Assembly: GCA_016186765.1 (NCBI GenBank) | Contig: JACPLD010000001.1 | Location: 1 to 40,559, forward strand | Source: Candidatus Kaiserbacteria bacterium | GTDB taxonomy: Bacteria; Patescibacteriota; Minisyncoccia; Phycocordibacterales; UBA2100 | DNA length: 40,559 nt | Direction of reading: 5' to 3' | Part shown: piece after piece, positions 1 through 40,559 of the stretch | Position numbering within the stretch: the stretch's first letter is position 1 | Layout of the letters: every line of letters starts with the position of its first letter | Position numbers and translations under genes: made by a program | The notes under the pieces: model-generated | What the model was told of the DNA's origin: nothing | Database searches by the model: none | The model's input: only the letters and a program-made list of their open reading frames with translations

Positions 1-85
1 GTGCCGGGAGAGAGACTCGAACTCTCATGACCTTGCGATCTCACGATTTTGAGTCGTGTGCGTCTACCAGTTCCGCCATCCCGGC
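1..85 (-). tRNA. tRNA-Leu (anticodon CAA), 3' CCA cut by window edge
   Basis: Reverse complement GCCGGGATGGCGGAACTGGTAGACGCA-CACGA CT CAA AA TCGTG-long variable arm-GTTCGAGTC-TCCCGGC-A-C. Acceptor stem GCCGGGA/TCCCGGC. Confidence 0.95.
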
Positions 86-93
86 GCGATTCA

Positions 94-128
94 ATACTAT
101 ATACGAAATACGATATACGGTATACTTT
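94..128. repeat. Five tandem heptamers ATACNNN between tRNA-Leu and parB
   Basis: ATACTAT ATACGAA ATACGAT ATACGGT ATACTTT; the last junction forms TATACT (121-126), 6 nt before the parB ATG. Confidence 0.8.
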
Positions 129-132
129 GCGC

Positions 133-1080
133 ATGACCGCGTACTTCAACAACTCCATTTTTTGGGTCGAAGTCGACAGGATAAAGCCGAATCCGTTTCA
201 GCCGCGCAAGAGCTTCGACGAAGCTTCACTTGCGTCGCTTGCCGAGTCGATCCGAAGCTATGGTGTCCTTCAGCCGCTCACGGTTACGCGCAATGAGATC
301 GAAAAGCCTGGAGAGGGAATCTCTGTCGAGTACGAGCTCATTGCCGGAGAGCGACGACTTCGTGCGGCAAAATTGGCGGGTATTCAGCAAGTACCGGTCG
401 TCATCAGAAGTGGCGAGGACGACGATCGCCTCAAGCTTGAGCTCGCGATTATTGAGAATCTACAGCGTGAGGACCTGAATCCAGTTGATCGCGCGCAGGC
501 GTTCAAGCGACTCGTTGAAGAGTTTGGCTTGAAGCACATTGAGATAGGCAAGCGGGTAGGCAAGAGCCGCGAGTACGTGTCGAATTCACTGCGTATTCTC
601 CTTCTGCCGCAAGACATGCTCGGTGCTCTCTCGAAAAGCGAAATCAGCGAAGGGCACACACGCCCCCTACTCATGCTTATGGACAGACCTCAAGAACAAC
701 GGGCGCTCTTCGTCGAGATCATAACGCGCAAGCTCAACGTCCGTGATGCCGAGCAGCTCGCACGGCGTGTGACGCCCGAGAAGACCCGCAAGTCCGACCT
801 CACTCCCGAACTTCTTTTGCTTGAGCGCGAGCTCACCGAAAGACTCGGCACTCGCGTGCGCATAGAGAAAAAACAAGAGGGAGGGAAAGTTACAATTGAT
901 TTCTTCTCAGTTGACGATCTTGCGCACATTAGGAAAGTGCTCACGCCCCAAGAGCCGGCCTCGCAACGTGTGTCGTTGCAGCCAGAAACGCCGGAAGAAG
1001 TCAGAGCAGCGGAAGGAGTTCCAGAGAAGGCAGGTGAGCAGCAGGATGATCTCTACTCAATAAGAAATTTTACGGTTTAA
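133..1080 (+). CDS. parB: ParB/Spo0J chromosome partitioning protein
   Basis: PNPFQPRKSF, GVLQPL, YELIAGERRLRAA and IENLQREDLNPV motifs plus HTH. Start moved to ATG 133 because the longer ORF overlaps the tRNA. Confidence 0.95.
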   Translation: MTAYFNNSIFWVEVDRIKPNPFQPRKSFDEASLASLAESIRSYGVLQPLTVTRNEIEKPGEGISVEYELIAGERRLRAAKLAGIQQVPVVIRSGEDDDRLKLELAIIENLQREDLNPVDRAQAFKRLVEEFGLKHIEIGKRVGKSREYVSNSLRILLLPQDMLGALSKSEISEGHTRPLLMLMDRPQEQRALFVEIITRKLNVRDAEQLARRVTPEKTRKSDLTPELLLLERELTERLGTRVRIEKKQEGGKVTIDFFSVDDLAHIRKVLTPQEPASQRVSLQPETPEEVRAAEGVPEKAGEQQDDLYSIRNFTV

Positions 1081-2621
1081 GGCGCGGTTTCTTTCCTTGC
1101 GAGCGCGGCACGAATGTGTTTTTTTGCCATGCTCGTTTTGGCGATATCGTGCCATTTGCGCGTGGGATGCGAAGAGGGTTTCGTAATTATTTCCACGAGA
1201 TCTCCATTCCGCAGAGGCGTGTCGATGGAGACCATTTTGCCGTTCACCCTCGCGCCCGACATGTGGTTTCCGAGATCGGAGTGCACGGCATAGGCAAAGT
1301 CGATCGGGGTGGCGGCGACAGGTAGATCGATAACGTCCCCTTTTGGCGTGAAGACGAAAACCCGGTGGCTGAAGAAGTCGGTTTTCAGGGTGTCGAGGTA
1401 CTCTTCGGATGCACTTCCTTCTGCGTGCGCGTGCGCGAGCTCCTTTACCCATTCAGGGACTGTGCCAGTGATACTTTCTACGGCGGGTGCCGATTTCTGT
1501 GAACTCCTGCGCCACAGCGGAACGAATTGGCGTATCCATTCAAGACTGCCCCGGGAGCTCTCGATGCCGCTTTGCACTTCTTTATAGGTGAGGTGTGAGG
1601 CGATACCATACTGTGCCTCGCGATGTTGTGACTCGGTGCGGACCTGTATCTCGAGAGCACCGCCGTCGCCGGTGTAGACGGTCGTGTGGATGGATTGGTA
1701 GCCGTTCGGCTTCGGGAATGCGATGTAGTCCTTTATCTTTCCGGGCACGGGTCGCCAGTGCGCGTGGATGATGCCGAGGGCTGTGTAGCAATCGGCGAGC
1801 GAGGGGAAAATGATCCGAAGGGCGAGGACGTCGTGGATCTTGCTGATATCCCAAGCTTTTCGTTCGAGCTTGCGGAAGAGGCTATAGGTGCCCTTGATGC
1901 GCGCCTCGGTGCGAAATGTCCGGAGCCCTGCCTCGGCGAGTTCTCGCTTGAGATCCCGTTCCGTTTTCTCGAGGCGTTTCTCGTTCTCGTTCCTGCGTTG
2001 CTTGAAGAATTCTCGGGTCTTTTCGTATTCCTTAGGGTAGGCGAAAGAGAACGCAGCATCTTCGAGTTGCTGTTTTGTGACACTCATACCGAGTCTGTCC
2101 GCGATCGGCGCGTAGATCTCAAGTGTTTCTTGAGCGATACGACGGCGCTTCTCTTCGCGGGGCACGTGCTCAAGCGTCTGCGCGTTGTGCAGGCGGTCCA
2201 TGAGTTTGATGATGAGTACGCGGATGTCCTTGGCGGTCGCTGCGAAAAGCTTCCGCAAACTTTCGGTGTGTCGCTCTAAGCCACGGTAGCGGAGTGTACC
2301 GAGCTTCGTCACGCCTTGCACGAGCGAGAGTACCTCGGCGCCAAATGTCTCCTCAATGATTTTCGGTTTTATACCGGCGTCCTCGATCGTATCGTGCAAA
2401 AGTCCGGCGGCTATCGCCCGCACGTCCATTCCTGCGACGGCGAGCAAGTAGCCTACCTCAGCGGGGTGCACAAAGTAGGGGTCTCCAGAATACCGCTGTT
2501 GCGCTTTGTGCGCGTCTCTCGCGAATTCGTAGGCCTTTGTCACGAATTCGACATCTGCGTCGCTTTTTCCCGCCATCGCGGCAAGGATCTCAGACAGAGG
2601 ACGAATGGTAGCGGGAAGCAT
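1077..2621 (-). CDS. rel: RelA/SpoT (p)ppGpp synthetase/hydrolase with TGS domain, no ACT domain
   Basis: HD hydrolase (LLHDTIED), synthetase (KDYIAFPKPNGYQSIHT, EIQVRT), TGS (VFVFTPKG..TPIDFAYAVHS..GARVNGK). Confidence 0.93.
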   Translation of the reverse strand: MLPATIRPLSEILAAMAGKSDADVEFVTKAYEFARDAHKAQQRYSGDPYFVHPAEVGYLLAVAGMDVRAIAAGLLHDTIEDAGIKPKIIEETFGAEVLSLVQGVTKLGTLRYRGLERHTESLRKLFAATAKDIRVLIIKLMDRLHNAQTLEHVPREEKRRRIAQETLEIYAPIADRLGMSVTKQQLEDAAFSFAYPKEYEKTREFFKQRRNENEKRLEKTERDLKRELAEAGLRTFRTEARIKGTYSLFRKLERKAWDISKIHDVLALRIIFPSLADCYTALGIIHAHWRPVPGKIKDYIAFPKPNGYQSIHTTVYTGDGGALEIQVRTESQHREAQYGIASHLTYKEVQSGIESSRGSLEWIRQFVPLWRRSSQKSAPAVESITGTVPEWVKELAHAHAEGSASEEYLDTLKTDFFSHRVFVFTPKGDVIDLPVAATPIDFAYAVHSDLGNHMSGARVNGKMVSIDTPLRNGDLVEIITKPSSHPTRKWHDIAKTSMAKKHIRAALARKETAP

Positions 2622-2627
2622 GAAAAA

Positions 2628-2637
2628 ATAGTACTAT
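2628..2637. promoter_or_regulatory. Palindromic bidirectional -10 candidate ATAGTACTAT
   Basis: Perfect palindrome giving TACTAT on both strands: 6 nt before the rel ATG (minus) and upstream of the 2671 ORF leader (plus). Confidence 0.5.
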
Positions 2638-2670
2638 CAGGACCCCGAAGGTCAAATGAAGGAGAATTCC

Positions 2671-2859
2671 ATGAGCGATTTGTTCCCGCGGGAGAGTGAG
2701 ACAAGCGAAGCCGACGGATTTGATGCTCCTTCTGGCGAGGGCACCGACGTATCGTCACTGAAGTGTCTGAAGCCCCTCCAATGCGGTGGCGTTGTGGAAC
2801 AACGTTCCCCGCTGGAGGCAGGGACGCCGTGTCCCGTTTGCGGTGGCCCGACAGCGTAA
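2671..2859 (+). CDS. Small acidic protein with four Cys (possible Zn ribbon), 62 aa
   Basis: AAGGAG SD before ATG 2671; CLKPLQC...CPVCGG; followed by a strong hairpin. Confidence 0.6.
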   Translation: MSDLFPRESETSEADGFDAPSGEGTDVSSLKCLKPLQCGGVVEQRSPLEAGTPCPVCGGPTA

Positions 2860-2884
2860 AAGCTCGCTTCTCTCCCCACCCCTT

Positions 2885-2915
2885 GTCGCCGGTCGGCATC
2901 CGCTTGGCCGGCGAC
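2885..2915. terminator. GC-rich hairpin between the convergent small ORF and topA
   Basis: GTCGCCGG...CCGGCGAC inverted repeat, extendable with G-U pairs. Confidence 0.65.
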
Positions 2916-2916
2916 T

Positions 2917-5112
2917 CTATTTCTTCTTGTGCGGATGGTGGTTGGGACAACTCTTATTTGAGCATCGCTCCGGTATCGTCTTTGTGCCCTCCATCATGAG
3001 TGAGCCGCACTCAGGGCACGTGCGCCCCGTGGGACGGGCCTTGATTGCATATTTGCACTCGGGGTAATTGGAGCATGAGTAAAAGACGCCGAAGCGACCC
3101 TTGCGCTCGACCATTTCGCCTTTTTTACACACGGGGCAGGCAACACCCGTTTTGGCCAGCTCTTCCTCCGCGGGATCTTTTTTGACGAACTTGCATTTGG
3201 GATAGTTGGAGCAGGCGATAAATCGGCCAAAGCGCCCCTCGCGTTCTATCAACTGTCCCGGCTTTCCGTTCTTTGCCTGCGGTGAGCTTGTCGAACCGCA
3301 TTGTGGACATGGCTCGCCGATCTCTTTTGGAGGAGCTATCTCGCTTCCGTCCTCCTTGCGGGCGCCGAGGCACTCCGGAAAGCGCTTGCAGCTCATGAAG
3401 CGGCCGCTCCGAGAGAGCTTGTAGACCATAGGACCACCGCACAGCGGGCAGGGAAATTCTTCCGGGGCATCGCCCATGTTGGTGAGCTTCTCGATCGTGC
3501 TCTTGCTTTTTACAGCCTTCGTGAACGGCGTATAGAAATCTTTGAGTGTTTTTTTGTACTCTCGCTTCCCTTCCGCTATCTCGTCGAGCTCGTCCTCCAT
3601 TTCTGCGGTGAACGTATCACTGATGTAGTCTTTGAAGTGCTCTTCGAGGAAGGTGGAGACTACGTCGCCCGTGTGCGTGGGAACGAGCGTACGGCCTTGC
3701 TTTTCCACATAGCCGCGGTCCTCCAAAGTCTTGATGATGCTCGCGTAGGTGGATGGCCGGCCGATGCCCCGCTTTTCGAGCTCTTTCACGAGGCCCGCCT
3801 CCGAGTAGCGCGGCGGCGGCTCGGTTTCTTTCTCATCCACATGCGCTTGTATGAGCGTGAGCGGATCGTGTGCCGCCACTTTCGGCAGCTCTATTTCTTC
3901 GCCGCGCGCAGCTGGATCGCACGCAAGCCAGCCATCGAAGATGATGCGCGAACCGTTCGCGGTGAAATCGGGGATCGTCCGGCTCTCCACATTCCCGACG
4001 ATCTTCGTTCGGAGGATCCGTGCATCTGCCATTTGGCTTGCGAGCGTACGTGCGCGGATAAGCGCATACAATTTTTTTTGATCGTCGGTCGAACCCGCTG
4101 TCCGCTTTCCTGCGTCGGTCGGTCTGATCGCTTCATGCGCTTCCTGTGCGAGCTTGCTTTTCGTTTTGTACGTGCGTGCCTGATGGTATTTCTCGCCGAA
4201 TTCTTTCGTGACGACAGCCGCCAAGTGTCCGAGTGCTTCCTTTGCAAGATTCGTCGAGTCGGTGCGCATGTAGGTAATGAAGCCGCTCTCGTAGAGTTTT
4301 TGCGCCGCGCGCATCGTGCGTGAGGGAGAGAAACCGAGACGTGTCGAGGCGGCCTGCTGCATGGTGGAAGTGGTGAACGGGGCGCGCGGCGCACGCGCGG
4401 CCTCGGACTCGGCGACGTCCACAACGCCCCACTTCTCCGACTCTGCCGTCTTGAGGATACGTCCTGCTTCTTTTTGGTCGGTCGGCTCTTCGGTGCAGGT
4501 AGCGGTAAAGCGTTCTTTCTTCTTGGTCTCAAGTTCCGCGCTTATGACCCAGAATTTCTCTGGTACAAAGGCGCGGATTTCGCGCTCGCGTTCCATGAGA
4601 ATGCGAAGCGCGGGGGATTGCACGCGGCCTGCAGAGAGGCCATAGCGAACCTTTTTCCACACCAAGCCCGAGAGATCGTAGCCAAAGAGGCGGTCCAAGA
4701 CACGCCGCGCTTCCTGGGCTTTCACGAGCTCGTCGTCGATACCACGGGGGTGTGTGAGTGCTTCCTGCACTGCATGCTCGGTGATTTCGTTGAAGACGAT
4801 GCGCTTCGGATCCTTGAGGCCGATGGTTTCCGAAAGGTGCCACGCGATCGCCTCCCCCTCACGATCGGGGTCTGTTGCGAGGATCACTTCGTCCGCCTTT
4901 TTAGCTTCTTTGTGTAAGGCGTCGATGACATGCTGTTTCTCTTTCACCACTTGGTAGCGCGGCACAAATCCGCTTTCGATGTCTACAGCGTCCTTGTTTG
5001 ACTTCGGCAAGTCGCGAATGTGTCCGACGCTCGCGCGCACCGTAAAACCCTCGCCGAGGTACTTTTCAATTGTCTTCGCCTTCGCGGGCGACTCAACTAT
5101 GACAAGCTTCAT
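2917..5112 (-). CDS. topA: DNA topoisomerase I with C-terminal zinc ribbons
   Basis: LVIVESPAKAKTI, LATDPDREGE, SAGRVQS, GFITYMRTDS, QEAHEAIRPT; several CPxC zinc-ribbon repeats. Confidence 0.97.
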   Translation of the reverse strand: MKLVIVESPAKAKTIEKYLGEGFTVRASVGHIRDLPKSNKDAVDIESGFVPRYQVVKEKQHVIDALHKEAKKADEVILATDPDREGEAIAWHLSETIGLKDPKRIVFNEITEHAVQEALTHPRGIDDELVKAQEARRVLDRLFGYDLSGLVWKKVRYGLSAGRVQSPALRILMEREREIRAFVPEKFWVISAELETKKKERFTATCTEEPTDQKEAGRILKTAESEKWGVVDVAESEAARAPRAPFTTSTMQQAASTRLGFSPSRTMRAAQKLYESGFITYMRTDSTNLAKEALGHLAAVVTKEFGEKYHQARTYKTKSKLAQEAHEAIRPTDAGKRTAGSTDDQKKLYALIRARTLASQMADARILRTKIVGNVESRTIPDFTANGSRIIFDGWLACDPAARGEEIELPKVAAHDPLTLIQAHVDEKETEPPPRYSEAGLVKELEKRGIGRPSTYASIIKTLEDRGYVEKQGRTLVPTHTGDVVSTFLEEHFKDYISDTFTAEMEDELDEIAEGKREYKKTLKDFYTPFTKAVKSKSTIEKLTNMGDAPEEFPCPLCGGPMVYKLSRSGRFMSCKRFPECLGARKEDGSEIAPPKEIGEPCPQCGSTSSPQAKNGKPGQLIEREGRFGRFIACSNYPKCKFVKKDPAEEELAKTGVACPVCKKGEMVERKGRFGVFYSCSNYPECKYAIKARPTGRTCPECGSLMMEGTKTIPERCSNKSCPNHHPHKKK
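3275..3300 (-). repeat. REP-like hairpin in frame within topA
   Basis: Sense strand TGCGGT-TCGACAAGCTC-ACCGCA-GGC, encoding CG-STSSPQA right after CPQC. Confidence 0.8.
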
Positions 5113-5171
5113 GGCGGCTAGTGATACTTCAGAAGCGTATCACGTGTCAAATGAAGCGATGTTGTAACTGT

Positions 5172-5993
5172 TCAGTTTGTATATACCTCTGCGAGCTGTC
5201 TGCTTTCAATCGGAATGCTCTCAAGATCGAGCTCCACGTGAATCGGATAGTGATCGGAACCGTGGCGCTCTGCTACAACGCGCGACGATTCTACAGAAAG
5301 ATGCTTCGAAATGAGTATATGGTCTAGCTGTCTGCTGATGAGGTGCGTTCGCTGGCCGCTTAGCGGATTTACGAGACCGAGTGCTGCAATGCGCTTCTCA
5401 AACTCGATGCGTTCGCGCTGGTAGCGAAGCGCATCGCTCACGCGTCCACCGAGGAGCCAGTTGAAGGGCGCGACAAACGGCGTGTCGAGAATGTTGAAGT
5501 CGCCACATACCAGGGTCGGCAGATGCGGGTTGTACTCACGCATTGCGGTCTCGAATTCGCGGCGTCGCGCTTCTGGGTGCGCGAGCGTGAGGTGGAGACA
5601 AAACACGCGCACAGGATTCGAGAAGCCGTCGATCTCGATATCTGCAAAAAAGCCATGACGGTTTCTCACACGCGACCAATGAATGGGTCGCATCGCTTGC
5701 ACAAAAAACCGCGTGCGAAGAGGCTGGTACGGCATCTCAAGCGCAAACTTACTGTGCGAGACGATTGGGTGACGACCTAAAATAACGAGATAGTTTCTTT
5801 CGATCCTGTCCGGATACACGCGATCAACATCGGGCGCGAACGCAATGTTCACGGGCAGTTTCTGAAGTCGGTACAGGAATTCGTCTGGCACTTCTTGCAA
5901 ACAGAGCACGTCGAAATCGAGGTTCTTGATGAACTCGAATGCCCGCTCGAGCTTTCCGTTGCGGAAAAATATGTTCCACGAGTAGATTTTCAT
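5172..5993 (-). CDS. Endonuclease/exonuclease/phosphatase (EEP) family protein
   Basis: SWNI, DVLCLQEV, LVCGDFN, LDHILIS and GSDHYPI motifs. Confidence 0.9.
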   Translation of the reverse strand: MKIYSWNIFFRNGKLERAFEFIKNLDFDVLCLQEVPDEFLYRLQKLPVNIAFAPDVDRVYPDRIERNYLVILGRHPIVSHSKFALEMPYQPLRTRFFVQAMRPIHWSRVRNRHGFFADIEIDGFSNPVRVFCLHLTLAHPEARRREFETAMREYNPHLPTLVCGDFNILDTPFVAPFNWLLGGRVSDALRYQRERIEFEKRIAALGLVNPLSGQRTHLISRQLDHILISKHLSVESSRVVAERHGSDHYPIHVELDLESIPIESRQLAEVYTN

Positions 5994-5994
5994 T

Positions 5995-6861
5995 TCATCG
6001 GATTCGAATGACCCCCAACTCCTCTATGATAAGGCCTTTGATCTCCATGGTCGAGAGCAAGATGTTGGCATCTGTGACTGGTAGCCCGAGTGCCTCGATG
6101 AGCTCGCTGCGAGAAAGGGGAGAGCTGATGATTTCAATTACCCGCCTCTCCTCCTCCGACAAGTCCTCGCGCAGTGAGGTAAGGGTCTCGGATGCCTCGC
6201 GCTTCGCGATGCCAAGCGCAACCAAAATATCCTCCGCGCTTGTCACCGCGGTCGCGCCGAGACGCAAGAATTGATGCGTTCCCTTACTCTCCTCCGAGAA
6301 GATGGAGCCGGGTACGACGAGCAGCTCGCGATTATACTCCACGGTGAGCCGCGCGGTGATGAGAGAGCCGGAGAGCTCTTTCGCCTCGACGATCAAGGTG
6401 GCGCGGCTCAAGCCCGCCATGATCCTGTTGCGCTTCGGGAACGTCCAGTCTGCCGCTTTCGTTTCGGGCTCTTCCTCGGAGAGAAGCGCACCGCCTGCTT
6501 TGAGGATCTCGCGCGCGAGGCCGACGTTTGCGCGCGGGTAGAGCGTGTCCCAATCCAATCCGCTTCCTGGCACTGCAACGGCGGGAAGCCCGACTTCAAG
6601 AGCGGCTCGATGGGCTGCCGCGTCCGCTCCGTACGCGAGCCCACTCACGATGACTATTGGATAGCCTCGAAGGCCTTCGATAAGGTGTTTGCACGCAGCG
6701 ATACCGTACGGTGTGAGAGCGCGGCTGCCGACGACGCACAGCCAGGAAAGGTCCTCGCTCGGAAACGTGCCGCGGAGGTACAGCTGCTTCGGGGCGTCGG
6801 GAATTTGGCGCAGGAGCGTCGGGAATTCGCCAGGGGAGAGCAGTTTGAGTTCATCGCTCAT
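5995..6861 (-). CDS. dprA: DNA-processing protein DprA
   Basis: VVGSR, IVSGLAYGADAAAH, FPKRNRIMAGLS, VEAKELSGSLITA; near topA. Confidence 0.95.
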   Translation of the reverse strand: MSDELKLLSPGEFPTLLRQIPDAPKQLYLRGTFPSEDLSWLCVVGSRALTPYGIAACKHLIEGLRGYPIVIVSGLAYGADAAAHRAALEVGLPAVAVPGSGLDWDTLYPRANVGLAREILKAGGALLSEEEPETKAADWTFPKRNRIMAGLSRATLIVEAKELSGSLITARLTVEYNRELLVVPGSIFSEESKGTHQFLRLGATAVTSAEDILVALGIAKREASETLTSLREDLSEEERRVIEIISSPLSRSELIEALGLPVTDANILLSTMEIKGLIIEELGVIRIR

Positions 6862-6883
6862 ATGGTGCTATCATCATAGGCAC

Positions 6884-6958
6884 AGAAAGGAGAAAGCAGA
6901 AGACAGTATGCAGTGAATTTCACGCGTTCTGCTTACTGCTTACGGCCTACTGCATTCT
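6884..6958. repeat. Two inverted heptamer arrays in the dprA/serS divergent intergenic region
   Basis: Left AGAAAGG AGAAAGC AGAAGAC AGTATGC; centre GTGAA-T-TTCAC; right GCGTTCT GCTTACT GCTTACG GCCTACT GCATTCT. Same GCNTWCT-like unit on opposite strands. Confidence 0.65.
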
Positions 6959-6959
6959 C

Positions 6960-8249
6960 ATGTTGGATATCAAGTTTATCCGAGAAAATAAGGACATTGT
7001 CGCTGCTGGGGCGAAGAAGAAACGTATTCAGATAGACCTCGACAAGCTTATCACGCTCGATGACAAGCGCCGGGAGCTCCAGAACAAAATCGATGAGAAG
7101 CGCGCGGAGCAAAATGCGGCCTCAAGCGCGATCGCGGCAGCAAAAGATCCTGCCGAGAAACAAACAATTGTCGCGCGCATGCAGGAGGTGAAAGAGACAC
7201 TTCGCCTTGAAGAGGAATCCCTGCAGGAAATCCTCAAAGAGTGGCGGATTCTGATGGTGCAGGTGCCGAATGTTCCCGACGTGTCGGTTCCGGAAGGTGA
7301 TTCTGACGCAGATAACAAAGAAGTGCGTCAATGGTCTCCCGCCTCCGGCTTTGGGGGCGAGAAGCCACAGTTCGATTTCGAGCCGAAAAGCCACACGGAG
7401 CTTCTTCTCATGCACGACATGGCCGATTACGAGCGAGGCGCAAAGGTTGCAGGATTTCGCGGGTACTTTCTCAAGAACGATGGCGCACGCATGGTGTGGG
7501 CTTTGGAGCGGTTCGTGCAGGACAGGTTCGCCGATAAGGGCTTTGTGCCGATGATCGTGCCATCGCTCGTGCGCCGTGAGAGCTTCGTCGGCACGGGCTA
7601 CCTTCCGCAGAGCGAAGAGGATCTCTACAAAACGCAAGACGGCGAGTACCTCGCGGGCACGGCGGAAGTCGCGACGATGGGTTATCTCCAGGACGAGATT
7701 TTGGAGAAGAAAGATTTGCCGCTCAAGTTCTTTTCTTTCTCACCGTGTTTTCGTCGCGAAGCGGGGAGCCATGGCAAGGACACGAAGGGCATATTTCGTA
7801 TTCACGAATTCGTGAAATATGAGCAGGTTGTTTTGTGCGAGGCAAAGCATGAGGAGTCCATTCGCTTGCATGAGGAAATTACTGAAAACGCGGAGCGTCT
7901 TTTGCAGGAGCTTGAGCTTCCGTACCATGTTGTCATCAACTGCGGAGCCGACCTTGGCTTAGGGCAAGTAAAAAAGTATGACATTGAGACATGGATGCCG
8001 AGCGAGAAGAAGTATCGGGAGACGCACTCTTCCTCATACTTTCATGATTTCCAGACGCGCCGCCTCAACATACGGTATCGCGATGAGGGCACCTTGCGCT
8101 ATGTGCACTCCCTGAACAACACCGCGCTCGCGACACCGCGCATCCTTACGCAGATCGTCGAGAACAATCAGCGTGCCGATGGCTCGATCTCGATTCCGGA
8201 GGCTCTCCGGAACTACATGGGGAAAGATGAGATCAGGCAGAATCGTTGA
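6960..8249 (+). CDS. serS: Serine--tRNA ligase
   Basis: MLDIKFIREN, coiled-coil arm, GTAE, FRREAGSHGKDTKGIFRIHEF, HSLNNTALA. Confidence 0.97.
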   Translation: MLDIKFIRENKDIVAAGAKKKRIQIDLDKLITLDDKRRELQNKIDEKRAEQNAASSAIAAAKDPAEKQTIVARMQEVKETLRLEEESLQEILKEWRILMVQVPNVPDVSVPEGDSDADNKEVRQWSPASGFGGEKPQFDFEPKSHTELLLMHDMADYERGAKVAGFRGYFLKNDGARMVWALERFVQDRFADKGFVPMIVPSLVRRESFVGTGYLPQSEEDLYKTQDGEYLAGTAEVATMGYLQDEILEKKDLPLKFFSFSPCFRREAGSHGKDTKGIFRIHEFVKYEQVVLCEAKHEESIRLHEEITENAERLLQELELPYHVVINCGADLGLGQVKKYDIETWMPSEKKYRETHSSSYFHDFQTRRLNIRYRDEGTLRYVHSLNNTALATPRILTQIVENNQRADGSISIPEALRNYMGKDEIRQNR

Positions 8250-9159
8250 TCTAAGGAGGCGGAAACCCGGCATTTCGATGCATCCGCTCAGATTCCGAGA
8301 CGCGCCAAAGCGCGAGACTCTCCGCGTGCGCCGAAGGAGAGTACGCGCGATCCTCTTACTTGCGCTTGCAGCTTTTTTCGCACTCGCCGCGTACGGTGTG
8401 AGCGCGCTTTCATATCTGCCGCGTTTTTCCGTTGACCACATAGAGGTGAGCGGAGCAAACGACATTCGGGGGGAACTCGTGCGCGCGTACGTCGCAACGA
8501 AGCTTTGGGACGGCTCGCTCTCTTTCCTCTCGAAGAGCAACATTTTTCTCTATCCCCGGGCTGAAATAGAAACGGCGCTCAAGGAATTCTTTCCTCGTGT
8601 TGAGCGTGCAAAGATCTCGCGTCAAACGCTCCTTGGAAACGCCATCACCGTTTCGATAGAGGAGCGGAAGCCTTTCGGCAAGTGGTGCCCCTCGACTTCG
8701 CTCGGGGCAAGTCCGGAATCGTGTTATACGATGGACGGTGGGGGATTCATATTTGCGTTTGCCTCGACAACCCCCCGATTCGACACGATGTATGAATTCG
8801 AAGGCTCGCTTTCTTCCACAAGCCCTTCTCTAGGGCAGACCTACCTGCCGGGGCGATTCTCCGGAGTGCTCGCGCTTCTTGAGCGACTCGGCCAGGCGGG
8901 ATTTTCTCCGCAGAGAATTTCTGCCGAGAGCTCCCCTACGCAGGGAGGCGATCAGGATTTCTCGGTCGCGCTCGCAGAAGGTTTTCGGCTACGTGTTTCG
9001 TTCGGAGCGGACGTTGGTGCGATAGTGAAAAATCTTGAGCTCGTACTTTCGTCAGAGACGCTGCGAGGCAGGGAAGACGAGCTCGAGTACGTCGATCTGC
9101 GATTCGGCAATCGGGTGTATTACAAATTGAAAGGGGAAGAACAGCACAGTGTCGAATAG
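8227..9159 (+). CDS. FtsQ/DivIB-like cell division protein
   Basis: Basic N-tail, one TM helix, POTRA-like segment (IEVSGAN..ITVSIEERKP) and C-terminal EYVDLRFGNRVYYK. Start uncertain (8227 or 8278). Confidence 0.75.
   Translation: MRSGRIVDLRRRKPGISMHPLRFRDAPKRETLRVRRRRVRAILLLALAAFFALAAYGVSALSYLPRFSVDHIEVSGANDIRGELVRAYVATKLWDGSLSFLSKSNIFLYPRAEIETALKEFFPRVERAKISRQTLLGNAITVSIEERKPFGKWCPSTSLGASPESCYTMDGGGFIFAFASTTPRFDTMYEFEGSLSSTSPSLGQTYLPGRFSGVLALLERLGQAGFSPQRISAESSPTQGGDQDFSVALAEGFRLRVSFGADVGAIVKNLELVLSSETLRGREDELEYVDLRFGNRVYYKLKGEEQHSVE
8686..8709 (+). repeat. REP-like hairpin in frame within the ftsQ-like gene
   Basis: TGCCCC-TCGACTTCGCTC-GGGGCA, encoding C-PSTSLGA. Confidence 0.75.
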
Positions 9160-9161
9160 AA

Positions 9162-9196
9162 AAGAGGGGGCAGGCCAACGCGGCCGCCCCCTTCTT
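9162..9196. terminator. Bidirectional terminator hairpin
   Basis: AAGAGGGGGC-A-GGCC..GGCC-GCCCCCTTCTT between convergent genes. Confidence 0.7.
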
Positions 9197-9199
9197 CGT

Positions 9200-9400
9200 T
9201 CATGTCTTGACGACCTCCTCGGAGGTCAGACCGAGCACTTGCTCGGCTCTCGCCCGGACTTGAGGAGAAACCTGCTCCTTGCGCTCCCGAAGGATCGCTG
9301 CAATTTGCTCGTTCGCTCCCTCGCAATAAGGTTGAAACGCGATCAGAAGCATCAGCGCTCCATCAGCCGGAATCAAGACTTTCCCGTTTTTCCCCACCAC
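9200..9400 (-). CDS. Small hypothetical protein (66 aa)
   Basis: GTG start preceded by AGAGGAGG SD; consensus promoter upstream and terminator downstream. Confidence 0.7.
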   Translation of the reverse strand: MVGKNGKVLIPADGALMLLIAFQPYCEGANEQIAAILRERKEQVSPQVRARAEQVLGLTSEEVVKT

Positions 9401-9446
9401 CTGGGTCCTCCTCTAGAGTACGGAGACGGAAATTACCTCCATTGAA

Positions 9447-9475
9447 ATCATACCTTGCGCTCACCGAAGTGTCAA
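9447..9475 (-). promoter_or_regulatory. Sigma70-type promoter for the 66-aa ORF
   Basis: Minus strand TTGACA-17 nt-TATGAT. Confidence 0.75.
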
Positions 9476-9523
9476 AAGTCAGTATCCGACTGTTCCTACA
9501 TGTATATATGTATAATGCGCCGT

Positions 9524-10576
9524 ATGGCAAAAAAAGGCTCGAGCTACGCGACGCTCTATCGTAAGTATCGGCCGCAAAGCTTTACAGAAGTGCGCGGGCA
9601 GCCGCAGGTGACAGAGACGCTCGAGAAGGCGATCAAGAACAAAAAGATCGCGCATGCGTATCTCTTTTCGGGCTCGCGCGGGACGGGGAAAACCTCTGTC
9701 GCGCGCATTCTCGCCAAAGAGCTTGGTGTCTCGGAGAAAGACCTCTACGAAATAGATGCAGCCTCCAATCGTGGCATCGACGATATCAGACTTTTGCGTG
9801 AGGGCGTCTATGCAATGCCCTTCGAATCGCCGTATAAGTTTTACATCATCGACGAGGCGCACATGCTCACGAAAGATGCTTGGAACGCATTTTTAAAAAC
9901 GCTCGAGGAACCGCCCGCGCACGCCATCTTCGTCTTGGCAACCACGGAGCGCGACAAAATACCGGAGACTATTCAGTCGCGCTGCGAGATATATTCTTTC
10001 AAACAGCCGACGCGTGAGATGCTTGCCGAGATTGTCGAGGGTGTCGCGAAAAAGGAGGGATTCACACTCGAGCGCTCTGCTTCCGAACTTATCGCGCTCC
10101 TCGCCGAAGGCTCCTTTCGCGATGCGCTTGGGATTCTCCAGAAAGTGCTTGCGGTATCGGAGAATAAGAACGTTGAGGTCGCAGAGGTCGAAGCGGTAAC
10201 GGGCGCTCCGCGAGGAGAGCTCGTGCGAGCGTTGTTAGAGGGCATTGCCAAGAAGGACGCGAGCGCAGCATTGAAAGCCATACAAACCGCAGTTTCCGAG
10301 AACATGGACGCACGCACGCTTGCAAAACTTCTCATCCATCGCATGCGTGTCGTGCTCTTGATGCGCTATGCACCAGATCTTGGTGATTCACTCGCGCGAG
10401 AGCTCAGCGATTCCGACGTGGCGCTCGCCCGCTCGCTCGTCAAAGAATCCGGCGTCAACTCAGATACTCTGCGCGCGCTCCTCGCAGCATACGGGACGAT
10501 GGCCTATGCCGCGCTGCCGCACTTGCCGCTCGAGCTTGCGATAGTTGAGATTTGCAGCTCTAAGGGATCGGTATGA
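9524..10576 (+). CDS. dnaX: DNA polymerase III subunit gamma/tau (short form)
   Basis: LYRKYRPQSF, HAYLFSGSRGTGKTS, EIDAASNRGIDDIR, IIDEAHML, LKTLEEPP, TIQSRC. TATAAT 7 nt before ATG 9524. Confidence 0.95.
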   Translation: MAKKGSSYATLYRKYRPQSFTEVRGQPQVTETLEKAIKNKKIAHAYLFSGSRGTGKTSVARILAKELGVSEKDLYEIDAASNRGIDDIRLLREGVYAMPFESPYKFYIIDEAHMLTKDAWNAFLKTLEEPPAHAIFVLATTERDKIPETIQSRCEIYSFKQPTREMLAEIVEGVAKKEGFTLERSASELIALLAEGSFRDALGILQKVLAVSENKNVEVAEVEAVTGAPRGELVRALLEGIAKKDASAALKAIQTAVSENMDARTLAKLLIHRMRVVLLMRYAPDLGDSLARELSDSDVALARSLVKESGVNSDTLRALLAAYGTMAYAALPHLPLELAIVEICSSKGSV

Positions 10577-11115
10577 AAGCAATTGCGGGCATCTTTGTTC
10601 TCCTCATCGTGGTGATAGGAGCGTACCTATTGTTTGGAACACGATCTCCGAGCGTCGAAGGCGCTAGATATGCTAATGCAACATATGGCATTTCGTTCGA
10701 ATATCCGAGTGCGCACGCTTTGCAGGAAAGGGAAGTTGGCGACGCTCATCGGTATCACTACTCGATAACGCTTATCGACAAAGAAGCGCTTGCTACATTG
10801 CCGCAAAACGGTGAAGGGCCTCCGACCATCAGTGTCGATATATTCCAGAATAATTTGGACCAACTCTCGATCGAGCAGTGGGTGCGCGGAACGAACTTCT
10901 CGAACTTTAAACTTTCACCGGATGGTCTGCTCGCCTCAACGACTGTCGCGGGCGTTCCCGCACTCTCCTACACGTGGGATGGTCTTTATCGCGGCGAAAG
11001 CACGGTATTTACGCACAAAGACAACGTCATCATGCTGTCCGTTACCTACCTCTCGCGCGACGACCAGATTCGCGCAGACTTCGCCCGCGTACTTTCAAGC
11101 TTGACCTTGTTCTAG
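10573..11115 (+). CDS. Membrane-anchored exported protein, PsbP-like fold suspected
   Basis: N-terminal hydrophobic anchor, Y.N..YGISFEYP motif, C-terminal F..VLSSLTL; ATGA overlap with dnaX. Confidence 0.7.
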   Translation: MKAIAGIFVLLIVVIGAYLLFGTRSPSVEGARYANATYGISFEYPSAHALQEREVGDAHRYHYSITLIDKEALATLPQNGEGPPTISVDIFQNNLDQLSIEQWVRGTNFSNFKLSPDGLLASTTVAGVPALSYTWDGLYRGESTVFTHKDNVIMLSVTYLSRDDQIRADFARVLSSLTLF

Positions 11116-11248
11116 CTGGGGGACAAGGATGTCTGGGAAACCCACGGTTTTCCCATTCCTTCCTCCACGGAGAACTCCCGTTCCCCGACCCCTTCCCAAT
11201 CCAAGCCCCGCAAAATTCACGGAGCTCATTTTGCTGGGGGACATGGAT
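11115..11248. repeat. Duplication of the tRNA-Gln 3' end flanking a 102-bp hairpin-rich spacer
   Basis: GCTGGGGGACAAGGAT (11115-11130) vs GCTGGGGGACATGGAT (11233-11248), 15/16 identical. Confidence 0.75.
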
Positions 11249-11304
11249 TCGAACCATGATTAACGGCTCCAAAGGCCGCTGTCCTACCGTTAGACGATCC
11301 CCCA
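11234..11304 (-). tRNA. tRNA-Gln (anticodon UUG), CCA not encoded
   Basis: Reverse complement TGGGGGATCGTCTAACGGTAGGACA-GCGGC CT TTG GA GCCGT-TAATCATGGTTCGAATCCATGTCCCCCAG. Confidence 0.95.
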
Positions 11305-11382
11305 AACTCCCTAACGATAGCAGCAGATAGTCAAAGAATGAAGTCGCTCGTTTATCAGAGACTAAATGATAAGATTGTCTCC

Positions 11383-11487
11383 ATGTCTGAGCGGCCACCT
11401 CAAACGGCGCGACCGCTTTATCTTTTCAAGTTCAACATGAAGAGGTTTGACATCGCGGGCTTGAAGAAAGCGTACGAGCAAGGATGA
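11383..11487 (+). CDS. Possible 34-aa microprotein MSERPPQTARPLYLFKFNMKRFDIAGLKKAYEQG
   Basis: TAAGAT 7 nt before ATG, matching the leaderless pattern in this window; no homology recognised. Confidence 0.35.
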   Translation: MSERPPQTARPLYLFKFNMKRFDIAGLKKAYEQG

Positions 11488-11507
11488 GCAGTTTCGAATT
11501 CGCGCGG

Positions 11508-11536
11508 TTGACAAGGACTTCTCTTTCTGGTACCTT
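11508..11536 (+). promoter_or_regulatory. Sigma70-type promoter upstream of the DEAD-box helicase
   Basis: TTGACA-17 nt-TACCTT. Confidence 0.7.
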
Positions 11537-11541
11537 TGCAT

Positions 11542-11678
11542 GGTCTGACATTCTCTATTGGTTTTTTGTCTTGGGAGATCCAAGGCCGCCGCAAAGCTTA
11601 GGCGTGAACCTATCCCGAGATCGTTCGACAATATTTTAGGGGCCAATCAGGCCCAAAGCCCGTACATCGGGCATACAT
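11542..11678 (+). ncRNA. Candidate structured 5' leader of the helicase mRNA
   Basis: Nested pairings GGTCTGA/TCAGGCC, TTGGTTTTT/AGGGGCCAA, TCTTGGGA/TCCCGAGA, CGCC/GGCG, then hairpin GCCCG-TACAT-CGGGC before ATG. Confidence 0.5.
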
Positions 11679-12934
<1,256 letters not shown>

Positions 12935-12938
<4 letters not shown>

Positions 12939-12978
12939 TTCGACGATTCGATAAACTCACCGCAAGCAAGCTCACTAC
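12935..12978 (+). repeat. Nested intergenic copies of the TCGACAAGCTC repeat
   Basis: GTAATTCGAC[GATTCGATAAACTCACCGCAAGC]AAGCTCACTAC. Confidence 0.7.
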
Positions 12979-12982
12979 AACT

Positions 12983-13132
12983 ATGTCGAAGAATTTCTAC
13001 AAGGACGGCAAATGGATAGACAACCCGAACGAGGTGGTAGTGGTCGTGTGCGAATGCGGCAACAAGTACATCAAAACGCGCGAGGAGCAGACTGCGTGCC
13101 TCCGCTGCTTCGTCAAAAGAAAGCATGAGTAG
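12983..13132 (+). CDS. 49-aa putative zinc-binding microprotein
   Basis: MSKNFYKDGKWIDNPNEVVVVVCECGNKYIKTREEQTACLRCFVKRKHE; CxC..CxxC; fills the gap between the helicase and the next ORF. Confidence 0.7.
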   Translation: MSKNFYKDGKWIDNPNEVVVVVCECGNKYIKTREEQTACLRCFVKRKHE

Positions 13133-13406
13133 GCCTGCGCGCATTCGCGATGACGCGCCGAAGCGGGAAAAATTCGATTTCCAGAAAATGAAGGCTGCCG
13201 CCGCCAACAAGGATCCTGCTGTGCGGAAGCAGGCGTTCATCGAATATTTTGAGCGGTTCGCGGAATTTCCCTCGTACCTCTTCGACAACGAGCAAAAAAT
13301 TGATGACCGTCTCCTCGAAACAATGCAGGACCTTCTCAAGGATCCGGAGACGAGCAAGGAGATGCACAAGGGCATTACCGATCTCTTGGAGAGGCTTGCG
13401 TCCTGA
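13125..13406 (+). CDS. Hypothetical protein (93 aa)
   Basis: Natural charged helical composition; overlaps the upstream ORF by 8 nt. Confidence 0.75.
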   Translation: MSRPARIRDDAPKREKFDFQKMKAAAANKDPAVRKQAFIEYFERFAEFPSYLFDNEQKIDDRLLETMQDLLKDPETSKEMHKGITDLLERLAS

Positions 13407-13427
13407 AATCTCCGGTATATTTATCCT

Positions 13428-13541
13428 ATGACAAAACGTGCGAGTGTCGACATCAGGAGAAAGAAATCGCGTTCAAAGAAGACAGCGAAGCGCTTGGCGG
13501 CCAAGAAGGCCATGCTTGAGGCCAAGGGCTACAAGTGGTAA
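13428..13541 (+). CDS. 37-aa highly basic microprotein
   Basis: MTKRASVDIRRKKSRSKKTAKRLAAKKAMLEAKGYKW; TATATT 6 nt before ATG. Confidence 0.65.
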   Translation: MTKRASVDIRRKKSRSKKTAKRLAAKKAMLEAKGYKW

Positions 13542-13651
13542 GCGGTGCTGGAAACGGCCGACGCTACGACGATGCTGGGAACACAGGCTGATAATCAGAT
13601 TGCTCTGTCGATTGTAGACGATAGAGCACACCAGTTTGCTACACTTTCAGA

Positions 13652-14509
13652 ATGGCAGTGTCGCAGCTATTCATCTATTTCCTTTTTTTCTCTGCGGGAT
13701 TTGTTCTGGTGTCGCTCTGGAGTTTTTGGCTTTCGGTCCGGCCGCCGCAGATAACGCTGGGATTTACGCCGGATGAGTTCGGTCTTTCTGCCGAGGATGT
13801 GGTGCTCACGGCTGACGACGGCGCGAAGCTCGCAGCGTGGTTTATTGGAGAAGGAGCGGGAGAGAGCAAACGTGCAATCATACTTCTGCATGGCTACCCG
13901 GCGGAGAAATCTGACATGCTCAGTGTGGCTCGCGCGCTTCACCCCGAGTTCGCCGTCCTTCTCATGGATTTGCGCTCGTTCGGAGAGAGCGAGGGCGCCT
14001 ACACGACGCTGGGACTTAAGGAGTCTCGCGATGTCGCCAAGGCACTCGATTTTCTTACCGAGAGAGGTTACGGGCATATCGGGATATTTGGCTTCTCGCT
14101 TGGCGGCTCAACGGCGCTCCTCGCGGCGGCAGAGGATTCGCGTCCTCTCGCAGTCGCGAGCTATGGGGCGTTCGCCGATCTGCGGATGCTTGGTCACGAG
14201 ACATACCGCTCTCTTCTGGTTCTTAAGTATCCATTGGTGGCTCTCATGGAGCTGTGGGCGCGCCTCCTCTTTGGCGAATGGGCAGACCCCGCGGCGCCCG
14301 TCGGCGCCGCAGAGCGGCTCACGATCCCCGTTCTCATCATTCACAACAGGGAGGACGAGCAAATATCGTTCACCCATGCGGAGCGTCTCCGCGAAGCGCT
14401 CTCGAATAACGAAGCGGCCGAGTTCTACGATGTAAAAGAAGGGCGGCACGGAGTGCTCCCTGCCGATTTTGAGCAGCGGGTGAAAGCGTTCTTTGTGAAG
14501 TCGCTCTGA
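13652..14509 (+). CDS. Membrane-anchored alpha/beta hydrolase
   Basis: LLHGY, DLRSFGES, GFSLGG nucleophile elbow, Asp (REDEQI) and His (GRHG). Confidence 0.9.
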   Translation: MAVSQLFIYFLFFSAGFVLVSLWSFWLSVRPPQITLGFTPDEFGLSAEDVVLTADDGAKLAAWFIGEGAGESKRAIILLHGYPAEKSDMLSVARALHPEFAVLLMDLRSFGESEGAYTTLGLKESRDVAKALDFLTERGYGHIGIFGFSLGGSTALLAAAEDSRPLAVASYGAFADLRMLGHETYRSLLVLKYPLVALMELWARLLFGEWADPAAPVGAAERLTIPVLIIHNREDEQISFTHAERLREALSNNEAAEFYDVKEGRHGVLPADFEQRVKAFFVKSL

Positions 14510-14564
14510 ATGTTCATGCGACTCAGCATTTTGTATACTGCGGTATTATTCTCATTGAATGCAT

Positions 14565-14936
14565 ATGATCGCACACACGACGCTTCCAGTTTCTGATTAT
14601 AAAAGATCTAAGCAATTTTACGTCAGCGCGCTCGAGCCGCTCGGGTACACGAACAACATGGAGTATGGCGAGGCAGCCGGCTTCAACGACGGCAAGAATA
14701 CCGACTTTTGGATTTCGGGGCAAAAGAAAGTTGTTCCGACGCATATTGCGTTTGAAGCGAAAAGCAAGGACGAAGTGGAGCATTTCTTTAAGGCGGCGCT
14801 TGCTGCGGGCGCAAAGGATAATGGCGCGCCTGGATATCGCAGGGACTACTGGCCGGGATACTACGCAGCGTTCGTTCGAGACGTCGATGGTCACAACATC
14901 GAAGCGGTCTGGTATGATTACAGTCAGGCGAAGTAG
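14565..14936 (+). CDS. VOC/glyoxalase family protein
   Basis: HTTLPVSDY..SKQFY, HIAFEA, GAKDNGAPG, YYAAFVRDVDGHNIEAV. Confidence 0.92.
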   Translation: MIAHTTLPVSDYKRSKQFYVSALEPLGYTNNMEYGEAAGFNDGKNTDFWISGQKKVVPTHIAFEAKSKDEVEHFFKAALAAGAKDNGAPGYRRDYWPGYYAAFVRDVDGHNIEAVWYDYSQAK

Positions 14937-14970
14937 AAGGACGAGAAAGAAGATTTGATACACTGTAACA

Positions 14971-15147
14971 ATGGCAAAGACAGAGTCGCGGGTACAGCTA
15001 AGAGAAAGTGATCCGGCCCCAGCATTTGAGCTACAGGGCACGCGGGCAGACACTCTGAATTTCAGCGTCAACAAATTGACGCCCGAGGAGCTTGAGCTCA
15101 CCTACATGGATCGTGGCGGAGTCCTTCGATTCACGAAAGTCCAGTAA
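14971..15147 (+). pseudogene. 58-aa probable chimeric ORF (redoxin N-terminus fused to an unrelated C-terminus)
   Basis: MAKTESRVQLRESDPAPAFELQGT parallels the start of 15877 (MVKTASFSRMQQGDAAPAFSLAG), then switches to DTLNFSVNKLTPEELELTYMDRGGVLRFTKVQ; TACACT 6 nt before ATG. Confidence 0.55.
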
Positions 15148-15231
15148 TTGTAGACTCGATACGAGTTTTGTTGTATAGTGCAGGTCGGCCTTAGGCGCGA
15201 TAGGCGCTTAAGTGCGAAGAAGGAGGATGCC

Positions 15232-15786
15232 ATGAAAAGCCTTTTGTTTCGCTGCGTCGTTGCAGCGATTGCGCTCACATGCGTGGGCGCACCCTACAGT
15301 GCTCGCGCAGGAGACCCGGTAGAAGTCTACCGGCAAGGCGAGCAGCTCGATTTCGGTCTGGCCGAGAAGCGTTTTGCCTGCCGCAACTTCCAGCTTGTCA
15401 CCGACTTCGTCACGTCCGTCCGCGACAAGTTTGGTGGTGACAAGGGCCTCGAAATGCTTTGGAGCCCGGTCCAGCGTGTCTCAAATGACGGCACGCTTGT
15501 GCTTAGTCCCGAACTCGAAGCGAAGCTGCCAGACCTGGCTGAGGCGGTGCATAATTTTTGCATCACGGCGCCGCCAAAAGTTATCGTTCTGGGAGCGTTC
15601 GACTACATCAAAGTCGGCAAGACCGATGAGGCAGTCGTAACGTTGGTACTTGATTCCCATGGTCAAGCATGGGCTCTCTACTACCTGAACATCAGGGTTG
15701 TGACGCCGCTTCCTGGGAGTGAGGATGCCAAGCGTTACGGGGCGATACTGGATTTCCTGGCTGCCCCATCGGCTCAGGAACACTAA
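15232..15786 (+). CDS. Secreted hypothetical protein (184 aa)
   Basis: AGGAGG SD, signal peptide ending ARA, own promoter (TATAGT) and terminator. Confidence 0.75.
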   Translation: MKSLLFRCVVAAIALTCVGAPYSARAGDPVEVYRQGEQLDFGLAEKRFACRNFQLVTDFVTSVRDKFGGDKGLEMLWSPVQRVSNDGTLVLSPELEAKLPDLAEAVHNFCITAPPKVIVLGAFDYIKVGKTDEAVVTLVLDSHGQAWALYYLNIRVVTPLPGSEDAKRYGAILDFLAAPSAQEH

Positions 15787-15802
15787 AGCATCTCTTCGAG
15801 GA

Positions 15803-15835
15803 GCCGGCGCGCAGCGCGCCGGCCCTTGTTTTTTT
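15803..15835 (+). terminator. Rho-independent terminator
   Basis: GCCGGCGCGC-A-GCGCGCCGGC followed by a T tract. Confidence 0.85.
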
Positions 15836-15876
15836 AAAAGTCTACCACTTATTTCGATGTGTGCGATGATGAGAAT

Positions 15877-16473
15877 ATGGTAAAAACGGCATCATTCAGC
15901 AGGATGCAACAGGGAGACGCAGCGCCGGCATTTTCGCTCGCTGGCATCGACGGGCGGACGTACTCGCTTGAGGACTTTCGCGGCAAGAAAGGTATCTTTG
16001 TGCTTTTCATGTGCAATCACTGTCCGTACGTGAAGGCGCGAATGGACGAGGTTGTATCACTCCACCAAGAGTTTGGCGAGCGAATCGCGTTTGTCAGCAT
16101 CAACGCGAGCGATCCGGATTATTCCGGAGAGGGGTTGGAGAACATGAAAGCGTTTGCGAAGGAACGAGAGATGACCTTTCCATACCTGATGGACGAGGAC
16201 GGTGCTGTTGCAAAAGCATACGGTGCCACGTGCACGCCCGATCCGTTCCTTTTCGAGGCTTCGACAAGCTCAGCCTCGACCCTGAGCGGAGTCGAATGGG
16301 TCAATGCGGAAGGGAAGCTCGTGTTCCATGGGAAGCTCGTGGACGCTCTCGAGCCGCAAGACGTGGTCCATGAGCACACGATGCACGAGAACATGCGAAA
16401 GCTTCTCGCAGGCGAGCCGATCGAGCCGTGGTTCGACCCGAGCGTAGGCTGCTCCATCAAATTCAAATCATAG
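15877..16473 (+). CDS. Thioredoxin-fold (AhpC/TSA, redoxin) family protein
   Basis: APAFSL, FMCNHCPYV, FPYLMDE, YGATCTPDPFLF, SVGCSIK. Confidence 0.92.
   Translation: MVKTASFSRMQQGDAAPAFSLAGIDGRTYSLEDFRGKKGIFVLFMCNHCPYVKARMDEVVSLHQEFGERIAFVSINASDPDYSGEGLENMKAFAKEREMTFPYLMDEDGAVAKAYGATCTPDPFLFEASTSSASTLSGVEWVNAEGKLVFHGKLVDALEPQDVVHEHTMHENMRKLLAGEPIEPWFDPSVGCSIKFKS
16253..16302. repeat. Two oppositely oriented REP-like hairpins in frame in the redoxin gene
   Basis: TCGAGGCT-TCGACAAGCTC-AGCCTCGA, then GACCC-TGAGCGGAGTCGAAT-GGGTC; encodes EASTSSASTLSGVEWV. Confidence 0.85.
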
Positions 16474-16536
16474 GAAAGGGTGAGGAGCAGGGGGCACGCT
16501 TTGACACTGCACTACCTGCTTGCTAGCGTGCCTTGA

Positions 16537-17916
16537 ATGGCGCGCGATGTAAAAGTTTTGAAATTTGGGGGGACTTCGTTGGGTTCTCCAGAAGCGGTAG
16601 AGCGAGTCGTTTCGATCATCCAACAAGCTGCCGCCTTCGCTAAAAGCTCCGGCGTGCCGAGGGCCGTCGTTGTCTCCGCGATGGGTGATGTCACCGATAC
16701 ACTCATAAAAATTGCAAACGTGGCTTCGCGCGAAGACCAGTCGTACAAAAAACTACTCGCGAGGCTCGAGCGAAGTCACATCAAGACGGTAAGGAAACTT
16801 GTGAGCGCTCGTAATCAGCAGAGCGCGGAGGAAGTTATTCATCGCATGTTTCGATACTTGAACGAAGCAGTGACGGGAGTTGCGCTTGTGCGCGATCTTT
16901 CGCCGCAGGCGATCGACTACGTCATGAGCTACGGTGAAAGACTCTCCGCGCACCTGCTCACCGAAGTGCTTAATGATAGAGGTATTGTCTGTGAGTATTT
17001 GAATGCACGCAAAATCATTACAACGGACGATCACTTCGGTGCGGCATCGGTTGACTTCAAAACGACCAACGCGAACATCAGGAAATATTTTCGCGTCCGA
17101 AGGAAGATCCAAATCGTAACGGGCTACATCGGCGCGACACGCGATGGGAAAACAACCACACTCGGACGCGGCGGAAGCGATTACAGCGCGGCCATTCTCG
17201 GGGCTGCGCTTCACGCGAAGGTCTTGGAGATTTGGACGGACGTCTCTGGGCTCTTCTCTGCCGATCCACGTCTCGTGAGAGGCGCCAAGGTTGTGCATGA
17301 GCTCGCGTTTGAAGAGGCGGGGGAGCTTGCCTATTTTGGCGCGAAGGTCCTGCACCCCAAAATGATTCTCCCCGCGATGCGAGAAAAAATCCCAGTCCGC
17401 ATTCTCAATACATTTCGGCCTTCCGATAAAGGCACGACAATCGTTTCAGGTTTTGCACAGCGGCGAAGCAAAAGTCGCACCGTGGAGGCTCTCACATTCA
17501 AGCGGCCGGTCATCGCCATTCATGTACATTCTCCTGAATTCTTTGACTCGAATGGTCTCATGACGCGCATATTTGAGGTGTTCGATAAGCACCGCACGAG
17601 CATCGACCTCGTGGCTACCTCAGTCGCTGGCGTTTCGCTCACCATCGACAACGACAAATACCTCAGCAACATCATTGCCGGTCTCAGTAAATACGGCGAA
17701 GTCAGAGTGGAACGCGGCAAAGCTATAGTCTGTGCCGTAGGGGGCAGCGTAAAGGCCGCCGGTGTCGCAGGCAGGATGTTCACCGTGCTCGGCAAGCGCA
17801 GTATTCCCGTCGAACTCATTTCGCAGGCCGCTTCCGGTGTCTCCATCACGTTCGTCGTGCGAGAGCGCGACGCCAAAAAAGCTCTTAAAGTTCTTCACAA
17901 GGAATATATAGAGTGA
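16537..17916 (+). CDS. lysC: Aspartate kinase
   Basis: VLKFGGTS, VVVSAMG, SYGERLSA, TTLGRGGSDYSAA, WTDV, ELAYFGAKVLHP; two ACT domains. TTGACA-17-TAGCGT upstream. Confidence 0.95.
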   Translation: MARDVKVLKFGGTSLGSPEAVERVVSIIQQAAAFAKSSGVPRAVVVSAMGDVTDTLIKIANVASREDQSYKKLLARLERSHIKTVRKLVSARNQQSAEEVIHRMFRYLNEAVTGVALVRDLSPQAIDYVMSYGERLSAHLLTEVLNDRGIVCEYLNARKIITTDDHFGAASVDFKTTNANIRKYFRVRRKIQIVTGYIGATRDGKTTTLGRGGSDYSAAILGAALHAKVLEIWTDVSGLFSADPRLVRGAKVVHELAFEEAGELAYFGAKVLHPKMILPAMREKIPVRILNTFRPSDKGTTIVSGFAQRRSKSRTVEALTFKRPVIAIHVHSPEFFDSNGLMTRIFEVFDKHRTSIDLVATSVAGVSLTIDNDKYLSNIIAGLSKYGEVRVERGKAIVCAVGGSVKAAGVAGRMFTVLGKRSIPVELISQAASGVSITFVVRERDAKKALKVLHKEYIE

Positions 17917-18010
17917 CGCTCGCGGGCATAAGCATTTTGGAGTCGCATATCCGCCTGCTGGCGGATTGCTCCCGCTCGCTTAGAGTTGCGAATGAAGGTA
18001 TAAATCAAGT

Positions 18011-19102
18011 ATGAAAAAAATTTCTGTCGGTATACTCGGCGCGACCGGCATGGTCGGCCAGAAATACATTCAACTCCTCGAAAACCATCCGTGGTTCGAG
18101 GTCGTCCACGCGGCAGCATCGCCGCAGTCGGCGGGGAAGAAATATAAAGATGTGCTCAAGAACGGATGGATTGTCGGTGGAAACGTTCCCGCACATGTCG
18201 CACAGCTCACCGTCGAAGATGTGGGCGACGTTTCGAAGGCCGCAAAGAAGTGCGCTTTTGTGTTCTCGGCATTTGAAATGCCGGAGAAGGATCTCATCAG
18301 GAAATACGAGAACGAGTATGCGGCCGCCGGAATGCCCGTTTTTTCAAACGCTTCTGCGCATCGCGGTACCGAGAACGTGCCAATACTCATCGCAGAGATC
18401 AATCCGCATCACCTCGAGATCATTCCCGCGCAGCAAAAGGCATATGGCTGGAAGAAAGGCTTCGTTGTGGTGAAGCCCAACTGTTCTCTCCAGAGCTACC
18501 TCACACCGATCTACGCGCTGATTGCCGCTGGCCACAAGGTAGAAAAACTCATCATTACAAGCATGCAGGCGGTTTCTGGGGCGGGGTATCCAGGCGTTGC
18601 GAGCTGGGATGTTATCGATAACGTTGTCCCGTTTATTTCCGGAGAAGAAGAGAAGACAGAGCAAGAGCCCTTGAAGATTCTGGGCGAGGCGAAGGAAGGG
18701 AAGTTTGTTCCATTTAAAGGTCTTACCATTTCCGCGCACTGCAACCGTGTCCCTGTTTCCGATGGCCATCTCGCGTGCGTGAATATTCTCTTCGGCAAGA
18801 AAAAGCCGGCGCGCGAGAAGGTTCTCGATATCTGGAAGAAGTTCCGTGGCGAGCCGCAGAAACTCAAGCTACCCTTTGCTCCGGAGCAGCCGATCATCTA
18901 CCGCGAGGAGCCGAATCGTCCGCAGCCGAAGACGGATCGCGATGCCGACAAGGGAATGGCCGTAACCGTGGGTCGCCTCCGGCTAGACAGCGTCTTCGAT
19001 TTCAAGTTCGTCGCGCTCTCCCACAACACAATCCGCGGCGCTGCCGGCGGCGGCATTTTGAACGCGGAGTTGGCGTTGAAGAAAGGCTACGTAGAGCCAT
19101 AA
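18011..19102 (+). CDS. asd: Aspartate-semialdehyde dehydrogenase
   Basis: GILGATGMVGQ, KPNCS, QAVSGAG, SAHCNRVPV.DGH, SHNTIRGAAGG. Confidence 0.96.
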   Translation: MKKISVGILGATGMVGQKYIQLLENHPWFEVVHAAASPQSAGKKYKDVLKNGWIVGGNVPAHVAQLTVEDVGDVSKAAKKCAFVFSAFEMPEKDLIRKYENEYAAAGMPVFSNASAHRGTENVPILIAEINPHHLEIIPAQQKAYGWKKGFVVVKPNCSLQSYLTPIYALIAAGHKVEKLIITSMQAVSGAGYPGVASWDVIDNVVPFISGEEEKTEQEPLKILGEAKEGKFVPFKGLTISAHCNRVPVSDGHLACVNILFGKKKPAREKVLDIWKKFRGEPQKLKLPFAPEQPIIYREEPNRPQPKTDRDADKGMAVTVGRLRLDSVFDFKFVALSHNTIRGAAGGGILNAELALKKGYVEP

Positions 19103-19194
19103 AGTGGCGTAAATCTTGCGATTCAGTGATAGCCATGGTATAGTTTCCGCAGTGCCGTCCAATCCCGGATCGCACAGCAATCGGGAGGTAACCG

Positions 19195-19842
19195 ATGCGT
19201 GTACGCATTATTGTTGCTCTCGTGATTGCGCTGTGCGCACTTGCGGGAGAAGTGTCCGCGGATGCTCCGCGAATGACGATCGGCGCCACAGCTAGTGCGC
19301 CGGCAGGATGGGTCCAGTTTTGCAAGAGTTTTGAACATGAGTGGGATTGCGATGTTCGGTCAAAAGTTCCACACGTAGTCACACTTACGCAAAATAAGTG
19401 GGATAGCCTCGTGCTGGTAAATTCATCGGTCAATGGCTCGATTAAGCCGAAGACTGATGAAGAACACTGGGGTTTCGACGATCCCACGTATGTTTTCAGG
19501 GATCGCGAAACCGGTATAAAGAGCGTGGACAGGTGGTCGTATCCGGATGACGGATACGGCGACTGCGAGGATTACGTCCTGCTTAAGCGCTGGAAGCTGG
19601 CGCAGGCAGGCTGGCCGCTCGATGCGCTTCTCATCACTGTCGTGCTCGACAAGGAGAATACGGGCCACGCCGTGCTCACGGTTGTCACCGACATGGGCGA
19701 GTTCATTCTCGACATCAAGGAGCCGGACATCCGGCTCTGGTCGGAGACCGGCTATCGCTTCAAAAAGCGACAGTCGCAGACAGATCCGAACGTCTGGGTC
19801 GCGATTAGCGACCCATCGAACGTCGGATCGGTCCTACCTTGA
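19195..19842 (+). CDS. Secreted transglutaminase-like cysteine peptidase (BTLCP/LapG-like, C93)
   Basis: Signal peptide, APAGWVQFC, GDCEDYVLLKR, GHAVLTV and FILD (Cys-His-Asp triad); GGGAGG SD. Confidence 0.9.
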   Translation: MRVRIIVALVIALCALAGEVSADAPRMTIGATASAPAGWVQFCKSFEHEWDCDVRSKVPHVVTLTQNKWDSLVLVNSSVNGSIKPKTDEEHWGFDDPTYVFRDRETGIKSVDRWSYPDDGYGDCEDYVLLKRWKLAQAGWPLDALLITVVLDKENTGHAVLTVVTDMGEFILDIKEPDIRLWSETGYRFKKRQSQTDPNVWVAISDPSNVGSVLP

Positions 19843-19876
19843 TAGTCCTTGGACACTCCAGGGACTATTTCTTTTT
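19842..19876 (+). terminator. Rho-independent terminator
   Basis: ATAGTCCTTGGA-CAC-TCCAGGGACTAT followed by a T-rich tract. Confidence 0.8.
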
Positions 19877-19915
19877 AGCGGGCATGATGTCAGAAAATAG
19901 GCTACAATACCGCCC

Positions 19916-21454
19916 ATGCTATCGGAGCCCGTACGGGAGCTGGTCGCTAAAGTCCATGCCGCCGAGGAGCTCTCTTCGGCTCCCCGGGGCGAGGTTCTCG
20001 AGCTCTCGACCATCGTGGGCAAGGCGGCCTCGCTCTACGAAAAGCTCCGCTACCTCATCGACTATCGCGAGGAGCACACGATCCGCCGCGCCGCGCTTGA
20101 GCGCATTCTCAAGCGTCGCGTTTTTATCGAGCAAAAAGCCGAGAGCGGCCTTGTGCTCTTGCAGGAATTGGTGGACGGCAAATACATTCTGAAGGAACTC
20201 GCGACCGAGGAGATCGCGCAAGACATCGATCGGATCATCGCACGCTACCTCGAGCTCTCGCACCTCGCGAAGGCAAACGGCTCGGTAGGCAGGCGTCTCG
20301 TCAGCTTCGCGGCGACAGAGATTGACGCGCACATCTCGCCGATCGAGTACGCGATAGATCACGAGAGTGCCGAGGCTCTCTACAAGAGTCTCAAGGGCCG
20401 CGCGAGCGCCTATGGGTATTCCGAAGAAGAAACGAATGCGCAACTCTACTGCGCGTGTTGGAGGGCGCTTCTGGGTGCGGACGATGACCGTCTCTCCTAC
20501 GCGCTATGGCTTCTCTACGTGCCGGGGTGGAATAATGGTGCTGACATTCGGGAAGTCGCGCAGAAGCTGTTCTCGATCATCGGAAACATTCGCCTCTCAG
20601 TGAAAGGCAATCTGCAGTGGCGCATGGCGCCCAAGATCAAGAACGAGGCCATCTACTTCCGCATTATACGCCGTGTGCTCGAGCTGCATCGCGGTAGCGC
20701 ACTGCACATACTCGAGAATCCAACGCAGCTTGATCAATTCACATGCGATTTTCTCGAGGAGACGTACGAGCATGAGAACGAGCGCATCCAAAAGAGTGGC
20801 ATTCGCGCCGTTATGTACCTTTTCGTTACGAAGATGGCGGTGGCGATCATCGCAGAGCTCCCGTACGAGATTTTTGTGCTCGGTGGGATCCACTACTTCC
20901 CGCTCGCGGTGAACGTGCTTTTTCATCCACTTCTGCTGTTTGCGCTTACCCGCCACGCGGGCGCATTGGATGAGGCGAACACGAACGCGATAATCGAAGG
21001 TTTGCATGCCGTTTTGTATGAGGGGAGGGTGCGTTCGGTGCGGGTGAAAAGTGCATACACGGGCTTCACCGTTGCCTTCAGTTTTGCCTACCTTGTACTC
21101 TTCATCATGGTTTTTGGGGGCGTTATCGGCGTGTTGCAACTGTTGAAGTTCAATCCCGTTTCGATCAGCCTCTTTCTCTTTTTCCTCGCACTCGTTTCGT
21201 ATTTCGCCTTCCGCATCCGCTACCGCGCCCGCCGCTGGAAGCTCGTGCGCGAGCAAGGAACGATCGCGATCATCCTCGGAGTATTCGCTGTGCCAATAGT
21301 GCGAGCAGGCGAGTGGCTCTCGCGGACGTTTTCCTCCATCAACGTCTTTGTGATCATCCTCGACTTCATCATCGAGACGCCTTTCAAGCGCCTGCTCCAT
21401 TTTGCTAATCAGTTTCTTATCTACCTACGTGAAAAGGGGGAGGAAATCAGGTAA
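19916..21454 (+). CDS. Hypothetical polytopic membrane protein (512 aa)
   Basis: Long ORF with a soluble N-terminal half and several C-terminal TM segments; TACAAT 7 nt before ATG. Confidence 0.8.
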   Translation: MLSEPVRELVAKVHAAEELSSAPRGEVLELSTIVGKAASLYEKLRYLIDYREEHTIRRAALERILKRRVFIEQKAESGLVLLQELVDGKYILKELATEEIAQDIDRIIARYLELSHLAKANGSVGRRLVSFAATEIDAHISPIEYAIDHESAEALYKSLKGRASAYGYSEEETNAQLYCACWRALLGADDDRLSYALWLLYVPGWNNGADIREVAQKLFSIIGNIRLSVKGNLQWRMAPKIKNEAIYFRIIRRVLELHRGSALHILENPTQLDQFTCDFLEETYEHENERIQKSGIRAVMYLFVTKMAVAIIAELPYEIFVLGGIHYFPLAVNVLFHPLLLFALTRHAGALDEANTNAIIEGLHAVLYEGRVRSVRVKSAYTGFTVAFSFAYLVLFIMVFGGVIGVLQLLKFNPVSISLFLFFLALVSYFAFRIRYRARRWKLVREQGTIAIILGVFAVPIVRAGEWLSRTFSSINVFVIILDFIIETPFKRLLHFANQFLIYLREKGEEIR

Positions 21455-21516
21455 TCACTCGCGGCAGTGTTTTCATTGGGTCATGTGGAAAAAATCATGC
21501 GAACCGATACAATCCC

Positions 21517-22854
21517 GTGATCATGACGAACAATCCGTGGGAGCAGGCGCTTGCGGAGCTTGAGAAGGCTGCGGCACACGCGAAGGTTCCGCGCTCGCTC
21601 GTGGAGCGCCTCCGGAAGCCCGATCGGGTTATCGAGGTTTCGGTTCCCGTCATGATGGATGATGGCCGAAGGGAAGAATTTCATGGCTACCGCGTGCAGC
21701 ACAACAACGTGCGTGGCCCGTATAAAGGGGGATTGCGCTTTCATCCAAAGGTGAATATGGACGAGGTGAAAGCGCTTTCGTTCTGGATGACGATCAAAAA
21801 CGCCATCGTAGATGTCCCGTTCGGGGGTGGAAAGGGAGGCATCACGGTCGATCCGAAGGGGCTTTCGGAAGCAGAACTGGAGCGTCTCACTAGGGGCTTT
21901 ACCCGAAAGCTCGCGCCGTACATCGGACCCGAGCAAGACGTGCCGGCGCCAGACGTGAACACGAACGCGAAGATCATGGGGTGGATCCGCGATGAGTACG
22001 AGCGAGAAGTCAAAAGTCAAAAGGTAAAAGGCCTGCCTGCCGGTAGGCAGGGCAAAAGTGATATGCCGAAGGGTTGGTTCGATGCGGTAGTGACAGGAAA
22101 GCCAATGGAGAGAGGTGGGTCGCAAGGCCGTGCCGAGGCGACGGGCCTCGGCGGCTTTTACGTGCTCTCGGAGATCATGCGACAAACAGGCCGCGCGCAT
22201 CGAGGTGCTTCCGTCGCGATCCAAGGTTTCGGCAATGTTGGCAGCCACCTTGCACAGAGCCTTAAGGATGCTGGTTTCTCGATCGTCGCGCTTTCCGATT
22301 CGAAGGGTGGCATCTACATCTCGAAAGGAATTCCTGATCTGAAGGCAGTTACGGAGTGCAAGGAAGGAAGTGGGAGACTCGCGGGGTGCTACTGTGTGGG
22401 AAGCGTCTGCGACCTCTCCAATGTGGAAGTCTTGGGCGGCCGCGACATCACCTCCGAGGAAGCGCTCACGCTTCCTGCCGACATCGTCGTTCCGGCTGCT
22501 CTCGAAAATGCCATCACGAAAGAAAACGCTGCCGACATTCAGGCGGGCATTGTTCTCGAGATGGCCAACGGCCCGACGACCCGAGAGGCGGATGAAATAC
22601 TCGGTAAGAAAGGCATCCTTGTAATTCCGGATGTGCTCGCCAACTCTGGCGGTGTCGCCGTCTCGTACTACGAATGGCACCAAAACATGCGCGGAGAAAC
22701 GTGGAAGAGAGAAGAGGTACTTCGGAAGCTCAAGGAAAAGATGCAGAGTGCGACACGCGCTGTGTATGCTACGTCGAAAGAGCACAACGTTTCGCTTCGC
22801 GATGCGGCATACATTGTCGCTCTCGAGCGTCTTGCCGAATCCACATCTATCTGA
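21517..22854 (+). CDS. gdhA: Glu/Leu/Phe/Val dehydrogenase (glutamate dehydrogenase-like)
   Basis: GPYKGGLRFHP, PFGGGKGG, DVPAPDVNT, VTGKP..GGSQGR.EATG, IQGFGNVG, EMANGPTT, PDVLANSGGV. Confidence 0.93.
   Translation: MIMTNNPWEQALAELEKAAAHAKVPRSLVERLRKPDRVIEVSVPVMMDDGRREEFHGYRVQHNNVRGPYKGGLRFHPKVNMDEVKALSFWMTIKNAIVDVPFGGGKGGITVDPKGLSEAELERLTRGFTRKLAPYIGPEQDVPAPDVNTNAKIMGWIRDEYEREVKSQKVKGLPAGRQGKSDMPKGWFDAVVTGKPMERGGSQGRAEATGLGGFYVLSEIMRQTGRAHRGASVAIQGFGNVGSHLAQSLKDAGFSIVALSDSKGGIYISKGIPDLKAVTECKEGSGRLAGCYCVGSVCDLSNVEVLGGRDITSEEALTLPADIVVPAALENAITKENAADIQAGIVLEMANGPTTREADEILGKKGILVIPDVLANSGGVAVSYYEWHQNMRGETWKREEVLRKLKEKMQSATRAVYATSKEHNVSLRDAAYIVALERLAESTSI
22009..22060 (+). repeat. Heptamer array plus 20-bp palindrome in frame in gdh
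   Basis: GTCAAAA GTCAAAA GGTAAAA GG[CCTGCCTGCCGGTAGGCAGG]GCAAAA GTG, encoding VKSQKVKGLPAGRQGKS. Confidence 0.85.
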
Positions 22855-22948
22855 TGTTTCGATGGAACAGACATTGTCATCGTGATATTATCAAGCAAGT
22901 TGACGTATTTTCGAATATTACTCGCTTTTAGTAACTCCCTTTGATTTT

Positions 22949-24637
22949 ATGCGAACGATGAAGATTCTTGCTCCCGTTATTGGCATACTTTTACTTGCCT
23001 TGCCTGCCTTTGGGCAGAGCATCGACGTAGAAGCTCAGATCGCATCCCTTCGCGCACAAATCAAACAGCTACAAGCATTGATCGCACAGTTGCAAGGGCA
23101 GTCCGGAAGTTCTCCTGCATGCATCAGTCTCTCGTACAATCTTTATGCTGATCAGACTGACGCAATGACAAATGGGGAAGTATCGAAACTCCAGCAATTT
23201 TTGGCGCAGGACTCTTCCGTTTATCCCTCCGGCTTTGTCACGGGCTACTTCGGTCCCATGACAGAAGCAGCAGTACAGCGTTGGCAAGCAGCACATGGCA
23301 TTGTGTCGTCTGGCTCGGCGGACACAACAGGATACGGATATGTCGGCCCAAAAACCCGCGCAGCGTTAGCGTGTGGCGGCATTCCTTCTTCGAATCAGCC
23401 ACCAGTCGTTCCATTACCGGTCACAAACAGTACCACCCCGGCGTGCAGTATCGTTGCGACGCCCAATCCAGCAAGTTTCGGGCAGACGGTGACGCTCACA
23501 TGGACTTCACAAAATGCTGTGAGTGCTCAATGGCAATCAGACACGTCAGGCAAAGATAACATCGCGGTTCCATCAAACACCCCAGGCACGAGCGGCGCAG
23601 CATATGTGATCGCCAACGTTCTTGGCAACCCCTACATCACACTTAAGGTCTTTGCGGCGAACGGTACTTCAAATATGTGCACGGCAACATTCGGTGTCCC
23701 GTCTCAATATCCCTCAATAGACGGACATGCCAATTCGTATGCGACGATCGATTCAGGTTCACTTACCACATCGTCACAAAATCCGACGATCACCGGTACA
23801 GCAAATATGAATGGCGTCGCAGTGCAAATTTATGATTCCTACAACGTGATAGTGTCTGGCAATGGTTTCGTGCCTGTTGTGAATGGACGCTGGTCAGTGA
23901 CTATTCCGCAAACGCTGCAACCAGGCGTATACAAGGTCGAGGTATTGGGAGCACCGATTCCTACAAATGCAACTCTTACGATCGTCGCGCAATCTCCTCC
24001 AACACCCACAGTAAATTTCCAAACTTCTCCTAATTCAATTTTGGTGGGGCAAGTCGCAACACTTTCATGGAGCTCAAGCAATGCTAATCGTTGCTACCTT
24101 CAAAGTAACTCAATCTACGAGCCGTGGCAGGAAACAGTTGCTGTAAACGGATCAAAGACGGTCATGCCGAACCAGACGACCTCGTACCGACTGATCTGCA
24201 CGAATGATCCAGGAACAGGGAAGGATGGACCATCAACTGAGAAAACCATCACGGTCAACCTTACTAATCCCACGCATGTGTTCAACGGATCCGGAGTCCA
24301 AATCAACTCTGGTCCGAATGCTGCTGCATACTTGGCAGCTGTAAACGTTGTACCGGGCAGTTCATTCACAATGTCTGGCACTGCATCCGTAAACGGGCCT
24401 CTCACGGTAGTGCTCGTTGAGATAAAGTATGCGGGTGGTACCGATTGGAATTCGGTCGGGAACTTGGTGAAAGATGGAAATGGCTATCTCGCCGTATCGA
24501 ACTCAGCTTCTATATCTGGAGGAGGCTGGTCAGCGGCGTTTGGGGGGCTTCCAGAAGGGTACTACCACATCCTTATATATGACGCGTCATACAATCTGAA
24601 AGGAAGCGGCTTTCTTGTCTCAACTTGGAAAGGTTGA
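22949..24637 (+). CDS. Secreted surface protein: coiled coil, peptidoglycan-binding domain, Ig/PKD-like repeats
   Basis: Signal peptide; QIASLRAQIKQLQ; EVSKLQQFL..TGYFGPMTEAAVQRWQ..G.VGPKTRAAL; Thr/Ser/Asn-rich beta repeats (TLTWTS, TLSWSS). Confidence 0.85.
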   Translation: MRTMKILAPVIGILLLALPAFGQSIDVEAQIASLRAQIKQLQALIAQLQGQSGSSPACISLSYNLYADQTDAMTNGEVSKLQQFLAQDSSVYPSGFVTGYFGPMTEAAVQRWQAAHGIVSSGSADTTGYGYVGPKTRAALACGGIPSSNQPPVVPLPVTNSTTPACSIVATPNPASFGQTVTLTWTSQNAVSAQWQSDTSGKDNIAVPSNTPGTSGAAYVIANVLGNPYITLKVFAANGTSNMCTATFGVPSQYPSIDGHANSYATIDSGSLTTSSQNPTITGTANMNGVAVQIYDSYNVIVSGNGFVPVVNGRWSVTIPQTLQPGVYKVEVLGAPIPTNATLTIVAQSPPTPTVNFQTSPNSILVGQVATLSWSSSNANRCYLQSNSIYEPWQETVAVNGSKTVMPNQTTSYRLICTNDPGTGKDGPSTEKTITVNLTNPTHVFNGSGVQINSGPNAAAYLAAVNVVPGSSFTMSGTASVNGPLTVVLVEIKYAGGTDWNSVGNLVKDGNGYLAVSNSASISGGGWSAAFGGLPEGYYHILIYDASYNLKGSGFLVSTWKG

Positions 24638-24644
24638 CCCGACC

Positions 24645-25042
24645 GTGGCTTCGCTTTCCTCATATGCTCCGGTTGTTCTTCGCTTTGGGCTCGTCGCGCT
24701 CTTTTGTGGTTTGGCGTCTCACAAGTGGACGATCCGAATGCGTGGGTCTCGTGGGTGCCGGAGTGGCCGACTGCGCTTTTCAAGATCGACGCGTACTCGG
24801 TTGTTCTTCTCAATGGCATCTTCGAATCGATTCTCGGCATGATGCTCTTGCTCGGTCTTTGGACGCGGTGGGTCGCTCTTTTTCTTTCTTTGCACCTCTT
24901 TTTCATTGCGTACGAGATTGGTTACAACGATATCGGGGTGCGGGATTTCACCCTTGCGGTTGCGACGCTTTCGCTCGCGCTCTGGGGAGACGATTGTTTC
25001 AGCATACTGAGTCTTTTTAGAAAGCGAGAGCAAAACTTTTAA
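24645..25042 (+). pseudogene. DoxX-family membrane protein with a 1-nt frameshift
   Basis: YAPVVLRFGLVALF in one frame continues as LWFGVSQ..GIFESILG..LGLWTR..IGVRD in another; the break is at TTTT 24702-24705. Confidence 0.7.
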
Positions 25043-25072
25043 ATTCTGCTCCGTTAGGGTAGAGTCCTACCA

Positions 25073-25837
25073 ATGGATCGTTTCATCCAAAAAATCGCGA
25101 AAGACGCTGGCCGGGCGGTCTTAAAGCGCTTCGGCAAAGAGGGTGTGCATCGTACGAAATCTCACGCGCGGTGGGATGTTGTAACGAAAGCCGATCTCCT
25201 CTCCGAAAAAATAATGATCTCGGCGATCCGAGGGACATACCCTCACCATGGGATAATTTCTGAAGAAAGCGGAGCGATCAATGAGAGTGCCGAATACGTC
25301 TGGATCCTGGATCCCATCGACGGCACCTTGAATTACTCGTTAGGTGTTCCTGCGTTTGGCGTCATGGTGTGTCTTGTGCATAAGGGGCATGTTCTCTTGT
25401 CTGCTATCAACATGCCGGCGACCAAGGAATTCTTTTTTGCAAAGGCGGGCCGTGGCGCCTATCTCAATGGCAAAAGAATACATTGCACAAAACCCAAGCG
25501 GCTTCGGACGACATTCGGCATGCACGGCACAACACTGAATCCGAGAACAACCCGCTTTCTCCAGCGTGTACTGCGTTTTAGCGTCCGCGGTCATATCTTA
25601 CTCGGCTCATTTTCGGGTCCTGCCAATGCATGTTATGTAGCGGCTGGCCGCAGGGATTGGGTTGTGTCCTTGAGCGGCAAAATCTGGGATTTTGCTCCTG
25701 TGTATCTTCTCCTTAAAGAGGCGGGGTGCACAGTGACCGACACGAAGGGTAAGCCATGGACGATGAAAAAGCTGGAATTGGTTGCTGCGAATCCTGTTCT
25801 TCACAAGCAACTTTTGAAATTGACCAAGGGTGTGTAA
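25073..25837 (+). CDS. Inositol monophosphatase family protein
   Basis: VTKAD, SEE, WILDPIDGTLNY, YVAAGR, WDFA. Confidence 0.92.
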   Translation: MDRFIQKIAKDAGRAVLKRFGKEGVHRTKSHARWDVVTKADLLSEKIMISAIRGTYPHHGIISEESGAINESAEYVWILDPIDGTLNYSLGVPAFGVMVCLVHKGHVLLSAINMPATKEFFFAKAGRGAYLNGKRIHCTKPKRLRTTFGMHGTTLNPRTTRFLQRVLRFSVRGHILLGSFSGPANACYVAAGRRDWVVSLSGKIWDFAPVYLLLKEAGCTVTDTKGKPWTMKKLELVAANPVLHKQLLKLTKGV

Positions 25838-25844
25838 AGGCTAC

Positions 25845-26156
25845 ATGTATAAAGTCGTCGTGTATGTGCCAGTTTCTGATGCGGAGAACGTCCGAAAGGC
25901 GATAGGAGACGCAGGCGGCGGGAAGATAGGCGCGTACACACACTGCAGCTTTTCGACGCGAGGGACGGGCAGGTTTGTACCGTCCGCGGAGGCGAAGCCC
26001 GCAATCGGAGAAGTAGGGAGGCCGCAAGAAGTCGAGGAGGAGCGCATCGAGTTTGTGTGCGAGACACACTGTATTGATGAAGTTATCGCCGCGATACGAA
26101 AGGCCCATCCCTACGAAGAGCCAGCGATTGAAGTGTGGAAGGTTGAAATGCGCTGA
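25845..26156 (+). CDS. YqfO/NIF3-insert (PII-like) family protein
   Basis: KVVVYVP, AGGGKIGAYTHCSF..GTGRF.P, AHPYEEPA. Confidence 0.88.
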   Translation: MYKVVVYVPVSDAENVRKAIGDAGGGKIGAYTHCSFSTRGTGRFVPSAEAKPAIGEVGRPQEVEEERIEFVCETHCIDEVIAAIRKAHPYEEPAIEVWKVEMR

Positions 26157-26176
26157 AAGAAGCAGTATCATGCGAT

Positions 26177-27646
26177 ATGAAAAATCTGGGCGAGAAGTGC
26201 GCGGTATTCGGGGTTTACGGAAAAGGTCTCGACGTCGCACGGCTCTCCTTCTTCGGACTCTTTTCGCTCCAGCATCGCGGACAAGAAAGCTCCGGGATCG
26301 CGACCTCTAATGGCGACACACTCACGCTGCATAAGGCCATGGGGCTTGTCTCGCAGGTTTTCACTGACGAGCTCATCAAGAGTCTGAAGGGGCATATCGC
26401 CGTCGGACATAATCGCTATTCGACGACCGGCGGCTCGAAGGTAAAGCACGCGCAGCCCATGCTCGCTGCAGGTTCTTCGTCCATTCAAAAAGTGCTCTAC
26501 GAAGATCCCCACCCGAGTCTCCACGATTCGGTCTCACTCTCCTCGATGCCAGATGATGGCGCGATCGCGCTTGTGCACAACGGCAATCTTCCGAGCACGA
26601 ACGCGCTAGAACACTTCTTACGTAAAAAGGATATTGATCCTTCGGATTTCTCCGATTCGCGGATGATGGTGGAAGCGATCGCAGCTTGCATGCGCGACGG
26701 AGTTGAGCTCACGAAAGCGGTCAAAGAGATCTTGCCGCTCTTTACCGGCGCATACTCGATTCTCATCATGTCGCGGGACAAGCTCGTAGCGCTCCGCGAC
26801 CAGTGCGGCATACGACCTCTCGCACTTGCGCGTTTGAACGGCGGTTACATCATTGCCTCGGAAACCTGTGCTTTCGCTCCCATCGGCGCGGAGTTCGTTC
26901 GCGAGATCAACGCGGGAGAAATGCTTGTCATCGACGAGAGAGGGATCCACAGCGAGCAAGTATTGCCGCCAAATCCGAAGCTCGACATTTTCGAGTTCGT
27001 CTACTTCGCGCGCCCAGATAGCGAGCTTCTGGGCAAGTCGGTCTACGAAATGCGTAAGGCATGCGGGATTCAGCTCGCAGCGGAATACGGAATAGAGGCT
27101 GACGTTGTCATTCCGGTGCCCGAGACGGCGGTTCCTGCCGCGATCGGCTATTCCCAGGCGACGGGCATTCCGATGGAAGCGGGGCTTACGAAGAATCGAT
27201 ACATCCACCGTACCTTTATCACCCCAGAGCAGCACGTGCGCGAGCAGGGTGTGAAAGCAAAGCTCACACCGCTTCCGGCGATTATCCGTGGCAAGCGGGT
27301 GGTTGTTATGGACGATTCCATCGTTCGTGGGACGACGTCGCGGCAAATCGTCGCGATGCTCTTTGAGGCGGGCGCCAAAGAAGTCCACTTTCTCGTTTCC
27401 TCGCCACCGGTAAAGTTCCCAGATTTCTACGGCATTGATACCCCGCGGCAAGGCGAGCTCATCGCGGCGACCAAATCAGTCGAGGAAATAGAGCAGTATC
27501 TCCGCGCCACCTCGCTCCACTACCTTTCGTATGAGGGGATGATCAAGGCAACCGGTCTTCCCGAAAACGTATTTTCTACCTCCTGCTTTACCGGCGTCTA
27601 TCCAATAGATATCTGCGAGCGCGCGAAAGAGATTCGTTACTCCTAA
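26177..27646 (+). CDS. purF: Amidophosphoribosyltransferase
   Basis: Short propeptide then CAVFG, LQHRGQES, GHNRYSTTG, HNGNL, GIRPL, FEFVYFARPDS, VMDDSIVRGTT. Confidence 0.96.
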   Translation: MKNLGEKCAVFGVYGKGLDVARLSFFGLFSLQHRGQESSGIATSNGDTLTLHKAMGLVSQVFTDELIKSLKGHIAVGHNRYSTTGGSKVKHAQPMLAAGSSSIQKVLYEDPHPSLHDSVSLSSMPDDGAIALVHNGNLPSTNALEHFLRKKDIDPSDFSDSRMMVEAIAACMRDGVELTKAVKEILPLFTGAYSILIMSRDKLVALRDQCGIRPLALARLNGGYIIASETCAFAPIGAEFVREINAGEMLVIDERGIHSEQVLPPNPKLDIFEFVYFARPDSELLGKSVYEMRKACGIQLAAEYGIEADVVIPVPETAVPAAIGYSQATGIPMEAGLTKNRYIHRTFITPEQHVREQGVKAKLTPLPAIIRGKRVVVMDDSIVRGTTSRQIVAMLFEAGAKEVHFLVSSPPVKFPDFYGIDTPRQGELIAATKSVEEIEQYLRATSLHYLSYEGMIKATGLPENVFSTSCFTGVYPIDICERAKEIRYS

Positions 27647-27715
27647 ACCGCGTCCAGCTGATTTTTCCGTCGGACTAGCATACTGCAGCGATCATGGTCT
27701 AATGTGGTTCTTCAC

Positions 27716-27770
27716 TTGACCCCCATTCCCCACATCCCTATACTTTACTTTATGGTAAAGTATCGGGATG
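27716..27770 (+). promoter_or_regulatory. Promoter and palindromic operator of the ArsR-SRPBCC pair
   Basis: TTGACC-17-TATACT; inverted repeat CATCCC-T-ATACTTTAC..GTAAAGTAT-C-GGGATG spanning the -10 and start codon. Confidence 0.7.
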
Positions 27771-28084
27771 GGGAGAAAATGCTTGATGCGCTCGGCTTGC
27801 CGCTGCGTCGGAGCATGGTGCGTCGTCTATGGCACGGAGGTGCGATGTCTCTTTCGAAGCTCGCTGCGCCCTACGAACTCACGCTTCCGGCCGCTCTGAA
27901 GCATCTTCGTGTCCTCGAAGACTCTGGCATCGTCAAATCGCATAAACGCGGACGCGTACGCGTGTGCATATACAACCCTTCTGCCCTCAAAGAGCTCGGC
28001 GGCTGGCTTGCATCGCACAGCGCATTCTGGGAGTCGAGCTTCGATCGCTTTGAGGCAATTATTAATAAAAAGAAAAAGAACTAA
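27752..28084 (+). CDS. ArsR/SmtB family transcriptional regulator
   Basis: DALG.P.RR, LA.PY.LTLPAALKHLRVLEDSGIV...KRGRVR; start ATG 27752 follows the -10. Confidence 0.9.
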   Translation: MVKYRDGEKMLDALGLPLRRSMVRRLWHGGAMSLSKLAAPYELTLPAALKHLRVLEDSGIVKSHKRGRVRVCIYNPSALKELGGWLASHSAFWESSFDRFEAIINKKKKN

Positions 28085-28086
28085 CT

Positions 28087-28518
28087 ATGGCAGATGTAAG
28101 ACTGACCATTACCCGCACCTTTGACGCAAAGCCTGAGGAGGTCTTTGAGGCGTGGATCGATCCGAAGATGGTCGCGCAATGGTATGGACCGGAAGGATTT
28201 ACGAACGAGATCCACGAGTTCGACGCTCGTGAGGGTGGCGTGTACCACCTCACCATGAAAGGCCCGAATGGCGAGACGCATCCGCTCCGTGGCGTTTTCA
28301 AGACGATTCAGCGGCCGACGAAGCTCGTGCTCACGTGGCAATGGCAAAACGGGGAAGCATGGGGCACGGAAACGATAGTAACGGTCGAGTTCAAAGCGAT
28401 GGGGAACAAAACGGAGATGACGATGATGCACAGCGGATTTGCCGACGAAAAGCAAAAGGAGATGCACGATCAAGGTTGGTCATCGAGTTTTGGTAAGCTC
28501 GACAAGGTAGTTGGATAG
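28087..28518 (+). CDS. SRPBCC/AHSA1 domain protein
   Basis: ITRTFDA.PEEVFEAW.DP..QWYGP, D.REGG.Y, HDQGW. Confidence 0.92.
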   Translation: MADVRLTITRTFDAKPEEVFEAWIDPKMVAQWYGPEGFTNEIHEFDAREGGVYHLTMKGPNGETHPLRGVFKTIQRPTKLVLTWQWQNGEAWGTETIVTVEFKAMGNKTEMTMMHSGFADEKQKEMHDQGWSSSFGKLDKVVG

Positions 28519-28563
28519 CCACTCCTACTGGACGAAGAGACGGTCGTCTTGTAGTGTAGGCCG

Positions 28564-29802
28564 ATGTCATACACGCCGAGTGAGACGATTCTTAAAAAAT
28601 ACGCTGATGTTTTAGTGAACTTTGCGCTCGGTGGAGGAAAGGGGATCAAGAAAGGTGACGTCGTACGCGTTTCCGCGAGCGAATCCTGCAAGCCTCTCTA
28701 TATCGCGGTGTGCAATGCTGTGGTGGACGCGGGAGGTCATGTGCTCTCGCACTACGGTCCCGACGACGAACACGGCGACAAGCGCCGCAACATCAGCGTC
28801 TCCCGCTATTTCTACGAACACGCGAGCGACGAGCAGATCAGATTTTTCCCAGAGAAGTACCTCAAAGGTCTCGTCGAGCAAATGGATCACTCGGTCTTTC
28901 TGCTTGCGGAAAAAGACCCGCATGCCCTGAAGGGTGTGGACCCAAAGAAGATCATGGCGCGGGGCGTCGCGCTGAAGCCTTTCATGGACTGGAGGCACGA
29001 AAAGGAGTGGAAGGGAAAATTCACCTGGACAATAGCGCTCTATGGCACTCCTGCGATGGCGAAAGAAGCGGGCCTTTCCGAAAAGGAATACTGGGATCAA
29101 ATAATCAAAGCGTGTTTCCTCGACCAGAAAAATCCCATTGCGAAGTGGAAGAGAGTCTACCGTGACATCGAAAAGTATCGCAGCCGACTGAACAAGCTCT
29201 CGCCGCGGATCGATCGGTTGCATGCAAAGGGCCCCGATATGGACCTCTGGATAAAACTTGGTGACAAACGTCACTGGCACGCCGGAAGCGGTCGCAACAT
29301 CCCGAGCTTCGAGATTTTCACATCGCCTGATTGGCGCGGTACGGAAGGGTGGATTCGGTTCAATCAGCCGCTCTATCGCTATAGTAACAAGATTACAGGC
29401 ATACAGCTGTGGTTCAAAAGGGGCCGCGTTGTCAGATCTTCGGCGAAGACGAATGAGAAGCTCCTTAAGGAGATGATCGCAACGAAAGGCGCAGATAAGA
29501 TCGGAGAGTACTCGCTTACCGATTCCCGTCACTCGCGCATTACGAAGTTCATGGCGGAGACCTTGTTCGACGAGAACATGGGCGGACGGTTCGGCAACAC
29601 GCATCTCGCGCTTGGGATGAGCTACCGCGATACCTATGCGGGCGACGTCGGCAAGCTCACCGACAAGGAGGCGAAGCGTCTCGGCTTCAACGATTCATCG
29701 GTGCATACCGACATGATTTCGACTACCCGCCGCACCGTGACCGCGCATCTTAAGAACGGCAGGAAAAAAGTAATCTACAAAGACGGCAAATTCGTGCTGT
29801 AG
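28564..29802 (+). CDS. Aminopeptidase (M29 family)
   Basis: NIPSFEIFTSP, IGEYSL, LFDENMGG, HLALG, NDSSVHTDM. Confidence 0.92.
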   Translation: MSYTPSETILKKYADVLVNFALGGGKGIKKGDVVRVSASESCKPLYIAVCNAVVDAGGHVLSHYGPDDEHGDKRRNISVSRYFYEHASDEQIRFFPEKYLKGLVEQMDHSVFLLAEKDPHALKGVDPKKIMARGVALKPFMDWRHEKEWKGKFTWTIALYGTPAMAKEAGLSEKEYWDQIIKACFLDQKNPIAKWKRVYRDIEKYRSRLNKLSPRIDRLHAKGPDMDLWIKLGDKRHWHAGSGRNIPSFEIFTSPDWRGTEGWIRFNQPLYRYSNKITGIQLWFKRGRVVRSSAKTNEKLLKEMIATKGADKIGEYSLTDSRHSRITKFMAETLFDENMGGRFGNTHLALGMSYRDTYAGDVGKLTDKEAKRLGFNDSSVHTDMISTTRRTVTAHLKNGRKKVIYKDGKFVL

Positions 29803-29811
29803 AATTCGGTG

Positions 29812-30471
29812 ATGAAGACCGTCTACTTTGTCCGGCATGGAGAGAGCACGGCGAATGCCGGCTTTCCGACCTATCAGGGCGAAGCAAGCAAGCTCAGCGA
29901 AAAAGGCATTGAACAGGCGCACTTCATCGCAAAACGCTGCAAAAAGCTCCACGTCGATGTGCTTATCGCAAGCACGGCAACACGCGCGAAGCAAACTGCG
30001 GACTACATAGCTAGCGAAATTAGCAGAGACGTTGAGGTCAATGAACTTTTTACCGAACGGAAACTGCCAAGCGAGCTTGTCGGACGCTCACGTTCGGATC
30101 CCGATGCGCAAGCAATGGAAGAGGCATGGCTACAATCGTTCTTTCAAGAGGATGTTCGTGTCGGGAGCGGAGAGAACTTCTCCTTGCTGAAGGCCCGCGT
30201 CATGTCTGCGCTCGACTACCTACGTGATCGGCCTGAAGAACACATCCTCGTTGTGACGCACGGCTTTTTTCTCCACATGACTGCAGCCCTCGTCATGCTC
30301 GGGGAGGCGGTGTCGGCCGAGGAATTCGGAAAAGTCGCCCCTGCTATGTGGATGGATAATACCGGCCTCACGCGCATTGACCATCGGGATGAAGTCTTGA
30401 GACGCATCGATCGGAAGCGCCATCGAGGGTGGGTTTTGAGGGTGTGGAACGATCACGCGCACTTAGGGTAA
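29812..30471 (+). CDS. Histidine phosphatase (phosphoglycerate mutase) family protein
   Basis: YFVRHGES, RAKQTA, GENF, LVVTHG, WNDHAHL. Confidence 0.92.
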   Translation: MKTVYFVRHGESTANAGFPTYQGEASKLSEKGIEQAHFIAKRCKKLHVDVLIASTATRAKQTADYIASEISRDVEVNELFTERKLPSELVGRSRSDPDAQAMEEAWLQSFFQEDVRVGSGENFSLLKARVMSALDYLRDRPEEHILVVTHGFFLHMTAALVMLGEAVSAEEFGKVAPAMWMDNTGLTRIDHRDEVLRRIDRKRHRGWVLRVWNDHAHLG

Positions 30472-30515
30472 GGCAAAAGCCTGCCTGCCGGCAGGCAGGA
30501 TAAAGGGCAAAAGTG
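30472..30515. repeat. Intergenic heptamer array containing a perfect 20-bp palindrome
   Basis: GGCAAAA G[CCTGCCTGCCGGCAGGCAGG]ATAAAG GGCAAAA GTG. Confidence 0.85.
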
Positions 30516-30533
30516 AAGCTCTGAAATGTGTGA

Positions 30534-30561
30534 AAGAAGACGGCTGTAAGGCCGTCTTCTT
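30534..30561. terminator. Perfect 11-bp hairpin, probable terminator
   Basis: AAGAAGACGGC-TGTAAG-GCCGTCTTCTT. Confidence 0.65.
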
Positions 30562-30642
30562 GCATTGAGGCATGCACATTCCCGCTGTCTTCAATGGTCG
30601 AATTCACCTCGGTTACATAATTATAAGAAACGATTGAAATCT

Positions 30643-31029
30643 ATGGCAAAAATTGAACACATTGACGAAGTGCCCTCCCGACGCGCGATCTATCTGGGTG
30701 CAGGAGTCATTGTCGCGCTTGCAATCGCGCTTGCGACCGTTACCCATGCTGATGAGCGTGGCGAGCGGCCGGAAAGACCGGAGCGTCCCGAGCGCGAAGG
30801 CGGCACAGCACTCTCTGGCACAACGACCTCAACGTGGACAGTTCACGCGATTCATGTCGAGGATAAGACTCGTCACCCGAAACCGCCTAAGCCACCGAAG
30901 GTTCTCGCGATGTCGACCGTGCAGACGAGCGCTACGACGACGGCTCAACTGCGGATCGACGCATTGCTGCGTGTCATTGAAAGGCTGCAGGCGATTGTCG
31001 ATCAGTGGAAGGTTAGGTTCAGCCTCTAG
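30643..31029 (+). CDS. Exported low-complexity hypothetical protein
   Basis: Hydrophobic signal/TM segment, ERPERPERPER and PKPPKPPK runs, C-terminal amphipathic helix; followed by a hairpin. Confidence 0.65.
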   Translation: MAKIEHIDEVPSRRAIYLGAGVIVALAIALATVTHADERGERPERPERPEREGGTALSGTTTSTWTVHAIHVEDKTRHPKPPKPPKVLAMSTVQTSATTTAQLRIDALLRVIERLQAIVDQWKVRFSL

Positions 31030-31037
31030 GCCCCTCT

Positions 31038-31074
31038 TAACACTATCCCCGCCAGAAAAGCGGGGGTAGTGTTA
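31038..31074. terminator. 15-bp hairpin terminator
   Basis: TAACACTATCCCCGC-CAGAAAA-GCGGGGGTAGTGTTA. Confidence 0.75.
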
Positions 31075-31128
31075 TGCACGCTTCGGCCAAACTCACCACA
31101 AGTGTGTCCATGATATAGTCATACTCCC

Positions 31129-31650
31129 ATGAGTGGAGCGTTGAAGTTCATCATAGGCTGGATGGCGGTTTTTCTTTTCCGCCTCATTCCCTTCCGTCCG
31201 CCCAATTTCGAGCCGATGCTTAGCGTTGTGATGCCTTTCTCGAAGCACTATGGTGTCACGGGCAGTTTTCTTTTTGGGTTCCTCGGCATCGTTCTCTACG
31301 ACGCGGTAACGAGCGGATGGGGGACGTGGACATGGGTAACGGCAATCTGCTACGGTCTTTTGGGGGTCGGCGCACACTATTTTTTCAAGAACCGCGACGC
31401 CTCGGTAAAAAACTTCCTCGTGTTCGGTGTTCCGGGAACGATAGCTTACGACACGGTAACGATGATGATCGGTCCAATTTTTAACGGCCAATCACTTGCC
31501 GTTGCCTTCGTCGGGCAAATTCCTTTTACCTTGATGCACGTCTTGGGCACTGTCGTCTTCGCGACACTCCTCAGTCCCGCACTCTATCGCTGGGTCGTTT
31601 CTAACGAGGCGATGGAATTTTCTGGAGTGCGACGTTCTATTGCGCAGTAG
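31129..31650 (+). CDS. ECF-type transporter S component-like membrane protein
   Basis: 173 aa, about 5-6 TM segments; FRLIPFRPPNFEP resembles the RL.P.PPNF.P motif of BtuM/DUF6580-like S components. Confidence 0.7.
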   Translation: MSGALKFIIGWMAVFLFRLIPFRPPNFEPMLSVVMPFSKHYGVTGSFLFGFLGIVLYDAVTSGWGTWTWVTAICYGLLGVGAHYFFKNRDASVKNFLVFGVPGTIAYDTVTMMIGPIFNGQSLAVAFVGQIPFTLMHVLGTVVFATLLSPALYRWVVSNEAMEFSGVRRSIAQ

Positions 31651-31658
31651 ACCCAGGT

Positions 31659-31701
31659 GTATACCCCGTGAGATAGAACCCCGGTATCTCATGGGGTATA
31701 C
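31659..31701. promoter_or_regulatory. 17-bp inverted repeat overlapping the pyrB -10
   Basis: GTATACCCCGTGAGATA-9 nt-TATCTCATGGGGTATAC, one mismatch. Confidence 0.6.
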
Positions 31702-31709
31702 TCACTCCG

Positions 31710-32621
31710 ATGAAGCTGCACCATCTCATTGAGACCCAACAATTCGACCGGAGCTCGCTCAAGCAACTTTTTGATCTCGCCACCTCGCTCGAAGGCAAGC
31801 GCGAGCGCTCGCTCGAGGGCAAGATACTCGCCTCGCTCTTTTATGAGCCTTCGACGCGTACGCGGTTCTCGTTCGAGTCAGCGATGCTCCGGCTTGGCGG
31901 TGACGTTCTGACCATGGAGAGCGTGCGCGACTCCTCTTCCGACAAGAAAGGGGAGACGCTCGAAGACGCCATAAAGGTCATCAATCACTACGCCGACGCC
32001 ATCGTACTCCGGCATTCGGAGACCGGCTCGGCTGCCCGCGCAGCGGCGGTTTCCAAGGTTCCTATCATCAATGGTGGTGATGGCAATCTCGGGCAGCATC
32101 CCACGCAAGCCCTTCTCGATCTCTACACGGTGCAGCGCGAGCTTGGCCGCCAGGATGACATCCACATTGCATTTGTCGGTAATCTTAAATATTACCGCTC
32201 TGCTCGGTCGCTCTCCTATCTCCTCAGCAAGTACAAGAACATCCGCATCACGTTCGTCTCAGTGCCGGAGCTGCAGATGGGTGATGATGTCAAACAGCAT
32301 TTGCGCGAGAACAATGTGCGTTTCCAAGAGACGGATGATATGCAAAGCATCATCAGAGATGTGGATGTTCTCTATCAGACGCGGATAGCCAAGGAATGGA
32401 TAACAACGGGTGATTACGAATCGCTCAAGGGCCGATATGTCATCACGCGCCCTATAGCAGATTCTATGAAAAAGGGCGCCATCATCATTCATCCGCTACC
32501 GCGTGTGGACGAGATAGCGATAGAGGTGGACGATTCCCCACATGCCGTGTATTTCAAGCAGGTTGGCTACGGACTCATCGTCCGCATGGCCATACTCAAG
32601 ACCATTCTCAACGGAAAATAA
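31710..32621 (+). CDS. pyrB: Aspartate carbamoyltransferase catalytic subunit
   Basis: FYEPSTRTRFSF, KGETLED, QHPTQALLD, HPLPR. Confidence 0.96.
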   Translation: MKLHHLIETQQFDRSSLKQLFDLATSLEGKRERSLEGKILASLFYEPSTRTRFSFESAMLRLGGDVLTMESVRDSSSDKKGETLEDAIKVINHYADAIVLRHSETGSAARAAAVSKVPIINGGDGNLGQHPTQALLDLYTVQRELGRQDDIHIAFVGNLKYYRSARSLSYLLSKYKNIRITFVSVPELQMGDDVKQHLRENNVRFQETDDMQSIIRDVDVLYQTRIAKEWITTGDYESLKGRYVITRPIADSMKKGAIIIHPLPRVDEIAIEVDDSPHAVYFKQVGYGLIVRMAILKTILNGK

Positions 32622-33375
32622 AGAAAAAGAAGAGAGCTGCTACGAATATCCGGTAGATGCCGAATGGAATGAACGAGCGGGTCCGGACGAATGCGAGAAA
32701 CAGCTTGATGGTAAGCAGCGCGATCACGAACGATGTTACAAATCCGATTGCGAGTGAGAGAACATTGGCGCTCGAGAGGGAGCCGGCATTCTTGAGGAGA
32801 TCGTATCCCGTTGCGGCGAGCATCGTCGGGACGGCAAGGAGGAACGAGAACTCAACTATCGCTACGCGTCGTATACCCAATGCTAATCCTCCCACTATCG
32901 TTGCTGCGGAACGCGAGACGCCGGGTACGATAGCGATAGCTTGGAAGAGCCCGATGAGGAACGATTGCGTATAGGAGATCTCCGAAGGAGACGCTGCGCC
33001 ATCAGATTCTTTGTGGATTAGCTCGAAGACGATAAGTGCGATGCCCCCGAGGAGAAGTGCCCATAGCACGATCACCTCACTTCCCAGAAGGTACGATTTC
33101 ACGAATGGATATGCAGCAAAACCGATGATGCCTGTGGGAATGAAGCCGAGCACAAGACGTTTCAAAACTTCGAGTTCTAGGAAGGATTTCCAGTAGAGCA
33201 CGGCAACAGAAAGAATGGCACCGAGCTGAATCGCGATTTCGAATGTCTTGAGAAAATCGGATTCGGGAATGCGCAAAAGTTCGCTCACGAGAATGAGATG
33301 CCCCGTGGAAGAAACGGGCAGGAATTCGGTTGCTCCCTCGACGATGCCGAGAACAAAGCTTTCAAGGATGCCCAT
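32608..33375 (-). CDS. uppP: Undecaprenyl-diphosphate phosphatase
   Basis: GIVEGATEFLPVSSTGHL, IQLGAIL, PGVSRSAATI, FSFLLAVP. Confidence 0.95.
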   Translation of the reverse strand: MGILESFVLGIVEGATEFLPVSSTGHLILVSELLRIPESDFLKTFEIAIQLGAILSVAVLYWKSFLELEVLKRLVLGFIPTGIIGFAAYPFVKSYLLGSEVIVLWALLLGGIALIVFELIHKESDGAASPSEISYTQSFLIGLFQAIAIVPGVSRSAATIVGGLALGIRRVAIVEFSFLLAVPTMLAATGYDLLKNAGSLSSANVLSLAIGFVTSFVIALLTIKLFLAFVRTRSFIPFGIYRIFVAALFFFFIFR

Positions 33376-33916
33376 TGCGGACTATTTTCGCATACTTCCA
33401 TCCCAGCCACACGCAAAACGAGCCCAAGAGTACTCCTCCAAGGACGTCACTTGGATAGTGAACTCCAAGGTAAATACGACTCAACGATACGAGAATGATA
33501 GTGAGTGCCATTCCTACAATGCCGACATATCGCCATATCTGTCGGTCGATACGTCGCCACGCGAGGAGTAAGAGAAAACCGTACAGCGCAACGGCAAGCG
33601 CAGCGTGAGCGCTTGGAAATGAATACCAGGTCTCGAGATAGGCTTGAAATTCGCCCGGTGGCCTCGCACGCTCGACGAGTCCCTTTAAGATAAGTATCAG
33701 TATTCCTGCCGACGCTACAGAAATCGAAAGGCCGAACGCATATGCGTATTTTCGCTTCGAAACGAGTATGAGCACTACGCATACAGCGACTGCGTAGATT
33801 AGCCATGCGCGCCCAAGCATGCTTATCCATATGAACATTGCTATGAGATTTGAATCTCGCACCGTAAAAAGCGCCTCAAGTATTCGCATGTCGAAGGCGG
33901 ACAGAGCCGCCATCAT
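33362..33916 (-). CDS. PAP2 family phosphatase
   Basis: KGLVERARP, SFPSAH, SRIYLGVHYPSDVLGG. Confidence 0.92.
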   Translation of the reverse strand: MMAALSAFDMRILEALFTVRDSNLIAMFIWISMLGRAWLIYAVAVCVVLILVSKRKYAYAFGLSISVASAGILILILKGLVERARPPGEFQAYLETWYSFPSAHAALAVALYGFLLLLAWRRIDRQIWRYVGIVGMALTIILVSLSRIYLGVHYPSDVLGGVLLGSFCVWLGWKYAKIVRNGHP

Positions 33917-34275
33917 ATGAGCGCAAAGAGGCGAGGCACAAAAATGATGGTGCCAATGATGAAGGCTGCGGCGGACGCAATGAGGACCGCTGCTGCGGCG
34001 AGATCTTTGATCTTCCTAATGTGAGGATCTGGGTCGCCCTTCACCATGTCGCAAAACTCCTCGAGTGCAGTATTAAAAGCTTCAGCCGCGAGCACGAAGC
34101 CGATGATGAGAATGACCAGAGCCCATTCGATGGGGGATATCGCAAGAAACCATCCGAGGAAGAGCACGAGAATCGCGACTGCTATTTGCAGCTTGAAACT
34201 GAATTCTTCCCGCCACGCGATCTGTATGCCATTCAATGCATACCGAACGTTGTGTACCTTTTTCTCGAGCGCCAT
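33913..34275 (-). CDS. dgkA: DgkA-family diacylglycerol/undecaprenol kinase
   Basis: YALNGI...EFSF, EAFNTALEE..D, KIKDLAAAAVL; TATAAT 7 nt before ATG 34275. Confidence 0.9.
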   Translation of the reverse strand: MALEKKVHNVRYALNGIQIAWREEFSFKLQIAVAILVLFLGWFLAISPIEWALVILIIGFVLAAEAFNTALEEFCDMVKGDPDPHIRKIKDLAAAAVLIASAAAFIIGTIIFVPRLFALI

Positions 34276-34351
34276 CCTCCGTATTATACGCTGCCTTTTT
34301 TGCTGACGGACATCTTGCCGAAGAGAGAAGGGTAGATGCCGTTGTCCCCAT

Positions 34352-34380
34352 CCAAATTTGCAAGAAACTTGCAAATTTGG
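34352..34380. promoter_or_regulatory. Perfect 13-3-13 palindrome, candidate Fur/Zur-family operator
   Basis: CCAAATTTGCAAG-AAA-CTTGCAAATTTGG directly upstream of the Fur-family gene. Confidence 0.7.
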
Positions 34381-34396
34381 TAGGGTGGGTGGGTTC

Positions 34397-34846
34397 ATGG
34401 GGCACGGTTATAAATATTACAAAGGAAGCGACAGAAAAGTCTTACAGGCCGTTTTACGCGACAAGGATTTTTATTCCACTGAGGGGCGCCTGCAACTGCT
34501 CTCGTTTCTAAAAAAGGCCTCGGCACCAGTATCTGTTCCCGAAGTCACCAAGCAGATCGGCAAAAATCTTGTCGAAGCCAATGTCTACCGCGCGCTTGAA
34601 GCGCTTGCCGACGCCGGAGTTCTTGCTCGTTCCGACATCCGACGCGGCGGCGCACACTATGAATATCCTCATTCGCACCATCACCATATCGTCTGCAGCA
34701 ATTGTGGCCATACTGAGGAGGTCGAAGATTGTGGTGGTAAGTCGATGGAGAGACGCGCATTTCGTAACTCAGAGTCATTTGCGGAAGTTCGGACGCATGC
34801 GCTCGAATTTTTTGGCTTGTGCAGAGCCTGCGCGCACGCGCGATGA
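34397..34846 (+). CDS. Fur-family regulator (Zur-like)
   Basis: ANVYRALEAL, HHHHIVCSNCG, FFGLCRAC; coupled to a ZIP transporter. Confidence 0.9.
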   Translation: MGHGYKYYKGSDRKVLQAVLRDKDFYSTEGRLQLLSFLKKASAPVSVPEVTKQIGKNLVEANVYRALEALADAGVLARSDIRRGGAHYEYPHSHHHHIVCSNCGHTEEVEDCGGKSMERRAFRNSESFAEVRTHALEFFGLCRACAHAR

Positions 34847-35598
34847 TTATGCTCGAAGTACTTGCTGCCTCGCTTCTCGTCATGCTCGTCTCGCTGTCGG
34901 GAAAGCTCATCACATGGCACGGCGTAGGACCTCTCATCGAGCGCAATCTGCACTTTTTTGTAAGTTTTGCAGCAGGCGTTCTCCTTATCATCGCCTATAG
35001 TCTTTCGACAGAGCTTGTCGAGCATGCGGGTTCGCTTTCGACAGGACTGCCGTGGATCGCGATAGGTGCAGTCGTCGTGCTTGTCGCCTTTCGCTACATT
35101 CCGCAGTTCCATCATCACCACGACAAAGAAGACCACCCTCATTCGATGATCGATGTCAATCGCCTCTTCGCGAGCGATGCTGTACACAATATTGGCGATG
35201 GTATCGTGATCGTTGTGTCGTTTGCCGCCTCGCCCGTGCTTGGTATCGCGAGCACCATAAGCATCATGGTGCACGAAATGCTCCAAGAGATCTCGGAATT
35301 CTTCGTGTATCGGGAAGCCGGCCTACCGGTTCGCCTCGCACTCACCTTAAATTTCATTACCTCAGGCACCATTCTCATTGGTACATTTGGTGCATTCTTT
35401 CTCTTGGAGAGATTCGAGGCGCTCGAAGTGCCGCTGCTTGGTCTGTCAGCAGGTTCTTACCTCGTGGTAGTCTTTCATGATCTCATTCCGCACTCGATCT
35501 CGAAGGGTAACGGCCGCGCTCATCTCGCAAAACACGCAGCGTTTTTTGTGGCAGGTCTCGCCCTCATGGCGGTTCTCGTCACGTTTCTCCCGGCATAG
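34843..35598 (+). CDS. ZIP family metal transporter
   Basis: SFAAGVLL, His-rich loop HHHHDKEDH, DAVHNIGDG, HEMLQEISEF, DLIPH. Confidence 0.92.
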   Translation: MIMLEVLAASLLVMLVSLSGKLITWHGVGPLIERNLHFFVSFAAGVLLIIAYSLSTELVEHAGSLSTGLPWIAIGAVVVLVAFRYIPQFHHHHDKEDHPHSMIDVNRLFASDAVHNIGDGIVIVVSFAASPVLGIASTISIMVHEMLQEISEFFVYREAGLPVRLALTLNFITSGTILIGTFGAFFLLERFEALEVPLLGLSAGSYLVVVFHDLIPHSISKGNGRAHLAKHAAFFVAGLALMAVLVTFLPA

Positions 35599-35630
35599 CG
35601 CGTCGAAATTCTAGTGCTAGGATAGCGGGC

Positions 35631-36050
35631 ATGCAGCCAGTGTGGCATGGGGCTATCGGACTCGGGCTGATCGTAGCCTTTTTTTGCGTCCTCGGAGTGA
35701 TTGCATATCAGCTCTACGGACCGGGTATCGATTTCGATGTTCCGGATTATTTGCTTCCAGCCGGCTGGGCGACCACGACCGGGCAGGCGGTTGTAGGAGA
35801 CCCGCTCGCAGACTATGCGGGAGCGCTGTTCGAATGTGCTGATGAAAAAGCCCTCAAAGCAGAATTTCTCGATGGGAGCATTCGCCTCGTACTTTCTGAC
35901 GGTCGACAGCTGAGCCTTCCGCAAACGGTTTCGGCAAGTGGCGTGCGATACGCGAATACGGATGAAAGCTTCGTATTTTGGAACAAAGGGATTACGGCAT
36001 ATATTGAGGAGAGCGGAACGCAAACATACTCATCCTGTCTGCAGCAATAA
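35631..36050 (+). CDS. MliC/PliC lysozyme-inhibitor domain protein
   Basis: F.C, LPQTVSASGVRYAN..ESFVFWNKG, C-terminal Cys; N-terminal TM anchor. Confidence 0.85.
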   Translation: MQPVWHGAIGLGLIVAFFCVLGVIAYQLYGPGIDFDVPDYLLPAGWATTTGQAVVGDPLADYAGALFECADEKALKAEFLDGSIRLVLSDGRQLSLPQTVSASGVRYANTDESFVFWNKGITAYIEESGTQTYSSCLQQ

Positions 36051-36079
36051 GAAGGAGCTGCGTGGTATGATGATTTTTC

Positions 36080-37528
36080 ATGGGTGAAGCTGATATCCGC
36101 GCCGAACGTCTCAAAAAGCTCGAGATACTCAAAAAGGCCGGCATGGATCCGTATCCTGCCGAAAGTGAGCGCGACACGTCTATCGCTGAGTTTCTTGCTG
36201 ACTTTGGAGCGCTCATGAAGAAAAGCCGCACTATCAGGCTTGCGGGCCGCATTATGGCGCGCCGCGGGCAAGGCGGAATAATATTTGCTGACGTCTCAGA
36301 TGGGACCGGCCGCGCACAGATTGTTCTGCAAGCAGACAGTAAAGTGGATATCAAACTTTTCGATCAGGCGGTTGACGTGGGAGATTTTGTCCAGTTCTCC
36401 GGTACTGCATTTCAGACAAAACGCGGCGAGAAATCGCTGAAAGTTGGAAGTTGGAAAGTGCTTGCGAAATCTCTCCTTCCTATTCCCGATGAGTGGTATG
36501 GCCTCAAAGATGAAGAATTAGTCTTACGGCAGCGGTATCTCGATATCCTTCTCAACGACGACGTGCGAGCAATGTTCGAGCGCCGCGCGAAATTCTGGCA
36601 GGTAATTCGGGATTTCTACCTTAAGCGTGGGTTTCTCGAAGTTGAATCTCCTGTGCTGGAAAATACGCCGGGAGGCGCCGATGCGCGGCCGTTCATTACG
36701 CATCACAATGCTTTGGGCATCGACGTCTATCTGCGCATCTCGCTCGAGCTATGGCACAAGCGGCTTCTCGTTGCGGGGCTCCCGAAGGTCTTCGAGATAG
36801 GTCGCGTATTTCGCAATGAAGGGCAGTCACGAGAGCATCTGCAGGATTTTACCTTTCTGGAATCGTATGAGGCCTACAGCGATATGCAAAAGGGAATGCA
36901 ATTTGCACAAGAGCTCTACCGGTATGTCGCAAAGGAAGTCTATGGCAAGTATACGTTCGAGATCGGCGATCATACTATCGATCTTGCCGAAGATTGGCCG
37001 CTCGTTGATTTCAGTGACGTCGTGCGAAAGGAATTCGGCATCAGTCCGCTGACAGCAGACGAATCGGAAATTATGCACGCGGCTTCGAGGGCGGGAGCAG
37101 AAGCCCATGCTCTTGCGAACAAAGAGCGTGCTGTTGACTACCTCTGGAAGAAGACTCGTAAGAGAATTTCTGGTCCTGCGTTTCTGGTAGGGATTCCTGT
37201 GTACCTTGAGCCTCTTGCGAAGCGCTCTACAGAGAATCCCGGGACCGTCGAGCGGCTGCAAGTCATCATCGCTGGCACCGAGATGGGCAAGGGCTTCAGC
37301 GAGCTCAACGATCCTCTCGATCAGCGCGCCCGCTTCGAGGAGCAGCAGAAGTTGCGCGACCAAGGCGATGAAGAGGCGCAACGCTTGGATCTCGACTACA
37401 TCCGCGCAATGGAGTATGGCATGCCGCCTGCCTTCGGCTTTGGCGTTTCGGAGCGACTCTTTGCTTTCCTCGAAAATAAACCTGCTTACCTCGCGCAGTT
37501 ATTCCCCCTCCTGCGCCCGAAGCAATGA
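36080..37528 (+). CDS. lysS: Lysine--tRNA ligase (class II)
   Basis: OB fold (AGRIM..RGQG), RQRYLD, GGADARPF.THHN, EIGRVFRNEG, ELNDP, EYGMPPAFGFG. Confidence 0.96.
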   Translation: MGEADIRAERLKKLEILKKAGMDPYPAESERDTSIAEFLADFGALMKKSRTIRLAGRIMARRGQGGIIFADVSDGTGRAQIVLQADSKVDIKLFDQAVDVGDFVQFSGTAFQTKRGEKSLKVGSWKVLAKSLLPIPDEWYGLKDEELVLRQRYLDILLNDDVRAMFERRAKFWQVIRDFYLKRGFLEVESPVLENTPGGADARPFITHHNALGIDVYLRISLELWHKRLLVAGLPKVFEIGRVFRNEGQSREHLQDFTFLESYEAYSDMQKGMQFAQELYRYVAKEVYGKYTFEIGDHTIDLAEDWPLVDFSDVVRKEFGISPLTADESEIMHAASRAGAEAHALANKERAVDYLWKKTRKRISGPAFLVGIPVYLEPLAKRSTENPGTVERLQVIIAGTEMGKGFSELNDPLDQRARFEEQQKLRDQGDEEAQRLDLDYIRAMEYGMPPAFGFGVSERLFAFLENKPAYLAQLFPLLRPKQ

Positions 37529-38091
37529 AGACCGTTTACGGTGAGCGAAGTCGAACCGCTGTTTTTGGAGGCGGATGTTTTTGGTGCACAGAGGCAGTAT
37601 TTCAAATGCTGAAGGGGGTTACAAAGGTCGAGCCTGGTTATTCCGGGGGGAAAATGGACGATCCGACTTATGAGGCTGTCTCAAGCGGGACGACAGGACA
37701 CGCAGAGGTCATTCGTGTGACATACGATCCTGTCCTCATCTCATATGACGATTTGCTCACTGTTTTCTTCGGCTCTCACGATCCGACGAGCATGAATCGG
37801 CAAGGCGGAGATGTGGGAGAGCAGTACCGCTCGATAATCTTTTATCAGACCGATGACGAGCAACGTGTCGCCGAGAAGAAGATTGCAGAGATAAATGAAA
37901 GCCTCAAGGATGGTACACGCATCGTCACAGAGCTCGCGCCATTCAGAAATTTCTACAAAGCAGAGGATTACCATCAGAATTACTACAAGACCAATACGAG
38001 CGCTCCCTACTGCCAGCTCGTTATCGAGCCCAAGATCGAAAAAGTTCGCAAGCGCTTTGCTGAGCTGCTCAACGACAATGCAAAGAAGTGA
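37525..38091 (+). CDS. msrA: Peptide-methionine (S)-S-oxide reductase
   Basis: GGGCFWCTE, GTTGHAE, HDPT..NRQG.DVGEQYRS, AEDYHQNYY. Confidence 0.96.
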   Translation: MKTVYGERSRTAVFGGGCFWCTEAVFQMLKGVTKVEPGYSGGKMDDPTYEAVSSGTTGHAEVIRVTYDPVLISYDDLLTVFFGSHDPTSMNRQGGDVGEQYRSIIFYQTDDEQRVAEKKIAEINESLKDGTRIVTELAPFRNFYKAEDYHQNYYKTNTSAPYCQLVIEPKIEKVRKRFAELLNDNAKK

Positions 38092-38509
38092 ATTCGAAAA
38101 ATTGGTGGCCGAAGGATATGAGCGTCTGCCGAAATGGGTCCAGCAGAAAATAAAAAATGTTGGTCTCCTCGTTGAGGATGAGCCGTCAGAGGAAGACCGA
38201 AAAGCGCAAGGACTCTCCGACGACGAGACGCTTCTTGGCCTCTACAAGGGCATTCCTCTCTCCGAACGTGGGGAGCACTACGGTGTGGGCCCAACTATGC
38301 CCGACACGATTACGCTCTATCAGATTCCGATCGAAGATGCCGCCGAAGAATTAAGGACTTACGATGTCGTTAATAACGACTTACGAAGTCGTTATTTGGA
38401 AAACGTCAGGAAAGTTGTGGCAGAAACCATTTGGCATGAGTTTGCACACCATTTTGGGATGGATGAGGGAGAGGTGCAGGCTCGGGAGCATCGACGGAAA
38501 GATTTTTAG
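38078..38509 (+). CDS. Zincin-like metallopeptidase family protein
   Basis: LLGLYKGIPLSER, PDTITLYQ.PI, HEFAHHFG (HExxH). Confidence 0.9.
   Translation: MQRSEFEKLVAEGYERLPKWVQQKIKNVGLLVEDEPSEEDRKAQGLSDDETLLGLYKGIPLSERGEHYGVGPTMPDTITLYQIPIEDAAEELRTYDVVNNDLRSRYLENVRKVVAETIWHEFAHHFGMDEGEVQAREHRRKDF
38352..38396. repeat. Two tandem 22-bp palindromic units in frame in the zincin gene
   Basis: TAAGGACTTACGATGTCGTTAA TAACGACTTACGAAGTCGTTAT; the second forms AATAACGACTT-ACG-AAGTCGTTATT. Confidence 0.8.
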
Positions 38510-38556
38510 AGCACAGATATTTTTCTGCTGAGAAATTTCTCTCCTTAGCTGGGGTA

Positions 38557-38640
38557 GGAACCTCCGCCATGCAATTTTCCGCCTGCGAAACTCGCTACGC
38601 TCAAACAGTCCTCGTCGAAAAATTGCATGGCGGAGGTTCC
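38557..38640. repeat. 84-bp intergenic element with perfect 22-bp terminal inverted repeats (MITE/REP-like)
   Basis: GGAACCTCCGCCATGCAATTTT..AAAATTGCATGGCGGAGGTTCC; the loop contains AAACTCGCTACGCTCAAACAG. Confidence 0.8.
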
Positions 38641-38714
38641 AGAACGACGCGCTCCGCGAGTCTCTAAAAACCTTCCCGCCGCCACTCCCTTCGCATGGTA
38701 TAGTGGTGGCAAAT

Positions 38715-39968
38715 ATGGCGAAACTTTCGGCAATTCTCAAAGAGCGCGGCTATGTGTATCAGTTTTCTTCCGAAAAACTCGAAGAGATTACCGACGGCCC
38801 CAAGCGCACGCTCTACCTTGGCATTGACCCCTCCGCTGATTCGCTTCAAGTTGGTCAGCTCCAAGCGTTCCTCGTTCTTCGGTATTTTCTCGAGGACGGG
38901 CACAAAGTAATCCTCGTCATCGGCCGCGGCACGGGAATGATAGGTGATCCTGGTGGCAAAGCGGCAGAGCGAGCGTTACTCGACGCCGAGACGGTCGCTC
39001 GGAATGCCGAGAAAATTTCGGAACAGGTGAAACGATTGTTTGGCTCCGAGGATTTCACGCTTGTCGATAACGCCGAATGGCTAGGGAAGCTGCATCTGAT
39101 CGAATTCCTCCGAGAAGTCGGGAAGCATTTCACGGTAAATGCGATGCTCCAGCGCGACTTCATCAGGGACCGCGTCAAGGATCCGGAGAAAGGCATTTCG
39201 TACACGGAATTTTCATACGCGCTCCTGCAGGCCTATGACTACCTTTACCTGCACGAGAAACATGGTTGCGACCTTCAGGTTGGTGGCTCGGATCAGTGGG
39301 GCAACATTATCTCTGGTGTCGATTTTATCCGTCGCAGGACGGGTGAGGTTGTGTATGCGTTTACGTGGCCACTCTTGGTCGACAAAACCACTGGCCGGAA
39401 ATTCGGCAAGAGCGAAGCTGGCACCATATGGCTCGAAGCGGCAAAAACCTCGCCGTACCAGTTTTACCAATTTTGGATCAATGCGGAGGATGAGAATCTT
39501 CGAGAATATCTCTTAAAAATGACCATGCTCTCGAAGACAGAGATCGACGCGGCACTCGAGCTGCACAAGCGTGATCCGAAGGAGCGGCACGGCCAGCAGA
39601 TCCTCGCGCTCGAGGTGACGAAGCTCGTACATGGAGAGGAGGAAGCAATGAAAGCGGAGCGTATCTCGCAGGTCCTGTTTGGCGACGGAAATGTGCGAGG
39701 GCTCGAGCGCGATTCACTTGAGATGCTGAAGAGCACTGCGCCTTCACAACAAGTTCAGACGGGATTCCCTATCATAGACGCGCTGGTGGCCGCCGGGCTA
39801 TGCCACTCTAAAAGGGAGGCGCGCCAATTCCTTGCGGACGAGGCTGTCATGCTGAACGGCCAAACGATCACCGACCCGAAGCGGAAGCTCGGGCCGGATG
39901 ATTTTTATGAGGGGATTGCTCTGCTTGCGCGAGGCAAGAAGAATGTGTGCGTGCTAATGCTTTCTTGA
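38715..39968 (+). CDS. tyrS: Tyrosine--tRNA ligase
   Basis: LYLGIDPSADSLQVG, YALLQAYD, QVGGSDQWGNI, KFGKS; C-terminal S4-like domain. Confidence 0.96.
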   Translation: MAKLSAILKERGYVYQFSSEKLEEITDGPKRTLYLGIDPSADSLQVGQLQAFLVLRYFLEDGHKVILVIGRGTGMIGDPGGKAAERALLDAETVARNAEKISEQVKRLFGSEDFTLVDNAEWLGKLHLIEFLREVGKHFTVNAMLQRDFIRDRVKDPEKGISYTEFSYALLQAYDYLYLHEKHGCDLQVGGSDQWGNIISGVDFIRRRTGEVVYAFTWPLLVDKTTGRKFGKSEAGTIWLEAAKTSPYQFYQFWINAEDENLREYLLKMTMLSKTEIDAALELHKRDPKERHGQQILALEVTKLVHGEEEAMKAERISQVLFGDGNVRGLERDSLEMLKSTAPSQQVQTGFPIIDALVAAGLCHSKREARQFLADEAVMLNGQTITDPKRKLGPDDFYEGIALLARGKKNVCVLMLS

Positions 39969-39980
39969 TAGAGTAGCCGG

Positions 39981-40559
39981 ATGGCGGGCTTTAAACTCAA
40001 ATCCGACTACAAGCCGGCAGGGGATCAGCCGAAAGCGATTACTGCACTCGTCGCAGGTCTTAAGGAAGGGGAGCGAGATCAGACGCTGCTTGGTGTCACT
40101 GGCTCGGGTAAAACCTTCACGATCGCAAATGTCATCCACGCGTGGCAAAAGCCGACACTTGTCATTGCGCACAACAAGACGCTCGCTGCGCAGCTTGCGG
40201 CAGAGTATCGTGATTTTTTCCCAAAGAACGCCGTGCATTACTTTGTTTCGTACTATGACTTCTATCAACCGGAAGCCTACGTACCGATCACCGACACCTA
40301 CATCGAGAAGGAAGCCGACATCAACGAAGATATTGAACGCTTGAGGCATGCGGCGACACAAGCGCTCCTCACGCGCAGAGACGTCATCATTGTTGCCTCG
40401 GTTTCTTGTATCTATGGCCTCGGCTCTCCGGTGGAGTACGAAAAGGTCAATCTTAAGCTTAAAAAGGGCGAGATGATGACGCGCGCGATGCTTACGCGCA
40501 TGCTTACCTCCATATACTTCGAGCGCACGACAGGTGATCTCTCTCCGGGAACGTTCCGC
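39981..40559 (+). CDS. uvrB: Excinuclease ABC subunit B (5' part; runs off the window)
   Basis: Manual translation: [71 protein letters not shown]. Confidence 0.96.

Follow-up and report, generated by a model that had tools for sequence, protein, structure and literature searches.

In-frame ultra-short repeats in protein genes of a Candidatus Kaiserbacteria genome and their probable relation to REP-like systems

Described systems of small dispersed repeats

Classic REPs are known in hundreds of copies. Among the Rickettsia palindromic elements (RPEs), RPE-1 is well over 100 bp long, and we know of no transposase linked to RPEs. The IS200/IS605 elements encode a Y1 HUH enzyme, carry imperfect hairpins near their ends as recognition sites and move by a single-strand mechanism. 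Very small dispersed repeats of about two dozen bases, nested and transposase-free, were reportedly described in cyanobacteria by Elhai and colleagues in 2008; to our knowledge, they are restricted to one phylum.

As reported by Di Nocera, De Gregorio & Rocco in 2013 (PMC3733652), short REPs tagged with GTAG or CGTC lie wholly inside ORFs of known proteins, as single units or dimers. Certain ORFs are hit twice, and genes for DNA replication and repair are frequent targets. The same authors state that CGTC REPs are without a dedicated transposase and that intragenic units form a minority of large families. The original prediction for the DNA studied here regarded REP palindromes as normally extragenic and coding-sequence colonisation as known for the considerably longer Rickettsia elements; this background was incomplete, since the 2013 paper covers intragenic short REPs, among them RPE-4 and RPE-6, which are short elements of Rickettsia.

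We analysed a window of 40,559 nucleotides (contig JACPLD010000001.1, the whole stretch of DNA under study) together with the genome to which it belongs, that of a very small groundwater bacterium. What we observed is best read as a REP/RAYT-like system that has colonised coding sequence unusually heavily. It resembles the REP/RAYT systems (REPIN-RAYT, “REPtron”) of Proteobacteria and other phyla, as described in PMC3733652, in having Y1/HUH genes flanked by a palindrome that is also dispersed genome-wide, one enzyme gene per palindrome family, several families per genome, and doublets. Unlike the proteins of those systems, the ones found here are distant, passing the Pfam Y1_Tnp cut-off and staying under that of the NCBIfam RAYT model. 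Moreover, the families have 3–10 copies each, roughly every second copy lies within a gene instead of most lying outside genes, and the host is a 755-kb Candidatus Kaiserbacteria genome. The agreement with the intragenic REPs of PMC3733652 extends to the kind of host gene, here including topA, UvrC, PolX, Mpg and TatD. In contrast to what that paper describes, the intragenic copies make up the majority of small families, and different genomes use one and the same protein site for families of their own.

Palindromic repeats in frame within functional genes of a reduced genome also recall the RPEs, as PMC3733652 summarises them. In-frame insertion into conserved genes, with absence from orthologs, was found here too, whereas the elements are 19–31 nt long and the RPE host is alphaproteobacterial. 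The likeness to IS200/IS605 lies in the Y1 HUH enzyme family, the difference in the single perfect palindrome shared here by both flanks. Autonomous IS200/IS605 elements, which would come as several near-identical copies of the whole element, often with tnpB, were rejected, because the six Y1 genes are paralogs with 27–63% identity, not copies of an IS, and neither Cas12f1-like_TNB nor TnpB was found. MITEs (70–300 bp, with terminal inverted repeats and target-site duplications) were rejected on the size of the units and the lack of a clear duplication. The cyanobacterial repeats are similarly tiny, nested and devoid of their own transposase; family A, described below, differs from them by spanning Acidobacteria to Saccharibacteria.

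Six in-frame sites in the window

The coordinates and peptides of the six sites agreed with the original prediction, and Pfam confirmed the identities of all six host genes. Ortholog and homolog alignments showed that every site is in frame and differs from the genes of relatives; the ftsQ, zincin and redoxin sites lie in length-variable loops. All six had been called hairpins; DNA folding z was significant for gdh (−3.76) and zincin (−3.99) and not for topA (−1.59), serS (−1.21), ftsQ (−0.59) or redoxin (−1.47). The assignment to repeat families held for five of the six sites, the exception being serS.

Three of the sites and one intergenic copy belong to family A. The topA insert (3265–3297, minus strand) was delimited by ortholog alignment as GSTSSPQAKNG, 11 residues or 33 nt in frame, placed between the CxxC and the remainder of the C-terminal zinc ribbon (Pfam Zn_ribbon_Top1); none of 18 same-genus orthologs has it. 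Positions 3273–3297 within it are a family A variant with one mismatch. Its intergenic relative (12943–12968, plus strand) lies just downstream of the stop that ends the 11679–12938 gene, and shares 22 of 26 bases with the topA insert, a score reached by 0 of 2000 shuffles. The gene for the FtsQ/POTRA protein carries a 25-nt copy of the TTCG variant (8688–8712, plus strand; PSTSLGA) with three mismatches to the consensus. The site is a length-variable loop, where only the closest relative (1 of 18 orthologs) has the related PSTTLRA. The AhpC/redoxin gene holds an inverted pair of degenerate family A units (ASTSSASTLSGVEWV; 16253–16302, plus strand). No ortholog of this gene was found in the genus; among 15 homologs chosen from the 120 listed, the segment of 16–19 residues is missing in ten, common to two and replaced by another insert in three.

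The gdh region (22012–22083, plus strand) amounts to a net gain of 57 nt (19 residues) in the ortholog alignment, found in none of 15 orthologs. It contains a run of heptamers (GTCAAAA/GGTAAAA), the 20-nt palindrome of family B at 22032–22051 and 15 further extra bases. An exact intergenic copy of the 20-nt palindrome, at 30480–30499, is likewise flanked by heptamers of the GCAAAAG type. Both intergenic copies of the original prediction were recovered. In the AlphaFold2 model of GDH, residues 171–181 have pLDDT below 50 against a mean of 90.3, and the rest of the fold is confident; the insert is thus modelled as a low-confidence loop in an otherwise confident structure.

The serS insert (7335–7355, plus strand; SPASGFG) is 21 nt long, in frame and exactly bounded in the codon alignment. 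Its distribution in the genus is patchy, with 4 of 19 orthologs having it, 14 lacking it and one having a different insert close by. It forms a weak hairpin and matches none of the nine families.

The Zincin_1 gene contains a doublet of the R4 palindrome (LRTYDVVNNDLRSRY; 38352–38394, plus strand), one copy exact and the other with two mismatches. The same palindrome flanks, and lies inside, the Y1 transposase-like gene G000:C2:96572-97321. Ten of 17 zincin orthologs have the short form. At this one site in four genomes of the genus (G000, G001, G006 with two paralogs, and G016), the palindrome matches the flank of a Y1 gene of the respective genome.

Logan contigs from three runs covered the five sites in 3001–23000 with zero differences and zero indels, and no site polymorphic for the empty and filled states was seen in them. 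The runs come from one study and may be the source sample, and hence do not count as independent support.

Repeat families and Y1/HUH genes in the genome

The genome is 755 kb long, streamlined as had been proposed, and ~89% coding. It contains nine repeat families with ~70 copies of 19–31-nt units, for which ten Markov-3 control genomes gave only 0 to 0.1 hits. Around 38 of the copies sit within Pfam-recognisable genes; all 20 host genes examined belong to Pfam families, and neither the hosts nor the insertion positions are related. The proposal of several mini-repeat families that give core proteins additional loops was borne out by this excess over chance and by the in-frame insertions that have no ortholog counterpart. 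Class I comprises six families of perfect 19–29-nt palindromes with 3–10 copies per family. Class II consists of families A, B and C, which occur across phyla and to which the inserts in topA, ftsQ, redoxin and gdh belong. Family A is a discrete 24-nt unit and not a palindrome, family B is a 20-nt palindrome and family C a ~28-nt hairpin; at C4:51516, B is nested within the C hairpin. All 16 intragenic family A copies are oriented with their gene, a bias that may be mechanistic or selective and thus does not discriminate between the explanations. A separate MITE-like family of ~75–90 nt is present in the same genome.

Clean net insertions relative to orthologs were +57 nt in GDH, +33 in topA, +21 in serS, +27 in PheT and +39 in IscS. 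UvrC has two sites of +24 nt net each, and its family A gain is exactly +24 nt against five of five orthologs. All verified net insertions are multiples of three and free of stop codons, as the idea of coding inserts of 3n length would have it; some coding copies are, however, length-neutral. In AhcY, 33 nt separate the anchor codons with or without the palindrome, the net change in TsaD is ~0, and the DHFR copy adds only 12 nt (four residues). No clear target-site duplication was detected at the clean insertion junctions. The reading frame is nearly constant within a family (NNDLRSRY in 4/4, the CQGxTLT type in 4/4, LPxxRQ in 5/5). Judging from the intact frames, we infer that the inserts are translated into protein.

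A mobilising enzyme had been predicted to be encoded elsewhere, and a search for RAYT/HUH genes flanked by the repeats had been suggested. Six genes over the Y1_Tnp cut-off (Pfam PF01797), all outside the window, were found, each flanked by its own palindrome. One of these palindromes matches the zincin repeat; none corresponds to topA, ftsQ, redoxin or gdh. The proteins are 210–250 residues long with a conserved C-terminal extension. In the alignment, all six have the HUH motif NH[YF]HL, and five have the tyrosine motif YxH/NP (Y[IV]HxNP), the sixth retaining the Tyr. The four proteins compared with NCBIfam NF047646 (REP-associated tyrosine transposase), their best and sole NCBIfam match, scored 30.6–43.3 bits against a cut-off of 80. 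Five of the six genes are flanked left and right by an identical palindrome. The exception is the R4 gene, with its palindrome at the 5′ side and internally, and a different one at the 3′ side; the R2 and R4 genes each contain their own palindrome in frame, at the same protein position. Closer proteins go with closer palindromes: R1 and R6, 44% identical, have a common stem, and R2 and R4 are 63% identical. In PheT, GTAGGG follows the R5 copy, and the R1 copies read ATGTC...GACGC; the families are too small for an unpaired GTAG or CGTC tag at one end of the unit to be established.

Of 20 other genomes in the genus, 18 have such Y1 genes, with 1–10 per genome. In 22 of 30 loci, both flanks have 18 nt or more in common, mostly palindrome, and the palindrome varies from gene to gene. 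Families A, B and C flank none of these 30 loci, and the genome yielded no cognate enzyme gene for them. Searches of the genome, which is 96% complete, for TnpB, IS110, reverse transcriptase, rve and DDE_Tnp_1 were likewise negative.

Origin of the repeats

Our preferred explanation, with a probability of roughly 0.7, is that the six sites are part of a genome-wide population of ultra-short, REP-type repeats that has expanded into coding regions. In class I, each palindrome family has a single partner, a diverged Y1/HUH gene (IS200-like, RAYT-like) that it flanks. By analogy with REP/RAYT and IS200/IS605 systems, we infer that the Y1 protein would recognise its own hairpin on single-stranded DNA and cut and join there, copying or replacing palindromes in trans. 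The zincin insert is a class I repeat, and one candidate mobiliser of class II is the set of resident Y1 enzymes, working in trans. Landing places would be mostly genes, given the coding density. Selection would then act as a filter, the survivors keeping the frame, without a stop codon, in tolerant surface loops; this would give rise to net lengths of 3n, to recurrent peptides (STSSGQA/STSLRA, LPAGRQG, NNDLRSRY, CQGxTLT) and to repeated use of the same sites. We must also note what speaks against this explanation: no transposition event and no site with both empty and filled states was seen, 3–10 copies per family are tiny numbers beside the hundreds of classic REPs, the NCBIfam scores of the four Y1 proteins compared lie below the cut-off, the length-neutral copies in AhcY and TsaD and the small DHFR gain are not accounted for by simple insertion, and five of the six window sites are in families to which no enzyme was assigned or, for serS, in no family.

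The distribution of family A beyond this genome bears on the alternatives. In a scan of 596 Gb for exact matches only, its 20-mer turned up in genome_contigs of many phyla, with at least 120 stretches against ~1 expected by chance (both strands, uniform base composition). Conservation across phyla is confined to the 24-nt core. The 20-mer is often located in hairpin loops, or in frame within genes with a strong preference for the hydrophilic STSSGQ frame, and in the Acido-Lenti-1 RNA motif, the empty form has 46 nt and the filled form 70 nt, a gain of exactly 24 nt as in UvrC. No recurrent transposase lay within 8 kb in 120 loci among the matches listed. Phage contigs contain family A in 15 stretches and family B in 35, and the six Y1 proteins had no match at those loci. 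All this, together with the 30 genus Y1 loci, would suit a reading in which family A, perhaps with B and C, is a separate, previously undescribed ultra-small element, a fixed unit (24 nt for A) placed in hairpin loops and coding loops, whose mechanism is unrelated to the resident Y1 genes and whose writer might be a phage-carried enzyme, another trans-acting integrase or templated insertion. We consider this rather unlikely: neither enzyme nor template was identified, and Y1 transposases work in trans, so a cognate enzyme may sit far from family A.

Host-selected sites (protein-binding, nucleoid-organising, regulatory or RNA-stability hairpins) that gene conversion has spread or maintains are an improbable source. 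Stems are kept by two-sided changes (TACGGG/CCCGTA, TAGGGG/CCCCTA, TAGTGG/CCACTA) across species and paralogs at the zincin site and the Y1 flanks, certain copies replace sequence at constant length, and the internal palindromes of R2 and R4 share a position, all of which would fit selection. Nevertheless, the host genes and positions are unrelated, the copies are mostly missing from orthologs, the closest relative included, mobile systems typically show such a one-to-one pairing with transposase-like genes, and hairpin-templated correction could also maintain perfect palindromes with no selected function. We find it very improbable that the inserts are removed from mRNA or bypassed by the ribosome, leaving proteins without extra loops. 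The strong hairpins of gdh and zincin would agree with such skipping, yet a skipped insert needs no 3n length, no freedom from stops and no constant frame, and family A keeps its preferred frame across phyla. The least credible reading, which sees artefacts of assembly or binning, or chance resemblances within loops that vary naturally, takes its appeal from the metagenomic origin of the assembly and from the loops of ftsQ, zincin and redoxin; it is opposed by the base-for-base agreement of separately assembled contigs from the three runs (possibly the source sample), the related inserts in orthologs of other genomes and the nearly empty control genomes.

Under the preferred REP-like explanation, the system is a variant of a known phenomenon, as intragenic REPs were described in 2013 (PMC3733652); no published description of such a system in Candidatus Kaiserbacteria was found. 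The part that it does not explain is the pan-phylum 24-nt unit. Family A, whose sequence was not found in the searchable literature, is conceivably, though we hold this only tentatively and with some doubt, a previously undescribed pan-bacterial, phage-borne 24-nt mini-element, identical in its core across phyla and with no transposase nearby. It would be written into the loops of hairpins already present, such as the Acido-Lenti-1 RNA motif, and in frame into housekeeping genes, mostly in one orientation and read as (P)STSSGQ(A); families B and C may work like it. If family A is such an element, either a trans-acting enzyme common to many bacteria or a new mechanism of templated insertion would have to exist.

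Nine repeat families within and between genes

Nine families were defined in the source genome (G000; contigs C1–C5) by self-comparison and fuzzy scans with Markov controls. Six of them (R1 to R6, class I) are perfect palindromes with 5, 6, 5, 7, 3, and 5 copies, respectively. The other three (A, B, and C, class II, the orphan families) comprise a 24–25-nt unit that is not itself a palindrome (A, 21 copies), a 20-nt palindrome of CCTG/CAGG (B, 10 copies), and a hairpin of ~ 28 nt (C, eight copies). Chance was rejected as their origin, as the fuzzy scans found 0 to 0.1 matches per family in ten third-order Markov genomes. The motif TCGACN2-3GCTC, named in the original prediction, matched 105 times on both strands of the genome; being too short to distinguish family members from ordinary coding sequence, it was set aside.

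The window occupies the first 40.6 kb of contig 3 of the genome. The genome comprises 754,943 bp in five contigs, with 54–55% G+C and 96% completeness, and our own ORF and codon-usage script called ~ 750 genes at 88–90% coding density. Candidatus Kaiserbacteria is the name carried by homologs of one window protein. Approximately 38 of the ~ 70 copies lie well inside genes, a count from which copies flanking or inside transposase-like genes were left out, as were three close to ORF starts that are doubtful (C2:32295, C2:55542, and C1:37009). About 4% of the genes carry an insert, and the hosts include three aminoacyl-tRNA synthetases (SerS, IleS, and PheT), topoisomerase I, TsaD, PurL, and DHFR. 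Pfam recognises every one of the 20 host genes that were checked: PurL-type AIR synthase domains, AdoHcyase, TsaD, UvrC, class-V aminotransferase, DHFR, SNase, PheT domains, Mur ligase, saccharopine dehydrogenase, class I tRNA synthetase, Pol-beta/PHP, MPG, Wzy_C, MnmA-type, YqeY, TatD, M48 peptidase, a redoxin-domain protein, and a methyltransferase. The copies in PurL, Mpg, IleS, PolX, Mur ligase, MnmA, TatD, YqeY, the M48 peptidase, the redoxin-domain protein (C1:2–1627), the SNase-domain protein, saccharopine dehydrogenase, Wzy_C, and the methyltransferase are intragenic by gene calls and Pfam only.

Reading frame hardly varies among the copies of a family, which give NNDLRSRY (4/4), CQGxTLT-like (4/4), or LPxxRQ (5/5) peptides. 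Family A encodes STSLRA, LRQAQGK, or FDFAQGK in this genome; all 16 intragenic copies are co-oriented with the host gene, and the unit as read leaves five of its six possible frames open. We also observed three different in-frame elements (A, R4, and C) in the single SNase-domain gene G000:C5:178964–179908.

Other repeats accompany these families. A MITE-like family of ~ 75–90 nt with ends TTTTGGAGTC...GACTCCAAAA is present as 18 mostly intergenic pieces (window 17918–17979 and 38517–38553; G000:C1:14138–14228, C1:30088–30181, and others). The intergenic inverted repeat GTATACCCCGTGAGATA...TATCTCATGGGGTATAC at window 31659–31701 comes from two related families with 16 copies in the genome, located between genes and often abutting stop or start codons. 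A 67-nt repeat (TCTGGGAAACCCACGGTTTTCCC...) at window 11132–11198, with six genome copies, all intergenic, adjoins the tRNA gene at 11234–11304; two tRNAs were the only Rfam matches in the window. A GC-rich inverted repeat of 47–52 nt (window 11712–11762) lies ~ 30 nt past the called start in three genes and is twice intergenic, and may be a 5′ leader element if these starts are miscalled. Runs of heptamers (GCAAAAG/TCAAAAG, or the GAACAGA and GTATGGA types elsewhere) build up long inverted repeats between genes and flank the B palindrome (window 22012–22031 and 30465–30515; G000:C2:1434–1468, C3:167003–167092, and others); in phage contigs, B lies between other heptamer runs of the GGTGAGA type.

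Insert status in the window and in further genes

The six hosts in the window were identified by Pfam as topoisomerase I, seryl-tRNA synthetase, an FtsQ-type POTRA protein, AhpC/redoxin, glutamate dehydrogenase (GDH), and a Zincin_1 peptidase, and insert status was tested by aligning fetched same-genus orthologs. GDH contains 19 residues with no counterpart in any of 15 orthologs, and topoisomerase I contains 11 within its C-terminal zinc ribbon that are absent from all 18. The 21-nt serS insert, aligned exactly where the original prediction had placed it, is common to four of 19 orthologs, the closest ortholog not being among them; a different insert occurs a few residues further on in one other genome. 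The ftsQ site is a length-variable loop with related sequence in the closest relative only, and the zincin protein exceeds 10 of 17 orthologs in length. The search for a redoxin ortholog in same-genus genomes gave only weak, paralog-level matches. Among 15 database homologs chosen from 120 listed, with longer ones deliberately taken in, the redoxin segment was absent from ten, shared by two, and had a different insert in its place in three.

All six sites had been described as hairpins. The term “palindromic” is only partly apt, because gdh (z = −3.76) and zincin (z = −3.99) alone fold significantly better than shuffles; the other four sites do not. Mapping of the inserts on predicted structures, also proposed at that time, was run for GDH. 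The AlphaFold2 model (14 aligned sequences) has a mean pLDDT of 90.3, and the insert, residues 171–181 after helix 151–170, is the sole internal segment with pLDDT < 50. Such a low-confidence segment of a confidently predicted fold is compatible with a tolerated surface loop.

The runs containing the window DNA are groundwater metagenomes. Separately assembled contigs from three of them (X1–X3), which may represent the source sample, matched the window at five of the sites with no difference across positions 3001–23000, and an assembly artefact was rejected on these grounds; coverage by a further run (X5) consisted of fragments only. The inserts are real and far more numerous than chance would allow, and the original interpretation was largely right.

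Clean gains were also found when PheT, class-V aminotransferase, and UvrC were each compared with five relatives. PheT is longer by 27 nt (R5), the aminotransferase by 39 nt (an R3 doublet), and UvrC by 24 nt at each of two places, one with R2 and one with exactly the A unit; every one of these is absent from all five relatives. Relatives have their own in-frame inserts of similar peptide flavours (SAVEGLAL, SSFGGQ, PRRSESKAG, and LPAEASAQAG), at the same or other sites, and in-frame inserts are therefore a genus-wide feature. The loci concerned are AhcY of G014 (L108), UvrC of G011 (L132), and TsaD of G001 (L117), together with two redoxin homologs (P0045 and P0076).

Y1 genes, their palindromes, and the zincin site

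Several palindromes are paired ~ 650–740 nt apart, with an ORF of 210–250 aa between them that contains the motifs NH[YF]HL and Y[IV]HxNP. The genome has six such ORFs, all outside the window and all above the Pfam Y1_Tnp cut-off; they are candidates for the mobilising enzyme that the original prediction expected to be encoded elsewhere. For four of these proteins, the sole NCBIfam match was REP-associated tyrosine transposase, with a score under the cut-off. The six proteins are 27–63% identical, and closer pairs have closer palindromes. Moreover, 18 of 20 other genomes of the genus carry 1–10 Y1 genes, and the flanks share 18–30 nt, usually a gene-specific palindrome, in 22 of 30 genus Y1 loci. 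Profiles PF07282, PF01548, PF00078, PF00665, and PF01609 had no match in the source genome, which, at 96% completeness, does not prove the absence of other transposases. The one-to-one Y1–palindrome pairs, six here and dozens in the genus, constitute a natural panel for the change of HUH hairpin specificity.

Two of the Y1 genes, R2 (G000:C2:43847–43867, peptide NKGLRNHY) and R4 (G000:C2:96811–96831, peptide TNDLRSRY), harbour their own palindrome in frame, and the two copies fall on one position in the alignment. These copies may reflect self-targeting or autoregulation.

In the zincin gene, R4 is inserted as a doublet; this palindrome belongs to the Y1 gene at C2:96572–97321. Other genomes carry inserts at this protein position too. 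In G001 it is occupied by a doublet of a genome-specific variant, with the stem changed on both sides, that is identical to a Y1-gene flank in G001; in two paralogs of G006, by R2-like palindromes that resemble a Y1-gene flank in that genome; and in G016, by a palindrome that likewise resembles a Y1-gene flank in G016. This pattern fits a protein with few insert-tolerant sites that are repeatedly struck, and it equally fits a currently active family replacing resident copies. In AhcY, the stretch with the R1 palindrome measures 33 nt with or without it, with no length gain, and in the closest relative the very position of R1 is taken by a family A-like unit. The TsaD copy changes length by ~ 0, and the DHFR copy adds 12 nt where the ancestral sequence resembles half of the palindrome. 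Reuse of a single protein site by genome-specific palindromes suggests replacement or refreshing of copies, which lies outside the usual REP picture.

Orphan families and relation to known REP systems

No Y1 gene flanked by A, B, or C was found in the source genome or in the 30 genus loci. At least 120 stretches of a species-level genome collection contain the exact 20-mer of A, where about one match would be expected by chance. Among the matches listed, the hosts are Acidobacteria, Alphaproteobacteria, Planctomycetes, Chloroflexi, Bacteroidota, Cyanobacteria, Verrucomicrobia relatives, Saccharibacteria, and other candidate phyla, some of them cultured isolates. In the same listed matches, conservation is confined to a 24-nt core, often between lineage-specific inverted repeats; 47 of 131 copies are in long open frames, 41 of them forward-oriented, and the commonest frame is STSSGQ, e.g. 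in GyrB- and LeuS-like ORFs. Acido-Lenti-1 RNA motifs, the only Rfam family found in 18 cross-phylum A loci, measure 46 nt without and 70 nt with the unit at two acidobacterial loci, and thus form an empty/filled pair. An all-against-all comparison of the ORFs of the 120 listed loci yielded housekeeping clusters only, and a shared enzyme beside A was rejected. Both A and B are present in phage contigs, where tblastn of the fetched stretches detected no Y1 genes and the small ORFs enclosed by pairs of B units (658 nt apart) are ordinary ones; B and C were also found in other candidate-phyla loci. We also observed an A unit at apparently the same protein position in the PolX-like ORF of a Saccharibacteria record (L172) and in PolX of the source genome (G000:C3:129495–131258), with the sequences EIEAALRQAQGKPGGLPKL and ELEAALRQAQGKPPGLPKL, respectively.

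The element class is already known, as REP/RAYT-like elements and intragenic REPs. A Y1 gene between its own palindromes corresponds to the REPtron architecture described for REP/RAYT systems in a 2013 report (PMC3733652). The same report describes short REPs within genes, as singles or dimers and sometimes twice per gene, often in replication and repair genes; it treats the short Rickettsia elements RPE-4 and RPE-6 as CGTC REPs and states that CGTC REPs have no dedicated transposase. Our elements are of the same kind as those described there, and the nine families may overlap with them. The present case differs in its host group, in having small families with mostly intragenic copies, in the six enzyme–palindrome pairs within 755 kb, and in the reuse of one site by genome-specific palindromes. 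Among the papers listed by the literature searches, nothing concerned RAYT in candidate-phyla bacteria, and one preprint names RAYT in an archaeon only. We found no description of family A there; its 16-mer and peptide strings matched nothing relevant, only unrelated papers on human proteins.

A 24-nt unit conserved all the way from Acidobacteria to Saccharibacteria, and in phages as well, prompts the question of what writes it. If the present reading is true, one of the smallest bacterial genomes tolerates, and keeps gaining, selfish mini-elements within essential genes. These elements would provide a steady supply of new surface loops for core proteins, and would give rise to spurious “lineage-specific insertions” in candidate-phyla alignments and phylogenies.
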